NCBI GenBank assembly: GCA_964187785.1
Contig: OZ076409.1
Span: forward strand, 15,254,001-15,318,000
Reading direction: 5' to 3'
Length of the DNA: 64,000 bases
Source: Amphiscolops sp. MND2022
Lineage: Eukaryota
Shown: piece by piece, positions 1 through 64,000 of the stretch
Numbering within the stretch: position 1 is the stretch's first letter
How the letters are laid out: each line of letters opens with the position of its first letter
Notes under the pieces: model-generated
Told to the model about the DNA's origin: nothing
Database searches by the model: none
Seen by the model: the letters and a program-made list of their open reading frames with translations, nothing else
Made by a program: the position numbers and the translations under genes

Positions 1-3000
1 CAGCGCTACTGAATGATATTCCAATGGAATGCAAAGAAGCAGGGTTGCCTGAACCTCTACTGAAAAATCGAGCTGTCAACTGCCTCACATTTGAACAAAA
101 CACAAGACAACCTTATAATGACAATTTATGCTTGTTCAGAGCCTTGTGTTTACACTTGCACGGAAATGAACGACTAGAAGAGGAGACAAACAAACTGTTT
201 AACCTCTATCTCCAAAAGAAAGACGGAATTGAGCCAGCGTCATTTCAAGGTGTTTGCATGGACGATATAGCAACCGTGGAGGCAATTACTGGGATCAATA
301 TTTTTCTTTACGATGTTGACATTGTGGAAGGATCTCTTTTCGATGAGCTGGCTAGAAGGAGTACAGAAGCATCCCGATACTGTTAGGTTGTTACGCTATA
401 ATAGTCACATTTGCTATGTAGCAAACATCCAAGCGCTGTTTAACGCTTTCAGTTGTTGCCCGACGTTTGATTGTTACTTTAATCGTCCAGGCAATCTTGA
501 ACGTCATTTAACTACGTGTCAAGAGAGAGTGAAACAAGTGTATTTAAAAACTGTGTATCAGCTGAAAGAAACATTTTTTGACAAGTTGGATTCCTTCCAT
601 ATGCCTTCCACTGACAAGCAGCAACTGTTTAAGAATGTTGCTTTATTTGATTTCGAGTCAATTTGTGTACGGGAAGATGGCTTCAAAGACACAGAGACAA
701 CAAGATGGATTGGAAAACATGTTCCGATATCTGTATCAATCTCCTCCAACTTATTACAAGAGCCCATTTTTATTTGCAACTCTAACCCGCGTGATCTAGT
801 GTCATCTTTTGTGGATGCCTTGAAAATCTGGCAACTCAGAGCAAAGCTCAGATGCGAATGAGTTTCCTTGAGATAGAAACTGCAATAGAGAGTAGACTCT
901 CACATGTAATGGGACTGTTGAACCAGCGTCGATCGAGGCGAGAAGCTACATTTACATTTGAAGATGAGTGTTGTGAAGCAGAGGAGTCAGAGGGGAAAGA
1001 CGAATCTACACAGGTCCTACATATGCAAAAGAAGCTGTTGATTCAATTGCAGGAACACTTTGAAAGATACTGCATTGTACTGCCAATGTTTGGATTCAAC
1101 AGCGGGAAATATGACATTAACCTGATCAAGAAGTATCTCTTGCCAGTACTCGTGGAGGACAAAGATATTGAGCCTATTGTGATCAAGAAGGCGAACCAGT
1201 ACGTGTCTTTCAAGTGTGGTGATGTTCAATTATTGGACATTTTGAACTTTCTTGGAGGTGCAACTAACCTTGACTCTTTCCATAAGGCATACAAGACAGA
1301 GGAGGCAAAAAGTTTTTTCCCTTATGAATCGTTCGATGACGTGGAGAAACTATCGCTTGATCATTTTTCACCGTATGAATGTTTTTACAGCAAACTGTGC
1401 AATTGTAATCCATTTGAGAAAGAGTATCTGGATTACGAGAAGTTAGTGCAGACTGGTTTGTCACAAGAGTCTGCAATGCAAAAACTACGCTTAACTCGTC
1501 CACCGCTTACGGGAGAGCAAAATTATACGTATCTCGTTGAAGTATGGAAAAGAGAAAAAATGACAACATTTAAGGATTTCTTGCGATGGTACAACAGCAA
1601 AGATGTCATTGCCACACTTGAAGCAATACAGAAGATGATTGATTTTTATCACAAAAAGGAATTGATATGTTAAAATTGGGTTGTACCTTACCAAATTTAG
1701 CAAACATTTGCCTACATAAGTCTACCCGTGCCAAATTCTACCCATTTGCTGAAGCTGACAAGGACTTGCTGGAGAAAATTAGAGAGGATATGGTCGGTGG
1801 TCCCTCTATTGTTTGTACACGCAGAGCTGTAGTGGACAAGACTTTTATCCGCAAATCGCAAAAAGTGCGCAAGTCCATTGTTGGCATTGACGCTAGTCAA
1901 CTCTATCCGTTTTCAATGTGTCAACCCATGCCTACCGGTCTCTACACCCGATACGAATACAATACGACTCTGATTCGCAACAATTCAAGCCTTGTCAAAA
2001 CAAAGCACGCAGCTTTGAAAACATGGTCATGTCTTATTTTCAACGTCTTCGAATGTAAAATTTAGAGCAATATTACTTCCGGAACCCAAAAGAAAATTGA
2101 TTGCTTCAGTGCTGACGGTTTTTGTAGTCACTGCAATACAGTCTTTGAAGCAATGGGTTGCTACTACCATTACTGTCCCTGTCAGGAGACGCGTCCATCT
2201 CTGAGCGACAAAGAAGTAGAGCTCGGTAAAAAACGACGAGAAACGGACAAAATGCGGAGAGAATCCATCGTGGAAAAGGATATAAAATTGTAGAAATGTG
2301 GGAGTGTGAATGGTGGAGGCTCTACAAGACGAAACCCCTTGTCAAGCACCATCTCAGAGATATGTTTCCATACAAGTTACCGCTAAGAGAGGAAGGTTTG
2401 CTGCAACGCATCAAAGATGGAAACTTGTTTCGTTATGTGTAATGCGATACCGAAATGCCGGAACATCTGAGGGAGAAATTTGCAAACTTTCCACCCATTT
2501 TCAAAAAAACAGACGTTAGCAGAAATGACATTGGACCTTTAATGAAAGAGTATGCTGAAAAAAAACAACCATCTTTCTCAACCTCGCCGAATGTTGATAT
2601 CATGTTTCCATCTAAAGAATGGTACTTTGATCACTCCGCTATTTTTATTTTATTTGGATTTGGGACTGGTCTGCACAAAAATATACCGCTTTGTGGAATA
2701 TACTCCAATGAAATGCTTCAACAAGTTTGTGCAGTCAGCAGTGAATGCTAGACGAGAGGGTGATGGAAACCCAAATTCAACTGTTGTTGCAGAGACAATG
2801 AAGCTGCTTGCCAACAGCTCCTATGGTTATCAGATTATGGATAGGAGTCGCCACACAATGACAAAAAAATCTGAACGATGAAAAAACCCATGCAGCAATA
2901 AACAACAAAATGTTTAAACGACTGAATTGAGTAAATAAGAATTATTACGAGGTTGAACTTGCTAAAGCTGAGGTAGAGCATAAAGAACCCATAATTGTAG

Positions 3001-3615
3001 GGTTTTTCATTTTGCAGTAAGCAAAGCTGAGAATGATTGAACTCTACTACAATTTCTTTTAGGAGTTTTGCAATGACGACATGTATGAAGAGATGGAAAT
3101 GGACGCGGACTCACTCTATCTGGCGTTAGCTGAGAACACCTTGTATGATTGTATTCAAGAAGACAAGAAGGAAGTGTGGGAGTTTCTTCGCAGCGAGGAC
3201 TGCAATGACAATTTCGTAGCGGATTCCAGTGGTAACTTTTCCCACGCACGTGCTGTGAAAAGCACAAGAAGCACGACAAGAGAGAGCTAGGTCTTTTTAA
3301 TGAGGATTTCCGCTGCACTGAAATGTTGTGTCTCTGTAGCAAAACGTATTGTTGCTATGATGCAAAGTCGGACAAGTAAAACTTCGGTAGCAAAGGACTG
3401 AACAAGCGTACCATTGAAGACTGTAGCGATGGACCAATGACCAAATATCGAACAGTCCTAGCTGATCAAGATAATGTAACGAGCGCCAACAGAGGTTTCA
3501 GAACTGAAGACCACACTATTGCAACATATGAACAGACAAAAAAGGGACACTATTACTTTTATCCAAAACGAATAGTTGAGGACGATGGACTCCACACATT
3601 TCCCTTAAACCTTTA
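1..3615 (+). pseudogene. Protein-primed family B DNA polymerase (pPolB) of a Polinton/Maverick, frameshifted, 5' end outside window
   Basis: Consecutive ORF fragments carry ExoI FDFES, ExoII FNSGKYD, ExoIII YNSKDV, DMVGGPS, motif A DASQLYP, motif B KLLANSSYG and motif C MDADSLY; many frameshifts and stops; last stop near 3615. Confidence 0.9.
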
Positions 3616-4150
3616 AAAGACAATTTTGTAAAATGATATTTTCTCCTAAGTAGGTGTATTGCATTTATACATTATAATTTAAATTTTCTTCTATTCAGAC
3701 ATGATTTTTTTACTCTACACAGTAGTCAAGTAATTAGCTCAACCTCTTTGGCGGATAAAATATTCCGCAGGCGGATAAAATGTTGCGGAGGCGGGTAAAA
3801 TAATTCCCTCGGGCGGCGGCACCCAAAAATGTAATTTTGCCCAAAATCTCACAGTGCCGAAAATGTCGCACAGTGTCGAAGAACCGTATCACCAATCTTA
3901 AAACACTACCGAAGCTATTGCCTATCTTTATGCATTGAGAACATCTTTATACATTGACAATCACTCGGCTCCATACCTTCGAGTCAGCCAATCAGAATCG
4001 AGCACGATACGAAAAAAATCAAGCCCAAGCGAGTCGTGAGGGTGGAAGACCCTTCTCGGCTCTGGGCTCGAGTCGGCTCGCTATAGCCTATCTTAAAACA
4101 TAGGGTCTTCCACAACCCCCCCCACCTGGTCTGCTCACCATCTTACTACT
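3616..4150. mobile_element. Probable right terminal region of the Polinton
   Basis: Non-coding tract after pPolB with short GCGGATAAAA repeats (3751-3800), ending in ACTACT at 4145-4150 (reverse complement of the AGTAGT Polinton terminus). The other end is outside the window, so TIR and TSD cannot be verified. Confidence 0.5.
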
Positions 4151-4997
4151 AACGTCAAAAGTTCGGATATAGCGTGCTGGGTCACTGCCGCCGCAGGAAT
4201 GTGGCGCAAATTGGAAAAGTGGACCATTCAGTTGTAGAGGTTCATCTGACAACAAAACGTGCCACTGCAATAGTCGGGCACTTTTTTTACGAAAAACAAC
4301 GACTAAAAAGTTGTTCTAGTGGTTTCAGCCGTCAAAATTGTCATGGTTGCAAATCATTCTGGCGCATGGATAACTTGGTAGACTCTGCCGGTTTCCAATC
4401 GGATTGGAAACCGGCAGAGTTGTACCGGAACCCTGGTAGCTGGTAATTTGTCAAATTTTTGATATCTGGCTATCCATGGCCGGTTATTCTACTTGAAAAT
4501 GATTCAGAATTACTAGAATGTTTTTAACGGTGTCGTTGAATAATAAGTAGAACGATTGCCCCGTTCCAGTTGTTTCTGCAGTCCGACTGATTGCATTGCG
4601 CTTTATAATCATCCACCCTTTTACCTGCACGTCTATCCATTGATCTTCAAAAATCAAAAAATCTCAAAAATGTAATATGAGTTCAGGAAGTAAAGACATA
4701 AAGCGAAAGAAATTTAAAAAAATTATTTATAACTATCTTGTATTTGGTTAATTTCCGTTAGAAAAATCTCCGAAATATCTGGTATACGACATCCAGTGAA
4801 TTCTTATCCTGTTACAACCTTTAAATTGACTACGGTTTTCGGTTCTTCTCCAACACCACCCACCATCAAATTTTTTTGAGAGAAATTTACAAAACTTTTC
4901 TGAACTACTTGAATTCGACGTGAATTTTTTCCATAACATGAAATTAACTTCTATTGGAGTAGTTTCTTGTTTGAACAAAATTTTTTCCACCTATTTT

Positions 4998-5256
4998 TGT
5001 AATACGGCGCAAATATCGATATCGAATCTTACGGTGACATTGCCAATCAAACTTGTTTCGATCAAAAAGAATAGTCAAACAATTTTGATTCGAATGATGC
5101 TTTTTGTTAAAAAATACTATGCTACCGTATCGTGCCTTATCTATGTCATTTGATCTACAACATAGATAGACTATAGAGCATTCATTGATAGATTGCTTGC
5201 TAAAGGAAAAGTCTCAGTTCAAACCCGTTTCATTATTCTAACCAAGATATAGAACA
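4998..5256 (+). repeat. Gypsy 5' LTR
   Basis: Diverged direct repeat of 11000-11252, TGTAATACGG...TATAGAACA. Confidence 0.9.
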
Positions 5257-6702
5257 TGGCCCAGTCAGCATTTTAAATCCCCATTGAATTGTACCGAAAC
5301 AAAGAATATGACATCAGAAACGAAACAAATTGATGTACCGAATTTCGAGGCCACATCATACGGAAAACGAATATTCACACCGAAACTACGAAATTGACAT
5401 TAGCGAACTGATACGGGGAGTCGAAATGACACACAACTGTTGGACCGAGAAAGAAACGGAAGTAAAAGAAGATTTCATATGGGGCAGAGGCCCCGAAGCA
5501 TTGTACCAAATGACCCGGGCAGAATACAAAACTGAACAGGATAAAATAGCGGTGAAAGATTTAATCCGTCTCTTTAACGAATACTTCCTACCAAAACGAA
5601 ATTCATATCACAACCGCGGGAGGATTCGTTTGGACAAAACAGACTGAAACCGAAAGATTTCTGAACCAAAGATTTCTGGCGAAGGCTGATAGAAATTGAA
5701 AAAGAACGTGCATTCGAAAGAAATACAGTCGAAGTCTTACTCATTTCAAAATTATTGACCGCAATTACCGTTACAAAACATCGAGACAAACTAATTGAAG
5801 AAAAAAAACTCGAATTGAAGAAAACAATTGAGATGATCAAACAGGACACATACGAAAAGAAAAACCGGAAAAACACAATTCCGGACGCTTTAATTGCAAT
5901 CCGAGAAAAAGAAATAAAAGAAGAACTAATACAAAGAATGGAACGATTGGGAACATGACCAAAAAACAGAATGACAAACGACAAACCTTGCAAGTTTTTC
6001 AACGCACAGAATTAGAACCCAACACACAAATATCCGGCATTGGAAAAGGACACTTTGCTGGAGTAGATAGACATAAAATCTACAAACGCAAAGTGCAAAA
6101 TGTAACCGGAGAAGAAACAACAGTAATTGGCGGAGAATCCGACGAATGAGAGTCGAGTATCTACAGAATTGAAAAGAGCAATAGTTATACCGACTGAAAC
6201 AAACACCTGACAGCGAAAGTTAAAGTGAACGGAATTGAAAAAGAACTCATAGTAGACACCGGAGCACCGATTTCAATAATGCCGGCAGACGAATATATAC
6301 TAAAGAAAACAAAAATCCAGAAAGTGAAACATCGTTACCAAGATGTAAACAAAAACGAAGTGAAATTCTGAGGACAAATACCAACGGACATTGAATACGA
6401 GAACAACAAACAGAAAATTCAAATAATATCACCGAAAGAGATGACATAACACCACTACTGAAAATGGACCGGATGAAGAAAAATAATTTAAGGATAAGAA
6501 ACATCCGAACAGACAAAAACAACCAATCAGGAAGAAACGAGTGATTGAAAAGTTCCCGGACTTATCCAAGAATAACACAACAAAAAAAGAGACCGAAATA
6601 TATATCAAATTGAAACCCGGACACTATCCGGTGAAACAGAAAGGAAGACCCATCCCACTACACTTTCAAGAAGAAGTCGGTAGAGAATTGGAGAAACTAA
6701 TA

Positions 6703-7246
6703 ACAAGCCGGGAACGGCCCAAGTCGGCGCCATATCTAAGGCTCAAAAATAGCAAAAGGACTTCAATGTGTCAGGTATTCTCTTCTACAAAACCCACGTG
6801 AGAAAAACTAGAAAAAAAATTATATTTTTTTTTTGAAATTTTTTTTGATTTTTTTTGGTCCTCGGTAAGTCGCATAGTGCCGACAAATGTAAAAGGGGGC
6901 ATTTGGGAGTTTTTGAACATCCATTTTTGGAAAAATGGGGAAAAAATGAAGGGGGACCCTCTGGAGACATTAAAAAAATTTGCGAAAAAAAGTCTCACAA
7001 AGCCGAAAACAAACCTGCACAAAAAAATTTTGGTCATAGCGGGACTCGAACCCATGTCATTTTGCTTGTCAGACCTCGAAAAAGCCGTAGTGGCCAAGTG
7101 GCAGTGAAGTAGTGTGGCACAGTTTAGTGTTAGTGCCGGTTTAGTTGCCAACTTATAAAATTTATAAAATCTGTCAGTTCGTTGGTCTTAAAAAAAAAGA
7201 AGTCACTACTATAGTCTGCGTTTTTCTTCGAAAAGCGCCGACTAAA
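6703..7246 (-). mobile_element. Non-autonomous Helentron-type element (HINE/DINE-like) nested in Gypsy pol
   Basis: Subterminal inverted repeats AGTCGGCGC / GCGCCGACT; terminal hairpin GCCG-GGAA-CGGC; no TSD; inserted in an A-run (TT on the element strand), splitting pol ELEKLI|KIGHPEK; internal tRNA-like B-box segment at ~7033-7086. Confidence 0.7.
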
Positions 7247-10200
7247 AATCGGACATCCAGAAAAAGTAAAACATGTGAATGAAGATGGTTTTGTTTGTCC
7301 GGTAGTAATCACCGTGAAAATTGATAAATTGATAAAATTTGCACTAGATTCAAGGAAATTAAATGACAGCTGCATAAAAGTTAGACCCCATTTGCTGAAC
7401 ATGGAGGAATTGTTGAACCATATTTCGGTAGAGATTACACGAGACCGAAGAAAAGAACTGACGATATCGAAAATTGATCTAGACTACGCATATGGTTAAC
7501 TGAAACTATCACAAGAAACTAGCCGACAATGCGGATTTGCATTAACCGAGGATGATATTACCAACTCAAGAAGGGATTTTACGGTCTTGCTGATATCCCA
7601 ACAATCTTTCAAGAAAAATTGACCAACTTTAAAATATTCCACACCGGCTTGGTTGGACGACATAGTAGTAGTCACGCGAGGAGACCGAACAGAACATGAG
7701 AAAAAATTATTTGATGTCCTGAAAAACTAGAAGATCCAGGAAAACGAGCAAGCCAAAGGAAATCCGAATTCTTCGTAAACAAAACCAAATGGCTTGGACA
7801 TGAAATTGATAAACGGGGATTAAACTGAACACAGGGAAAATGAAAGCAATACTGGACTTGAAACACCCAGAAAATCAAAAACAACTGAAATCATTTCTCG
7901 GTCCGATACAATACCTCGCAAAGTTTATACCTAGATTATCGGAAAGTACCGAAAGATTGTTAGAGAAAGACTCTAAATGGAATTGTGGAAAAGAACAAAG
8001 GGAAGTTTCAATAACATAAAAAAAACTGTTGACCGAAGAACTTTGCTTAGCCCACTGCGCATAAGACAGAGATAACCTTGTAATAACTAGAACATTGGAA
8101 CTAGAAATATTGGCAGTTGTGTGGGGCTTACAAAATTTTCGATTTTACTTATACAGTAAGAAAGTCTTTTTATACAAGAGACCACCAAGCACTTGAACCA
8201 TTGATTAAAAGAAACCGGTGCAACCGGTGGTATAGCGCAATACTAACTAGATTGTTAGAACGACGGGTGCACTTTGATATAGCTATACAACACATCGCCG
8301 GTAGCAATTTTAAGTTTACCGATTTCTTGAGTAGAAAACCGGTTGAAAACGCAGCGATCGAAGACGTATACGCTGAGCAACACGTAATTAACCTTTTCTC
8401 AGAACAAGCCAAAAATAAACATCAAATACGGATCACTATTCGTTGACCAATCACAAAACGCATCTGAAAGAAATAAAATAAACGACACAAAAGGTGATAA
8501 CCAATCAAAACACAATAGACATTCGAGACGAACCGAGACGTGAACAAAAAGTGCGGTCAACCGAAACTTGCATCGAACAATCGCGGAGAAAAGTTCAAAC
8601 CGGAAAGTAAAGTCCAAAATGTAAAGTCAAACCAAACTTCATATACAAATTCAAAATATTTGCCATCATTTAAAAAAGATATGGACGGATATTACTTCTA
8701 CTGGTGCACAAGTGCCGAGATCATGGAGATCATCAGACGGAGAAGAAAGAGCCCAGAAATCCTCAGGCTAGTGGAAAGGAGATTGGAAATATCGAGACCA
8801 TGCACAATGCGCCGAAAAATCGACAAAAATGCGCAACGGCAAATTTGGGTCCCATCCAGACCGAACAAGAGAAGCAGAGAAATCGCCGAGATTGACGGCA
8901 AATTGCTCTCACTGGCAAACCGATTTGGTGGAAGATACCTCCCATTAGATGACGGAATAGCGGAAGAAGATGATCTCGACAACAATAACAACCAACAACA
9001 ACTGGAAGTCATAGAAGAAGAAAATGAACCGGACAGCGAAGGCGAAAGCCAGATAATTCGGGTAGACAACTTCCAAATCGTGGTTTTTAAGGCCTACAAC
9101 ACGAAAGGACGAGAAACTCAGTTTATACAAATAAACCAAGTAACCGACAAGTAAACCAAAAGACAAAAAAAGCCACAGATGATGTGATCAAGAAGGCCAA
9201 ATTCAACTTCATGGTCGACCTAAAAAACACTACTTGCGAAATCCACTACAAATGCTGAACTGAATCGAGTCAGAGACGCAATGAGACGAGCAGAAAAAAA
9301 TACAGCCCCAGAATTTTACCAACCAGCTTTCGAAAAGCTATCAAACAAGTGGGGACTAACATTCAACGAAGACCGCATAATCGTATCGGCTGAACTAAGG
9401 AAGAACCTACTTGATACATTGCAATTCGGACATGCCGGAGCTACAAAGATGTTAACCGAAGCCAAAATATTCTTGTGGCCAAACATGTCAGAGACTGAGA
9501 TTGAGGACAGAACCAAAAAATGTATGGTCTGCATGGCTTCGGGTAAGAATCTAAATTACTAACTACCAAAAAATAACTTCGGAAAACTGAAAACATTAGC
9601 GGAACCGGGACAAGAAATTCAAATCGATTTTTCCCGGGAAAATTAAACCTCGAAAAACTAAACGGAGAACAAATACTAATCGTTATCGATAGATTTAGCA
9701 AATGGCCAACTATAAAGATTTGTCGGAAATCATCGGAAACGAAAGATGTGTTGAACTTCTCAAAACAAATTTTTAATTTATACGGACTCCCGGAAAAAAT
9801 TAAAAGTGACGAAGGCGGAGCACTCTTTTTCAAAGAGTATAAAGACTTCTCCAAATCGAAAAGTTTTGAAATCGAATATAGTACACCGAGACTACATACC
9901 GGTACGGGAGTAGTAGAACGTGCGATACAAAAGTTGAAGAAATTAATAATTGCTAACATGGAAGACAATTGATTGTTGACCGAAGGTGTAAATAGAGCAT
10001 TAAACGTAATGCGATTTACAATACATACGGGACTAAAGATCACACCGTTTGAGTTATATCACTGTCGAAAACCAAGAACCGAATTCACAAATGTAATAAG
10101 GACCGGATCATTTCTTTTCAATCGGTCGGAAATGTTCATTTCAGCAAAGAACCGACCGAAGATACCAATCTACCTCTTCAGAAAGGGAGACAGGGAGTTA

Positions 10201-10999
10201 TCAAACCACATTGTAATGGCCAGTACAAAAATGGAAGAAAAGGCCTTAGCCGAAAATTCACCGAAAAAGAGAAGTTCGGTTAGTAATTATCCCTTTCAAT
10301 TCTCCGAAAAAACGAATAACAAGAAACCACTCGAAGGTAGATTTCAGAAAAATTTACAAATGGCAGTAAAAGGTACGGAACACACCGAAACCACCGATAC
10401 TGGAAAAATAAATCACCGAAAATTTGTTTCGGGTCCAATTATATTTTAGAAAGAGCAAAAAGCAACACTAAATATGGGAAACACAATAATCACAAAGAAC
10501 CGACCTTGCCTCTAGGGGTGGACGGAAAGTACACTCAATGGAACGAAATTCTAAGAAATGTACTGAACGGCAAGCTGAAAATTGTTCGAAATGAAAGAAC
10601 GGGATCTGACTGCGAAAGCGAGAAAGGAGAAATAGAAGACGAAGAAAGTGAGTTTGAGAATCATGACACATCCGAACGTGACGGCTGCTACCGTCCAATC
10701 GCAACATCCCCCGAAGACGAGCTAAATCTCCACACAGATTGCGAGTTAAATACGGGTGAGGTTAAAACAGTAAATATAATATCCGACAAAAAAATTAGAC
10801 GCTCAAATCGCGGAAACAAACAACCGTTTAGATACGGGGGGGGGGTTACATATACCCGAAATTTTTGGGTATGAATTATTAGACTTAAAATGTTACAGGT
10901 GACAAACGGAACAATAGAAAAGGAACTCCACAGCCACAAGGAAAACACCAACGCCGGAACGTCAAGAATGTAAATCGAGGGGAGCCCAGAAAGGGGGAA

Positions 11000-11252
11000 T
11001 GTAATACGGTGCAAATACTGAATCTTACAGTGACATTGCCAATCAAACTTGTTTCGATCAAAACCACTAGTCAAACAATTTAGATTCAAATGATACTTTT
11101 TGTTTGTAAATACCATACTACCGTATTGTGCCCTATTTATATCATTTGATCTACAACATAAATAGACTATAGAGCGTTAATTGATAGATTGCATGCTAGA
11201 GAAAAAGTCTCAGTTCAAACCCGTTTCATTATTCTAACCAAGATATAGAACA
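11000..11252 (+). repeat. Gypsy 3' LTR
   Basis: Direct repeat of 4998-5256, preceded by a polypurine tract. Confidence 0.9.
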
Positions 11253-13451
11253 ATTTCGACGGTGTTTATGTTGAAAATTAACTGTTTTTTTTTGTGATTC
11301 AAAACAGGAAGCTGTTGAATTTTCAACACGAATGCGTGACTTCATAAGGAAAGAAACCGTGAACAAAGTTTGTATCTCAATTCTAAACTGTCATCCTGAG
11401 AATAAATATAAAAATAAAGGTTTCTAATATAGTCCTAAGTCTTTTTATTCTAATATTTTAACAATATTTTTTCAAAACCAAATAGGTGGTGGGGGAAAAT
11501 GGAAAAGAACCCGCTTTTGAGCTACATAATTTCCAGTAACCTTAAGGAATGACAAAACGAAAACCCTGAATTGAACTCAGCAAAAACTATTTGTTGTACA
11601 AGAAGGTTGCCCATTATACAAGCACGTGCCAAATTTTGATAATACATTTGAGGAGAAACTTATCTAGTTTCAATGTTGCTTGGCTGCATTAGGTGAAGCT
11701 CAAAAGATGAAAAAGAAGAAATTGCTTGGAACTCGCAATTCGGTTAATCAAGAGCAAACTGATCCTGATACGAATCGGCCCATCACTGCTTCGACTTCTC
11801 GGAATGGTTGAGATTCCCGAGTTCGATATTGTCAGATGAAACTGATGCTGAAATTGAAATAAAAACTCAACTTAATTCTAAGGCTATCTGAATTTCGAAG
11901 TGATTTCTGGTTCTTAGCAACTTATAATCATGAAAAACTTTCAAAATAACGTTAACAAGTTCAGAAATATTGCAAACTTCTTTTCAAAATTCACATGGAC
12001 CGAAAAATATAACCTCGGGTGTTTTTCACAACCAACTAAATGGCATTTTAAAATCAATTGGGCAACATTGTCTAGAATATTTAAAATTTTAAACGTCTGA
12101 ACCTCAGAGCTAGAACATCATAGAATCGTTCATTCCGTTAGAATGAAAATATCAAAGTTCGGTCCATAAAACATAGAAGTATGCAGGATTTCAAGCGAAA
12201 AGTTTTTCTGTCAAACGAAAGAATTATACACTCTTTTTGAGGATCTCAATCCTACATACGAAGCGAACTCCAACTCATCGCCTGACTATGCTGTGACGTC
12301 ATTCCGTGAAGCCAGAGCGAAATCCTTAGATGCCATCAAAAGAGCTACTCATGAGAACTCAACCATTGTGTCCAACGAAGAAACTCTCGTGTCTAATACA
12401 TTGAGGTACTGAAAAGCTCAAGTCATCAAATGTAAACGAAAGAGACCCAATGCCAATAATTACTTGAGTTTCACGGACTTTCTTTAGCTGCAAATCAGTA
12501 ATACTTCTCCCTAAAACTTTTCGTCAAGCGACGTGCCACTACTTGAACAGCGGGAAATTGGTGTGATTCTATCTAGGAAACTTTCTGAATCTCAAACATA
12601 TTCTGTTGAATTTTTTTTATAAACTGAAGGCTAAAAAAGGTGATTTTGTGAGTTTTTTGAACGGAAATGACTTTGGCTTTGTGGCGTGCTATTAGTGTAT
12701 CCCAGAGCCTAGAACGACAAATCAAGATTGTCCGAGTCTGGGGAGATCCGAACAATGAGAAAAAGCAACTCATTAAAAAACAATGACGTATGAGTTAACG
12801 ACACCAGAAAAGCCAATTCAAAAGAGAATACGTCAGATGAATTCTAGAATATAGTTGGAGATACTTTGGAGAAATTGGCAAGTCCGATGTTGCGGAATTT
12901 TGACCCATTAGAACTTTTGAGGAAGTGTTGTGAAGAATTTAGGAACGAGTTCAATGTTTCCGATGGTTCTCAAGTTTTCTTTCATGATCTAACGTTATTA
13001 ATATCATTTTGTCGGCCCCGTTTTATACTTATAATAACTAAGTTATAATAAAAACCATTTTTTTTTAGAAAACTGAATTCAAATTAATTGAACACTTGAA
13101 TACGAGTAGGTCACCTAAGCATGACTTATGTCTGAAAAATCAGTTGCGTGAAAAATTAATGAACATTCGTTTTTCTAGCAAAAACCAGGGTATTATTGAA
13201 CTCCCAAAAGTTATTACATGGATCTTGGCCAAGCGAAAGTAGCAATTGAGCATTTTAAGGACTTGCGCTATTAGATGCTATGTTTCCAACACAAAATAAC
13301 CTACAAACTGCAGAAAAACGTTTTTTTTCCCATTTTGTCTGTTCAATTTTTCAGCCATCGTTTCAGAATTATGAAGAAAAAAAGCCGATCAAATTAAGGA
13401 TCAATTTTATATGAAATTGGGCTTTGTGACTTTCAACTTTTTAATTGACAG

Positions 13452-14491
13452 TGTCGCGATTTTGTTCGCTATTATTAGAGTCTGTTGAACTCTCTCTAGA
13501 CCTCATTCTACTATTTTCCTGTGTAAAACAAGTTCTGGGACGATTTTCCCACGATTTCTGAGGATTTCCTACTTCGGCGTTCCGTTGTAGCCCACTGGAC
13601 CTCCGGTCCCTTATGGTGAAATCGGTTGACCTTGGGCTAGGATGTAGCCCGTTGGACCCTCGGTCCACCGTAGTGAAATTAGGTCTCCCCTGCATTTCTA
13701 GTGTATTTTGGATAGAAGGAAGCACTGTCTTTGTTATTGCGGCTGTGATAGCTTCCTGGATTTGAGAATTCAGGCTGGTTTTGACCTCATTGAGTTTTAT
13801 AGACACTTGATTGGAAATTTCTTCGTTTATCAACCTAGTGGTCTCAATTGCAATTTCGCTGTTTTCTCTACTATTGGAATTAAGCAAAGATCTAAAATCT
13901 TCTCCTATAACGTTTGAACTTTGTTGTGGTCTACTAGACCCTGAGTCCAAATTCACTTCATTTTCGCTAATATTATTTTCTTCATCATCTCTAGAGTAGC
14001 TTCCAAGCATTACGTCAGCATTTTCTACATCGAACAGCATGTCTAACTGTCTAGAACGTCTTTCTTTAGCCTTTTGCTTTCTTGTTGAAGGCATTGAAGA
14101 AAATAAACACAACAACAATGAATGGACAGAACAAACTAAAGTTAATATGGTTGGTGAATGAAATGTACAGATTGTACTGAAAGTAAAATTGTGATCGCAA
14201 CTGATGCAGTTTGAATTGGATTGTGACTTCAAGTTGAGTTTCCAAAGAATGGTCCCTCTGGACTCCTGGGCCTTGTTATAAATACCCTATTCTGCATGAC
14301 AAGCAAATTTACAGGCATCATGATACTAAATATAAACATGACAAACTAAAAATAGTAACAAACATGGTTCCGTCAGCATGACGTCAATACATCAAAGAGC
14401 AAGATGGGGGGGTTTGGCGGTTATGCCGACAAAGTGAGAAAATGTTTATAGTGACCTGTAAGTACATTCAGGGTTAATCTACAACACTACA
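13452..14491 (-). mobile_element. Probable solo LTR or retroelement 5' fragment containing a 263-aa ORF
   Basis: TGT...ACA ends; ORF 13441-14232 (MPSTRKQKAKERRSRQ..., coiled-coil-like and low complexity); no matching TSD seen. Confidence 0.4.
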
Positions 14492-17400
14492 TGTTTCCAG
14501 AATACATAATTTCATGTTATTTAAGCTTTTCACCAAAGCGGACGTTAAGTCCGCGTGGCCACACTCAATTACAGCACTAGCAGCACTTGTGCGTTAATTT
14601 CACCGTGGCAGACATTCTGTCCACGGAGCGTCACTAATATACTGCACTCTGATTGGTGTAAAATACTTGTACGGCGAGTACAGTGAATTAGAAGAAGCGT
14701 TCATTTGAATGCGTTTCCTCTTCCGCTTACTATTGCATTATATTAATTCATCAATTTACAGACTATCTATTAAATTACGTCAGCATTCTGATACCAAAAC
14801 AGGCACAGGATAAACTACTAAACAGTAAAATACATCCTTGTAGACTAAATTTATTAATTGCACTGAGGCCGCAAGGACCATAAGTCTTTCATGGTGAAAA
14901 TCAAAATGGTAAAAATAGCAACAAAATACATGTAGTTTATATTACCTATTAGTCTTTGCGAGTGTTTAAATGGGAAGAACTCCTGGGGGGAGGGTTAGAG
15001 TTATCTCCTTCCAACCTGATTTGATAAAAACTGCCATCACAGGCGGCAGCCTGCGACAGACATTGCCCGAAAAAAACATGAAACTTCGGCGTCTTCCGGA
15101 TTTTAACTTCACTAAAAAACACTGAAACTTTCACGTTTCGCGGGTTTCAGCTCTCAATTGTTGGAAAAAAAAGAAAAGGGGAACCTATATGTTAAGATTT
15201 GTTTACAATCAGTTTGTTTACAATCAGACTAAACAACTCTCTGTCTATATCAGTTTTGGTGAAGATTGGCAGTTTGACCTCTGCATCTCACATCCCCCCT
15301 CCGGATAAGATCGGTTGTATGTTGTTGTTTGAGGTTGTGATTCCGCATTTCACGTTAGTTTGAAATTTCTCCAGTATTGTCCGTATATTACGGTTCGTCG
15401 GTTCTTCACTGTTGTTTATCTGCGGCTGGTTGTTATGGTTTCCCTGTAAAACACAATAGTTATTTATTATCTTTTTGGTATAGTCGGTATGGTATGGTAC
15501 ACTGCCTAAGTTTTTGAAGAACGTAAATGGGTAATTTCAATTTTTCCCTATACTCACTGTACTGGTCGGTTTTTTGTTTTGTGTGAAGGGCATTCCTCTC
15601 CGGTATTTTCGGATCATTAACTTTCTTCTTGGACATCACCAGCTGGTCGGTTATCTCTCCGGCTGAATTGCATAAACAAGTAAAACTAGCCCCTTAGCAA
15701 AAAGGGACTCTTGAGATGTCTCCAAGAATTTACATCAAAGTTTGTAAACGTCAGTCCCAAAATCATACTTTTTATCCTAAATATTTCAGGTTATACCCGT
15801 TGTTCCCGAAGCTGCAATTGGTATCACTAATGTTGAGAATAAAATTCTGATTTTGCCGAAATTCGAACACCTAAGAATTAATCAATCCGATTCTCAACAA
15901 ACTTATCTGATTTACATAACTATAATCGTTATATCCCATATGATTAAATGCATTTTGTTTGACTCAATGTGGAAAGATAATCACCTCGCCTTAAGCTGCA
16001 TTCGAAACCCCAATTCCTACGTGACAGGACGCGCAAAAAACCGCAAAGAAACTGTTTTTTGACGTTATATCCAAGTTGTATAAAACATTTGATGAATCGG
16101 GAAACGCTGTTTCTGTAGTTCAACCTGAGAAAAAGATATTACTCCGAGCTGGATTCGAAACTACGTCGTCGGCTTCTTATAACAATTTTCTAAAGCTGGA
16201 AAACGTTGACGGTTTGATGTTGATTTTGGTCGATCGATGATAGATTGATAATTCTCCCTTGTCGACGACAAATTTTCTAGCTTTTATCATAGACTTTGTA
16301 TTTATTCATGAAGCTTTTCAATTGCCCACAAAAAACTGGACAGCACAATCTCCAGTTTTGAAAATTGATGGAATCTTATGAAGCATCTCAAAAAGTTTTC
16401 ATAGAAAACACCTAAAAATCTTTAATGAAATTTGGAAATACAAACAGCATGAATTTCACAAGATGAATTGCTTTGGAGAATGAATGACAATACTTTGTAA
16501 TACTTTGGTTTCTGTTAAGTTGCAATGAAGCTTTCTAGTGTACTAGAATCTTTATACTAGAATATTATAATCGCATTTTTGGAACAACAAGACGCCCGCT
16601 GACCAGCTAGATATTTTCCGCCCCATACGGTTCGTTCTACAACTACAAAAACCTGAGGCTCAAAAGCAGTCAATAGACTATGAAAATGGAAAGAAGTTGG
16701 AAGAAAAAAATTTGTTTCATCTTCAAAGAAAACACCTAATTCATGAACACGCTAAGTACCTAAATTGATTTAATGTTGAAGTATGTGGATACCAGTACCT
16801 AACATTACCAAATTTTTATATATTTGCACAAAGCTTCAACAAAAGTGTCAAAAAGTAGACAATTTTGATACTGTCGACTAATTTGGGTCAATTTGAAGAA
16901 CTTTACAAACACGAAACGACAGAAATTTCTTCTAAAAAGCCTACGAGGTATCGAGCTAAGTCGTAGTTGAATGTTTACACCATTCTTAACCACGACATAC
17001 TTCCATACTTTCACAATAAACTGCAAAAAACGTAAGAAACTTCTGGATTTTCGGGTCTTTCTCATGTTTAATTCCTATGTGGGAAACTAGAAAAACTATC
17101 TCGAAAAATTTTCTTAAAAGGTTTGGAAGGCGTACAGCAGAGCGAACGATTTCGCTTGTAGCATATTGAATATAAAATATTTGACAAACATTCTCGGAAA
17201 AACGTTTCTCCTTTTTGAGTGAAAATTTTTAAATATTTCTGCAAATAATATTTTCCAACAACTTTTTTAAACAGTATCGGTAGCTACATGTTCCAATCCT
17301 GAGTCAATGTTTTTTCTAACTAAGGAAAACATTCGAAAAGTGTCAAAAACAAACAATATGCTGTTGAAAATTATGAAAATTCGGAAATTTTCACACGTTT

Positions 17401-17723
17401 GTTGTCAAATTCGAGTAAGTTTATGCCACTTTCTTTACAAAAGATCGTTTTGAATACCCTATTAATTCAATGTTCAGTTCAATGGAAGTTCTTTTCAACA
17501 AAAACGTTTGTGGGTTGAACAAAATCTGGTAGTAATTTAAGAAATTTTTTTTGTGTCTTACGGTGTTTTTTCGGCCATTTCTAACAAAAATTATCATCTT
17601 TTCGAAAACGCCCACTGTATACCGGTGTAGTTGTTGCTGAATTTTGAAAATTCTTAAATGCATAGAAATCGCTCAAAGTTTATACAAAAAGTGCATAAAA
17701 GTTCAAAAACGTCAAAATTCTGA

Positions 17724-18110
17724 TTTTTAGTCGGCGTTTTCGAAGAAAATCCCGACTATTACAGTGGCTAGTTTTTTATTTTTTCGTCAGTTCAACGCGT
17801 AACGTCCACTTTTTGTGCATTAATCCAATTAATGCACATTTACCAACTTTTGCCATATGTACTTAGTACTTCATTTTCAACGCATCCAAAGCGTCTAACA
17901 TGAGATAAAAAGCGTCCCCCCTTTTACATTTTTCGGCACTATGCGACTTACCGGAAACTTCGAAAAAAAATTTCAAAAAAAATTCGGAATTTTTTTTCTC
18001 AATTTTTAGTTTTTTGAGAGCTTTTGTTGTCTCCAGTTGTAGAAAAAGTGGTTTTCGTGTCTTTTTGAGCCTTAGATATGGCGCCGACTTGGGCCGTTCC
18101 CGGCTTGTTT
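17724..18110 (+). mobile_element. HINE-like element, same family as 6703-7246
   Basis: 5' TTTTAGTCGGCG ... CGCCGACTTGG-GCCGTTCCCGGC-TTGTTT 3'; its end is the reverse complement of 6703-6750. Confidence 0.72.
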
Positions 18111-21100
18111 ATTGTTTATTTTGAGTCACAATTTTCATTTATAAAAACTCGAAATTTCTTTTTAAAAACGTTTTGAAGCTAGATATATTACCTGCATCTT
18201 GTTGAAGCTTTTCTCTCACCAAATGCTTTTGTTATCAAATAAAATGTCACTGAAATGTCAAATATCGGCAAATTATTTGACTTTTTTGTGAAAATTGTGA
18301 GGCATTTTCTAGGGAAGTCTGGAGATATGTCTTCGATGAAGCCTACAGGATACCGACCGTTTTCAATATTCTGACAACAAAACATTTCAAAAAGTACACG
18401 GAGGTTGCATAAAAAACGTGAAGAATTCGAAGTTTCACAAGCTGCAACGTTCTCTTCAAAAAGGCGTACAGCATTGCTCGTTCCTTCATATTTGAACATT
18501 TTAGTCCTTTTTTACCATGAAATCTCTCGGAAATTGTACAGAAATTGCATGGAAAACGATAAAAACTGGAAACTTCTGAAAAGTTCGACATTTTCAGAGT
18601 CAAATTGAGGTATTTTTCATGACAAACTATGTTCATGTCTTGACCAAAACCTCCTGGACAACGAATGTTTCTGAACAGTTTTAACATTATCATGCACGAA
18701 GTCATTAAAAACCGAAAAAACTTGAATAAAAATCTTGAAAGTGGAAACTTTGAACTTTTTGTCATTTTCGGTGTCGATTTGAGATTTTTTCCAAAAAAAC
18801 TGCATTCATCTCTTCAGAAAAACCTACTGGACAACAAAGTTCATCCTTGTTGAACGTTTTCAACATTCTACTATACAAAATCTACCAAAAGTTTGGCAAA
18901 AATTGGATAAAAACATTTAAAATTGGGAAATTTTGGACTTTTTTGGGGGTCATTTTGGGTCATTCAGGGGTTATTTTAGTCATACCCAAAAGAATTCAAA
19001 AATTTCTACAAATACATATCGCACGAAGCTGACGTTATGAGAGTTGAATTCTATGGGTGGCATCCTTCAAGTTGAACATAAATTTGGAACATGGCAAATT
19101 TTGTTTCAAACAACGCGGCTGATAGAAGTGTTTTTCTTTCCCATATGGAATATGGCTGGAAAATAACTATGTACATATGATTTCTAAGCTGGTTGTAGTC
19201 AGGCCCACATGCTGTTGTAAATTTTAATAACGTTGAAACATGCGGAAATTCGACTCCTTCATATTATCCCAACTGTAAATGTAGAACTCATATACAAGAT
19301 ATCTGTTCCGGGTATCTAGTTAATAAGGTGTTACATGCAGATGCATCTAAAATATTTCTACGGTAAAAATGAACAACAAAGTCGTTGCACAACAGAAGCA
19401 ACAAAACTTTAAAATTGCATTTTAGAACTACGCAGACGCTTTAAAACGTTCTTTGACGTCTAATGTTTTTCATAAAATCATTCTTAAAAATAAACTGTTT
19501 AGACTCACAACAGTTGTAGTTTCGTCGGTCGGAACAATCTTTAATGAAAGGAGAAGCAAGGTTGATTTCCGTCCAAAGTGTTCTAGCAACGACATAAGTT
19601 TGAGGCTCAAGAATAGCCAATGCACTATGAAAGCACAAAGAAGTTTGACAAAAAAACTAACACTTTTTGATTATTGTTATCCCATTTCAAAAAGAAGCAC
19701 TCGAAAACACAATAACCACTTAGATGTTTTGTTGTCGAATTGTGTGGATATCAAAACCTAACCGACCAAAGTTCATATTTTTGCACGAATAGTCACTAAA
19801 ACGTCAAACTATGGACCCGACTCAAAGAAACTGCCGATGTATTTGCAAAAACGCCTAGTTGACACCGGGTTAAATGCATACACTTATGAAATCGTTCGAA
19901 AAGTTGCACAAAAATTTTTCGATTATTTTGGGTCATTCGGACGTACTTTTCACATACAAAACAGCAAATTTTTAAATGAAAAAACTGCAAAACTAATTAA
20001 AATGTTTAGAGATAATTGAAAATTCTGTAAAACGAAATTTTGGTAAATTTTTACAAAGAGCCAAAATTGTCAAAAAAATGCCAAGTTTTTTTTCGACACT
20101 TTTGAGGTCCTTTTGAGGCTCTTTTCTGAAGTGGAACTGCATTTCACCTTCAAACAGCTTACTGGATACTGCTTTTGTTCGCTATTGAAAGAGTTAGTTC
20201 CCCTCAAAAACGACGAAAATTATTTATGAAAAACGTTAAAAATGGATTTTCCATTTGCGACTGATCGGGGTCCTTTTGGAGTGATTTTGAAGCAAAAAAC
20301 TGCAACTCTCTCTCGAAAAAAGTATACTGCATACCTCTTTCGCGTGTTCGTCGTTTAATGTTTGGAACCTTCTGCGACACAAAAAGCAACAAAAGTTCGA
20401 AACAAATTGCTTGCATGAAAAACGACGTAAGCAAGAAAGTTTCGGTTTTTCGAAGATTGGGGGTTGAATTGAGGCATATTTTATATGGAAACTTGCATTT
20501 GTCTTTCCAAAAGACCTACTGGACTTTCAAATCAAACGTTGATGAAAAGGTTCATAGTTCCAATTGACGAGTTTACTAAACTCAAAATATTTGCGAACCT
20601 TGATGGTTTTGGGGTCATTTTGATACTCTTCCAACATTCAATCGAAATTCAAAAACGTACTCTAAACTGAATTTTTTTGCTGTTGAAGTTTGCAAAAAAT
20701 TCCAACAAAACTCGCATTTCTGAAAAGTTTTGGTTTTTCGACTTCTTTGTGTCATTCTGAGACAATGTTTTACCTGGAAAACTTCAAAATTTTACCTCAA
20801 AATGCGTACTGCCTAGCTTGATAAACCGTCTGCAGCTTTAGAACCGTCTGATCTATAAAACGTTCAACAACCAAGCAATAAAAAAGTCAAAAACTGGACA
20901 GTTTTTTCGACATTTTCGGGTCAATTTGAAATTGTTTCAAGCACATATCTGCAAATGTCCCAACTAAAGTCAAATGGTAGCCATCTGTAATCGTTGTTGA
21001 ACATTTCTAACATATTTACCATCTGAAGGGTTCAAAAATTTGCACGGAAACGTTAGAAAATTCAATTTGTATCTATACATCTTCACTGGTGTCAAATGGA

Positions 21101-24100
21101 AGTGTTGTTGATTAAAAAACTGCAAGTTTTTCTTCAAAAAAAGATACAACATAAATAGTTTGTTTTGTGCGATTGTTTTGAATCTTCTAACCCACATTAA
21201 TTGGAAAGTTTCGTAAATTCGACAATTGTTTGTCAAATTAGCGCATGTTTCTCTCGAAAAAGTGCATTTGTGTCTTCAAAAAGCCTACTGGACAAAAAAT
21301 TCAATTGTTGTTAAACGGTTTCAGAGTTCTAACCCACGAAGCCACTCCAAAAATTGCACAATAATGAATAAAAACGTTGAATGTCTGAAAATTTTGCCTT
21401 CTTGTCTTTTTTACGGTATTTGGGGTCAACCAAGAAAGTCCAAAAACTTCTTTCAATACATATCGCATGATACTAATTTTACGTTAGTTGAATTCCCTGG
21501 GTGAAACCATTTAAGTTGGATATGTATTTGGAACATGTCAAATTTTGTTTAAAAAACGCGGCTGATTTGAATATTTTTCTTTCCCATATGAAGTATATGG
21601 GAAATTAATGGACGGATATTAATGAAGTTTGAAGTACCGTTCCTTGGCAAATTAGCGCTGTTAAATCACAAAACAATAGATCCATTTTCATTCGAACGTT
21701 TCCGTTTTGACGTGTAGTTTTGGTACATAATGTGAAGATTTCAACCATGCCACGCCAAAAATGGTCGGTGCGTTAAGTTCTGTAACTTTTTTTCACTAAA
21801 AAAGAGTTATTTTAGTAAAACTATGAAATAATTTGTTTCTGTGACGTTTCGTGCAATGGATACCCAATGACTTACTGCGCTTGCAAAATTTCGGCCTCAG
21901 TCTATATCTTTTTGGTAACATTATGTATATGCCCACTAGGAGAGACAAAATTTTAGTAGTTGGTGGAAATGGAAAAGTTAAATTTTGAAGACAAAGTTTT
22001 TTTCTGTTGTCTTCCATTTTTTTGTTACACCAGCTGGTCTTGGAATTATGCCATCACGCCACAAATAGCACGAAACATGTGGGTTACCAAGCCATATAGG
22101 CGTCAATTAGAAAATTTTTACCTGGTATTCATTCACACTAGGTAAAGTGTGTTCACACAGAGAATGAAGTGGTTTCTGAAGTCTTCAGTCGTTTTCTGCT
22201 GAAATTGTTTAATCAACTCTGCCTTCTTTATTGAACCGAATGTTCTCAGAAGTTGTTGATGAATTTCTTACAACTACGCTTCAAAAAAGATGCAAAAATA
22301 ACGCCACTTTCAGCACAGACTAGATGTCTCAGAGGTATTGGGTTCTATGAAATATCTTGAAAAACCCACCAAGTCTAGCTGGGTTGCTTTTAACAATATT
22401 AGGCCTTGTGGGGTCGTCGTTTTCAAAATTTCTGAAATTACTTTATCGTTTGAAGTCTCCGATAATTCTATTAGCGATACGAAAACTTGTTCGAGTTTCG
22501 AATATCTTCAATCAATACCGAAATCAGCAGCAACCACTGATACAAATGTTCCAAATTTTGCACTCTTTAAATTTTGCTCCTGAAAACAGCATTTCCGAAA
22601 GCATTTCGACTCTATGAATATGACTATCGTTGAAACTTATCCTTGAAGTTTGAAGTTACATGCCATGATAACATCCTTCGTTTATCACATTTATGGATGC
22701 TATCGTTTATAACATCCAAAACAGCAACTATTGGTTGAACTCTCAGTAAAGATGTGGTATTCAGACTAAAATGGACACAGGGCATTTTGTCTTATGCAAT
22801 ATCAACCGTTCACCATTTCAACTGTTCATCATTTCAACCTTTAGCATTTTCGACCTGCTGGAATTTCAACTAAAACAAAGCTTGACTAATTGATCCTATT
22901 TCTTGATATAATTATTTTTCAGTTATTTCCTTTTCATTTTCAGTTCTAAAATCAAGAACGAGATTTTCTAACCCAGTTTTAATAATCTACGGCAATTTTG
23001 ACTTTTTCATGCTTAATCAACCATAGTTAAACTTGTTGGGTGAGATCTCTTCAGTATTCCTTATAAAATTATCAATCCAACTTTGATCAACTTACAAAAG
23101 ACATTCTAGTTCGTTGTGAAGGGTCCCAATATACAATGGTTCTACTATCATATTGCGGTTTTGCGGCAGAGAGTGCGTGCATTATAAAGGATGAAACTGC
23201 AGTCTTGAATTGAAACGAAACCAATTGAATGAATTAGTTTACATCGGAAGACAAGATGAGTTTCAAACATTTACCTTCAAATTGCTCCCCTGTTCCAACT
23301 TTTGTTATTCCTCTCTCCCAACACAGACCTCCCGGCTCTCTGGTGCTGCAGATCAACTTCCAGCCAGCGTGTACGCCTGGAAGAGTCCCACAGTTCGCGG
23401 CTTCTGGTAAGTTGAAGTGGTTCCATAGTGTGTCCCAATAATTCCAATGCCTGTTCCCTTGATAGAAAACCAATTTTTTCCGAATAATGTTTCTGCTTAG
23501 AAAAGTTAGATTCGAATTATATTGAAAGCATTGCCACAAATACGGCAAAGTATCATTACATTCCAAGGTGGATAAAATCATGGAAATTGAAGAAATAAGT
23601 ACGGCGTATGATGTTTTTTGGAACGATCCTGAGAGGAGATTTTTTGAAAGAGTGCAGACTTCGAAAACCAGGAGACATCATTTGGAGTATATCACGAATC
23701 ATTGGAGAAAGTAGATCTCAAAGTCATTGCTATAGTGTGAGCTATCAATCGGTCTGTTTAATGAGTGGCTTCATGCTTTTCCGCAAATATTCAATATTGG
23801 AAAGGAAAATGAATCTCTCAACCTTCTTTTGCCTCATGTTTTAATGTTATGCTCATAAAATAGAGAAGAGATGCTCTGAGAGATTTCCGTAGCAAATGTA
23901 TTTATTGATAAATTGAAAACGCTTTTTAAAATATTGGCAAAAAAGACCTCAAAAAGGCAAAAATCTTCATACTTTTGAAAGTGGTATGCAATTGTGATTC
24001 ATTTTTTGAACGTTTCCGTGGGTGCTCTGCATACTTTTGCACAAAGAAATGAGAAGTTTTTTGTTGAAAAACGAACAAGAGTCGCAAAAAGTGTCAAAAT

Positions 24101-24799
24101 TCTCAATTTATGAACTTTATCGATATGAACTATCAAATATAAAAACTGACGTTGAAATGATTCACGGCGGAAAAGATTAGCAGGCGTCTTTTTTTTACTG
24201 TTTCAGGGCCAGCTTACCAGTTCAACATTCAAACATCCTCTGAGGTTCTGGAAGATACAAGCACCGATTTGGAGTTGCCTCACTCTCACGTTGTTCATAG
24301 AAAATCGAAATCGCGCAAACTCACATGGACCCAATTGTCTATGAGTGAAAGCGCAATTGACAAAATAGCATCGCTTGTTGACTTGACCGAAACCAGTGAC
24401 AGCTTCAATCCAATGTCGAAACATTACGTCACCAAAAACAACTCAAGGACACTGCAGAAAAGTTGCTGCGCAAGAACGGGGATGTTAAACGATGAAATTC
24501 TTGCTTATGCTGTGTTTTTTTTCAGGAAAAAAAAACTATTCAAAGCTGAAATTGAAGCATTATTTCGATTTTTGCTTTGACATGTGCAAAAAGTGTTCAA
24601 CATGATTGATAGTATCGAACAAGAACGGTGTACACTTGTTATATATTTTTTTCTTTTGCCCAAGGTCCCCTTAACAACTTTCAGCATTGTGAGATTGTTC
24701 AAAATTCATTTTTCGTCTTAAAATTAGGTTTTCTCAGTGACCCAGCACGCTATACCCGAATTTTGTTTTTTTTTTTTTAAAAAAACATAGAGGATTGCT

Positions 24800-24966
24800 A
24801 AGGGTTTTCGGCACTATGCGACTTTTTTTCGAGTTTTCTGTTGTTTCCAGTTGGGGAAAAAGCAATTTTCGAGTCTTATTCGTATCCCTTCGGGTTTTTG
24901 GCACTGTAAAATTGATGAAGTGTCCTTTTGCATATTTCGAAAAACTTTTCCGTTCCCGGCTTGTTT
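24800..24966 (+). repeat. Partial HINE-like element
   Basis: Shares TTTTCGGCACTATGCGACTT and the terminal CCGTTCCCGGCTTGTTT with 17724-18110. Confidence 0.55.
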
Positions 24967-25879
24967 AACATCCCTGTATTCAAGCATCAAAGGGCAGCGA
25001 AAACACTACGAAAACTGACATCAACCCGTATCATTCTTGTACTCTGAGCAGGTGTGAAACGTGCGAGGGTTCCGGCCAACTTCCCTTCCTGTTCAGTATA
25101 GCGCCACCTCCTCCAAATGCTCCCCCGCCGCCAGAAATTAACAAAAGTAAAGATTGTTTCAAAGTTTGTGAACTATTTGTATTAAAGACTAGCTTTTCAT
25201 TGACCAGCTTCAGAAAATCTCGAAATCTGCAGATAATTTGAACAACCAACAGTAAAAATTTCAACAGTTTACAGCAAGTTATACGGATTATCCTTTGTAA
25301 ATTCTCCCACGACGAATATCCTCCCACGACGGATATCCTCCCACGGCGGAAATCCTCCCACGTAAAATATGAAGCAGAAAAGAAAGATAAATTAGACCAA
25401 CACGAAACCTTTAAATACAGGTATCGTTTTAAAACTTCTCAATGTTTGAGCAAAAACGTCCGTCACTTCCGTTATTTTTTCTAACTGAAATCTGACTTGA
25501 AAAAACTACTGCATTCATTGCTTGCATATGCAAAAAACGTTTCGTTAAATAACGATGATGCAACTTGATCATTCATTTCACCCAGTTGTTTCACTGAACA
25601 GAAGCAGAAATAATTTCACTGGAAATAAATTGGGGAAAAATTTGGAACTTTGACAACGCATCTGATCAAATATCAGTCCCACAGAACAATTTTTGCCTGT
25701 AAACTTGAGTGATAAAAATAACTTGATATAAAAAGACCCAGAATGTTGGAAAACATCTAGACTACAAACTTGCACTGATTACCCAAGAACTAAAGATTGA
25801 GTTAGTGAAGTACACGAGTAACTTACAATTATCCCAATTATTGAATTCAATACAGCCGAACTACCTTTCGAAACCCTCG

Positions 25880-26800
25880 AAGCCAACAACGCTTGCCGTT
25901 TAATTCCATTGGACAAGAATCGCGGCGTGAGGCCAATTGGCGAAGGTGAAGAAGTTCGACGAACGTCAACAAAAACGCCGTAGAAAACCTGGAAGAACAC
26001 GCCGCAGCGTTTGGATACCACATTACCAAGTGCCGCCTTAAAACGACAAAGAATCACATTGAAAATGCCAAAAAATATATTCAAGAATAAAGGTGTTGAC
26101 ATTTTGGAAGGCAACCGATTACTAAAATCGGTCTTTGGCAGCGCATCAGCCTCTAAGGACTCAAAACAAATCACTGTCAGAGCACGCATAGACAATTTGG
26201 AAACTCTGACAGCACGCCAGAATAACCCGTCAGAATGTAAATCAAGCGTATAGCAAAGGCATGACGACCAATTAATCTCATTATTACTCCTCCCGAAAAA
26301 ACAAAACTAACATCAGATGGTCCAAATCCCTCGTAGACTGTTTGTGATCCCAAATTTCTATGACAGCTGAGAACATAGAATTAGGCGCGTTACAAAGAAG
26401 AAAAGAAAGAGATGTTGACGGAATAAAATAGATGAAGTGAAAGAACGCTACGGACAACCAGCTCTAGGATCTGCACACGACGTCGGAGAAAGAGGTATCC
26501 AGTTGGCTCAACGCCTTACCCTCCAAAAAGAAGGGTTCTCACTAACCAAAACGGAGTTCCGCGACGGTCTTGCAGTTGGATAAGGATGGCAACCAAAAAA
26601 TATCCCATAATTACGTTTTGCGGAGAACATTTCAATCTAGCGCACGCACTGCACTGTGCCAAAGGAGGAGACAAACATATGCGACATAACGAAGTCCTTG
26701 ACACTTTTGCAAATCTCATGAAAGACGTTCGCTTCGATGCAGAACTTGAACTAAAGTTTCAACCGTTAGAAGGCGAGTTCTTCAGTAACAGAACAACGAA
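25880..26800 (+). mobile_element. Decayed CRE-like (RLE-type) non-LTR retrotransposon fragment
   Basis: LIPLDKNRGVRPIGEGEEVRR (RT motif, ~25900-25960) and CGEHFNLAHALHCAKGG..RHNEVLD (CCHC/RHN pre-endonuclease motif, ORF 26586-26843). Confidence 0.7.
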
Positions 26801-27721
26801 AACTATGAAATTTTCGATTCGACAACCGGTGCAATACTGGTAGAAGGTAGACTGTCTTAGTGGCACCACTGCACAGTATCCCGTGACCTGCATTTCTTTG
26901 CTAGATTCCATTTTACAACTAACAATGTCTAACACAGTGTTAAAACTTCATTATTTGGTAAATTCTCCTTCACTTATCAAGGTTTCATTATTTATTTATA
27001 TGGGACCGTTAGTGACACTGAAATGAGGCTCTGCCGCTTGCCGCGTATACGACACCCTCTTCAACTCTTTCCGACTCGCCCGCCTTTCAACAACGGGCTC
27101 CTCTGACATTTGTTCCTACATGAAAAATGGGTTCCATTACGCACGGTCCTTTTCTCCTTTAGGAAGACAAAAGTAAAAAAGAGTTTAACATAAAAATATG
27201 ATTAGTTCATCAAAACAGCAAATCTCAATTCAAAGGTAAAACAAAAATGAGGAAAAATAGCAATAATTAGCATACTTCTCAGTGAAGTTTGACAAACGAT
27301 TGTTACTAATATAGCGGCGCCGTGAGTGTTAAAATTGATGGTGGCTAACAATGGAACGGAGAAAGATAGAAAAACTCGATGTTTGAACAAAAGATTGAAA
27401 AAACCTCATTATGATTTAATTTAAACTTGCATCAGAACAGAAGCCGGGCCGAATTTCACAGTAAAATTTTTGTGTTTTCCTGACTCTCTGATATACAGTC
27501 TGATATTCTCTACTCTAAGCCAATGTTTTCTAACGATGCTGTGCATCCTAATTCAACTGGACTTTAAGTCATGTGCTCTCGTAGGGTAAACGAAAATTAT
27601 TTCGTTATCTTCATTGTCACAAAATTTGTTTTCTTCTTTCTAGCTTTGAGCAGTAGCAACCCTTTTCTGGCTGACCTGGTGCCCTGTGCTGACAACGAAA
27701 ACAGACAGCCGACGATTCAGA

Positions 27722-29047
27722 ATGTCGGGGATTCAATCAGACGTGGGCGACCGCTCCAAAGTCAGTGCTTACTTGGACTCAAACAATCTAAAGTTTTGTA
27801 AAACCGTCAATTTGAAAAACAAGACGAGAACGTCTAAAGTCGGCGCTATACCTAAGGCTCAAAAAGCGTAGAGCTTTTAAAACATGCTCAGGATGTTTCT
27901 TTACGAAAAGCTCACAAAAAGTCTCATCATCGAAAAACTCAAAAAGGGGGACCATTTGGTCTCTTTTATCATTCAGTTGGGTGCAGAAAATGAAATAACC
28001 GTAAAGGGGACCCTTTGACGACGTTAAACAATTCCAGGAAAATATCTCAATGCCGAAAAACGAGCATAACCAAACCTTCTGAGTTGTCCAGTAACGAAAA
28101 AACTTTGAAAACTATGGTACCTAAAGGTGACACCCTTTGGTAGACCCGAGATTGCTTTCTAGTAAGGTAGGAAGTCCTAGAGAAATTCTGTTGAAAGTGG
28201 AACTTTCAGTGTGAGGTCTGTGGTCTGGAGAAAAAATGTCACTGTAGAGTCGGGCAAAACACCCAAAAACGTTCAAAAATGTTGGAAGGTCTGGAATCAA
28301 GAAAGAACAAAAGTGTTGTCGTAAATGGAGATTATATGGAAGAAAACATCATACAATGTCTATTTTCAGGCAAAAATGAAGCTCGGATGTACAGGAAACG
28401 TGAAATCCCGAAATTGCAACCAATTGAGAAGCCAGACAAAGGAGTCTTGTTCAGGAGTGAGTTACAGATAGAACCTCCCCTGAGGAACACTCGAGGCTCG
28501 ACCCCCACCCTCATTCGTCGCAGTCAAGTTCTGTTCCCCGTTGAGATTGGGTCTTGTGATGATCTGACTACCTCTAATGCAAATGAAGTGTCTCTCAATC
28601 GGTCCAAGGCAGGAATTTCATATATGAGAAGAATTAGCCGCATTTTAGGGGTCCATACATAGTGGGATTTGCTGCAAAAACAGTTTCCATACTAAGAGAT
28701 ACCACGTTTTGATAGTTTACACACAGGTACAGCTATAATTAATGGGAGTTTTAGAGAGTATATTTAACAGTGTGAAACCGATGAAATTCCTGGTATTAGG
28801 AAACGAGGCGACCATTGATAGGGAAGAGTTGTCAGTCCAAATATGGAAGTTCTTTGAACAGACACTCAGTAGTAGACGGGCGATCATGCCTCCGAGAAAC
28901 GCCCAATCACAAGCCAGCAAGCAGTATCGGCTCTAAAGATTCCTTCTCAAACAGACCTTCCTCAACCTATTGCATTCCTTGTGGAAGCAATTCGGCGTCA
29001 ATAGCTCCGTTAGTCATTTGTTCCACCCGTATTCCATATTGGAAAAA
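27722..29047 (+). CDS. Possible upstream exons of the PDZ-PH gene (27722-27797, 28370-28608, 28800-29047), Ser-rich
   Basis: Polypyrimidine-AG acceptors at 27643, 28369 and 28799; phases compatible across a GT donor at 27798 and a GC donor at 28609; no recognisable domain; link to the downstream exons not established. Confidence 0.35.
27818..28256 (-). mobile_element. Divergent HINE-like element
   Basis: AACAAGACGAGAACGTCTAAAGTCGGCGCTATACCTAAGGCTCAAAA aligns with 6703-6750; its other end (GTCACTGTAGAGTCGGGCA) resembles 4261-4280. Confidence 0.6.
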
Positions 29048-31184
29048 GTAAATCTCACAGATAACATTTTAAAAATTTTGTCATTTCTCAATTTTATACT
29101 CAAAAGATTGAAGTACTCCCATGAATAGAAGCGCCGAAAAAATTTGATACTTAAATATCTATCTGTAAAGATAGTTGAATTTCTTAAAGTGCTTGAAATG
29201 CGCTATAAAACCCCAAAACACTAAAAATGTCGAACGTTCAGTCTTTTCCCACAGTTTCATGGACGCTTTGTACATGCACGTATGAAATTCCCAAAACAAA
29301 ACATTGAGTCCATAAGCATACTTTTCATAAACTCTGTATTGTATGCGAAAACAGAACTTTTGAATTTTTTCAATATTTTTTCTGAAATATGCAAATAATC
29401 GTTATTAAAACGATACAAAGTTACCAGAAAACGAAACACCTGCTGAGCACTGAGCTATTTTCCACCCCACAAATTAAGGGCGAAGAAAGCGAGATCCGAA
29501 ACCCAAAAGGGAAAACGTATTGCGAAGGTGAGATATACCGCCCGCCTACTTCATGGGAATACCGAAAAAAAATTCAGGCTTCAGCCCACCGTCAGTCTGC
29601 CAGGTGGACGCCCCACCCACTGGGCCACCGTGACTAGATTATCCACATACTCAAGTAACTTGACTAACTACAGTATCTGAATGGAATAATAATAGAGTGG
29701 AGATTAGCAGAAATTGGGATTGAAGTAGAGATTTGGTAGAATTTGGAAACAACGCTACAGAGATGACGATTTTCCTCCCTCTACGCAAAAAAAATATTGA
29801 GATGGTAGAGAAGAACATATTGAATTTAAAACTGGGCTTCTTGATTGGACCAAAACACAGAAGGTTATTAAAAGGCTGTGATTTTTCAATCTTCACCTGG
29901 CTAAAACCGATGTGAAAAGTTTCAGGAAAATAGGAAAAAAATCATTTTTGAATTTAGAATACAAAATACTCACGTAACAGTGTTTGATTTTTTCGCTACA
30001 ACGACATCGAACACTCCCTTTGGAAAGAACCTTACAAGTGTTTGGATCATATCAAAATCCAAGTCCCCGAGGCATTTTGTATAGCAGATTTCAGTTGCTC
30101 AAAACTCTAATGCGAGAAAACTTTAATGGTATTCTGAGTCCATATATTGATCGCAGACGTGCAGCGTTGTTTTATTCATTCCGACAGCATCACATGCAAT
30201 AACATCTTTGGAGAAGACAATTTTTCCAAACCTTTCCGGTTGTGATTACACGCCCATAAATATTACCACACGCCATTAGGTCCATCGAGAGGAAATCGTT
30301 TTTTTTTTGTTTTCGAAGGTGATGTTGTTTATGCTGATTCGGTTCAACGTTTTGTAGTTCAGCATCCGTTTTTACTATTCGAGACTGTTGTTGAAGTTTA
30401 CTTCCGTCAGGAATGATTCTTTATTGGTTTGTCGTAATATAACTTTGTCCGTGTAAAAGATTTCCAGTATGTCCTTGGATCCTTGTAGACCGTAGTAAGA
30501 CCTAATTTTTCCGATCGAAGGCAACTTACTTCTTACAAGATTGATAAAATGTGTCCTTCAGTGTTTTATCGAGCTTTTTTGGTTTTGGTCCAGCAACTCG
30601 ATTATAAGGTCAATATAGCTTTCGAAAAATTTCTTCAAATATTTGTTGATTTTTTTTCAATTTATTCCTCTTTTCATTTATTAGTGATTACGTCACATTT
30701 ATTTCTCGAAATCTACATGATGCTTCGTTCTGTCACTTTCGTGCATTCCCAAACATTTCACTTTTTCTATGCCTGACGAAAAATTTCCCATTGCGAGTTT
30801 TGTGATGGTAAAAAGCAGCAATTCTAAAAAGGTTTCTAGCAAGTTTTCACAAAACATTGCCTGACTGATAAGTGTACTTTATGCAATCATTAGACTAAAA
30901 TTTAGGATTATATTGGCTGACATTAGCAAAAACAAAGACATTTCCATAATTAGAAATGCAAAGTAGGAAATAAAGCAAACTGAAATGTAGGAATTGCTAG
31001 TTCAGGAAGTAAATACATGCCCGCTTACGAACACATGCCGAAAAAGAAAATGTTAATAGTGAAACTGATACGCAAGAAATTCATTTCTAATTGTCAACAA
31101 TATCGCTCTCAGACACATTAATCTCTCCTTACGAAAACAATCATACATTTTTAGCTGTTTCACCCAGCTTATAGCCTATAGTTT

Positions 31185-31477
31185 GTTAAACTGTGGAGTT
31201 TCGTTTTCTGCCCACATAAATGGGGGAAAAATCTTGATCTGTGATGCGTTTTTTCCAAATTGTTCCAAAACTCCACTTCATCTCCACTCCAATTAGTTAC
31301 TTGACTATTTTATAGTTACTTGTCTATTTTTCTAGTAACTTTATAATAGTCAAGTAACTAAAATAGCGCCATGGCGCAGTTGGTAGTGCTTGCGCCTGCC
31401 AGACACGAGGTTGGAACCGGGGCTGAAGCGTTACATTCTTAGCGGAAAATATCCCGAGGCTTAGCGGGCGTCTTGTT
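31185..31477 (+). mobile_element. Short element with internal tRNA-like segment and terminal hairpin
   Basis: A-box TGGCGCAGTTGG at ~31371; hairpin CCCG..CGGG then CGTCTTGTT; inverted copy at 38071-38330 and partial copy at ~16587-16620. Confidence 0.55.
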
Positions 31478-32158
31478 CTAATTGACCTGTCACTTTTCTT
31501 CCAATAACCGAAAAAAATTAACCGAAAATACTGTAACGATACCGAAGAGCTCACCTAACGTCAAAGTATTTTCCAGCTCGAATCTTACCAATTCATCCAG
31601 AACGATGGAAAAACCAGTGAGCGTGAAAAAACCATGTACAGCATTTGAACCTGTTAAACCTAATGCGGCCCATTCTTCACCTCATGCTAGATTTGCTCAA
31701 CCAGTCTTTCAAGGCAGAAGCGTGTCACTTCATTCGACTAGGAAACAGCTTTGGAACGGGGAAGAACCTCTCGAAAATAATACATCTACTCAATTTAGTC
31801 TTCCTACACAAAAGGCTAGAAAGTTTATAACGATTCTAATGTTATGCGGTTTTGATACAATTTTTGCTGTACGGGTTATTCTAACTCAATTTTGTTTCGA
31901 GTACAAAAATGGAATACAGATATTGTGAAAAGTAACAAGTTTTCATTGTAAAAGTTGACAAGAAATATGTTTGTAAATTAGTATTTCCAGCTCATTTTTC
32001 CGAAATTTTTTTTGAGATGTTCACGAGATATCTGCTTCAGAAAAGTTTCATTCCGGCACACTGGTATAAGTATGTTAAATAAATGACTCATCTCAGGAGC
32101 AAGTAATTGATAAAAGATATGTTTGTCTTTGATGAAGAAAATGATACTTTCATTTCAG

Positions 32159-35100
32159 GATGTGACTTTTTCTGATACTTCCAAAGTTTCCGTTTCTTCT
32201 AACTTCGAAAATCAAAGCCACAGCATCAACCGACGAAATGACCGACTTCTTGTTCCCATTAAAAAAGCAACCATTAGTTCATCGTTCGCAGACTGGTATT
32301 CGCCTGAAGTACTCCCAAACACCTTAAAAGAATTCCCAAAGAACTCTCCTTACTCTACTTGGAAAAGACATCTCCCAGGTCAACGTTTTTATCAATTAAA
32401 CTGTTGTTACAGCAAAATAAAGTTTCTAGAATGTGGTAAATCGTCAACTTCTTGCTCATTTTTCGTCATTTAAAAATTCAGTCACAAAAACTACTGTAAA
32501 TTTCAGTAAAACCACCAATCAGTCAGTTTTGTCAACTGCGTTTTCAAAAAAAAACATCCAAAAACCGGTTTTTGGTACTTATGACATTCGATCTTTTTGA
32601 TCTTTTTGAGATTCGATATTTTTTCTATTAGCCCACAGATCAAGTACACAAGGAGGCCACTCGAACTTTGTGAGGCGACTTTTGAATGGGTACTCAGTCG
32701 GGTTGGTATTCGATGATACGTTTCTCACCAGTCGACTCCTCTACGTTGGCGCCGACATCTCAAGACTGGAGAACTTTGCTGAAGAGTTGAACAGTGCCGA
32801 TACAGGTGATGAAAATTCACAATTCGTGTTTTTTTTGCCATGGGAGCGCCTTTTTTCGAATTGTTTCAGAAGAGAATGAGTTTTGGTGAATTGTTTTCAT
32901 GTCTATCTATGGTTTGGCTTTTGCAAGAGCTCAATAAGTATCTGTTGAATCTATTTCGTTTGAAAAATGAACAAAGTATCTCAAAGACATCAATTCTCTT
33001 GGTATTTTCAGGGTTTCTTTGAAACTTACTACTTACAAATTCAAATTCATTTCAAAAACTTAAGTGAATCGGAATTCAACCCTGGTGCATTCCAACAAGA
33101 CCATTCAAAATTGAGTACATGAGAAACGGATCAATTTAATAATCCACGTCACCAAATATCCCGTTTTAAAAATCCACACCGATTTTTTTATTTCCAACTA
33201 TTTATTTTGTTTGGGGGACTGTGAAAATATTACATTTGTTTAAGGGTACATTGGAAAAGGGGAAAAGTTCAGAAAAACTTACATCTCAATTCTCCGAAAG
33301 CAAGCCAGTCGTCTCGGCAAAGATAATGGAAGTGTACGCGTGAATGAGTTCAGGAACCGGTCCTTGGATTTGATCCGCGATTGGAATGAAGAACTGGGCC
33401 TGAGAATCCAGAAGTCTTGTCCAGTAGTCATAACCGAAGTCAAACAAGATAGTCCAGGGTGTAAAGCTGGAATACGTTAGTCAACAATCAAATTCTTTTG
33501 ATCATCATCATAATTATGTCACTGAAGTAGACCAAAAAGTGTTTCAACAGAAGTTCCATAAAAAGTTTCAGGATCAACTTTTACGCGAACCATTAGAATG
33601 TTCGCGAGACATCCATGCATGGAATCTCTGTTTTTCAAGAAAAGTTTTGAAAACCATAAAAAGCCAAGTTTTTGCGCTCCGCATAGTAAGAAAACCACTC
33701 AAAAACTTCTGAAAAGTAAATTTAAGCCTTCTCTTAAAATGGGGGGTGGGGTTTGGAAACAATGTTTGTTGATGCTTGAACTAGATTTTTTTTCAATACT
33801 GTGGAAAAACACTGTCAAGAAATTTAATTAGGATGCAAATGAGGCTATTTCAAATAGTTTGGAAAAAGTAGTAATCGGATTTTAGATGTTGGTGACATGA
33901 TTGCTGTGATTAACAACGAGGATGTATGGCGAGAACCTCATGGTTATGTTGCGCAATTATTACGTAACAAAGGCAACATGTCTGTGGTTGTGAGCTCGCC
34001 CGTGTCTTATGCCCTGAACAACGACTGCAAGCAGATGGTTTTAGAGTCGGGCTATTTGTTCAAACACGACTCGGAGTTCGGCTGGCTCCGGTGGTACTGT
34101 GTGCTCAAAAGAGACGCTAATCTCTACACTTACAGGTAATTCGTTCCTGCAATTGACCTCCAATGTTGACCTGAAAAATTGACCTCAAATGTTGACCTGA
34201 AAGGGGGACCTCAAATGTTGACCTGAATGAAAAGTTGACTTCAAATGTTGACCTGAAAGCTCTCCGTGAACTTCAAAAGCCTAAACAAATCTGATAATGG
34301 ACATCGAAGTATTGTCTTCTCGAAATAATAATCCATGAATCATGTTATTTCTTAAAAGGTGTCGTGTTTAGTGTTCTTCAAGTCGTTAAGGTTTACAGAT
34401 CTAAAACTAGCTCAGAAAGTTTTTTGATGCAAAACATCGGTTTAAAAAATCTTTTTCTCTGAAACAATTTTCGTTCCTACTTTCATTTGTAAGTGTGAAA
34501 AAAAACGAATATTTGCTAGAATAAAAAAACGCAGCGTTTGTTTTTTTTCGTTCACCAATGGAACAAAGCTTCTTTTTATTTTGACTTTATCCAGAACGGC
34601 TTCTGAGCTGATACCTTCCGGAGTTGTATCTGTGACCGGATGCCTGATAGAGCGGTGTCCAGATGCCAACAAGCCCTTCAGCTTCCAGATAATTGATACC
34701 AACAACTTACTCACCGTCAGCTCATTCTATGCATCCATTGATGAAGACTTCGATCGGTGGATTTCAAAATTGAATCTTGTTTCCAAAAAAAGCTCTCCCA
34801 ACAATCTTTGGCTCAGCGTTTTCAAGTTCGAGCTTGCCACACCTGCAGGTATGACAGAAGTTTCCATTGAAATTTTCATTTGAATACTCAAAATACTAAA
34901 AATATAAGGAAAAATTTTTTGAAAAAATAAAAGTGTATAACTTTATTCATAGCCTGTTTGTGTCTACAGCGTGATGTAGTGGCTAGAGCATTCGGTCTGT
35001 ACTGGGGCGGTAGCAGGTTCGAATCTCTCTCAACTCGCCATTGTTGGGCCTTAAGCAAGTCATTCATCCCTGGCTTAGTGGCATGGTTACGACAAAAAAC

Positions 35101-36195
35101 TCAATCTGCGGAGAAAAGCAAAATTGAAAAAAGCAGCAGTGAGCAGTCAGACCTTTGTGACCTTTTGAGCATGTCACTTTGAAACAACAGCTTCAAGTCG
35201 ACAATTGCTTGACCACTTGGCTGCAAATATGCTACCCATAGCTTGTTGCTATGGGGCGATCGCATCCGAAATGGTGCAGACTTGAAAAATCAGAACGGCT
35301 TATTCGGCATCCATTTCGCGGAATTGTGGGAAAAACTTCCTTTTTCTATCTCCAGTTTTTAAAAAATCTTCTAATTGGAAGAAATAATTGGATCATATTT
35401 CCTATTCCCCCTGGGGTGCACCTTGTTTCGAATTTCCCCCGAAAACATATTTAATTCTTGAAGAAAAATATCTCACAAATAAAAGAATTTTATATGAATG
35501 TAAATACTTAGATAGTCTATACAGCTGTTTTGACAGTTCCAGCAAAAATTGACCCTAATTTTTTGATAGTATTTTCTGAATTTCCAGCAAAAATTCACCC
35601 TTGAGACAAGCTGAAATTGTATAAAAAGGCGCCTTTTTCAAAACAACTTTTCTACTCAACAAAATAACTTTAGCACCTTTAACTGTGAATTAATGTAAAA
35701 GATAGAATTATGTCGACATCGATTATTTTATTGGGCCACATTTCAACTCATATGACGTCGACGTAAAGGAATTTGAACCTTGTTTCTTATTTCCCGCAGT
35801 CGCTTGGGGGGGGGATGAGACACATAGTCCAAACAATTAATAGAGTCGTTTTAGGTCACATTTTGGACGCCGAATGCAGCGGATTTCTGAGCATCAGTTT
35901 GAGCGATAATGAAGGCATCATTTTCCCAGATCGCCGATGGTACTGCTTCTTGAAAGACGGAGCTCTTTATTTCTATGAGAAGATAGACGCAGTGAGCAGC
36001 ATTGGAGCTCTTCTGATTCACAACTACAAAATTACTAACGAAGCGGACGACTTTAGCGCAATCTTAATTTCAACCCTGCCCAAAAGTCATCCAACTCTTG
36101 TTCTGAAGTTTTGCTCAGCCAGTGAAAAATACAGATGGACTTCGGCCATTCATCACTCACTTCAGCTGTGGATGAACTTGGAAGAATTTAATTAA
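32159..36195 (+). CDS. Spliced PDZ + tandem PH domain protein (PDZPH1-like), 3' part; exons 32159-32435, 32632-32805, 33245-33475, 33886-34135, 34595-34848, 35855-36195
   Basis: All five junctions are GT-AG with matching phases (1,1,1,2,1). PDZ: ELGLRIQKSCPVVITEVKQDSPGCKAGIHVGDMIAVIN. PH1: SGYLFK..WYCVLK..FSFQI..RWISKL. PH2: SGFL..RWYCFLKDGALYFY..RWTSAI. Stop at 36195. Confidence 0.85.
34152..34258. repeat. Intronic minisatellite, ~27-bp unit (TTGACCTCAAATGTTGACCTGAAAA)
   Basis: About four imperfect tandem copies visible. Confidence 0.8.
34968..35110 (+). mobile_element. tRNA-derived SINE remnant (intronic)
   Basis: A-box TGATGTAGTGG, B-box GGTTCGAATCT, then CCTTAAGCAAGTCA resembling the CORE-type SINE motif. 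Confidence 0.5.
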
Positions 36196-36899
36196 ATTTT
36201 TATAACTTTTGACAAAAAATCGGGGCTCAAACTGACCCTTTTTAAGTTTTTGTTCTGAAATTCCTTTCTGATTGTAAATATCATCGAAAGTTATTGGGGA
36301 ATCAATATTCACATTTGAGTGCTGAGTGAAATTTTGGGTGTCATAAATTATGAAACTGCTTCTATGAATTTGTTCGAAATTCAAGGCTAAATGTGGGCTA
36401 CATGTGGAGGATGTTTCAAAAAGATGCCAAATTTTTGAATGTTTTCGCTAAAACTATTCTTTTTAGGCCCATAGAGTTTCCTTTTGGGTTTTTCATAACT
36501 GCAATTTTTATCCGAATATTTTGGTGTTCCTCCAAAAGGTCGTCTTTTAAAAAAATTCCCAACATTACCTAAAAAATGTCCTTTTAAGCCCAAAGGATTT
36601 CTTTAATCACTGAGACTTTTCAGAACTTGATTAAAACAGCCTTTCAGCATATTTGATAGTTGTAAAAACGCTCTTTCAGCCCAAAGGGTCCTGTTTTGAG
36701 GTTTTTGACACTAAGACTGCGAGTTTTATCGAATTTTTTAAACGTTCCAAAGAACTTGCTAAGATTAGCTTTTAGCCAGGCACCAATCTATTCCGTTTCC
36801 TTCAGCTTGTATAGCGACCCGGGACTGCATCCAATCGCAGTCCACCGGTAGCTACCGAAAGTTCCACCGGTACAACATCAATATCAAGATGGGGTTGGC

Positions 36900-38630
36900 A
36901 TTCAATCACTGTCCGATTTTAGGCATTATTCCACCAGAATACAGTGATTTTAGATCTTTAACGAAAACTCATAACATCCTACCTATGAAGCGGTTTCAGG
37001 AAACACGGTCTTCAATCTTCAATCAGGTAATGGAGCCACTCCATCCGAGAGAGAACACAAAACTCAAAGATGATTTTGATTAATAATAATAAATTTAATA
37101 AAAAAACTAAAAGTAATAGAATAGGCGGATGATATAACAGGAGCAATCAAAACTACTTGAATCAACCGATTGCTAAAAATGTTCGAAATTTTTCTAAGCA
37201 CCGAAAGTACTGGCAATCCATCTGAGATCTTAACAATCGAGAACAATCCCAAATACTGAAGAGAACGAAGAGATCAACCCAAAAGAGAACTACGGACCCA
37301 GAAACAAGGAATGAAATATCGAAAACAAACAACTAAATATCAAAATTCAATATTAAACACACTTCATTCTGAGCCGGAGCAATTAACATTGCAGCTAAGG
37401 CACTTCACAAAACTTGAAATGTCTCGAAAAAATTAAATTCCAAAATTTTAGATAAGTTCTGGCTACAAAAAATATATTGTTAGCCAAGACGAAACACACA
37501 CCAAACAAAGATGGTGGAATAGGTTTAAAAAACTTGAGCAAAGCAGTCTGAGTGGCTAAGATACTAACCTTAGCGAACGAACCTGAAAAAATTTTCAGAA
37601 ATCGAAATAGTTCAAAATGATGACAAATGACTTGACAAAAGACAATGAATAGAGATAATGCGATCATTTTCCATTATTTTTTACATTCCAAAACCTTTCG
37701 GCAAATATTTACACGAAGTCAAAAGAAGTGTATGATTTCCTACACTCTAGCCTGACAAGCATATCGTGCATTCTAAGGATAGTCAAAACTGCTCTTTGCA
37801 AAATATTGACACGAACATTCTAGATTTAAATGTCAGAAAGTTTTGGGAAAAAAGTCAAATCCAGTCCTTTGTTAAAAATTATATCTATCTCTTAATCATG
37901 AACGCGTACTTTGATAAACAAGAAAAGTGGTTCCAAAACTTGGTACCTCATCTAATTGCTTTGCATGTGAAATCGAAATTGAAAGTTGCAACATCTTTTC
38001 TTTGGTTGTGAAAAATATCAAAACACCAAGAAATTTCTCAACATACGAAATTGTCAAGACATGGTTGAAAAACAAGACGACCGCTTAGCAACGGGATATT
38101 TTCCGCTATCAAAAATGTAACGCTCCATTCCGGGTTCGAAGCCATGATCTCGTGCTTGGCAGGCAGACGCACTACTAACTGTGCCACGTTGACTAGTTTA
38201 TTGTTTTACTAAATGGAGTACAAAAAACTGAAGATTTGGCAGAATTTGTAAAAAAATAACCCATCACAGATCATGATTTTACTCCCCCATTCATGTGGCC
38301 GGAAAATAAAACCTCGCTAGCACAGAAACTAGTTGTAGCGCTACTTCTTCCATCGTGGTCGGAATATGAAGGAAAACATTTTTATAAAATATCAAAGCTC
38401 GATGCCAAGTTTAAATATCGACCGCTAACTTCACATAAATGGATGTTGTTATTCCTTTCAATTAGTTTTATTCATTCTTCTAGTTGTCATTCTTTTTGTT
38501 TTTATAATCTTCGAAAAACTTACCAACAATGAACAACCAGTACGTATCACATATTGTAACAATGCTAATTTATATAGCTCAGTGAAAAATATTTTTGATG
38601 TTTCAATAACTGGTAAATAACTTAAATATA
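36900..38630 (+). mobile_element. 5'-truncated, decayed L1/Tx1-like LINE (ORF2 remnant); 3' end abuts SL exon nt 1
   Basis: FNQVMEPL (37018-37041), (Y>stop)ADDIT (37122-37139), thumb DGGIGLKNL (~37510-37536) and zf-RVT-like CFACEIEIES..HLFFGC (37957-38009); interrupted by a short element at 38071-38330. The 5' boundary is approximate. Confidence 0.75.
38071..38330 (-). mobile_element. Short tRNA-like-containing element nested in the LINE remnant
   Basis: Reverse-complement copy of 31185-31477. Confidence 0.55.
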
Positions 38631-38745
38631 AGCCTAATTGTTGCGATGAACGTAATAATTAGGTAAGTTTTGATTGCTTGCATTTGAAAGCCGACTGTGA
38701 AAGTGGTCTGCTGTCCAATATTTGAACAAGGAACAAGCCAATCTG
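38631..38745 (+). ncRNA. Putative SL RNA gene copy (degenerate)
   Basis: 32-nt exon 38631-38662 followed by GTAAGT, stem-loop GACTGTGAAAGTGGTC, degenerate Sm site AATATTTGA. Confidence 0.7.
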
Positions 38746-38846
38746 CACAAACCTAAAAATTAGCGTACTTTGACAGAACATTACTTCATTATTCTGTACG
38801 TACTATAGTTGTTAGGCGCAGAAAGCTACCTGATTCTACAGTGATC

Positions 38847-38965
38847 AGCTACAACCTTACCATGTTGAATGCACCGTATTTCGTCCGATCACCGAAGTTG
38901 AACAACATAGGGCCTGGTTAGTACTTGGATGGGAGACTGCTTGGGACCACGAGATGTAGTAGCCT
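38847..38965 (+). rRNA. 5S rRNA, diverged copy, probably a pseudogene
   Basis: CGATCACCGAAGTT, GGTTAGTACTTGGATGGGAGAC and oligo-T terminator; several substitutions relative to 63764-63882. Confidence 0.9.
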
Positions 38966-39090
38966 TTTTGTAAAAAAAACGTGGTTTAACTTTGGTGACA
39001 GTTTTGCAAAGTGGGTCAATTTGAAAAGATAGCGAAAAGCAGACAACGCAGTCAAAAGTATCGTGCTCCAAGAAAAGTATCTTTGCTTTC

Positions 39091-39215
39091 AGCCTAATTG
39101 TTCTGATATACCTATTGAATAGGTAAGTGTTTCAACCCTATTGATGAGTTTTATTTGAAAGCAGACTGCGAAAGAGGTCTGTTGCACAGTTTTTGAACAA
39201 GGAACAAACTAGTCT
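39091..39215 (+). ncRNA. Putative SL RNA gene copy (degenerate)
   Basis: Exon 39091-39122, GTAAGT donor inside stem AATAGG/CCTATT, stem GCAGAC..GTCTGT, Sm-like AGTTTTTGA at 39188. Confidence 0.72.
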
Positions 39216-39316
39216 GCACTAACTTAAACTTTACGCGTACTTTGACAACATGTTTTAATACTTGTGTACGTAATAATGTGGTTAGGCATAAGAAGCTACT
39301 CGATTCTACAGTGATC

Positions 39317-39402
39317 GGCTACGACCATACCATGTTGAATGCACCGGTTCGTGTCCGATCACCGAAGGTACACAACATAGGGCGTGGTTAGTACTTCGAT
39401 GG
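39317..39402 (+). pseudogene. 3'-deleted 5S rRNA copy
   Basis: 5S sequence breaks off after GGTTAGTACTTCGATGG. Confidence 0.85.
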
Positions 39403-39972
39403 CGCCATTTGTATCAAAAACGTGGCTTAACTTCGGTGACAAATTTGCAAAGTGAGTCAATATGAAAAGATAGCAAAAATCAGACGAAGCCGTTAAAAAG
39501 AACGTCCAAAAAAACAATTATGCTGGAGTTTCGGCCACCATCAACTGAATAATCAATGAGTCGAGGCATTTTTTCATTTTGTCATTAAATGTGGATTAAC
39601 GTCAGTGACAGCTTTGCAAAAAGAGTCGAAAGTGAAAGATAACAAAAACTAGACAACTCCATTGGAAGGAAGGCCTTGAATTACCCCTAAAAGGTTTTTT
39701 ATACTCCAGGGTGGCTGTTTGATAGTACAATAGTTTTCATTTTTACTCAAACCCACCTAATTTATTCAGTGAAAATTTTTGTAATTTAGACAAACTTTTG
39801 TTTTTTTATTGTTTTTTTTCTAATCTTTTTAGTCATGATTTTAGTCAAACGTTTGAAACGTTGCCGTTCATCAAGAAATGTCTCTCAAAACAAGTTGTTG
39901 ACTGGTAATGGTGGATTAGTTATATTATTTAGTTAGTCAGTTATTTTTGCCTTTACCCTAATTGTTGTGATA

Positions 39973-42337
39973 CACAAGGCGCTATGCTGTCAAAGTGAAT
40001 TCTCTCCAATCTCTTGCTTTTGTGTGAATTTTGCATTGAACGAATTGAAACAAATTATGCTCAAATTGCTACTGAAAAACCACCAAAAAAGCAAATTTCT
40101 AACCACTTTTTGTTAAGTTTGTCTTACGAATTGCCGAAGAACCTTGAAAGATTGTAAATTAGTTAACCAACACGGAGAAAAGTGTTGAAGTTACCATATA
40201 CAAATACCCTAGTTGAGACTGCTTGAACTTCTTACATGCTGCAGGACTGCACGCAGGGTAATTTTTTATAAAACCTGGAAAATTCAGGAAGCATCCGGCG
40301 GTAAATCTTGTAGAATTAGACTGCATTTTCCACTACTGCAATTAAATTTGAAAATATTTCCCGCTTCTTTTCGGATAAGATCACGTTGTATTCACATTTC
40401 ATTATCTCAACTACTCATCTGATTTAATCACCGCTTCTCAAATAGAACACTGAAGATGACGCTAGTTTGTTATTTACATTGTGAATGAAGTTATTTTGCA
40501 TTAAAATGTCGGCAAAATTTTTGACGTCTCAGCTGCATTTAAAATTAGAACTGATGCATAATAAAAGTTGCAGAACTTAACGACCGGAAATTGCCGCCAA
40601 AACTTTGATGATTCGTTCAAGCAGCTTGAGAAAAGTTGATGACAACAGGGAAATAGTAACGCATTAAAGTCTCCGTAGGAGTTTTAGAAAATCATTTAAA
40701 AAGTTGGTGGCAACTTTGAAGAACATGTAAAAAGTTCAAGCAAGTTCAACAAGGGTATACAACCCTCAGAACAAAAAAGGAAATTCAAATTTCTCTAACT
40801 GTTTTTGCCCTGCCTATCTTCGAAAACAAGCCCAAACATTATTATCGAGCGGCATTACCATGGCGGGAAAAACAATTACTCCTTACTCAATTTACGACAT
40901 TTGCAAAACTGAAGCGGGTTACCCCAAAAAGTTGAGAGTGTCTTTCCGAAATTTACCATATTTCTTACCAAGAGGAAAGATACTTCAATCCTAATTTCAT
41001 TCAATTTGAAAAAAATTTCATCAGAAACATCGCTTTCCAAATAGAGGCCGTTTCTTACAGGAATTGCCAGAGCAGAAGGAATTATTGGCACATTGGATGA
41101 AAAAAAAACGATTGAAAGAATGGGCTAAAAATGCAATCTTACTAATATTTGACAGCAATGATGCATTTTTCCAATGCCACTGACCAGCTTCACAATCAAA
41201 CAGAGGCTAGATAGCAATTACGAAGCAGACATTTTTTCCCAGCAAAGATGCACTGAACAAAGAAAAGTCAGAAAATGCCAACGTTGTTGCCGAGAAAAGT
41301 GCCCCAGAATATGTAATAGAAGTGGTGACAGGAAATGCCCAATGTGAAATAAATTTCAAGAAAATGCAGACACAAAAGGCGACCTGGCTCCAATTATTCA
41401 GTGTGATAAAAAAAACAGCAATACAAAGGAGGATAAGGAGACAGAACCTGCCAAGAAAGCAAAACAATCTGAAAAACCAGCATACTATGTAGACAGTATC
41501 AAACGAAAAATCTTTGGTGAAGACGACACGATCAAAGCGTACCCTGAAGCTCAAAACTTGATAGATGAAAGACATAATATCAGAATTGAAGAAGACAACC
41601 AAAAATCAACGAACGAAGTGCTCTATGTAGAGCAGTTATCTATTGAAGGACACGAAACTTTGTTTGAAAACTGTACAGTTTGTTATGATGAAACTTTCAT
41701 TGAATCATAATAAATTAGAATTGAAGAACAAGTGTTCTGCTGTTTTAAATGACGAGAGGCTCACTCTCATTGCTGCTAACATTCATGATGATATCAAGAA
41801 AGTTTATACGCTTCCGACCTGAAAAAAGCACATTTTTAAAACTTTCAAATCCAAGTTTTTCATACGTGTAAAATAGTGCCATACCTCTTAATGAGGTGGT
41901 ACAGTGCACGCAAACTTACCACCATAGTACAAACTTTTGCCATTTGTACTATGAGTGAAACGTAAAAAAATTTCAAAATGTTTTTGAGACAAAACTACGT
42001 TATTTGAACCGCAGACCCTTATTGCACATGAATTTTAATGTACTGTTCCCATTTTCTGGAAGTCTCTTGAACAGCATTCAACGCTCTTAAAACAAGGAAA
42101 ACTTCGAACTCTAGAACTATCTCCTTCCAGGAGCTTTCCAAGAAAAAAATTTGTTTCTTCCTTCATATAAATACATCAAAATCATTCAGCAACCAAGCAT
42201 CTGATACTACCACTTTATGCATTTACTCAATTCATTGAATACATCATAATGCAGTGCTATTTACCACCTGTTAAACTTTATACTTACTATAAAAACTCTT
42301 GATTTATAAAGGCAAATTTTCAATTTACTCCATTAAA
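39973..42337 (+). mobile_element. ORF1-only (HAL1-like) non-LTR element inserted in the SL exon
   Basis: Flanked by 18-bp direct repeats of SL nt 1-18 (39955-39972, 42338-42355); decayed ORF1/RRM-like text LLSSGITMAGKTITP...LRVSFRNLP (~40840-40960); no RT motif seen. Confidence 0.65.
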
Positions 42338-42440
42338 AGCCCAATTGTTGTGATAAACTTAATATGTAGGTAAGTATTCTAATCATATTGATAACTTTCA
42401 TCTCAAAGAAGACTGCGAAAGTAACAAGCTAGTCTGCACT
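42338..42440 (+). pseudogene. SL RNA copy with the Sm region deleted
   Basis: Exon 42338-42369 and GTAAGT present; Sm-site segment missing. Confidence 0.65.
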
Positions 42441-42538
42441 AACCTAAAAGTTACGCTTATTTCGACCGCGAAAATTTTCGTAACATTGTAGGTACCTTTG
42501 TTGTTAAGCAAGAAAAGCTACTTGATTCCACAGTGCTC

Positions 42539-42607
42539 GGCTACGACCATACCATGTTGAATGCAACGGTTCACGATCAACCACCGAAGTCAAACAACAT
42601 AGGGTCT
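42539..42607 (+). pseudogene. 5' part of a 5S rRNA gene split by BEL/Pao insertion
   Basis: 5S nt ~1-69; continues at 50953. Confidence 0.88.
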
Positions 42608-43394
42608 TGTAACGGCTGCTTGATCCCTTCACTTGACCAAACTTTACGCCGCCCTGAGTTCGGTGATCGGCACTGCGGATCGTTTCCGAACAGTGCTTGC
42701 TTCTTTTATTGAAAGGACTCTATCTTGACTTAGTAGGATCTAATGATCTCGAATTGCACTTCTTCCTTGTCTCTTAACACGTCCAAATCTCCACAAGTTG
42801 AGAGTAACTAACTTAGTCGTCCCAAGTCTTTGGCGAAAAGACGAAAAGAGGTGAAGAAATGAATTGAGAAAATGTGTTGTCTCGAGACCCGACTTTAATA
42901 CAGCTTTCCAATCAAGTTGTGCCCATCTAGTAATAGTATACATATCGTTTACAAATATTCGATAAATATGAGTTGAAATATGAAGTATAAAAAATGACAT
43001 TTAAAGCATAATATGAAGTTATTGGCTAAGTAAACAAACTATATGGTGGTTCTGACATGATTTTTAGGTAGACTAGAAAGTGTATAACAGTGTTTACATT
43101 TTTGGGACAATGACCTTGTATATCGCACATGCGAAGGGTAAAGGGGTTATAGTGGGTGAATGACCTTGAAAATTAGCCGATGTGTCCATGTTAGGTCGTT
43201 GCATATGTGTGCCAAGTTTCGTGGCTCTACGATTTTTAGTTGTCGAGAAAATCCCAACAGGGGGGAGGTTTCCATTTGGTCCACCTTGACTTTTCATCGA
43301 AATTTCATCTAAGTTATAAGGTGTTTAAGTTCTTGTTTCTCAACTAGCATGTTCCAAATCGAATTTCTCTGCTTTCTGATGACTAGCGCCAACA
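42608..43394 (-). repeat. BEL 3' LTR
   Basis: Direct repeat of 50105-50952 with a ~60-bp deletion; the pol ORF ends inside it. Confidence 0.92.
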
Positions 43395-46300
43395 TTGCCG
43401 GCCCTGTTTTTCTCCCGAAAAACACTTTCAAAGAACAGGGGTGTCAGTTCCACTACTGGTATTTTGAATTCGCCAGCTTTTGTCTTAGCTTTTGATCTGA
43501 CACTGCAATCGCTTCCTTCTTGTACTTCGAATACTCTCGCCATCTTGTTTTTAGACTGCTTCACATTTTCATCCACAACCCAAACCAAATCATTTACTCT
43601 GAGTTGCCTCACACAATCTTTGTTCCATTTATTACGCACGTTCCATTCCGAGAGATATTCCATTCCATTCCGTTCCATGGTCCAGATCATATCTGAATAT
43701 GCTTGCGACACTCTGAATACGCGTCTCAAGTCCGTGTAGCGTTGAGCATCTGTTTGGAAAGGTGTCGCTAAATTTGCTCTTCCCAATAAGAAATGATTTG
43801 GTGTCAAAGCTTTCAGGTCATCTGAATCGTCACTAACACTTGTCAGTGGTCTAGCGTTCAACGTCTGCTCTACTAAGCACATAGTTGTTATGAGAACGTC
43901 GTCTCTCAAGGATCGTCCATCGAGTACAGCTATCATAGCTTTTTTACAACTTCGAACCAATCGTTTCCAGATTCCTCCAAAATGAGGGGCTCCAGGAGGG
44001 TTGAAATTCCACTTGTCATCCTTTTGAGCTAGAGACGTCTCAAAGGCTCACTGATTCCATGCATTTATACAATCTCTCATTTCGTTGGCTGCACCCACAA
44101 AGTTCGTCCCATTATTGCTCAAAATTGTAGCAGGTTTGCCTCTCTGGGCAATAAACCGTGTGATAGCAGTTAAGCAGGTTTCTGCTTTCAAAGATCGGAC
44201 AACTTCGATGTGTACTGCTCTAGTCGTCAAACAGGTGAAGAGACAGCACCATCTCTTCATAGTCTTGCGCATAAATTTAACTTCAAACGGACCAAAATAT
44301 TCAACTCCAGTGTTGGTGTAGGAGAACACTCGTTCCTGCAATCTTTCTCGTGGTAAATCAGCCATAAATGGTTGACACACTCCCGCTTGTTACTTTCTAC
44401 ATTTAACACATTTCGCTTTGACGCTTCTCAGGGCGTTTCGCAATCCAATATTCCAGTATTCTTGAGTTAGAACTCTTCTGACGTATTCTGTGTCTTCATG
44501 AAATTTTGTTTGATGTGTATCTTCAATCAACTTGATGACAACATAATGCTTTGTTGACAACACGATTGGGTGTTTGATTACATAACTTGACTTTGAATGT
44601 TGCAGTCGACCTTGTAGTCGTAGCAAACCATTTTCGTCCAGAAACGGCGATAATTTATTCAACTGATCTGAAACCGACAACGGCTGCCTTTTGGAGATCT
44701 TCTCGAGGGCATCATGAAAACTTTCCTGCTGACAACGCTTCAAAATTGCCAGTTTTGCCGCATTGAGTTCTTCAACTGCCAGAATTCCTTCGAATTTCTT
44801 TTCCCTCCATCTAAGGCAGTATGACAGCACTCGAATCGTTTTCTTGAAAGACCCAAATCTTTCCCTTTTGAATGCGGGTTCCATTACCGCAGCTTCCATG
44901 ACTGGTTCAGGCTCTTCTCGTATGCTAAATTGCAATTTTTCAGTCACCTTAGGCCAGGCGTCTTCTGTCTCGGTGAGTCACGCCGGCCCTGTGAGCCACT
45001 CACTTTCACTTTTTTCAACTGTCGTTCCTCGAGTTCCAATGTCAGCAGGATTCAGTTTTGCTTCACGATGCCGCCATAGTTGAATTTTCGAGATTTTCAG
45101 CAACGCGGTTTGCCACAAAGACCAGTTGTTTGTTGTTGCTTGCTTGAAGCCATTGTAGGACCGTTGTTGAATCTGTCCAATGTATAATTCGGTCTAATTC
45201 AATATCCAAATTCAATTCCAAAACAAGCTCTCGCAGTCCTACTCCAAAAACTGCTGCCTGCATGCATCTCCAACTTAGCCACTGTCATGTTTCGTATTGA
45301 GGCTAACTCTACATTTTCCGATCACAAAAGCGATTTCGCCATTTTCTTGCTTTCTCAAATAAGCAACCATACGCATTGCTTCCAACGAAGCGTCTGAGAA
45401 GACATGTAGATCTGCTTTGTTCACACCTGACTCAAAATATGTTCTTTTGAGTGGCATTTGGTTCACATGTATCATCTCTGATGCCCATCTCTTGAATTCA
45501 TGTCGATTTTTTTCATTCAGTTCTTTATCCCACGACTCTCCGTTCTCCTTCCATATCATTTTCAGTAGCAGTCGCTTTCTTATGGTGAAAGGAGACACTA
45601 TTCCCAGAGGGTCGAATACAGCTGAAACATGAGATAACACCGCCCTCTGCGTTATCTTCACCGGTATCTCTTTCTGCATGCCTCTACAGACTTCCAGATT
45701 GTCTGCGTCAACGTTCCATTGCAGTCCGACAATTGATGGAGAAGTCGGCTCAGCTTCAAAGGTTTTACTACAAAACGGTGACTTGTCTGCTTGGTCGATA
45801 TACATCATAGTCTGTTCGCAGTTGCTAATCCATTTTGTTAAGTGAAAGCGTCCCGTTGCCAACATCGCTCTTAACAATTTGTAGATTTCAATAGCCTGCT
45901 CCACAATGGGAACAGACTTGACAAAGTCATCCATATAGATGGTTCGCCTTATCAGTTTGGTAATACATGGGGACTCCTGTGTGCTATCTCTTGCAACTTG
46001 TTGCAGTGCATAATTGGCGCAAGTTTTGACTCCGAAGATATGTCTTCCATATTCATACACATTTACGGGTTCGTTTGGATTGTCTCTCCATAGAAATTTC
46101 AACACTTTACAATCTTCTGGTGGTACTTTCACTCGGAGGAAAAATAGCTGCAATGTTAGCAGTGATGGCGATCTTTTGTTCTCTAAACCTGAAGAATGTT
46201 CCAATCAGATTCTGCAGTAGGTCCGGCCCTGTCAAGAGGTTATCGTTCAGGGAAACTCAACGGAAGTTTGATGCTGCGTTGCATACTCGCCTCACCTTTC

Positions 46301-49300
46301 CTGTTTTTTTTTGGAGTTTTTACTGGGTGATGTGGAACATACCACTGTCTTTCCAATTTTGTAGCTTCTAACTCTTCTTGATTCAGGATTCTGACGAATC
46401 CCTTTTCAACATCTTCTTTGATAGAGTCTTGATAGAGTGTCTTCAACTCCGGTTTCTTTTCAAGTCTATACTCCAACGATTTCAAATGGCTCAATGCAGA
46501 AGAGTAATTGTTCGGCAAGATGGGGTCATTCCTTTTCCAGAGAAGGCCAACTTCGAATCTTTCACCATCAAACTTTGTGGTTTGTTCTAGCATCTGCAAC
46601 GCTTTCTAATCGTCCCTGGACCTTCGAGATACATCACAACGGGATGCATAGGCTTCAATGTCCCACCAAGTTTTAATCTGTTCTGCCAACACGTCATCTT
46701 CAGAAGCTGTTACGCAAGATGCAGGCATCTGCACATCTTCTTGCTGTGAAAGTGGTCCACAGAGAGTCCATCCAAGTTTCGTTTTCACTGCCCACGTCTC
46801 ATCATTCGTGCCGCTTTTATATTCTTCAGGCCAATGTATATGTTAGAAAATCTGTCCCAATATCCTTTTTACATCTTTGAGTTTCAATGTTTCTTCGCTT
46901 AGCACTGACAAATGAGGATAGGCATATTTGAGCTCCCGATAGTCGTATATCTTTGATCCGACGTCTATGTTTGCGTGCGTGTAGACTGTCATGTGATGTG
47001 TGTTGCTCCTTGCCTTCCCACGAATTCCCACGGTGGGTCGTTCACATTTCACTTCATTTGTCCCATGCATTCCAGCCACACTCAGATCAACTTATTGACC
47101 GTGAGCATTTAATTTGTCAGCTAATTCCTTGTTTATGAACGATAGGCTCGCTCCAGAGTCACACAGCGCCAAAGTTGATTCTTGTTTTTTCCCAATTTGC
47201 ACGATGACGGGTACAACAGGCAGTATTCCACGGCTTTTCAGCAAGCAAAATGCTGAATTTGCCTCCGTTTTCTGCTGTGGGTCTTCCGATCCACTTTCTT
47301 TCTGCCGTTCATTCGCCTCGCGATGTAGCAATCGATGATGCCGCCTGCTACTACTTTTGACTCCACACGCTTTGTAAGTGAAATCTTTCACCACATGTTT
47401 TCGAGCCAAGCAACCAAAGCAGAAATTCAATTCGTTGGCTTTTTCATATCGTGCTTGACAAGTCATCTTCAGAAACTTCTCGCATTTCCCCAAAGGACGT
47501 TTACCATCTTTCAATGGACAATCATGACCAGTCTTCTTGTTGGGGCTATCGTCAGCAAAGGTTGAGAACGTAGAGTGGTTTGGCTTATCTTTACGTGTCC
47601 ATTTCGATTTGTCTGCGTTGGAATTGCCTGTCATGAGAACATCTTGCTTCATTGCTGCTATCTCTTGCAACCATGCGTTGAACGCTTCCAGCCTCATGTA
47701 GTAGCTGGCATTTTGTCTCGTGTAAGTCAGCTATTTTGTTTTCATGTTCAATGGCGGTTTTCTGGTCGCACTACTCAGGACGTCTTCTGACTGCAAGTCT
47801 CCAACATAGTTCATCTGCGTCAGAACTTGTACAAAACTTTAAACTATTCTTGAGTATTAGACCAATGCTACAGAGTGGTACGCTTTCACTAGTGGAAAGG
47901 TGTAAATTCGTCTCCGTTGTGCGTTAGCTACAACTTGTGGTCTCGCAAAGTGCGCACTCAAGGTATTCCACGCAACATCATACAAGTCTCCAGTGTAGCC
48001 TAGTCCAGCTATTACTTCCTTTGCCTTTCCAGTGACCAGCGTTTTGAGGTGATTCATCTTCAGACTTGTGTCAATGTCCGCAGTATGTACAGTCGAGAGG
48101 AACAACCCTGACCACTCGGGCCATTCCAATGGGTCACCTGAGAATTCTGCTAACTTCAGTTTTGGGAGACGGGCTGGTAGACTCATGTTTTCAATACTTG
48201 TGGGTCCGAAATGACTATGTGGGGGTGCAGTGAGGCTAACAGGGGGTGAAACATGTGGCGTTACCGTACCATTTCTCACATTGTTATTCGCTGTTGGCTG
48301 ATTCGGAAGTAAATCATTTCCAAACTGAACATGTTGTGGCGCAGCCCTCTTCAGCGTTACATGAGCTACCTTCGGGACAAAGAGATTACCCGAGTTGCCC
48401 ACGTTTGCTACTGTTGGCTGTGCCATCTTACCAGCTGGTTGAAACAACTTCGTTGTATGCGGCAATGCACCAGGTTGTTGTTGCATGGGTACGCTGGCTA
48501 GGGCGATTCTGCATACATCATTCCCATTCTTCGTTAACTTATCATCAACTTCGATTTGATCAAGCCAAGAAGGTACCTTTTCAAACGAATCGCAATAGAT
48601 GGGTACTGGGGAGCAACTTGTATTTGCTCGGCTACTTCCCGCTTGAGCTATTTCTTTTTCCTTTTCTGAGATTTGTAAGCCTCTTGCCTTTTCCTCTTGG
48701 AGTTTAGCGCATTCTCTAGTTCGTCTGTGGGTTTATCCATTTCCTCATGTTTCTTTCGGATTTCTTTGCAGCTAGTTGTTCATCAATTTCTTCTTGTTTC
48801 TTCATTGCTTCCAGTTCTAGGAGCATCACTTGCTTTGTAGTAGTTGACTTCGAACTAACTGATGTTCAGTTGCCTCTTGAATGTGCCTTGCTTGCACACT
48901 GATCTCTTTCTTCAGGTAGCGAATTCACCTCATTACCACAACGATTCACAAAGGAATAGGGTCCATCGGTACCTTGTGCCACTTCTTCATTCGCATTCTT
49001 CTGAGGAGAAGTGTCGCGGGACTTTAGTTGTTGCTCTTGCTAATTCACCCTAGCACGGCCATGATTCCCTCCATACGATGCAACTCACTGTAGATTGAAG
49101 TATCTCCACTGTCTTTCAACAACTCATCCAACTCGGCCACAATTTTATCTCTCCTTTTGAGAGTTTCTTCGTTTGTTTCTACCAATGCTTTGTAATCCTC
49201 TGAGTTGCAAAGAGTTTCCCGATTTTTATTGATTTCATCTCCGTTTTTTTGAAACATTTCATCACATTTCTCTTTGGAGTTTTGAAGTTGTAGGAACTCC

Positions 49301-50104
49301 TTCAACTGTCCATCATTCTTTAGGCTCCTCATCATTGTGAGCACCTGACCAATGTTTTTATGTCGTGTTTCCAAGGAATCTAATTCATTCCGATATTTGC
49401 AGAATCGGTCGGCTTTACTATCCGACCATTCTGGCTGATACTTGGCTTTCAAGAGTGCTGTGTTCGCCGCGACGAGTCTCTTCCATCTGGGCAGTAGGTC
49501 TTGTCGGCTCGGTAGAAGGTCTGCGAGTTTCTCCTTCGTCACGTCTGCTTTGCGTAGCTCAGCATGTATTTCATCCATTTTTGTCTCAAAGTTTTGAATT
49601 GCTCTCATGTTGCTCTCCCATTGTGGCTTGTCCATAGAACTCTTGAAATGGTTTTCAATTCTTTTGTAATCAATTTTCTTAGGTTCAGCCGTTTTGAACT
49701 AGCTCAAAACCCCAGAGTACACTAAAAGAACCAAAGAGTCCACATTTTGCTGTGAATACAATTCTCAACAAGCCGATGAAGTTGCCCAAAACCCCAGTGT
49801 ACACTATATACCCAAGAGCTCCAGTAATACCACTTCTAATACAATATCCCAGAGCCTGCAGAAGTAGCCCAAACCCCATAGTACACTAAACACAGAGGAG
49901 AGCCCAGATGTGACCACTTTGCTGCACACACAGTTTTGCAAAGATCACCACCAGTCGTCGTTCACTGTACACGTTCACTTGTTGGCACGGTGCTTGTCTG
50001 GCTGTGTAGCAATCAGACAATCTTCCAGTTGTCCGTCCAAATGATGATGTCCGCGCAATTGATTATGTCTGCCCAATTGATGATGTCCGGGTCGGCGGAC
50101 CAAA

Positions 50105-50952
50105 TGTAACGGCTGCTTGATCCCTTCACTTGACCAAACTTTACGCCGCCCTGAATTCGGTGCTCGGCACTGCGGATCGTTACCGAACACTGCTTGCTTA
50201 GATTAAAAGGACTGTATCTTGACTTAATAGGATCCAATGATCCCGAATTGCTTTTCTTCCTTGTCTCTTAACACGTCCAACTCTCCACAAGTTGAGATAA
50301 ACTAACTTAGTTGCCCCAAAGTCTTTGGCGAAAAGTCGAAAGGTTGTGAAGAAATGAATTGAGAATATGCGTGGTCCTGAGACCCGACTTTAATACATCT
50401 TTCCAATCAATTTGTGCCTATCTAATAATGGTATACATATTGTTTACAATTATTCGATAAATAGGAGTTGAAATATGAGGTATAAATAAATGACATTTAA
50501 AGCATAATATGAAGTTGTTGGCTAAGTAAACAAACTATGTGGTGGTTCTGACATGATTATAAGGTAAGCTAGAAAGTATGTTTACACTATATAAAGATCA
50601 TTAATTTCAACAGAGTTACATTCTAATGTGGTCATATAGATAAATAACAGTGTTTACATTTTTGGCACAATGACGTTGAATATCGCACAAGTGAAGGGTA
50701 AAGGGGGTTAAATTGGGTGAGTGACCTTGAAATTTAGCCGGTTTGTCCGTGTTAGGTCGTTGCATATGTGTGCCAAGTTTCGTGGCTCTACGACTTTTAG
50801 TTGTCGAGAAAATCCCGACTGGGAGGTTTCGAGTTGCTCCCCCTTGACTTTTCATCAAAATTGCATCTAAGGTTAAAAGTGTTTAAGTTCTTGTTTCTCA
50901 ACTAGCATGTTCCAAATCGAGTTTCTCTGCTTTCTGATGACTGGCGTCAACA
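50105..50952 (-). repeat. BEL 5' LTR
   Basis: Direct repeat of 42608-43394, followed on the minus strand by the PBS. Confidence 0.92.
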
Positions 50953-51008
50953 AGCCTGTTTTGTACTTGGATGGGAGACCGCTTGCGAACACCAGGTGTT
51001 GTAACCTT
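50953..51008 (+). pseudogene. 3' part of the split 5S rRNA gene
   Basis: GTACTTGGATGGGAGACCGCTTGCGAACACCAGGTGTTGTAACCTTTT. Confidence 0.88.
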
Positions 51009-51189
51009 TTCTGTCAAAAACGTGGTTTAACTTCTGTGACAGTTCTTCAAAATGGGTCAAAGTGAAAAGATTGCAGAAAACAGACAACGCCATTGGAAAG
51101 AATGTTCAAAAACCCCCCTGCTAAAGTTTTTTACGCTATCAATTGAATATTCCTTGAGTTAGATTTTTTTTAAACTCTAAATCTTCACG

Positions 51190-52805
51190 TATTCACTTGT
51201 TCAGCATCTTTTCAGTTGATAAGTGATTCCAACGCCCTTTTAACCCCTGTCGTGGAACAAAAAGAGAGCCATCTCCTGCTACGACGCTCGCTGGGTAAGG
51301 GGTTTTTGCACTATTCTGCTCGTGTGTGGTTGACCAAAGCAAGTTTTCCTAAAAAAGTGAGAGCATTGTCCCCCAATTTGGCCTGAGGACCAAATTGAAG
51401 CTTCCTTGGCTGGTAGCAGTCCTCAAAAAGCTATCAGTTTTAACGACGTTTCATGACCGTGTAAAGCGTTGCTTGCTCGTTTTACTCTAAACACGATTCA
51501 ACTTTTTCTGCCCCTTTGATGCTCTTGAAGCTATGTAATCCTCCGCCCTATTTACTTCGTTACCGGTTTACCTATTCATTATCGAGAGAAAACGTTGAAA
51601 AGAAAGACAAAATATCCAAAAAACCGCAAGACAAAAACAAAATATGTCAACTCTCTTCAAGAACTTTCACTGGACGGAATCGATGAAAACTCAACGGAGA
51701 ATCGATCTGAAAAACTTCCTGAACCAATCGCGATCCACCAAAAAGTTGAGAAAACCAAAATCTTGAAGCAATGAATTTTAGCAGATTAGTAACGAACAAG
51801 AATTACGAGCTTAAACACGAAGATGTTCAACAGTCTTAAAAATGAAAATTGTTCCCCGTTGAGGAAAGGCTTTTTTACCGATAGCGCTGCTCTGAAAACG
51901 AATTGAAAAGTCATACAAAGACATCCTCAGTGTCTTCCATCCCCAGCACAGCGAAATGATTACCATTTCGAGAATAACCAAGAAATTCGAAGAAAAAATC
52001 CACAAGTTTTACAAGTAATCGCCCCAGTCGAAGCAGAAGAAGACGTTGCGCGCATTAAATTAAATGAACTGAAAAACATGAATCAGACCGTCCCCTTGAC
52101 AGCTAAAGATACGTGGATGGTGAACAAGGTGCACGACATCAGAATAAACAACCTGCCAGCACTTTGCGACGATAACCAGCTAATAGAACTACTGCAGATC
52201 CCAGACTTTGCGGAGCTAGGTGAAATCCAACGAGAACGACAAAGGACGTAACAAAGAGGAACGAGAGCGCTGAGAAATTTGGTCGAAGTCAAGTGCATTT
52301 TCAGACAGCGTTTTCGGGTGCGAGCTTCCATTTTTTGCCAGCATTCCTGCTCTGTATCAATGCCAAAAAAATAAAGACGAGAAGAAGCAACGCTACAGAG
52401 AACACAATTATGACTGATGTAGAATTAACCGAAAGCGGAAACGGAATATGAGGAAAAGAATTTACGAAGTGCGGAGGATGGAAAAAGCAGCACTCATACA
52501 GACTCTTCAAATAGGTCTGATACAGAAGATGAAGAGCGAAAAAAGCAACTGCAGGCCCAATAACGACAAACATGGAGCAAGACATGGGTACTTGTGATTG
52601 GAAAACAGTAACTACAAGGTTACGGATTGGAATTGAAGTGCAACTGAAGAAAAATCGAGGACCAACTCCTCCATCAGGAACCGCAAATGTAGAAAGCGAA
52701 AAAAATCTAGAAACAAACAAAAAAACTCTCGAAAGAAGTCAATGGAGGTGCCTCAATGAAACCTGTCACATTAAAACATTGAACCTGTCACATTGAATCC
52801 TCAAT
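51190..52805 (+). mobile_element. Decayed ORF1-like (gag-like) non-LTR element at the strand-switch point of the array
   Basis: IRINNLPALCDDNQLIELLQIP..GEIQRE (~52140-52235); repeated 3' tail (AACCTGTCACATT x2). The 5' boundary is approximate and no TSD was found. Confidence 0.45.
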
Positions 52806-52827
52806 TAAACCACATTTCTGACAAAAA

Positions 52828-52946
52828 AGGCTACAACACCTGGTGTTCCCAAGCGGTCTCCCATCCGAGTACTAACCAGGCCTTATGTTGTTTAACTTCG
52901 CTGATCGGACGAGAACCGGTGCATTCAACATGGCATGGTCGTACCC
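52828..52946 (-). rRNA. 5S rRNA
   Basis: 119 nt, near-consensus, oligo-T terminator. Confidence 0.95.
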
Positions 52947-53044
52947 GATCGTTGTAGAATCAAGTAGCTTCATATGCTTAACAACAAAATTACGTACAAT
53001 GATAGGAAAATTTTCTCAGTCAAAATACGCGTAACTTTCAAGTT

Positions 53045-53166
53045 AATGCAGACTAAATTGTTGCTTGTTCAAAAATTGGGCAGCAGTCCACTTTCGCAGT
53101 CTGCTTTCAAGTAAAACTATCAATAGGGTTGGAATACTTACCTATTTATTAAGTTTGTCACAACAA
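53045..53166 (-). ncRNA. Putative SL RNA gene (nt 8 onward; nt 1-7 displaced to 59352-59358 by the Helitron)
   Basis: Exon part 53166-53142, GTAAGT 53141-53136, stem GCAGAC/GGACTGC, canonical Sm site AATTTTTGA 53077-53069. Confidence 0.78.
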
Positions 53167-53334
53167 TCATGTACATTTAAAAAGGGAGGCCGAACAAATT
53201 CGCTGATTGGTTGAGATACGCTCGGTGATACGCGCTGCTGCAATACAGTTCAAAAGAAGATTCCGAGATGAGCTGTGAGAAAATGTGTTGCTGAATTTCG
53301 AAATAGACGTTTCAGAATCTCCAACTCTCATCAA

Positions 53335-56300
53335 CAGTGGATATCGTAGAGGTTGCGTGTTAGACTCTCAAACCAAAATCTTGAGTTTGATTCTCGCCAT
53401 CGATCTTTTTTCAAAAAACGTCAGCATGAACAGTCTTTTAAAGCGTGAACAGACTTTGGCCTTTCTTTTCCTGGATCACTCAAACGTCAAGACTGTCAAT
53501 GCTTTTAGAAACCAAAATCCGTGTGTTGTCGGAAAAGAGGCGTCCACTATCATGGAGTTTGAATCAACAACCGATAGCGTAGAGGTTGCGTATCAGATTC
53601 TCATTCCAGTGTCTTGAGTTCGAATCCCTCTGTCAACATGTTTTCCAAAGTTTTACTTCTGATTTTGTAATGCTAAGTTCACTATCACATAGCTGCAATC
53701 AACTGTGGATGGTGCAGAGGTCGTGTAACTATCTTTTAAACAGCGTGAACAGTCTTTTAAAAGCATTGGTGTTCGTCTTTTTTCTTAATGGTGCGCTTGC
53801 AACTACTGTTCAGCAAGAGATCGTGGCCTAGAGGTTGCGTTGGTTGTCAGGTTCGTCGGGTGTTATTCTGGTAGCTTTGGGTTCGGTCCCCGGAAATGAC
53901 ATGGTTCAGCACTTGAATTGATAGTGTTATGGCTTAAACCCAACTTGATTGTTCATTTCGACACATACCGTATAGAGGACTCTAAGTTCGTTCATTATTC
54001 GAATACGAATGCTTACTTTTGGAAGCGGCAAAATTTTTAACATAAAGATTTTTGAACTCCTTCCAATAACGTTGTCCATTTTTTCACATCTTTTCAACAG
54101 TCAATGGCGTAGTGGTTGCGCGTTTGATTTCCATTCCAATGTCTTGAGTTCGATTCCCTCAGTCTTTTTGTGAAAATTTGTTAGCGTGGACAGTCGTTCA
54201 AAAGCACTGGAATATTCCATTTTCTTAAAAGTGCGCCTAAAACCACTGTTTCGCAAGATATCGTGGCCTAGAGGTTGCGTTGGTGGTTAGATTTGGTATA
54301 GCGTTTTCTGGTATCTTTGGGTTCGGTCCTCTGGGAAGGAATTTGTTCCGCACTTGAATTGATAGAGTGTTTTTGCTTACACCCAACTTAGTTGTTTAGT
54401 TCGACAAATACCGAATATAGCATTCTGAATTCGTCCAAAATTTGAATTAGAATGCTTACTTTGGAAGCGGCAAATTTTTCAACATAGGGATTTTTGGACT
54501 CTTTCCAATAACGTTGTACATTTTTTCACATTTTTTCAACAGTTAATGGCGTAGTGGTTGCGTGTTGAATTTCCAGTCCATTGTCTTGAGTTCGATTCCC
54601 TCAATCAATGTTTTCAAAACGCTGTCAGCGTGGACAGTCTTTCAAAAGCGCTGGAATTTTCTTATCTCTTAGTAGTGCGCCTAAAACCACTGTTCCGCCA
54701 GATATCGTGGCCCGAAATTGTTTACGTTGGTGGATAGGGTCGTTAGAGTTTTTTTCAACAGTTAATGGCGTAGTGGTTGCGTGTTAGATTTCCATTCCAA
54801 TGTCTTGAGATCGATTCCCTCAATCAAAACTTCTTTAAAAACGTTGTCAGCGTGGACAGTCTTTCAAAAGCACTGGATTCTTCCTAACTCTTAGTGGTGC
54901 GCCTAAAACCACTGTTTCGCAAGATATTATGGCCTAGTGGTTTTCGTTGGTGGTTAGGTTTGGTATAGCGCTGTTCTGGTATCTTTGGGTTCGGTCCCCG
55001 GGGATGGAACTTGTTCCGCACTTGAATTGATAGAGTGTTATTGCTTACACACAACGTGGTTGTTTACTTCGACACATACCGAATATAGCATTCTGAATTC
55101 GTCCAAAATTTGAATTGGAAGCGGCAAAATTTTCAACATAGGGATTTTTGGACTCTTTCCAATAACGTTGTACATTTTTTCACATCTTTTCAACAGTCAA
55201 TGGCGTAGTGGTTGCGTGTTAATTTTCCAGTCCATTGTCTTGAGTTCGATTCCCTCAATCAATTTTTTAAAACGCTGTCAGCGTGGACAGTCTTTCAAAA
55301 GCGCTGGAATTTTCTTCTCTTAGTAGTGCGCCTAAAACCACTGTTCCGCAAGATATCGTGGCCTGAATTTATTTACGTTGGTGGATAGGATCGTTAAAGT
55401 TTTTATGTGTTTGTTGTCTAGCTTTGTCTTTTTCGAAGGCCATTGAAATCCATGAACTGCGTGTTTTCAGGTGAGATGTCCACCATCATCAACCGAGAGC
55501 GTAGAGGTTGCGTACTAGCCTCTCATTTCGATGTCTTGAGTTCGATTCTCTCTATCAACTTTGTTTTTCAAACTTCTAATTCCCTCACCTAATGGTAAGT
55601 TCACTATCACGTAGCTGCAACCAACAGTGGACGGTGCAGAGGTCGTGTACTAGGCTCTCATAACAACTGCTTGAGTTCGAAACCCTTTGTCAACTTTTGT
55701 TTTGCAACGAATGCGATTGTGATTCTGCAACATTGTCACCGAAGTTAAACCACGTTTTTTGATAAAATCGAAAAACCACAAATTTATAACAACATTAATT
55801 AACGACAAATGCAGATAACATTCATTGGAACGCAACATGAACTACAACATGGACGTTTTCGCGGACGACTTTTCTAAAGGCTGTGTCTTTTTTTCCAACT
55901 TTTCACATTGATCCACTTTGCAACACTGTCACCGAAGCTAAACCTCACTTTGTGACGAAGTGCATATAAGGAATAACACAGTGAAGATCCCAAAGAACGC
56001 GGCAAAACTTTCATCGTGGGGGTTTTTTGAACGCTTTTTCCAGTGGTGCTCTTCAATTTTTCACATCTTTTCATATTGACCCACTTTGCAAAACTGTCAC
56101 CAAAGTTAAACCACGTTTCTTGACAAAAAAGCTACAACAGCGTGGGAGTTTCAGTGGACGCTCTCTCTGAAGCTGTTGTCTATTGTGTTGCATCTTTTGA
56201 ACTTGACTAAGTTTCAAAGTAAGTTGAAACCTGTTGTGTTCACTATCATACATCATGTATTTGGAATCAAGAGTCAATGGTGCAGAGGTTGTGTACTAGG

Positions 56301-58070
56301 CTCTCATAACAATCGCTTGAGTTCGAAACCCTCAATCAACTTTTCTTTTTCGGAGTATGCCATCGTGATTCTGGAACATTGCCTGCAACGGTAAACCACG
56401 TTTTTTGACAAAGTCGATAAAGTCCACGAAATCAACTGCAGACATAATTCAGTCAACATTCCTTAGAAGGCAGAAACATTTCCAAAATTCGTAGTAGTTT
56501 GATTTTTTTCCAATGCCGTTATACATTCGTTTTCATTAAATAGGATCTTGATTCATTTGCAACAGTGTCACCAAAGTTAAACCACATTTTGTGGCGAAAT
56601 GAAATGATGTCATAACTTGGTGCGTATTCAATGGACCATGAGCGCAACCATCACAACGTCTGAATCAGCTGAAGTGTGACGATAAAGCCATTATTACAGA
56701 ACAAGCGTTCAAAGTGCCAGGTAGCACAGTAGTGAAATTGCTGCAGCAGAATTGAACTCTGAAGTGTGGTGTGATATTGAAGTGTTCAGCATATGAGCCA
56801 TAAATGATCGATTCCAAGTACCTCGCATTGTTTCATGCTACTTTTTGTTACTTGGATGAAGTTTCAGAATTGGGCGCCAGCCCGACGGCTGGCTTTGCTA
56901 CCACTCAGGCCTTTGAAAACTGGTTAAGGCCCAAAGATCCTGAGGGTCAAACTTGGTTATCCTCTTCTGTCGATTCCGCTTCTTTGGGGAGGCGCTTCTT
57001 GGGGAGAGGAATAGTCCAACACGGCTATAATACGTTGACTGCGCTTTCGTCTTGCTCTCTTTCGGACTCAAGGATCCTCAAGGGTGTCGGTTATTGGTTC
57101 GAGCGGAATCAATTTCATAGCTAGCAAATTATGTTTCTGAAGTTTTCAACGCGAGACTTAATTCATCCCCTCTGACTTTTCTGGGGCAGCTTCGAGTGAT
57201 TGGTTATACTCAAACATGTGTAGAGTCAAAAAAACTATATCCGAATAGATTTTTGTAATGAAGTGAATTCTTATATATCTGCGTACGTAAAGTCTGTGCT
57301 TATGTAAAGTCGGAAACAATAGACATACGGGCGATGCAAATTCGTTATGGCACAGGCGTTAACCACTATCACGGAGCTTGAATAAACAACCGATAGCGTA
57401 GAGGTGACGTATCAGGCTCTGCTTCCAATGTTTTCAGTTCGATCCCCTCTATCGATCCTTTTCTTTCAAATATTGCCAGCGTGAACATCTTTTCAAAAGC
57501 ACTGTTTTATTCTTTCTCTTAGTGGTTCGCTCACAACCACTCTTTTGCAAGATATTGTGGATTAGAGGTTACATTGGTGGACAGGTTCGTTAGAGTGTTG
57601 TTCTGGTAGCTTTGGGCTCGATCCTCGTGGTGGACTTGGATCCGGACTTGAGTTGATTGTTTGGTTTTCCTTCCATCCAACTTAGTTGATTAATTCGGCA
57701 TAGACCATCAAAGGCAAAAGTTGTTGAAATATTTAATACCAAAAATTCCTTTGGACTTTGGCCTTTCCTTTTCTGGATTGCTCAAACGTCAAGACTGAAA
57801 ATGCGTTTAGAAACCAAAATCCGTGTGTTTTCGAAAAAGAAGCGTCCACTATCACGGAGTTTGAATCAACAACCGATAGCGTAGAGGTTGCGTATCAGAC
57901 TCTCATTCCAATGTCATGAGTTCGAACCCCACTGTCAACATTGTTTTCCAAAGTTCTACTTCTGATTTTCTAATGCTAAGTTCACTATCACATAGCTGCA
58001 ATCAACTGCGGATGATGCAGAGGTTGTGTACTAGGCTCGCATAATAATCGCCTGAGTTCGAAACCCTTAG
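53335..58070 (+). repeat. Array of degenerate tRNA-like (A-box/B-box) cassettes inside the Helitron
   Basis: More than 15 units, e.g. 53575, 53820, 54103, 54260, 54545, 54765, 54928, 55200, 55495, 55630, 56278, 57393, 57555, 57877, 58013, each TRGCGTAGTGG-like ... GAGTTCGATTCC-like. Confidence 0.8.
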
Positions 58071-58279
58071 TCAACTTTTATTTTGCGAAGAATGCAATCG
58101 TGATTCTGCAACATTGTCACTGAAGTTAAACCATCTTTTTTGAAACAGTCGATGAACCACAAAAATATGACCAACCTAATTAACGGAACAAAGCAGATAA
58201 CATTTATTGGAAGGCAACATAACCTACCTCATGGTTAGGTATGATTTTACCTTTTATAAATTCTCAGGCCGATTTTTCG

Positions 58280-58824
58280 AATGCCGAAGCGCTGATAGAA
58301 CACTGGAAGTAGCGGACCAATGTAGATTTCCCGTGGAATATCTGAACACATTGAATCCATCTGGTCTTCCACCACATATGTTACAGCTGAAACCAGGTTG
58401 TTTGATCATTTTGCTGCGTAATCCTAACCCTATTGTCGGTGTGTGTAATGGGGCGTGGTTGATTCTAATCGCAATAAGCCGACACAGTTACCTCGAAGCT
58501 ACTTTGATTGGTCTAAACCTTTCTGGGTCAGACGTGTTGATACCACGTATCAATTTGACCACAGAACAAGTCTTCGACATGCCAGTAATTTGGGTTAGAA
58601 GACAATTTCCCATACGTCCCGCATTCGCAATGACAATCAACAAAAGTCAGGGTCAAACCTTTGACAAAGTTGGGTTGTACTTGGAAGAACCTGTATTTTC
58701 TCATGGTCAATTGTATGTTGTTTTATCCCGATGTTCATCTGCTGCCAACCTTAAAATATTTTTACCACCCAAAGATGATGGCACTTTTTGGACGAAAAAC
58801 GTAGTTGACAAAAAAAATTTTTGA
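58280..58824 (+). pseudogene. Helitron RepHel PIF1 helicase C-terminal fragment
   Basis: FPVEYLNTLNPSGLPPH, RRQFPIRPAFAMTINKSQGQT, VFSHGQLYVVLSR, TKNVV; no Rep domain or N-terminal helicase motifs. Confidence 0.9.
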
Positions 58825-59799
58825 GTATCAGTCCCTTTTAAATAGCACCCAAGCTAATCACTGGTAGTTTAGGGGAGTAAAATCAAAGGACAAGATTAGA
58901 TGTTTTGACAATCTAACACATGAATTTTGTGTTTTGTGCTCATCTTTTGTTTTGCAATCAACTTTTTTTGTGCTCTAATCAACAGTGGATAGCGTTGTGT
59001 TGTTCTGGTAGCTTTGTGTTCGAGCTCTAAGGTGGACTTCGATCCGCACTTGAGTTGATAGAGTCTTATGACTTCACCCAACTTGGTTGTTTAGTTTGAC
59101 AATTACCATACAAGGCAAAAGTCGTGGAACACTTTGATACCAATAATTTGAATGGATTTTGGGCTTTCCTTTTCTAGATAGCTCAAACGTCAAGACTCTA
59201 AATGCGTTTAGAAACCGAAAACCGGGTGTTTTCGGGAAAGAGATGTTCACAATCACGGATAACAGTTTGGAGTATAATCATCCACTTTTTGATACCTCAT
59301 ATCCATTAAACCTCTTTAATTAGTCGCCGTAGTCGGCAGCGGGTTTGCTAGTTAGGCTAAGAGAAAAGAGTCAATTTTTTGGAGGGCGAGACTCCTATCT
59401 GCGGTACTGAAGCCAACAACTTGTTTTGAGGGGAAATTATCATAAAAAGACAACGTTTCAAGTTTCTGACATCTGAGGAAACCAAAATATTTTAGAAAAT
59501 CTGTGCAAAAGCAAAATTTTGACTCCATTACGAAAATGTATGCTGAAAAGCATAAATTAGTAAGCTTAAAAATGAAATTTCATGTACTATCAAAAGTCGA
59601 CTAAGGAGTCTGAAAAACACGTTTTAGGGGTAATTTTGGGCCTTCTTTCCAATGCCGTTGTCCGTTTTTTTTGCTATATGTTCATTTTGACTCCTTTTGC
59701 AAAACTGCCACCGAAGTTAGAACACATTTTGTGAAAAGTGTAAAATGACATAAATCAATGAAAATTCAATTGATGGCGGCAAAAATTTCAGCATTGTCG

Positions 59800-60654
59800 T
59801 GTAACTAGGCTCTCATATTATTCGCTTGAGTTCGAAATTCCTAGTCAACTTTTATTTTGCGAAGAATGCAGACGTGATTCTGCAACATTGTCACTGCAGT
59901 TAAACTACGTTTTTGAAACAGCCGAATAACCACAAAATTTTGACAAACCTAATTAACGGTAAAAAGCAGATAACATTTATTGGAAGGCAACTTAACTTAC
60001 CTCATGGCTAGGTATGGTTTTACCTTTTATAAACTTTAAGGCCACTTTTTCGAATGCCGCAGCGCTGATAGAACACTGGAAGTAGCGGACCAAGGTAGAT
60101 TTCCCGTAGAATATCTCAACACATTGAATCCATCTGGTCTTCCACTACAAATGTTACAGCTGGAACTAGGTTGTTTGATCATTTTGCTGCGTAATCTTAA
60201 CCCATCTGTCGGTTTGTGTAACGGGGCGAGGTTGATTCTTAACGCAATAAGCAGACACAGTTACCTCGAAGCTACTTTGATTGGTGCAAACCTTTCTGGG
60301 TCAGACGTGTTTATACCACGTATCGATTTAACCACAGAACAAGACTTCGACATGCCAGTAAATTGGGCTAGAAGGCATTTTCCCATACGTCCCGCATTCG
60401 CAATGACAATCAACAAAAGTCACGGTCAATCTTTTGACAAAGTTGGGTTGTACTTGGAAGCACCTGTATTTTCTCTTAGTCAATTGTATATTGCTTTATC
60501 CCGATGTTCAACTGCTGCCAACCTTAAATTACATTTACCACCCAAAAATGATGGCACTTTCTGGACGGAAAACGTAGTTTACAAAGAAATTTTTTGAGCA
60601 TCAGTCTCTTTTAAAAAGCACCCAAGCTAATCACTGGTAGTTTAGGGTTTAATA
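59800..60654 (+). mobile_element. Second, 5'-truncated Helitron copy with PIF1 fragment (ORF 60124-60597)
   Basis: Duplicates ~58025-58875; ends with hairpin ACCCAAGCTA/TAGTTTAGGGT and ATAG, followed by TTAGGCT (SL nt 7-1). Confidence 0.78.
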
Positions 60655-60661
60655 GTTAGGC

Positions 60662-61220
60662 TAAGAGCAAAGAGTCAATTTTTTGTAGCGCGAGACTCCT
60701 ATCTGCGGTACTGACTTACCATTACCAGCCAACAACTTGTTTTGAGGGGAAATTCTCATAAAAAGACAACGTTTCGAGTTTCTGACATCTGATGAAACCA
60801 AAGTATTTTACAAAAACTGTGCAAAAGCAAAATTTTGACTCTATTACGAAAATGTATGCTGAAAAGCATAAATTGGTATGCTTAAAAATGAAATTTCATG
60901 TATTATCAAAAGTCGACTCAGGAGTCTGAACAACACGTTTTAGGGGTAATTTTGGGCCCTCTTTCCAGTGCCGTTGTCCGTATTTTGCTATCTGTTCATT
61001 TTGACTCCTTTTGCAAAACTGTCACCGAAGTTAAACCACATTTTGTGAAAAGTGTAAAAACGACATAACTCATTGAAAATTCATTTGATGGCGGCAAAAA
61101 TTTCAGCATGGGGGTTTTTTGGACGCTCTTACCAATGGCGTTGTCCGTTTTTTGCTATCTTTTCAATTTCACACAATTTGCAAAACTGTCACCAAAGTTA
61201 AACCACATTTCTGACAAAAA
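60662..61220 (-). repeat. Intergenic spacer of the SL/5S unit (copies at 59359-59795 partial, and 63205-63763)
   Basis: ~560-bp near-identical repeats with an internal ~170-bp subrepeat. Confidence 0.88.
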
Positions 61221-61339
61221 AGGCTACAACACCTGGTGTTCCCAAGCGGTCTCCCATCCAAGTACTAACCAGTCCCTATGTTGTTTATTTTCGGTGATCG
61301 GACAAGACCCGGTGCGTTCAACATGGTATGGTCGTAGCC
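61221..61339 (-). rRNA. 5S rRNA
   Basis: 119 nt with oligo-T terminator; a few substitutions. Confidence 0.95.
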
Positions 61340-61444
61340 GATCGTTGTAGAATCAGGTAGCTTTATATGCTTAACAACAAAATTACGTACAATGATACAA
61401 AAATTTTCTCGATCAAAATACGCGTAACTTTTAATTTAGTGCAG

Positions 61445-61567
61445 ACTAGCTTGTTCCTCGTTCGAAAATTGAGATTTAGACCACTTTTGCAGTCAGCTTT
61501 CAAATGAAACCTATCAATAGGGTTGGAATACTTACCTATTTAATAAGTTTATCATAATATTTAGGCT
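61445..61567 (-). ncRNA. Putative SL RNA gene copy (mutated)
   Basis: 32-nt exon 61567-61536, GTAAGT 61535-61530, Sm-like AATTTTCGA 61470-61462. The 3' end is approximate. Confidence 0.75.
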
Positions 61568-63186
61568 TTTGAAGACTATATTGAATGCTGAGGATATACA
61601 AGTACAAAGTAATGAAGTCTAAAGTATAGGTATAAATATCTGAGTATATGAGTAATTGAGGTATGTAAATGAATATGCTTGGTTACTTAATATCAGCGCC
61701 AAAATATTTGAGAGTAAATATAAAAAGCGCCAAATTTGAAATGAAGTTGGTATAATGTAGTTTGGAGAATGTATGAGAAGAGGTTGTTTGCTCCTGGAAG
61801 GAGTTTGTTTTGAAATTCAGTTTTTTTTGCACACAGTACTAGTAGTGTTTGAAAAGAATCGGGAATTGGGTTGGTTGGTGATGGGCATGTAAAGAAATAG
61901 GAATTCGAAAGTTCAGTCGAACAATGTCTGAATTTTTTCAGTTTTTGTTTTCATTGTATAAGTTTTCAATTGCTGTGAAAACTTGCACTTTTCTATTCTC
62001 CAATTTGATAGTGTAAACGTGGTGGTTTGTAGCGTCATAGAAAGGACCAAACTTTCGGATCATTGTGTAAAATTCAAAGTGAGAATATAAAACTGTGTTA
62101 GAGTCAGAATGTTTCCAGTTTGATTCAGATAAAAGATCTTCAATTTTTGTTTTCTTCAGTGGTTGCCCTAGTGAAAACGTCCCTTGAATTTTCTTTTCCT
62201 TGTCCAGTAAATTGATGTAACCAGACGTTTGCTGGGTTTTGATCATGTTCTTTTATAGCAGGTAATTCGTTGAAAATTGTTTCTGGTGCCAAAATTTTGT
62301 TTAGTTTCTTTTCCAAGAAAAAAGGCTATTCATGCTTTGCAGTTGACTGTTGATCAGTTGTTTGACTTTGGGAAATTTCTGCTGAGAATGTCCATTCAGT
62401 TGAGCGATGCATTAGTTCAGGTTTTTGCATAGGAAGTGTATCTTTTTTTTGAGTTGTCAATCCATGGTTCTTCAGTTTCTTCTACGTTGTTATTGCATTC
62501 CATTTCAGCACCATCATCGGCCTGCTTTGGCTTCTTTGAAATTGGTTCAGCATCATTTAAATATGACAATTCAGGTTCATTAGATATTGGCTCTGTTTCT
62601 GAAGGTTCCATAACGTAGTCTGTTGTTAACTTCTGGTTCTGAGATTTACTGTTTTTCCGTATCTGTTGTTCGTCTGGTAGTTGTTTTGGGCATCTTGATT
62701 GTTGATGAGCACTTGGAAGGTTCTCTCTGGCACATAAAAGGCAATCGATGAGTGGGAGACAGCAGCATTTGAAAACAATGCGACTGGATGTAAACGTTTT
62801 GTCATATGCATTATTAGCCCTGTTGCCTTATTACCTTTGTTGCGTAAAATTGTAGTTTTGAAAATGGTAATTTCATTGAAATTTAGTCGTTTTTTGACCG
62901 TAATAACAGCTTCCACAAACATTGAATCCAGTAATTTGATGTTTTTGAACATGTCAGATGTCAGGGGTAAAGCAAAGTTGGCAATAATTGGTTATTTGTC
63001 CATATTTGAGTTCGATTTCGATAAGCAAACAACTGCATTTTTGTAACAATTTTGTTCAACGCTTTCATTATGATGTTGATCGAGCTCATTCGTGTTCAAA
63101 TTAGTCATTACTTTTGCCACTTTTGTTGCAAAATTTGCAAGATGGCGCTGTGCAAACAAAGTTTGCAGGGTAACAGAATAACGCCG
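61568..63186 (-). mobile_element. ORF1-only (HAL1-like) non-LTR element inserted in the SL exon
   Basis: 18-bp direct repeats of SL nt 1-18 at 63187-63204 and 61550-61567; gag-type knuckle CLLCARENLPSAHQQSRC (~62743-62690); 5' end GGCGTTATTCTGT resembles GGCGCTATGCTGT of the 39973 element; no RT motif seen. Confidence 0.68.
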
Positions 63187-63237
63187 TATCACAACAATTA
63201 GGCTAAAAGCAAAGAGTCAATTTTTTGGAGCGCGAGA

Positions 63238-63257
63238 CTCCTATCTGCGGTACTGAC
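63238..63257 (-). promoter_or_regulatory. Candidate snRNA-type proximal sequence element upstream of the SL start
   Basis: TCAGTACCGCAGATAGGAG conserved ~35-53 nt upstream of SL nt 1 in three spacer copies; the position fits a PSE but function is inferred only. Confidence 0.3.
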
Positions 63258-63763
63258 TAACCATTACCAGCCAACAACTTGTTTTGAGGAGAAATTCTCA
63301 TGAAAAGACGACGTTTCAAGTTATTGACATCTGATGAAACAAAAATATTCCAGAAAAATTGTGAGAAAGCAAAATTTTGACTCTATTACGAAAATGTATG
63401 CTGAAAAGCATAAATTAGTAAGCTTAAAAATGAAATTCCATGTATTATCAAAAGTCGACTCAGGAGTGTGAAAAACACGTTTTAGGGGTAATTTTGGGCC
63501 CTCTTTCCAATGCCGTTGTCCGTTTTTTGCTATCTGTTCATTTTGACCCCTTTTGCAAAACTGTCACCGAAGTTAAACCACATTTTGTGAAAATAGTAAA
63601 AATGACATAACTCAATGAAAATTCAAGTGATGGCGGCGAAAATTTCAGCATGGGGGTTTTTTTGGACGCTCTTTCCAATGCCGTTGTCCGTTTTTTGCTA
63701 TATGTTCATTTTGACCCCTTTTGCAAAACTGTCACCGAAGTTAAACCACATTTCTGACAAAAA

Positions 63764-63882
63764 AGGCTACAACACCTGGTGTTCCCAAGCGGTCTCCCAT
63801 CCAAGTACTAACCAGGCCCTATGTTGTTTAACTTCGGTGATCGGACAAGACCCGGTGCGTTCAACATGGTATGGTCGTAGCC
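63764..63882 (-). rRNA. 5S rRNA (best-conserved copy)
   Basis: GGCTACGACCATACC...GGTTAGTACTTGGATGGGAGACCGCTTGGGAACACCAGGTGTTGTAGCCT followed by a T-run; the upstream flank runs into the next SL copy at the window end. Confidence 0.97.
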
Positions 63883-64000
63883 GATCGTTGTAGAATCAGG
63901 TAGCTTTATATGCTTAACAACAAAATTACGTACAATGATACAAAAATTTTCTCGATCAAAACACGCGTAACTTTTAATTTAGTGCAGACTAGCTTGTTCC

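Follow-up and report, generated by a model that had tools for sequence, protein, structure and literature searches.

Within the window, by which we mean the whole analysed stretch of 64,000 nucleotides from the acoel Amphiscolops sp. MND2022, a decayed retrotransposon copy ends at nucleotide 1 of an SL exon, and it is very probably a dead, 5'-truncated copy of an L1-group LINE family with an APE endonuclease (family A), about half of whose copies lie at SL nucleotide 1 and whose transcription likely starts from the SL promoter. We also lean, by a modest degree, towards a wider reading in which family A belongs to an undescribed clade of acoel APE LINEs that has radiated over small nuclear RNA genes: SL +1 is used by no fewer than seven families, the SL donor by another, and U2 and U5 by a single family each, with poly(A)-tailed, untargeted families nested among them; the SL families would be promoter-less elements that use the SL start as their 5' end, rely on read-through RNA for priming and support ORF1-only parasites. 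If true, it would be the first case of SL targeting by APE-type elements and would provide a natural series for the gain, switch and loss of APE target specificity.

The remnant and its surroundings

The remnant is a dead, 5'-truncated LINE copy that is itself able to mobilise nothing (Table 1). Its RT, thumb and zinc motifs are ordered on the plus strand, with the frame shifting between them, and all those named in an earlier, sequence-only reading of this DNA were located, from 37018 to 38009. That reading had given the element a span of 36900 to 38662; homology in fact begins at about 37015, corresponding to ORF2 residue ~685, positions 36818-36957 match an unrelated repeat at another locus, and 38631-38662 is SL exon and not element. 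Aligned with three full-length relatives, the remnant continues without a break across the 3' UTR until AGCCTAATTG begins at 38631; the true 3' end is therefore at 38630 rather than well before it, and the 3' junction said to be common to the remnant and both ORF1-only elements of the window was borne out, all three ending at SL nucleotide 1. Over aligned columns the remnant is 81-83% identical to family A, as compared to 63-65% for families B, C and E, and its relatives in a search of the genome DNA reach E values down to 1e-202 at 69-73% identity, which is not chance. No 5' duplication or SL upstream flank of the remnant was found within 36000-37100.

Table 1. Positions of the family A copies, the ORF1-only elements and the associated features in the window
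Feature	Position	Strand	Basis or remark
Family A ORF2 remnant, RT (residue ~685) to thumb to zf-RVT; many frameshifts and stops	37015..38062	+	alignment
FNQVMEPL, RT motif of remnant	37018-37041	+	
*ADD, RT motif of remnant	37122-37133	+	
GGIGL, thumb motif of remnant	37513-37527	+	
CFACE, motif of remnant	37957-37971	+	
HLFFGC, motif of remnant	37992-38009	+	
243-bp high-copy SINE-like repeat, a later insertion interrupting the remnant	38063..38305		alignment gap and genome matches
ORF2 terminal part of remnant (LAQKLVV...SWSEYEG...KARCQV*)	38306..38414	+	
KARCQV*, ORF2 terminus of remnant	38394-38414	+	
3' UTR of remnant, without poly(A) tail	38415..38630	+	alignment
Target: decayed SL exon and splice donor; junction at nt 1	38631..38667	+	32/37 identical to intact SL
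5S rRNA gene, same SL-5S unit as the target	38847..38965	+	Rfam RF00001, 65.8 bits
Decayed ORF1-only (HAL1-like) element, 17-nt SL head (the 39972-42337 element)	39955..42337	+	ends at SL nt 1 (42338)
Second, separate family A copy: 5' UTR and ORF1 fragment	51223..52754	+	69% DNA identity over 1674 columns, family A nt 62-1708
Decayed ORF1-only element of the 1.98-kb family, SL head (the 63187-61569 element)	61569..63204	-	ends at SL nt 1 (about 61567)

Two other ways of drawing the element were considered and ruled out. The SL-like end is not part of it, since a whole SL gene and a 5S gene follow downstream and what off-target copies have in common with it is limited to the first 3-7 nt; the remnant and the second family A copy do not form a single element, since the 3' part comes before the 5' part. 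The SL targeted by the remnant is the leader published for Symsagittifera roscoffensis with one extra A in front, and trans-splicing is given in the same source as affecting about 30% of the genes in the acoels' phylum (PMC9911081). Exact uninterrupted SL starts number 1136 in the 1067-Mb genome, in 904-bp repeats where listed.

The neighbourhood is rich in other repeats. The repeat that interrupts the remnant matched 40 of the 40 genome candidates that were scored (from 3000), at 86-89% excluding the window copy; as a high-copy repeat of some 240 bp it is present both at 38063-38305 and at 31198-31477, with tRNA-like A and B boxes discernible by eye on the minus strand, and ARAGORN reported no tRNA genes in the 64-kb window. 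At 53300-58200, degenerate tRNA-like repeats are clustered with a period of 442 bp and have no ARAGORN or Rfam match. An LTR element at 42608-50952, BEL/Pao-like by eye and with terminal repeats (42608-43394 and 50105-50952) that are about 90% alike, splits the 5S gene of an SL-5S unit, and a decayed helicase-like fragment with the motif FAMTINKSQGQ, which we take to be PIF1/Helitron-like, is present twice within SL-5S spacers, at 58230-58830 and 60000-60600. A spliced gene with exons that resemble a PH domain by eye (33990-36190) ends just upstream of the remnant.

Intact copies of family A and their target preference

Twenty relatives of the remnant were taken with their flanks from the genome DNA search. 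Of these, L021 (5152 bp) and L031 (5161 bp) are intact, with an ORF1 of 432 aa and an ORF2 of 1099 and 1102 aa, respectively, stop to stop, and the intact copies located in SL genes have AGCCTAATTGTTGTGAT on both sides, a 17-bp SL duplication, and no poly(A) tail. A Pfam scan of the intact copies found RVT_1 in ORF2 (E 2e-32) together with Exo_endo_phos_2, Exo_endo_phos and zf-RVT, these three at E 2e-5 to 3e-4 and under the curated cut-offs, and the best PDB match of ORF2 is human L1 ORF2p (residues 20-878, E 3.5e-56). The endonuclease is an N-terminal APE, the protein ends 50 residues past zf-RVT, and ORF2 carries the APE motifs N, E, Y, DxN, D and DH, whose residues we take to be catalytic, as well as YADD. 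In the predicted structure of ORF1, two RRM-like domains, with a pLDDT of about 90, precede a C-x2-C...GH-x4-C motif; the model matches tandem RRMs at a Foldseek E of 3e-6, and structural comparison gives a Z of 8.4 with an rmsd of 2.2 over 79 residues. Ten young copies are at least 99% alike, which indicates that family A has been active recently. The intact copies, N-terminal APE and SL flanks that the sequence-only reading had proposed looking for beyond the remnant, and the 5' duplication that it could not see there, are all present in copies of the L021/L031 type.

The preference of family A for SL genes is best appreciated from its 3' ends, a search for which gave 28 candidates, all scored and all representing distinct ends, one of them from a chimeric non-autonomous element with a family A tail. 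Eleven lie at AGCCTAATTG, two have altered junctions but still lie in SL genes, and 15 are outside SL genes; the ten young copies are divided equally, five in SL genes and five elsewhere, and a poly(A) tail is absent at all 28 ends. SL targeting by family A is a preference, not exclusivity. With 13 of 28 ends in SL genes, family A lies above the figure of more than 20% of flanks in one repeat type that has been used as the criterion of target preference for Tx1 families (PMC4494074). The off-target ends start with GCC in 12 of 15 cases and with one mismatch to it in the other three (P 6e-24), and among the four bases 5' of 11 reconstructed empty sites, drawn from several families, T occupies 31 of 44 positions (P 1e-7). 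The "SL-specific Tx1-like family" of the sequence-only reading is thus real as an APE family of the L1/Tx1 group inserting at SL nucleotide 1, but its specificity was overstated, more than half of the ends being elsewhere; random insertion by intact relatives, which had been named as the finding that would count against such a family, is not what the SL ends and the GCC-like off-target ends display.

The SL-flanked copies belong to both young (99%) and old (80-88%) subfamilies, are distributed over four chromosome-scale contigs and differ in their truncation points. Independent insertions are nevertheless fewer than copies, since L021 and L031 are 99.8% alike with similar flanks and L156/L157 and L162/L166 are duplicates of each other off target.

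SL heads, duplications and a proposed route of insertion

Eight full-length off-target copies were examined, four of family A (L023, L024, L025 and L030), one each of families D (L109) and E2 (L111) and two ORF1-only elements (L139 and L140), and all eight carry an SL head that covers SL nt 1-17 wholly or for the most part; the base at which head and element meet does not differ between off-target and array copies, being nt 17 in A and nt 16 in D. The SL upstream flank is missing in seven of them, and in L109 the head is preceded by TTTTA. Exact family A 5' junctions number 13 in the genome, all of them within copies already sampled. Because these full-length copies start with SL nt 1-17, transcription from the SL promoter is implied, and an RNA that begins at the SL transcription start would be the simplest reading of the heads.

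The off-target copies also appear to record two modes of second-strand joining, one with duplications of 16-17 bp and another with duplications of hundreds of bp. Six of the eight full-length copies have duplications of 639, 177, 596, 576, 180 and 306 bp, and L030 and L109 have none. Perfect duplications of 16, 17 and 15 bp flank the truncated copies L022, L161 and L106, respectively, and L162 and L166 have imperfect ones of about 16-22 bp; the pattern has exceptions in L030 and L109, in the truncated L035 (278 bp) and in L028 (none), and the duplications are complex or weak in L029, L033, L038, L105 and L170. The 15-17-bp duplications of truncated copies show the staggered nick, of about 16-17 nt, to be genuine. 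The A that precedes GCC at off-target junctions is missing from most empty sites and so derives from the RNA.

The route that we propose begins with an upstream SL promoter firing at SL +1, which would yield an RNA whose first 17 bases are the SL bases preceding the element and which probably terminates a few bases inside the downstream SL copy. The endonuclease would cut the bottom strand right behind the T-run of the top strand (TTTT|AGCC in the SL), and the 3' end of the RNA would anneal to the GCC(T) primer, this pairing replacing that of poly(A) with T, whereupon reverse transcription could begin; the top strand would be nicked 16-17 nt further downstream. In an SL gene the end of the cDNA would match the overhang, allowing an exact join that again places an SL promoter upstream and a complete SL exon downstream. 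Off target, judging from the lengths of the duplications, the mismatched SL head is probably resolved by joining further downstream, which would create the 177-639-bp duplications and, in all likelihood, promoter-less dead ends. The ORF1-only elements may take this route too, in trans. A nick at TTTT|AGCC combined with short read-through pairing to the primer is favoured by the U2 and U5 families, which also insert directly after a T-run, although an element that simply ends in A, with no 3' read-through, explains the data too.

The same junctions might be left by a family that merely prefers the short motif TTTT|GCC, its excess in SL genes arising from the retained promoter, from tolerance and from array turnover. 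Such a family would be expected to be transcribed only from its SL-located copies, and the near-identity of some array copies and the 15 of 28 ends that are off target, all GCC-like, agree with it. GCC, however, occurs at 0.7% of positions, which amounts to about ten million sites as compared to about a thousand SL starts, and one SL base is shared by two subfamilies with several truncation points and by at least seven diverged autonomous families and ORF1-only families, while relatives are equally exact in U2 and U5, all of which makes a preference for the short motif very unlikely. The SL heads could likewise have been acquired by template switching onto abundant SL RNA, or by trans-splicing, instead of by promoter capture. 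A dispersed RLE-type element of the same genome does bear a whole SL-like exon, and snRNA-derived heads made by template switching are known for SINEU and Tx1-Mar (PMC4494074), yet switching is expected to leave variable boundaries where the observed boundary base is constant within A and within D, and trans-splicing would be expected to transfer the entire exon as far as the donor; we therefore judge either origin of the heads to be unlikely and retain transcription from the SL start as the reading of choice.

Related families, ORF1-only elements and affinities

A protein search of the genome, in which 150 of 5149 candidates were scored and 20 loci were sampled, uncovered further families with long open ORF2 frames. 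Families B, C, D, E, J and K insert at the same SL start as A, for at least seven families in all, with duplications of 15-17 bp in B, C, D, E and J and of about 13 in K. Family M (L120, G000:C1:16.47 Mb) occupies a second SL site at the exon/donor boundary, family G (L114 and L115, G000:C4:81.10 Mb and C5:28.06 Mb) lies in U2 snRNA genes after CCTTTT with a 13-bp duplication, and family N (L121, G000:C11:39.25 Mb) lies within the CCTTTT|AC loop of a U5 gene, also with a 13-bp duplication. Families F, H and I (L112, L113, L116 and L117) have A-run ends and are dispersed, and they are nested among the targeted families in the RT tree. Related families with differing targets within one genome constitute a ready comparison set. 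In addition, a tandem copy of family G has the U2 5' end as its start, a parallel to the SL head; L112 and L116 are near tRNA or U5 genes; and a tandem family L (L119, G000:C3:17.1 Mb) ends near a U1-like 5' motif, a U1 target for which there was no Rfam confirmation. A different set of dispersed copies (L124-L134, L138 and L141-L143) shares a whole SL-like exon and common 5' sequence; L133 of this set encodes an RT (Pfam E 2e-11) and additional motifs that are presumably those of a CRE-type restriction-like endonuclease, and the SL-exon-headed element is likely a retrotransposon with trans-spliced RNA. A metagenome scan disclosed no close relative, the best segments having 20-33% identity.

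Family A has the features of the L1 group, namely an ORF1 followed by an ORF2 that has an APE domain at its N-terminus, then an RT, and a zinc motif at its C-terminus. In the RT tree it groups with L1/Tx1-type proteins (100/99 support) against 14 unclassified distant RTs, and the acoel lineage forms its own clade (100/99) on a long branch within a basal polytomy, not nested with BAC82613, which we take to be a zebrafish Tx1-type element; with reference labels that are partly provisional, neither joining it to the BAC82613 group (p 0.40) nor joining it to lizard RTs (p 0.38) is rejected by the AU test, so that a Tx1-like and an L1-like sister are both compatible with the tree. ORF2 is about 1270-1300 aa in the BAC82613 group and about 1090 aa in the acoel lineage. 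The Tx1 elements also use an APE and have U2, U5, 5S, transposons and microsatellites as targets (PMC4494074), and those such as Keno in U2 resemble family A in their combination of APE and RT, their preference for multicopy RNA genes and their possible co-transcription with the target (PMC4494074, PMC4640811). The likeness extends to the acoel sister families G and N in U2 and U5, but SL genes are not among the Tx1 targets named in these two sources.

The SL niche was earlier described for elements of trypanosomes and nematodes with restriction-like endonucleases, and in acoels it appears to have been reached by APE. Like family A, the CRE clade of trypanosomatids (SLACS, CZAR, CRE1 and CRE2) occupies a fixed position in SL RNA genes with target duplications (PMC12278014), and NeSL is an SL-gene-specific non-LTR element of animals, namely nematodes (PMC4640811). 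In contrast, the CRE elements are described as having an endonuclease of the restriction-like type, in most cases a single ORF, and a poly(A) tail, and NeSL as a member of an RLE clade with a Ulp1-like protease, found only in nematodes; family A has two ORFs, no tail and no restriction-like endonuclease after its RT, and its APE is unrelated to the endonuclease of NeSL. A literature search, which did not extend to Repbase or Dfam, turned up no publication that describes SL targeting by an APE-type element or by any element of acoels, and family A is probably an undescribed target-preferring APE LINE family in SL genes. With intact copies that are 99% alike and have exact junctions, the transcription of promoter-less target-specific LINEs becomes testable, as do the shares of the endonuclease and of RNA-target pairing in specificity.

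The ORF1-only elements are abundant and often tandem in the sampled array stretches, where intact copies are 1.43-1.98 kb long with one ORF and a 17-bp duplication. In consisting of ORF1 alone with retroposon junctions they and both neighbours of the remnant are like HAL1, a known group of ORF1-only non-autonomous elements (PMC5753468); the acoel elements differ in being site-preferring and of an old lineage, their proteins being homologous to the autonomous ORF1s yet only 18-29% identical to every one found. The remnant had been put forward as the candidate autonomous partner of the two ORF1-only elements in the window, and it is doubtful that family A is the specific partner of both. The same target base, the same 17-bp duplication and a last ~10 nt common to family A and the ORF1-only elements speak for such a partnership, and elsewhere a 1.38-kb non-autonomous element has 330 nt of family A tail at 85%. 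The tail of the 63187-61569 element, however, resembles those of E2, E and B (z 8.3, 5.3 and 4.2) and not that of A (z 1.4), the low identity of the ORF1 proteins extends to all autonomous families, and at least six other families could provide ORF2. The 39972-42337 element has no clear partner, its tail scoring best, at z 3.2, with an older subfamily of family A, so that the proposed partnership fails for the one element and is at most hinted at for the other. Since the last ~10 nt are common to all, cross-mobilisation is possible. Minimal inserts of 28-65 nt also occur (L041-L045, at G000:C1:16.266 Mb, and L104), each an element tail between two SL heads.

What the first reader, a model, noticed from the sequence alone, without database searches (positions are those of the whole stretch)
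38631..64000. Hidden spliced-leader RNA gene co-repeated with 5S rRNA (~0.9 kb unit)
Seen: about 200-230 nt upstream of each 5S gene whose flank is in the window, on the same strand, lies AGCCTAATTGTTGTGATAAACTTATTAAATAG|GTAAGT. The exon is 32 nt in all five copies (38631, 39091, 42338, 53166+59358, 61567). In the better copies the donor sits in a stem (AATAGG/CCTATT), followed by a second stem-loop and an Sm site (AATTTTTGA at 53077-53069). Known: exon + 5' splice site in stem-loop I + Sm site defines SL RNAs, and SL/5S linkage is established in nematodes such as C. elegans. Inferred: this organism trans-splices a ~31-32-nt leader encoded in its 5S array. The exact cap site and 3' end are uncertain.
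Basis: partly seen in the sequence, partly recalled or inferred. Interest (0 to 1): 0.92.

Follow-up and report, generated by a model that had tools for sequence, protein, structure and literature searches.

The report
Decayed spliced-leader/5S gene copies
These are worn or transposon-broken copies of a real spliced-leader RNA gene that sits just upstream of the 5S rRNA gene in a 0.9-kb repeat; the leader itself is already published for the acoel worm Symsagittifera roscoffensis, so only the 5S linkage and the mobile elements that target the gene are new details.

Summary
Five SL-like copies lie at the stated coordinates, each with a 32-nt exon plus GGTAAGT, 216-228 nt upstream of a 5S gene on the same strand.

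The interpretation also holds, but it is not new.

The window's own genome (1.07 Gb) holds 1189 exact exon+donor copies, mostly in tandem arrays with a 904-bp period about 1 Mb away. The window holds none. Its five copies differ from the canonical 125-nt SL RNA region at 9-36 positions. One is split by a 6.2-kb Helitron-like element and one lies directly behind a retroelement.

RNA contigs from three metatranscriptomes pile up on the exon, stop exactly at the donor, and continue into different sequences.

A metagenome contig from a relative has the same SL-then-5S arrangement. Exon identity is 32/32, SL RNA nt 33-100 is 67/68, and 5S is 117/119, but the spacer is only 53/128.

I found no paper on SL-5S linkage in acoels. 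An APE-type LINE family that inserts specifically into this SL exon also appears undescribed.

Verdict: a real feature, correctly read, essentially already known, and the window copies are probably inactive.

The parts
38631..38965 (+). Truncated SL-5S unit. SL-like exon at 38631-38662, donor GT at 38663-64, degenerate 5S at 38847-38965. It has an 11-nt deletion in stem-loop I and the Sm site is changed to AATATTTGA.
   Evidence: unit nt 1-430, 83%. One search shows 28 differences in the 125-nt SL RNA region and 12 of 119 in 5S. One search gives 5S 65.8 bits.
39091..39920 (+). Diverged SL-5S unit. Exon at 39091-39122, 5S at 39317-39433. Sm region reads AGTTTTTGA.
   Evidence: unit nt 1-860, 77%. 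One search shows 13 differences in the SL RNA region and 23 in 5S. One search gives 5S 50.4 bits.
42338..42610 (+). SL-5S remnant. Exon at 42338-42369. An internal deletion removes stem II and the Sm site, and 5S is truncated.
   Evidence: unit nt 1-300, 78%. One search shows 36 differences. No Rfam 5S hit.
50954..51170 (+). Unit fragment comprising the 5S 3' part and the downstream sub-repeat.
   Evidence: unit nt 294-515, 86%.
52805..53166 (-). Best-preserved SL RNA body in the window. Exon nt 8-32 at 53166-53142, Sm AATTTTTGA at 53077-53069, 5S at 52946-52828. It is cut off from exon nt 1-7 and from its upstream region.
   Evidence: unit nt 7-370, 94%. One search shows 9 differences in the SL RNA region and 5 in 5S. 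One search gives 5S 97.3 bits.
53167..59351 (+). Helitron-like insertion of 6185 bp splitting the SL exon between nt 7 and 8. It sits at a host A|T, with a 5'-TC start, a short GCCG-TAGT-CGGC hairpin and a CTAG-3' end. It carries a Pif1-helicase fragment at 58201-58824 and pieces of the unit's sub-repeat.
   Evidence: Termini read. Pfam Pif1_2B_dom E 3e-13. Unit fragments inside it.
59352..59794 (-). Tail of the preceding unit (nt 460-907) plus exon nt 1-7 (59358-59352). This is the other half of the split gene.
   Evidence: 85%.
60663..61567 (-). Full 907-bp SL-5S unit. It has a variant exon with 3 changes (61567-61536), a damaged stem II and Sm region (AATTTTCGA), and 5S at 61339-61221. A retroelement tail lies directly upstream in place of the native flank.
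   Evidence: 91%. One search shows 15 differences. The fold z-score is -0.92 against -3.2 for the consensus. The variant exon has only 3 exact copies genome-wide, all in this local array.
61568..63186 (-). A 1.62-kb retroelement-like insertion in the SL exon, with no recognised ORF. It ends ...TAGTCTTCAAA and is flanked by an 18-bp duplication of exon nt 1-18.
   Evidence: No Pfam hit on its ORFs. Of 40 scored copies of its 3' end, 34 abut an SL exon (coordinates compared).
63187..63204 (-). An 18-nt SL exon stub (AGCCTAATTGTTGTGATA) behind its native upstream flank. This gene is truncated by the insertion above.
63205..64000 (-). SL-5S unit nt 111-907, with the best 5S gene of the window (63882-63764). 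Its SL part lies beyond the window end.
   Evidence: 92%. One search gives 5S 108 bits. One search shows 3 of 119 differences.

Best explanation
[quoted passage not shown] The species is Symsagittifera roscoffensis or a very close relative, judged from the leader sequence, genome size and GC content.

The gene lies 228 nt upstream of a 5S rRNA gene, on the same strand, in a 904/907-bp tandem unit.

The SL RNA starts at or next to A1 of AGCC.... It carries a 31-32-nt leader whose last bases and GU donor are paired in stem-loop I. A 10-bp second hairpin follows, then a single-stranded Sm site (AAUUUUUGA, nt 98-106).

By analogy with all studied SL RNAs, I infer the following, none of which is shown here. 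The RNA is made by RNA polymerase II, receives a trimethylguanosine cap and binds Sm proteins. The spliceosome then uses it to donate its leader to AG acceptors of pre-mRNAs. The neighbouring 5S gene is transcribed separately by RNA polymerase III and ends in a T run.

The working copies sit in large homogeneous arrays elsewhere in the genome. The five copies in this window are decayed members of a small side array. They are mutated in the exon, stem or Sm site, cut by a Helitron-like element, or separated from their native upstream flank by a retroelement that targets the SL exon. They are most likely not functional.
For: Shown:

- Identity with the published leader. That paper reports 10,433 trans-spliced genes.
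- The own genome holds 1189 exact exon+GGTAAGT 38-mers against 0 for the control pattern. Of these, 1068 have the native TTTT flank and form long runs at a 904-bp period. The window has 0 exact copies.
- In 30 fetched loci, 34 of 39 copies carry the exact 32-nt exon.
- The 109-nt consensus folds with the donor in stem I, a second hairpin and a free Sm site. MFE is -27.2 kcal/mol, z is -3.22, and 2 of 200 shuffles fold as well.
- RNA-library contigs from 3 runs of one study cover the exon at depth 138-513 and end exactly at its last base. The unspliced SL RNA is covered from nt 3 to nt 104 and beyond at depth 109-310. In one run, 3 contigs continue past the exon into different sequences (agreement 0.58).
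- A relative's metagenome contig (L072) has the same order and strand, with its 5S gene scoring 117.8 bits. Identity is 32/32 in the exon, 67/68 in nt 33-100 and 117/119 in 5S. It is only 55/100 upstream and 53/128 in the spacer. This shows selection on the SL RNA itself.
- The window copies differ from the canonical 125 nt at 28, 13, 36, 9 and 15 positions. Their fold z-scores are -0.5 to -0.9 for three of the five. The disruptions were read.

Inferred: polymerase assignment, cap, Sm binding, and inactivity of the window copies.
Against: - No RNA-seq of the species itself was served. The RNA evidence comes from metatranscriptomes whose organism is a relative, not this genome. Its 3' tail is absent from G000 at <=2 mismatches but present in L072.
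- These are contigs, so RNA ends, strand and level cannot be read, and DNA carry-over cannot be excluded.
- One high-depth contig includes 12 genome-templated bases upstream of A1, so a start further upstream is not excluded.
- Two contigs carry the exon internally, with other sequence on both sides. This is unexplained.
- The published leader ends in an extra A that the gene does not encode. The gene has the G of the GT donor at that position.
- Rfam has no matching SL family. That is expected for lineage-specific SL RNAs, but it means there is no independent family assignment.
- Inactivity of the window copies is argued from sequence only. Copies just outside the window (L003, L004) pair the variant exon with an intact stem II and Sm site, so some expression of the local array is possible.
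Confidence: 0.93

Rival explanations
1. The window's copies are working variant SL RNA genes. They would form a second SL class with an altered leader, rather than being pseudogenes.
For: - All five keep a 32-nt exon and a GTAAGT donor.
- The local array repeats a variant exon in at least 3 exact copies.
- Two copies just outside the window keep an intact stem II and Sm site (L003, L004).
- SL variants are known in other phyla. The nematode SL1 variants are described in a passage of PMC1657053.
Against: - Each in-window copy has further damage: a deletion in stem I, loss or change of the Sm site, a Helitron-like split, or loss of the native upstream flank.
- The linked 5S genes decay in parallel, with 3-23 differences. 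That pattern indicates relaxed selection on the whole unit.
- The variants are private to this locus, against 1189 exact canonical copies elsewhere.
- No alternative letters were seen in the RNA contigs (table 3), though those came from a relative.
Confidence: 0.1
2. The conserved block upstream of 5S is only a 5S spacer or promoter element, and its GTAAGT is coincidental. There is no SL function.
For: - The block always travels with 5S.
- Rfam recognises no SL family here.
Against: - The sequence is identical to a leader recovered from mRNA 5' ends in print.
- RNA contigs break exactly at the donor and run on into different sequences.
- A relative conserves nt 1-100 at 99/100 while the rest of the spacer is 53/128.
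- The stem I, stem II and Sm architecture is present.
Confidence: 0.01
3. The scattered copies in the window were brought there by transposons, through Helitron capture or retroelement transduction, rather than being remains of a local tandem array.
For: - The Helitron-like element at 53167-59351 contains pieces of the unit's sub-repeat.
- A second Pif1 fragment lies between units at 60040-60597.
- The retroelement's 3' end itself carries AGCC(TC) at four non-SL sites. This shows that a few target bases travel with it.
Against: - The copies keep unit order and orientation over up to 907 bp.
- They continue into a regular 2.54-kb higher-order array beyond the window end.
- The Helitron-like element interrupts a pre-existing exon at an A|T site rather than carrying it.
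- The captured pieces are sub-repeat fragments only, not SL or 5S.
Confidence: 0.1

Closest known systems
Published spliced leader and SL RNA genes of Symsagittifera roscoffensis (Martinez et al. 2022, G3; PMC9911081; preprint 10.1101/2022.08.27.505549)
   Same: The leader sequence is the same letter for letter (31 nt). The papers mention multiple SL RNA genes with a conserved region of ~100 bp and a predicted canonical fold. I read passages, plus the supplement legend of Fig. S2.
   Different: - The papers' text and supplement text contain no mention of 5S, rRNA or ribosomal genes. Tandem linkage, copy number and transposon targeting are therefore not described there.
- Their leader lacks the first A and adds a final A that the gene does not encode.
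- Figure S2B is an image that I could not see.
C. elegans SL1 RNA / 5S rRNA tandem repeat
   Same: An SL RNA gene and a 5S gene share one ~1-kb tandem unit. A passage of PMC1657053 gives ~110 copies. In a search listing, the abstract of 10.64898/2026.01.07.698080 says Pol II binds SL1 and Pol III the 5S gene in this cluster.
   Different: - The leader is unrelated in sequence and length (22 nt in nematodes, recalled, against 31-32 nt here).
- There are about ten times more copies here, with 1189 exact exon+donor copies.
- Both genes are on the same strand here. The divergent orientation in C. elegans is recalled, not checked.
slRNA-5S clusters of other SL-using lineages (copepods, dinoflagellates, Hydra, Oikopleura, euglenids)
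   Same: [quoted passage not shown] The Hydra, Oikopleura and euglenid cases are recalled from memory only.
   Different: This is a different phylum (Xenacoelomorpha). I found no report of the linkage there. No paper holds both 'Symsagittifera' and '5S rRNA', and only the genome paper and its preprint combine SL terms with acoel terms.
SL-exon-specific non-LTR retrotransposons (NeSL of nematodes; CRE/SLACS/CZAR of trypanosomatids)
   Same: They insert site-specifically into the spliced-leader exon of tandem SL genes. Spliced leader exons are listed as LINE targets, and NeSL as SL-specific, in passages of PMC4640811. The trypanosomatid names are recalled.
   Different: Those elements encode a restriction-like endonuclease. 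The LINE found here encodes an apurinic-like endonuclease (Exo_endo_phos) plus RVT_1 and zf-RVT. In this it resembles the target-specific Tx1 and R1 clades named in PMC4640811. Its clade was not determined.

Membership tests
Spliced-leader RNA | Short 5' exon directly followed by a consensus GU 5' splice site | tested here: met
   A 32-nt exon plus GTAAGT is present in all five window copies. There are 1189 exact copies in the genome.
Spliced-leader RNA | The exon is found on the 5' ends of many unrelated mRNAs | tested here: inconclusive
   Published for this leader, with 10,433 genes (PMC9911081). Here, RNA contigs end at the donor and 3 contigs in one run continue into different sequences. 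However, they are contigs from a relative, and no own-species RNA-seq was served.
Spliced-leader RNA | Single-stranded Sm-binding site (purine-A-U4-6-G-purine) downstream of the donor | tested here: met
   The consensus has AAUUUUUGA unpaired at nt 98-106. It is kept in 1 of 5 window copies (53077-53069) and altered or deleted in the other 4.
Spliced-leader RNA | 5' splice site base-paired within stem-loop I, followed by further hairpin(s) | tested here: met
   The predicted fold pairs exon nt 18-33 with intron nt 47-61, followed by a 10-bp hairpin II. The z-score is -3.22. This is a prediction only. The relative shows no sequence variation in this region, so covariation could not be tested.
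Spliced-leader RNA | Trimethylguanosine cap, Sm protein binding, Y-branched splicing intermediates | not testable with these tools
   Needs TMG or Sm immunoprecipitation and branch mapping.
Spliced-leader RNA | Purifying selection on the RNA relative to its flanks | tested here: met
   Against a relative's contig, nt 1-100 are 99/100 identical. Upstream is 55/100 and the spacer is 53/128.
5S rRNA gene (Rfam RF00001) | Match to the covariance model above the gathering score, followed by a T-run terminator | tested here: met
   Five hits of 50.4-108 bits against a cut-off of 38. T5-6 follows the gene.
Functional SL RNA gene (applied to the window's own copies) | Canonical exon, intact stems and Sm site, uninterrupted, with the native upstream flank | tested here: not met
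   0 of 5 copies meet all of these. They carry 9-36 differences, a Helitron-like split, a retroelement directly upstream, and deletions.
Target-specific APE-type LINE (side finding) | APE + RT ORF2; copies confined to one target sequence; independent insertions at the same site | tested here: met
   - Exo_endo_phos E 1.9e-7, RVT_1 E 2.7e-29, zf-RVT E 3.6e-5.
- 18 of 20 3' ends join ...TTCTTTAAA to AGCCTAATTG.
- 19 of 19 5' ends lie in the SL exon, with three different stub lengths on different unit variants.
- A LINE 33% identical at the protein level sits at the same site in metagenome contig L071.
- The clade (Tx1, R1 or other) was not determined.
Helitron (side finding) | 5'-TC, 3' hairpin + CTRR, insertion between host A and T, Rep/helicase | tested here: inconclusive
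   The termini and the A|T target fit, and a Pif1-type helicase fragment is present. No Rep domain was found among the ORFs tested, and the hairpin is only 4 bp.

The most novel reading that the evidence does not exclude
Two things about this locus may be new.

(1) In acoels the SL RNA gene is physically coupled to the 5S rRNA gene. There are more than 1000 copies of a 0.9-kb unit. The arrangement is conserved in at least two taxa, while the spacers have diverged beyond recognition.

(2) The first 9-18 nt of the SL exon are the dedicated landing site of an APE-type LINE lineage and of a 1.6-2-kb partner without a recognised ORF. The 3' ends of these elements carry AGCC(T), which matches the target. 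Together they separate about 9% (103 of 1189) of otherwise perfect SL genes from their native upstream flank. This would be the first SL-specific LINE with an apurinic-type endonuclease, evolved independently of NeSL and CRE.
Probability: 0.55. Interest if true: 0.5.

Novelty: already known. Interest (0 to 1): 0.3.

Why it matters
For the finding as given, it matters little. The leader, trans-splicing of about 30% of genes, and the existence of multiple SL RNA genes are already published for this acoel. SL-5S linkage is a classic arrangement in several other SL-using lineages. The value here is confirmation that a reader without tools recovered the true leader from five degenerate copies.

The increments are modest but real:

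- They add Xenacoelomorpha to the lineages in which SL RNA and 5S genes are co-repeated. This bears on why the linkage evolves again and again.
- The two-taxon footprint defines the conserved core of the SL RNA as nt 1-100.
- They expose an SL-exon-specific APE-type LINE family. That offers a natural system for studying how target specificity for SL genes arose independently of the restriction-like-endonuclease elements of nematodes and trypanosomes.

Tried and rejected
- **Rfam.** At gathering scores it found only 5S in the window. A permissive scan of the canonical SL RNA region gave only chance-level snoRNA and thermometer hits, E 3-8. So there is no SL family assignment.
- **Own-species RNA-seq.** None was offered. 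The RNA runs laid were metatranscriptomes of one study. The lack of RNA cover upstream of the exon and over L006 1627-1741 is not used as evidence, because the organism in those runs has different flanks.
- **Sharp start of homology at AGCC.** I first took this as a sign of the transcription start. I rejected it because the boundary is the 3' junction and target duplication of retroelements.
- **3' tail in the RNA contigs.** I searched for it in the own genome and found 0 matches at <=2 mismatches. This showed that the RNA came from a relative, later matched by L072.
- **Covariation test of the SL RNA fold.** Not possible. The relative is identical over nt 1-100 apart from one copy-specific base, and the window copies are decaying.
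- **Earlier notes of this scan.** Nothing was found by place or by sequence.
- **Pfam on six ORFs in window 1-14 kb.** Nothing above the cut-offs.
- **Conserved sub-repeat downstream of 5S.** No Rfam hit and no consensus structure (-0.96 kcal/mol, 0 compensatory pairs).
- **One literature search.** It was badly framed, because 5S synonyms satisfied it alone, so it is not used. It was replaced.
- **LINE clade assignment.** Not attempted, because no reference LINE sequences were available to the tools I used.


Full report
**1. Observation**

- Exons at 38631-38662, 39091-39122 and 42338-42369 on the + strand.
- Exon at 61567-61536 on the - strand.
- A split copy, with nt 1-7 at 59358-59352 and nt 8-32 at 53166-53142.

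Each exon is 32 nt and is followed by GTAAGT. Rfam finds five 5S genes, scoring 50-108 bits against a cut-off of 38. Four have an SL-like exon 216-228 nt upstream on the same strand. The fifth has its flank cut by the window end.

The 18-mer core occurs 4 times at <=3 mismatches, against 0.13 expected. None of 100 shuffles reaches 4.

The quoted 38-mer is a consensus. At <=3 mismatches it matches the window once, with 3 mismatches. The copies share only 76% mean column identity.

**2. The genome around the window**

The window is C1:15254001-15318000 of a 1.067-Gb assembly with 1929 contigs. A 241-nt query from the 61567 copy found 1305 candidate places, of which 40 were scored.

Exact-pattern counts over the genome, each with a control of 0:

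| Pattern | Count |
|---|---|
| exon + GGTAAGT | 1189 (739+450) |
| same, preceded by TTTT (native flank) | 1068 |
| same, preceded by AAA (retroelement tail) | 103 |
| other flanks (by subtraction) | 18 |

The native-flank copies form long runs with a 904-bp period on C1 at 16.36-16.45 Mb and beyond. Further arrays lie on C12 and C13.

A canonical 907-bp unit, taken between two exon starts in L007, contains the SL gene at nt 1 onward and 5S at nt 229-347. So the 0.9-kb co-repeat is real, but the window contains only one full, diverged unit (61567-60663, 91%) and several fragments.

**3. Identity**

A full-text search for the core sequence found two items: the genome paper of the acoel Symsagittifera roscoffensis and its preprint.

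In passages of both, the authors reconstruct the leader GCCTAATTGTTGTGATAAACTTATTAAATAGA from unmapped 5' ends of transcripts. They report 10,433 trans-spliced genes (30.2%). They mention multiple SL RNA genes sharing ~100 bp and show a predicted fold in Supplementary Fig. 2B, of which I could read only the legend.

The assembly size (1.07 Gb here, 1.10 Gb published) and GC content (34-41% in 8-kb bins here; 36.7% published) fit that species or a close relative.

The gene encodes A before GCC and G (of the GT donor) after ...AATAG. The published final A is therefore not gene-encoded, and the first base remains open.

**4. RNA evidence obtained here**

No RNA-seq of the species was served. The best RNA holders were three metatranscriptomes of one study, with shares of 0.14-0.17. 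I laid them on a canonical copy, L006:1380-1741, in which the exon is 1514-1545.
- Contigs pile up on 1514/1516-1545 at depth 138-513 and end exactly at 1545.
- The unspliced RNA is covered over 1516-1617 at depth 310 in X3, and over 1520-1613 at depth 109 in X1.
- In X3, three contigs run on behind 1545 into different sequences (median 191 nt, agreement 0.58).

That is the signature expected of a leader joined to many bodies. There are limits.
- These are contigs, and all come from one study.
- The organism is a relative, not this genome. Its 3' tail is absent from G000.
- One contig includes 12 templated bases upstream of the exon.
- Two contigs carry the exon internally, which I cannot explain.

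**5. A second taxon**

A scan of metagenome contigs with a 24-mer across the donor found two contigs.

L072 carries the same 32-nt exon and an identical SL RNA body. It also carries the very 3' tail and upstream 12-mer seen in the RNA contigs. A 5S gene lies 209 nt from the exon start on the same strand, scoring 117.8 bits.

Segment identities against a G000 unit:

| Segment | Identity |
|---|---|
| upstream 100 nt | 55/100 |
| exon | 32/32 |
| nt 33-100 | 67/68 |
| nt 101-228 (spacer) | 53/128 |
| 5S | 117/119 |

Selection therefore acts on SL RNA nt 1-100 and on 5S, not on what lies between. The linkage predates the split of the two taxa. In L072 the Sm site reads AATCTCTTGA, whereas the expressed contigs read AATTTTTTGA.

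**6. Structure**

The 109-nt consensus folds as follows.
- Exon nt 18-33 pair with intron nt 47-61, so the donor lies in the stem.
- A 10-bp hairpin II follows.
- AAUUUUUGA is unpaired at nt 98-106.

MFE is -27.2 kcal/mol and z is -3.22. The window copies at 61567, 53166 and 39091 fold no better than shuffles, with z of -0.9 to -0.5.

**7. State of the window copies**

Differences from the canonical 125 nt are 28, 13, 36, 9 and 15. The linked 5S genes differ at 12, 23, 5 and 6 positions, and the fifth 5S at 3.
- **53166 copy.** This is the best-preserved body, but it is split after exon nt 7 by a 6185-bp Helitron-like element at 53167-59351. The element sits at a host A|T and has a 5'-TC start, a small hairpin and a CTAG-3' end. 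It contains a Pif1 fragment.
- **61567 copy.** It lies directly behind a 1.62-kb insertion (63186-61568). That insertion leaves an 18-nt exon stub at 63204-63187 behind the native flank. This gives an 18-bp duplication of exon nt 1-18.
- **Variant exon of the 61567 copy.** It has only 3 exact copies genome-wide, all in the local 2.54-kb higher-order array.

I conclude that the window holds the decayed edge of a side array. Inactivity is inferred, not shown.

**8. Retroelements that target the SL exon (side finding)**

In L031, a 4.95-kb LINE sits between a 12-nt exon stub and a complete exon. It has an ORF1 of 447 aa, an ORF2 of 1007 aa with Exo_endo_phos, RVT_1 and zf-RVT domains, and a ...TTCTTTAAA tail.
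- All 20 genome matches to its 3' end were scored, and 18 show the identical junction to AGCCTAATTG. Of the other two, one is truncated and in one the anchor was not found.
- All 19 matches to its 5' end lie in the SL exon. They show three different stub lengths on different unit variants, so there were at least three independent insertions.
- Metagenome contig L071 carries a LINE only 33% identical at the protein level at the same junction.

For the 1.6-kb element, 34 of 40 scored 3' ends abut an SL exon by coordinates, and 2 could not be verified. The remaining 4 are dispersed on other chromosomes. There the element ends in ...TTCAAAAGCC(TC) followed by unrelated DNA. Its 3' end therefore itself matches the target.

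SL-specific LINEs known from print are of the restriction-like-endonuclease type. APE-type target-specific LINEs belong to the Tx1 and R1 clades (passages of PMC4640811).

**9. Comparison and novelty**

SL RNA genes co-repeated with 5S are established in C. elegans, with ~110 copies (passage of PMC1657053). They are described as common among SL-using organisms (passage of PMC4664967).

For acoels, I found only the genome paper and its preprint combining SL and acoel terms. Neither contains the words 5S, rRNA or ribosomal. No paper holds both 'Symsagittifera' and '5S rRNA'. The library covers open-access papers and bioRxiv only.

The core of the finding is therefore already known. The linkage, the copy number, the two-taxon footprint and the SL-targeting elements are additions.

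Noticed in passing
L031:984-5932 (own genome C1:16323783-16328731); not in the window: A full-length 4.95-kb APE-type LINE (ORF1 447 aa; ORF2 with Exo_endo_phos, RVT_1 and zf-RVT) is inserted in the SL exon. All 19 5' ends and 18 of 20 3' ends in the genome lie in or at an SL exon, with three different stub lengths. A LINE 33% identical at the protein level sits at the same site in metagenome contig L071.
   Followed up: partly
window 61568-63186 (-), stub at 63187-63204: A 1.62-kb retroelement-like insertion with no recognisable ORF is flanked by an 18-bp duplication of SL exon nt 1-18. Of 40 scored copies, 34 abut an SL exon. Four dispersed copies on C3, C6, C7 and C10 end in ...TTCAAAAGCC(TC), so the element's 3' end carries the first bases of its target.
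   Followed up: partly
window 53167-59351 (+); also 60040-60597: A Helitron-like element (5'-TC, hairpin + CTAG-3', host A|T) splits an SL exon. It contains a Pif1-helicase fragment at 58201-58824 and pieces of the unit's sub-repeat. A second Pif1 fragment lies between units at 60040-60597. No Rep domain was found.
   Followed up: partly
window 43340-49698 (-): BEL/Pao-type LTR retrotransposon remains. Pfam hits are Peptidase_A17, rve (below the cut-off), DUF1759 and DUF5641, in broken frames.
   Followed up: no
window 63640-63762 and 63470-63590 (-); unit nt 357-458 and 518-629; L072 140-270, 870-1000, 1040-1167: A ~110-nt sub-repeat occurs twice per unit downstream of 5S and is also present in the relative. 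Its cores (GTGGTTTAACTTYGGTG and TGCAAAAKGGGTCAAAATGA) are invariant across taxa, although the SL-5S spacer is not conserved. It has no Rfam hit and no consensus structure. Its function is unknown.
   Followed up: partly
L006:1514-1545 as laid (runs X1-X3): Two RNA-library contigs (285 and 295 nt) carry the SL exon internally, with other sequence on both sides. One high-depth contig includes 12 templated bases upstream of the exon. Neither fits a simple picture of a capped 5'-terminal leader.
   Followed up: no
window 61534-61536 and all canonical copies: The published leader ends ...AATAGA, but every gene copy reads ...AATAG|GT. The final A is not encoded by the SL gene and probably reflects the first base of acceptor exons or the manual reconstruction.
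   Followed up: no
L007:2321-2420 versus L072:430-528: Upstream of the exon, only TCCAAAAA(A)TTG (about -27 to -16) and GCTTTT (-6 to -1) are shared between the two taxa. These are candidate promoter elements of the SL RNA gene.
   Followed up: no

Follow-up and report, generated by a model that had tools for sequence, protein, structure and literature searches.

ORF1-only non-LTR elements at a single position of the spliced leader exon in an acoel genome, with L1-group elements as their likely partners

Two inserts in spliced leader (SL) genes of the acoel Amphiscolops sp. are confirmed as decayed copies from a non-LTR lineage that encodes ORF1 only. They lie in a 64,000-nucleotide stretch of contig OZ076409.1, hereafter the window, and are called E1 and E2. 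The lineage inserts behind nt 17 of the SL exon, in the SL/5S arrays. We think it probable that this lineage, of which E1 and E2 are dead copies, is long-lived, monophyletic and trans-mobilised by L1-group elements that encode APE and RT domains and have the same SL target. Target, duplication, partners, monophyly and conserved ORF are all observed; the cycle below is proposed. The SL exon matches that published for the acoel Symsagittifera roscoffensis in the available part of PMC9911081, which puts trans-splicing at about 30% of genes. Rfam has no match for the SL RNA of this genome.

A sequence-only reading of the window had described both inserts as sense to the SL gene, flanked by direct repeats and different in length and sequence. 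All of this stands; E1 and E2 share no BLASTN similarity. The proposed 18-bp duplication is reduced to 17 bp, i.e., SL nt 1–17, as the 18th base is an ambiguous A at −1 that may come from either the target or the element's A4 tail. The insert starts, 39,973 and 63,186, are retained, and the ends move by one base, from 42,337 to 42,338 and from 61,568 to 61,567.

E2 (61,567–63,186, minus strand, 1620 bp) belongs to family N1, with 92% and 81% identity over two parts, and carries a deletion and is frameshifted. It is short because about 345 bp (aa 94–208) of the 1983-bp family, which has an intact 506-aa ORF, are deleted; the junction is near 62,830. The predicted CX2CX8HX4C zinc knuckle is readable in the tblastn frame of E2 (approximately 62,690–62,743) and not in E1. 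The left duplication (63,187–63,203) is exact; the SL upstream region immediately before it is near-native and part of a repeat unit (63,204–64,000) that matches the 904-bp array unit at 97% identity and contains a 5S rRNA gene at 63,764–63,882. The other duplication copies in the window have one to three mismatches. The right copy of E2 (61,566–61,550) has three and begins a complete, promoterless SL exon (61,536–61,566), followed by SL intron, spacer and a 5S gene (61,221–61,339) that extend as far as another broken SL start, the next in line (60,662–61,535). E2 is present as four near-identical tandem copies, which indicates array duplication of a dead copy.

E1 (39,973–42,338, plus strand, 2366 bp) retains ORF remnants at 40,038–40,151 and 40,773–41,707, whose best protein match is family N7 (39–42%). 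Its 3′ half is 74% identical to copies in an SL array on C12, and it is matched by the C-terminal domain HMM described below (E = 4e-7). The length of E1 is due to a nested 553-bp MITE-like element (40,205–40,757), which has terminal inverted repeats and is dispersed at unrelated sites, with 6142 first-look candidates genome-wide. The left duplication (39,956–39,972) has one mismatch, with the ambiguous A at 39,955. The right duplication (42,339–42,355) begins a complete but degenerate promoterless exon (42,339–42,369), and the splice donor follows at 42,370. Full promoterless SL copies downstream, as first described, are found behind both inserts. In front of E2 the promoter-side consensus is kept at 97% identity; in front of E1 it has decayed.

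A census of 577 kb of array regions delimited 99 inserts, not counting the second element type R6 and a short donor-site insert. Of 216 promoter-bearing SL genes, 88 are interrupted. ORF1-only elements, most with intact ORFs, make up 75 of the 99 inserts, and autonomous L1-group elements with APE and RT make up 23; these numbers are not counts of insertions, as tandem duplication, e.g., of the four E2 copies, inflates array copy numbers. The inserts fall into 15 clusters, across which a terminal motif is shared; the 23 autonomous inserts make up eight APE+RT clusters. The 17-bp flank is found in 71 of 75 ORF1-only inserts, and tabulating the flanks of E2-family copies, as had been suggested, gave the same 17 bp on all 47 delimited ones. 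Genome-wide, the SL 17-mer followed by a non-A base occurs 188 times, many of these in a separate CRE-like family, against 0 for a reversed control pattern, which excludes chance. Copies truncated at the 5′ end (65, 953, 2624 and 4472 bp, and about 1.7 kb) still have 16–18-bp flanks, indicating a true staggered cut. The A-run is exactly 4 in 93/99 inserts. Of 57 genome-wide tail matches, 53 are in SL arrays and four are off-array. Target specificity is strong, not absolute: besides these four matches, all four N6 copies found are off-array, as are four of the nine best matches of R1.

The proposed sequence-specific, non-autonomous ORF1-only family is upheld, by its presence in the arrays, by homology to autonomous ORF1 and by a tandem-RRM fold. 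The copies are not mostly at unrelated sites, the consensus is not non-coding, and an LTR or DNA-transposon (Dada-type) origin is rejected. Target-site duplication, 5′ truncation and the lack of LTRs and terminal inverted repeats are those of non-LTR elements that use target-primed reverse transcription (TPRT).

The autonomous elements in the same arrays are the likely partners. They have ORF1 and an ORF2 with N-terminal APE, RT and C-terminal zinc finger, as in the L1 group. Pfam identifies RVT_1 (PF00078) and Exo_endo_phos (PF03372, above cut-off in R3), with a weak match to PF13966. Their best PDB match is human L1 ORF2p (E = 1e-56, versus 5e-21 for R2). Tails are held in common by N3 and R0 (43 bp at 100%) and by N1 and R5 (35 bp at 94%), and one head motif occurs in autonomous and non-autonomous families alike. 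Tails, the sole guide to which partner serves which ORF1-only family, suggest pairings that are complicated by the swapping of tails between families. The window itself holds two decayed halves of R1-type elements, both on the plus strand: the 3′ half of an APE-RT element, absent from the first reading (37,018–38,601, ending before an SL copy at 38,632), and a 5′ half with UTR and ORF1, behind an SL/5S unit fragment (51,178–52,766).

We propose the following cycle. The partner APE would make two nicks, one between SL −1 and +1 on the bottom strand and one behind nt 16–17 on the top strand. As an inserted copy sits behind the snRNA-type SL promoter, its RNA would start at SL +1 and comprise SL nt 1–17, the element and read-through into the regenerated SL gene. 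The downstream SL sequence would pair with the nicked strand and prime reverse transcription exactly, which would account for the fixed A4 end and the missing poly(A) tail. Pairing between the SL head of the cDNA and the 17-nt overhang would make the 5′ junctions exact. Unequal exchange within the arrays would multiply live and dead copies alike. R2 and R1 are likewise co-transcribed with their rDNA target, need no promoter of their own and use target sequence on their RNA to guide precise junctions. They depend on Pol I rDNA transcription, whereas the acoel elements would use an snRNA-type promoter and have an RNA 5′ end that coincides with the host gene start.

Off-array copies bear on the promoter. 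The six full-length ones examined all begin with SL nt 1–16/17 (five exact, one degenerate). They sit at unrelated sites, lack promoter DNA and match the array sequence over no more than one base ahead of the SL start. R6 includes SL nt 1–28 within its own duplication. Among 20 off-array 3′ junctions, a set that leaves out two internal false tail matches, 19 start GCC and one GGCC. These starts and junctions point to an SL-promoter RNA primed through the downstream SL, and the starts lend indirect support to transcription of the elements from that promoter. The GCC could reflect endonuclease preference instead of RNA annealing. Trans-splicing as the source of the head is excluded by its 16–17 nt, as opposed to the 31-nt exon. 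The same elements and target might instead be served by internal promoters, or by long array read-through processed at SL +1, leaving the SL promoter unused. The shared head motif could be a promoter element, and 15 interrupted SL starts in the census lie behind another insert, i.e., in head-to-tail stacks. Still, we regard this as unlikely, as the off-array copies start at SL +1 and internal promoters would have to start exactly there in unrelated families.

The proteins of the ORF1-only lineages, of which there are at least eight, form one clade (97/95). Each element has a single ORF homologous to LINE ORF1, without ORF2, as in ORF1-present non-autonomous LINEs. ORFs are intact in 34/47 N1, 8/8 N2, 11/14 N3 and 3/3 N1c copies; hence the family is alive. 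The dN/dS between families, about 0.15–0.3 with dS saturated, indicates that the proteins are under purifying selection. They are only 18–20% identical to the partners' ORF1. The RRM-like segment first noticed is borne out by tandem-RRM fold matches (E ~ 2e-5), and Pfam gave no match above cut-off for the ORF1 proteins. Most families have a CCHC knuckle, lost in N4, N6 and N7. RRM plus CCHC knuckle is the type I ORF1p architecture, as defined in the available part of PMC5203782.

The ORF1-only proteins share a C-terminal domain of about 125 aa that the autonomous partners lack. Its predicted model (pLDDT 88, pTM 0.80) reached at best a VIA Z of 4.4 among 48,161 chains, with no Foldseek match at E ≤ 0.001 in PDB or BFVD and a blank Atlas search; these negative results do not prove a new fold. 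Searched with a profile of the domain, 1.84 billion representatives yielded 16 proteins and a larger set five, and all 19 distinct proteins match loci of this lineage (tblastn, 40–100%). We suggest that the element's own RNA is coated by the ORF1 protein, which has two RRMs, in most families a knuckle, an acidic linker and the private C-terminal domain, and that this domain most likely recruits the partner's ORF2/ORF1 particle, by analogy with proposals for HeT-A and HAL1.

Strong conservation, the private domain and the 75 ORF1-only inserts versus 23 partners would also suit a decoy or domesticated protein, kept to restrain the autonomous elements or to serve the host and not for the mobility of its own RNA; Ag-Sponge, an ORF1-only CR1 derivative, is listed in the available part of PMC5786205. 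All intact genes seen, however, lie within mobile units with fresh duplications (N1 mean divergence is 1.1% over 42 full copies), new off-array insertions exist, and element-level selection accounts for the data without a host benefit, so that this role seems even less probable than internal promoters. Recombination within the arrays as the only means by which old passenger inserts spread, true of E2 itself and of duplicated array blocks, is very improbable. It is largely refuted by the copies with precise ends that are dispersed on C3, C6, C7 and C10; the 15 clusters, the differing 5′ truncation points, the intact ORFs and the stacks also speak against it.

The trans-mobilisation model can be extended, doubtfully, to an old, self-standing lineage with an acquired adaptor domain, a stretched SL RNA and a U2-targeting ancestor. 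If so, the C-terminal domain would be the adaptor through which SL-specific machinery of the L1 group is hijacked. The element RNA would run from the SL cap and first 17 nt through the element to a complete SL RNA that includes the splice donor and an Sm-like site. The cell could then treat it as an snRNP, and the whole element might even end up on host mRNAs as a giant leader. A switch from U2 (GGCTAA to GCCTAA) would be the origin of SL targeting, parallel to Utopia and NeSL but with the other endonuclease class.

SL targeting (CRE, NeSL) and ORF1-only elements (HAL1, HeT-A) are already known separately. HeT-A is confined to one kind of site, in head-to-tail stacks, and HAL1 ends in poly(A). 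HeT-A of Drosophila, mammalian HAL1 and Ag-Sponge are ORF1-present non-autonomous LINEs (available parts of PMC5786205 and PMC5753468), like the acoel lineage in having ORF1 only, LINE-like ends and a need for an autonomous LINE. In contrast, the acoel lineage targets a single nucleotide position of an snRNA-type gene and duplicates 17 bp there; it lacks a poly(A) tail and is one old clade with an extra domain, whereas HAL1s, in these sources, arose several times. HAL1 in the strict sense, i.e., a derivative of mammalian L1 with type II ORF1, is rejected on the type I ORF1 and the A-run of 4. CRE, SLACS and CZAR are trypanosomatid SL-gene non-LTR elements with a restriction-like endonuclease. 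With nematode NeSL, they share SL-gene specificity with the acoel elements, and NeSL, also with a restriction-like endonuclease, is thought to have switched from U2 to SL (available part of PMC4640811); the acoel genome likewise has a U2-targeting relative. The acoel partners differ from all of these in having APE, two ORFs and an ORF1-only satellite lineage, and identity with NeSL/CRE is rejected on the APE domain and an RT that resembles L1 far more than R2.

The Tx1 clade, including Keno, Kibi, Koshi and Tx1-Mar with SINEU, resembles the acoel elements in APE and RT of the L1 group, sequence-specific insertion in multicopy genes, tandem insertion around the duplication and non-autonomous riders on the same target; the available part of PMC4494074 names no SL target. 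APE with sequence-specific insertion, a Tx1 trait, is found in the acoel elements, which form their own RT clade in a FastTree tree of 104 rows (one per family, with the 50 most distant homologues thinned to about every second, and no labelled Tx1 reference). Behind Keno and Utopia, U2 picks up again at nt 39 in the text available; behind the acoel U2-targeting relative it does so at nt 19, and the duplication is 7 bp. This and the SL target exclude identity with Keno.

Our literature searches listed no APE-type SL-specific element, and Repbase or paper supplements might contain an SL-specific Tx1/L1 entry. SL genes would be an added target of APE-type site-specific retrotransposons. The deletable private domain offers a clean system for asking why ORF1-only elements keep their protein. 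With about 40% of sampled SL genes occupied in an animal trans-splicing about 30% of its genes (available part of PMC9911081), the arrays also present a tractable host–parasite conflict. Several intact elements have related enzymes and differing targets (two SL sites, U2 and unspecific), natural material for studying shifts in APE specificity and of interest for RNA-only site-specific gene insertion.

The window (G000:C1:15254001-15318000, in a genome of 1.07 Gb) contains decayed copies of a 904-bp repeat that pairs an SL RNA gene with a 5S rRNA gene. Its 31-nt spliced leader (SL) exon is the trans-splicing leader given for the acoel Symsagittifera roscoffensis (PMC9911081), which would make this species or a near relative the host. 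The sequence-only reading had placed two inserts at the SL site, with 18-bp duplications. Both inserts are real; the duplication is SL nt 1–17, and the extra A at −1 is assignable neither to the target nor to the tail. E1, the forward-strand insert (39973-42338, +), contains a nested 553-bp MITE-like element (40205-40757) for which there are thousands of genome-wide candidates. The ORF remnants of E1 are frameshifted and share about 39–42% identity with the ORF1-only family N7. The region upstream of E1 is decayed, and its closest DNA relatives, at 74% identity, lie in an SL array on contig C12. E2 (63186-61567, −) belongs to family N1, 1983 bp long with an intact 506-aa ORF, and carries a deletion; after its death E2 was quadrupled in tandem. 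E1 and E2 are themselves dead copies. Decayed halves of an autonomous element lie at 37018-38601 and 51178-52766.

A census across array regions of contigs C1, C12, C13, and C938, 577,006 bases in all, gave 216 SL starts with native upstream DNA, 88 of them interrupted. It delimited 99 inserts in 15 clusters: 75 ORF1-only copies (6 clusters), 23 two-ORF copies (8 clusters), and one 65-bp stub. Because array blocks have been duplicated in tandem, array counts exceed the number of insertion events. The flank is 17 bp in 71/75 ORF1-only copies, 16–18 bp in 17/23 autonomous copies, and 11–13 bp in the six copies of the autonomous family R3. Since 5′-truncated copies (n = 5) retain 16–18-bp flanks, the flanking repeat is a true staggered-cut duplication. 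Exactly four terminal A's (A4) end 93/99 inserts. The proposal of sequence-specific insertion is borne out genome-wide, where 53 of 57 matches to the N1-type tail pattern fall within SL arrays. The specificity is leaky: all four copies found of family N6 are off-array, as are 4 of the best 9 matches to R1, an autonomous family.

The ORF1-only coding content is likewise upheld, the protein aligning with the ORF1 of the autonomous partners at 18–20%, with 10 invariant columns. Its predicted structure comprises two RRM-like domains, a knuckle, a disordered linker, and a folded C-terminal domain. The latter, ~125 aa, is present in the ORF1-only families, E1 and E2 included, whereas across the loci searched it matched no autonomous element; its predicted model is confident (pLDDT 88) and found no fold match in structure searches. 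We infer a role for this extra domain in mobilisation. In the ORF1 tree, eight ORF1-only lineages group as a single clade (97/95), separate from 10 autonomous ORF1 rows. Codons compared between the families differ most at position 3 (dN/dS about 0.15–0.3, dS saturated), and most young copies keep the ORF. Therefore, the ORF1-only elements are a maintained lineage and not fresh deletion products. Three full-length proteins of the ORF1-only type, P0123, P0175, and P0179, whose highest identity to any locus compared is 43–81%, may represent further families or other acoel species.

The two-ORF partners encode an APE endonuclease, a reverse transcriptase (RT), and a C-terminal zinc finger, and among solved structures are closest to human L1 ORF2p (E = 1e-56, versus 5e-21 for R2). 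In the RT tree, six SL families group together (0.995), with dispersed poly(A)-tailed relatives as their sister group (0.935) and R3 and R6 placed apart. ORF1-only elements and partners have tails in common (43 bp at 100%, 35 bp at 94%), and the pairing of each ORF1-only family with the partner that serves it is one we infer. A second SL site, the splice donor, shows a 16-bp duplication and has two users. One is the autonomous APE-RT family R6 (L083:7208, L093:5628, L084:2080, L089:2366), headed by SL nt 1–28; the other is a non-coding insert of ~114 bp, seen at L063:6778 and at 10 further junctions, whose tail is R6-like and which probably rides on R6 in the manner of a SINE. A further relative, an intact two-ORF APE-RT element, targets U2 snRNA genes (L189/L174, G000:C5:28058700-28064700; L175) with a 7-bp duplication at U2 nt 19–25, whereas Keno and Utopia use nt 39 (PMC4640811).

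Off-array 3′ junctions start with GCC in 19 of 20 cases, against a composition expectation of about 0.006 per junction. An endonuclease preference alone could account for GCC; GCC junctions and the fixed A4 together fit priming by read-through SL sequence. Off-array 5′ ends were scored in ten copies whose 5′ side lies inside the sequence examined. Six are full-length, and all six start with SL nt 1–16/17 (five exact, one degenerate) amid unrelated flanks, without promoter DNA or a target-derived duplication; the remaining four lack the element's own head. One R6 copy, carrying SL nt 1–28 inside its own duplication, is a second case of an SL-headed copy. Trans-splicing is rejected as the source of the 16–17-nt heads, as it would add 31 nt; most likely, therefore, SL +1 is where the element RNA itself begins. 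The off-array SL heads, the GCC junctions, and the fixed A4 lead us to propose a cycle in which RNA would start from SL +1 and reverse transcription would then be primed through read-through SL sequence. The elements would be transcribed from the SL promoter and capped.

The ORF1-only way of working is like that of HeT-A/HAL1 (PMC5786205, PMC5753468), in their mode of insertion the partners resemble Tx1-like site-specific LINEs (PMC4494074), and the SL target is shared with NeSL and CRE, which are restriction-like-endonuclease families (PMC4640811). Membership of the acoel SL-targeting elements in NeSL, CRE, Keno, or strict HAL1 is rejected. No APE-type SL-specific element was found in searches of the openly accessible literature.

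A separate non-LTR family, dispersed on contigs C1–C6 (L109–L118, L122, L123, L126, L127), occupies unrelated sites, each copy being headed by a 31-nt SL exon that is complete but degenerate. Its copies represent retro-copies of trans-spliced RNA; by motif, we take its RT to be CRE-like.

Elsewhere in the window, a long insertion (42611-50489) interrupts a 5S gene, and its direct repeats of 174 nt (starting at 42821 and 50316), with integrase-like text recognized by eye, suggest an LTR element. Repeats of ~98 nt bearing tRNA-like motifs, intermixed with SL-spacer fragments, form a complex array at 53300-58200 that has no Rfam match at gathering score. In the interval 58137-60660, helicase-like text, read by eye as a Helitron-like candidate, comes after a broken SL start at 60662, with a 300-nt duplication (58137/59910). 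Outside the arrays, locus L129 (G000:C7:66667001-66672000) has a 3′ part of R1 stacked with an ORF1-only copy; an identical 6-bp sequence starting with GCC lies between the two and again after them.

Follow-up and report, generated by a model that had tools for sequence, protein, structure and literature searches.

A dead Helitron in a spliced-leader exon of an acoel 5S+SL array and a possible target preference of its lineage

In this work, a dead, non-autonomous Helitron (copy A) was found lodged at an A|T dinucleotide of the spliced-leader (SL) exon in a 5S+SL array, within the 64-kb stretch of DNA that was analysed as a whole (the window). A second 3' junction, that of copy B, lies at the same exon position in a neighbouring unit. 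From the sequence of these junctions and of the relatives of the element, we hypothesize, at slightly less than an even chance, that this Helitron lineage inserts by preference at the A|T site of the SL exon. The wider proposal is held just as tentatively: an acoel Helitron, a rolling-circle (HUH) transposon, would be sequence-specific for the SL exon of a multicopy RNA gene in the manner of R2, NeSL and Dada, would have resided in 5S+SL arrays for a long time, would have UTRs built partly from the array, and would have the first 18 exon bases in common with SL-targeting L1-like LINEs. The host array comprises the following features.

52828..52946, minus strand: 5S rRNA gene in the unit that holds copy A (Rfam RF00001, 97.3 bits)
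53069..53166, minus strand: SL RNA gene of the same unit, without its first 7 nt
59352..59795, minus strand: unit A, SL nt 1-7 (59358-59352) with the upstream spacer, which a deletion cuts at 59795
60656..61217, minus strand: SL nt 1-7 (60662-60656) and complete spacer of unit B
61221..61567, minus strand: next unit, comprising a 5S (61221-61339) and an SL gene, without a Helitron and interrupted by a different insert
63187..63204, minus strand: nt 1-18 of an SL exon whose A|T is intact, used as the empty site

The leader of the array matches the published acoel leader, and the host is likely an acoel worm. In the truncated SL gene the exon remainder (53166-53142) is followed directly by a GT donor at 53141-53140, and further on by the Sm-like site AATTTTTGA at 53077-53069 on the minus strand. 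The leader lies no more than 33 nt from the contig end and is then followed by unrelated sequence in 88 of 103 metagenomic loci, as befits an SL exon. Three of the 103 contigs carry a start that lies six bases upstream, so the true start of the leader is uncertain; the published leader starts with GCC, and the numbering used here with the A of AGCC. The SL-donor patterns gave no match in viral and prokaryote genome contigs. A single 18-nt match to the junction pattern in viral contigs, with no wider likeness, was judged to be due to chance. The exon copy at 63187-63204 is the 5' copy of an 18-bp duplication flanking the insert at 61568-63186. L1-like LINEs that target SL genes were also met in the analysis.

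The two Helitron copies and their contents are as follows.

53167..59351, plus strand: copy A, non-autonomous, 6185 bp, with TC at the 5' end, CTAG at the 3' end and no target duplication
53338..58080, plus strand: at least ten decayed tRNA-like modules in internal repeats, with A- and B-box-like motifs and Gly/Glu-like anticodon loops recognised by eye
54019..55193, plus strand: three shorter spacer-like pieces (54019, 54462, 55106) within tandem repeats
55915..56145, plus strand: distal array spacer and 3' end of 5S, colinear, inside copy A
58098..58156 (copy A) and 59871-59929 (copy B), plus strand: spacer-like motif upstream of the helicase remnant
58267..58824, plus strand: C-terminal remnant of a Pif1-type helicase, copy A (PF21530, E 3e-13; frame open from 58201)
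59326..59337, plus strand: GC hairpin at the 3' end of copy A, 12 nt, ending 14 nt before the terminus
59796..60655, plus strand: copy B, 3' part only (equal to A 58023-58874 plus the last 8 nt)
60040-60597, plus strand: helicase remnant of copy B

Both ends of copy A are canonical: the 5' junction reads ACAACAA|TC at 53166/53167, and at the 3' junction CTAG (59348-59351) is followed by TTAGGCT. The sequence ACAACAA|TTAGGCT stands unsplit at 63191-63204 and in the intact metagenomic unit L053, which shows insertion between A and T without duplication, and excision of 53167-59351 restores the SL exon exactly. The ends given in the original prediction are thus confirmed, and its placement between nt 7 and 8 holds if the leader starts with AGCC, the published leader giving 6|7. 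Since the 5S and SL genes are on the minus strand, copy A is antisense to both. The fold of 59310-59352 has -6 kcal/mol and a z of -1.5, and 19 of 200 shuffles were equally good; the canonical palindrome has 16-20 nt and lies some 11 nt before the 3' terminus. Beyond the 185 C-terminal helicase codons, copy A has no other ORF of at least 120 aa, and it lacks a complete RepHel ORF with the Rep (HUH) domain. Within the 64-kb window no Helitron copies were found outside the array, and among the 103 metagenomic loci, which are probably from other species, none of the three genomic SL genes carries this Helitron. When the same loci were searched with the helicase and the Helitron DNA, there was no helicase match, and the sole DNA match was a 47-nt spacer motif in L053.

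Copy B is 772/851 identical to copy A. It starts at 59796 (A 58023), where it abuts the spacer directly and has no 5' end, so the window holds one complete insertion and one 3' junction. It then tracks A to a GGG (58874 in A, 60647 in B) and lacks A's 58875-59343, 469 bp that include the GC hairpin. The B terminus GGGTTTAATAG matches the A terminus GGGTTTGCTAG at 9 of 11 positions, and A's internal continuation GAGTAAAA is unlike it. This match is not unique, as the aligner placed five of the bases at 59315-59319 and, given the final TAG, the chance of a 3/5 match between the two ends is 0.13. The hairpin of copy B is weak (z 0.07), and its last four bases, ATAG, are one change from CTAG. At least one further deletion followed the insertion in B, because its 5' part, the 5S gene and the 3' half of the SL gene are gone. 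By comparing the two ends, it is likely that B's is a deletion form of A's terminus. Two other explanations were rejected: that B stopped earlier at a terminator inside A, since the bases past the common GGG are different, and that A arose by reading through the end of B, since the last 8 nt of B are absent at 58875. The second 3' end at the same TTAGGCT is real, at 60655 and not 60654, and it is ATAG, not CTAG. That the two termini differ, as had been noted, is only partly right, and the argument drawn from this for independent events is weak, because the end of B reads as that of A with 469 bp deleted and B has no 5' end.

The helicase remnant of copy A is 42-54% identical to longer relatives (120 among the matches listed). 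Many of these 120 carry the Helitron domain PF14214, and the presence of relatives with PF14214 together with PF05970 places the remnant with the RepHel-related helicases. Between A and B, 48/555 nt differ with a dN/dS of 0.93; their common ancestor had an intact helicase, which has since decayed neutrally. The extent of this decay is about that of the flanking 5S and SL RNA genes: the unit-A 5S differs from that of L053 at 7/119 positions and the unit-A SL RNA from the majority sequence of three SL genes in metagenomes at 7/93. Judged by these three clocks, which agree, copy A is young. The family also has copies on other contigs, P0122 on one and P0123 on four. At the 52 columns that are at least 90% conserved among the 120 relatives listed, A departs at 5 and B at 8; the sole identical departure of A and B is found in both P0122 and P0123 as well and is therefore a trait of the family. 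Seven sites are common to B and P0122 and none is of the A+B kind, by which B is nearer to P0122, on another contig, than to A. P0122 and B are identical at 175/197 aa, so that P0122 is possibly allelic to B or a haplotig of it. P0123 departs at only 1/52 conserved columns, which fits a master that remained functional later. Its branch is shorter, although the direct test is weak (4 vs 12 private changes, p 0.077).

Array DNA was also found inside the element. The segment 55915..56145 has the orientation of today's 3' flank and matches the spacer model with E 1.9e-40; it is 167/218 identical to spacer B and 64-70% identical to the older units at about 39 kb and 51 kb. The pieces at 54019, 54462 and 55106 have CACAT in common with the piece at 55995, where the arrays have GCTAT or GCAAT, and the interior spacer pieces form a clade (support 80/86, not starred). 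With an array-only spacer model, all nine interior matches at E <1e-5 are in flank orientation; matches of the spacer model at this threshold were limited to array units and the element, and the shuffled control reached at most 4.8 bits. The motif upstream of the helicase is identical to the array motif at 38/57 and 38/56 positions (B part, E 0.00038), and as it is one third diverged in both copies, it was present before the A/B split. The interior DNA (51/218 from spacer B) is more distant than spacers A and B are from each other (26/441), which makes the interior older. Neither an old SL junction nor proximal spacer was found inside the element. Because the interior spacer DNA has diverged this far while the helicase decayed recently, the lineage was likely in such an array before. 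A single old insertion in place since the uptake of spacer is ruled out, as the helicase is too intact; a simulated decay of 12-15% alters 25-30% of residues and leaves an open frame in 6-10% of runs. Thus, the old array DNA within a recently dead element, together with the grouping of B with a copy on another contig, favours a repeated association with SL arrays.

We propose that an autonomous RepHel partner would recognise the SL exon, or the region at the start of the SL gene, and insert copies antisense to it; the loss of single SL genes would be tolerated since they are multicopy. Spacer and 5S cargo would be gained by copies in tandem units when deletions or nested insertions fuse the 5' end of one copy to the 3' end of a later one, a process illustrated by the younger A-spacer-B join. 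A descendant bearing such cargo would afterwards have inserted into the unit at 53167. The proposal does not depend on whether B inserted separately or was duplicated from A at an early stage.

It may instead be that a single chance insertion at A|T in one SL exon was soon duplicated by unequal exchange. In that case B would be the duplicate, shortened by deletion, P0122 would be allelic to B, and the array DNA in the interior would come from an unrelated earlier capture or from local rearrangement. The common terminus, the GGG-bounded deletion and the missing 5' end of B agree with this, as do the neutral divergence of A and B, the abundance of deletions in the region, and the fact that Helitrons, in the available text of PMC4067079, require only A|T. 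The spacers A, B and C form a star (polarised sites AB 4, AC 5, BC 3), which would be expected also if duplication came soon after a single insertion; the original alternatives, target preference or one old insertion amplified with the array, were well posed. Dating from spacer distance is moreover weakened by fast spacer turnover, the L053 spacer being 65% identical to spacer B while the genes are about 95% alike. However, two coincidences are required: the ancestor of A and B would already have carried old array DNA of the same orientation, and the insertion would have hit the exon. The duplication would also need to have followed almost at once, since no neutral change at conserved columns is common to A and B. 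The Helitron copies also differ more (79/851) than spacers A and B (p 0.04), although the spacers are possibly constrained. We consider a single insertion rather unlikely, and if it is true the locus is an ordinary decayed array.

A preference at the level of the array is improbable to a greater degree. Here the element would hop locally in or near 5S/SL clusters, or its many tRNA-like A/B boxes would anchor it at clusters of RNA polymerase III genes, and the exon A|T would be one of many sites. The old spacer and 5S cargo, the lack of a relic SL junction within the element, and the restriction of the 12 tRNA-like modules to it (nhmmer: 11 matches in A, one in B, none elsewhere in the 64-kb window) point in this direction. 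But only 4 of the 66 AT dinucleotides in the whole 905-bp unit are in the exon, so that a random A|T of the unit would fall there in about 4/66 of cases, and the modules are decayed, with 59-92% pairwise identity (10 aligned) and an Rfam tRNA score of 23 bits, under the gathering score of 29. ARAGORN found no tRNA genes, which together with this score rules out functional tRNAs. It is very improbable that 53167-59351 is made of remains from several array units, or results from misassembly, its TC and CTAG ends having arisen by chance. The interior is indeed a mosaic with deletion joins and the hairpin is weak, but removal restores the exon exactly, the ends are canonical and a RepHel C-terminus lies close to the 3' one, the non-helicase N-terminal join recurs in P0122 on another contig, and the 9% difference between A and B exceeds a collapse or duplication error.

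The preferred reading, insertion by preference at the SL exon, bears on the open question of how RepHel chooses targets beyond A|T. If true, it would offer a natural case in which to test how a eukaryotic HUH transposase recognises its target, a third chemistry among elements sheltering in multicopy RNA genes, and a hint toward a site-specific integration tool. No report of an RNA-gene-specific Helitron was found; this is a weak negative, as most subscription journals and Repbase were outside the scope of the search, which also missed the Paramecium case. The supplement of PMC9911081, in its available part, does not mention Helitron.

In the available text of PMC4067079, canonical Helitrons (Helitron1/HLE1) have TC and CTAG ends, insertion at A|T without duplication, a helicase of Pif1 type, tandem repeats in the interior and DNA captured from the host, all as here, and a subterminal hairpin, to which the weak GC hairpin of copy A may correspond. 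They are described as needing only A|T, whereas here the two visible 3' ends share a single base of a multicopy RNA gene and the cargo comes from the target gene's own array. Target-specific Helitrons have a precedent in Paramecium aurelia, for which insertion into the telomeric repeat in fixed orientation is proposed, with satellites lying between each terminus and the ORF and cargo upstream of the ORF gained by nested insertion and deletion (PMC13085455, in part). Those elements form a separate third clade with many copies in a simple telomeric repeat; the present case, in contrast, is a canonical-type remnant with an RNA gene as target and two junctions only. Dada and Pokey are DNA transposons at fixed sites in multicopy snRNA, tRNA, 5S and 28S genes, and use DDD/E cut-and-paste enzymes, unlike Helitron (PMC8869645, PMC3706591, both in part); the available part of PMC8869645, on DNA transposons, lists neither Helitron nor an SL target. 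NeSL has the SL exon as target, as here, but according to the sections available it is a non-LTR retrotransposon with a restriction-like endonuclease, reported in nematodes only, and its chemistry differs from that of Helitron (PMC4640811).

Two Helitron copies reach the same dinucleotide of the spliced leader (SL) exon, and the larger of them contains array DNA:
53167–59351 (+), Helitron copy A, antisense to the SL gene, canonical ends TC (53167) and CTAG (59351)
59796–60655 (+), Helitron copy B, 3′ part only, abutting the unit A spacer directly and reaching the same TTAGGCT
55915–56145, best interior spacer piece of copy A, colinear with the distal spacer and the 5S 3′ end

The original prediction that TC at 53167 and CTAG at 59351 split an SL exon was borne out, as in silico excision of copy A gives back ACAACAA|TTAGGCT, and the same string stands unsplit at 63191–63204. 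A second Helitron 3′ end at this TTAGGCT, also predicted, is indeed present as the end of copy B. Near its 3′ end, copy A carries a modest hairpin and a 185-codon Pif1-type helicase C-terminus. The 120 longer relatives listed for this remnant, which include many RepHel (Rep plus helicase) proteins, share 42–54% identity with it. Copy A is a non-autonomous Helitron of the canonical type, judged by the features of canonical Helitrons in the available text of PMC4067079. The termini of the two copies had been considered different, and hence a ground for independent events. This argument did not hold: the A/B identity runs to a GGG, the next 469 bases are missing from B, and 9 of the last 11 bases of B then match those of A. 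The chance of this match given the final TAG is 0.13, and five of B's end bases fit 59315–59319 too, so the alignment is not unique. B as an early stop within A, and B as a core that A read through, were both rejected because its end is unlike the interior continuation of A. A deletion between the two GGGs would be the simplest reading of the B end; a weak hairpin of B (z 0.07) closes at the GGG, and the loss could therefore have occurred during transposition. Since the B end can be read as a deletion form of the A end, the ends do not demonstrate independent insertions. Thus the junctions of the original prediction are real, its argument from termini is weak, and a Helitron target specificity for the SL site is plausible.

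The window contains five 5S genes (Rfam), each adjoined by a minus-strand gene with a leader-like first exon resembling the published leader of the acoel Symsagittifera roscoffensis (available text of bioRxiv 10.1101/2022.08.27.505549; PMC9911081). Scanning metagenome contigs with part of the acoel leader gave 103 loci. In 88, the leader lies at most 33 nt from the contig end and is followed by unrelated sequence, the pattern of trans-spliced mRNAs; 15 were classed as genomic, and three of these are true SL genes, of which L053 is intact and has 5S following it. The locus is therefore a 5S+SL array, and the host is likely an acoel. In four transcript contigs (L010, L020, L042, L003), six bases (24 in one) resembling the upstream flank of the SL gene precede the AGCC start, so the acoel leader may begin earlier than published.

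Other inserts occur in these genes. L1-like LINEs have their 3′ ends at SL exon nt 1 in the window (37283–38630, +) and in metagenomic loci L028 (238–2928, −) and L041 (509–3118, −). The latter two, found in two of the three genomic SL genes of the scan, encode reverse transcriptase and are about 69% alike at the protein level; L041 scores 188 bits with human L1 ORF2p, its closest match, and 123 with R2; the window element, ending at 38630, is their decayed relative. This is probably an SL-specific L1/Tx1-type family of acoels, for which the literature search found no report, and the case for it is better supported than that for an SL Helitron. Two unrelated decayed inserts (61568–63186, −; 39973–42337, +), each with an 18-bp duplication of SL nt 1–18 and a short A run at the end before the exon, are likely truncated SL-targeting retrotransposons. 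With these counted, insertion has struck nt 1–18 in five of the window's 6 or 7 SL copies. On genomic contigs L024, L068, L073, L016, L025, L033, L047, L054 and L071, a whole SL exon without donor lies directly 5′ of LINE-like ORFs (endonuclease and reverse transcriptase demonstrated in the first three), and such LINEs were apparently copied from SL trans-spliced RNA. A BEL/Pao LTR retrotransposon (42608–50952; Peptidase_A17, DUF1759, DUF5641; LTRs ~90% alike) sits within a 5S gene, whose halves are 42535–42610 and 50953–51010. A weak protein-primed DNA polymerase match (E 0.006) and an 88% direct repeat (4998–5256/11000–11252) at 271–2065 and 4998–11252 are possibly a Polinton-like remnant.

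Between the helicases of A and B there are 48 differences in 555 nt, spread evenly across codon positions (dN/dS 0.93). Of 52 columns with at least 90% conservation across 120 relatives, A deviates in 5 and B in 8. A single one of these departures is identical in both copies, and it recurs in all four family members. The A/B ancestor thus had an intact helicase, and each copy has since decayed by about 4–5%. Compared with functional metagenomic genes, the 5S and SL RNA genes next to A have changed at 7/119 and 7/93 positions, respectively, some being species differences, and the insertion of A is about as old as this 5S/SL and helicase decay. The protein search at similar length (8000 candidates scored) gave two close relatives, P0122 and P0123, among the best 120 of 2710 matches. 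P0122 (249-kb contig) shares its non-helicase N-terminal join with the window copies; P0123, on four contigs, is nearly intact (1/52 conserved columns departed); the window's own protein lies on a 676-kb contig. P0122 and B have 7 sites in common, including the loss of a conserved HG, against no A+B-type site (clade 96/93), although P0122 could be an allele of B. These contigs and sites indicate that the family has been mobile or amplified outside the locus and that the closest relative of A is not B.

Inside A, a model built from array spacers only gave nine matches at E < 1e-5, all oriented as the present 3′ flank; at this threshold it matched nothing else in the window outside the array units, and shuffles reached at most 4.8 bits. 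The 55915–56145 piece is identical to spacer B at 167/218 positions and 64–70% identical to older window units. Three shorter pieces, in tandem repeats, have a three-base trait in common with it (clade support 80/86), and a spacer-like motif, one third diverged, lies upstream of the helicase in A and B alike. Copy A thus brought along array DNA already old on arrival, from which we infer that an ancestor resided, oriented as now, in a 5S+SL array; as caveats, spacer turnover is fast, and a search for an old SL junction inside the element found none. The pieces are interspersed with decayed tRNA-like modules, about a dozen of which (53338–58080), with A/B-box-like motifs, were amplified in the Helitron and occur nowhere else in the window; a tRNA cluster or a SINE are candidate origins. 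The Helitron stretch 56620–57350, unexplained cargo without a long ORF, matches nothing elsewhere in the window.

As the most probable of the readings considered, we tentatively hypothesize that a RepHel partner would favour the SL exon as its target and that copies in tandem units would acquire array cargo by deletions or nested insertion. Spacer identities are similar (A/B 415/441, A/C 408/441, B/C 422/454), and the comparison suggested with the original prediction, with sites polarised by the older unit near 39.5–40 kb, split them 4 (AB), 5 (AC) and 3 (BC), so that among three spacers the Helitron-bearing A and B form no resolved clade and no other pairing is favoured. The Helitron parts differ at 79/851 positions, slightly above spacer divergence (p 0.04). 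A single chance insertion amplified along with the array is somewhat unlikely and requires near-immediate duplication and a separate origin of the cargo. A preference for the array without base specificity agrees with the array cargo in A but fits the exon hit less well, the exon holding 4 of 66 AT sites, and we consider it rather improbable; an artefact is very improbable.

The SL-exon preference can be compared with known systems. DNA transposons such as Dada and Pokey target RNA genes (PMC8869645), and non-LTR elements such as NeSL target SL exons (PMC4640811), according to the available text of these papers. No report of an RNA-gene-specific Helitron was found in the literature searched, a weak negative, and the accessible part of the review PMC13269885 adds nothing on target-specific Helitrons. 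For Paramecium Helitrons, specific insertion into telomeric repeats has been proposed (PMC13085455, available text). Target-specific Helitrons therefore have a precedent, although its target is the telomeric repeat, and here it would be the SL exon.
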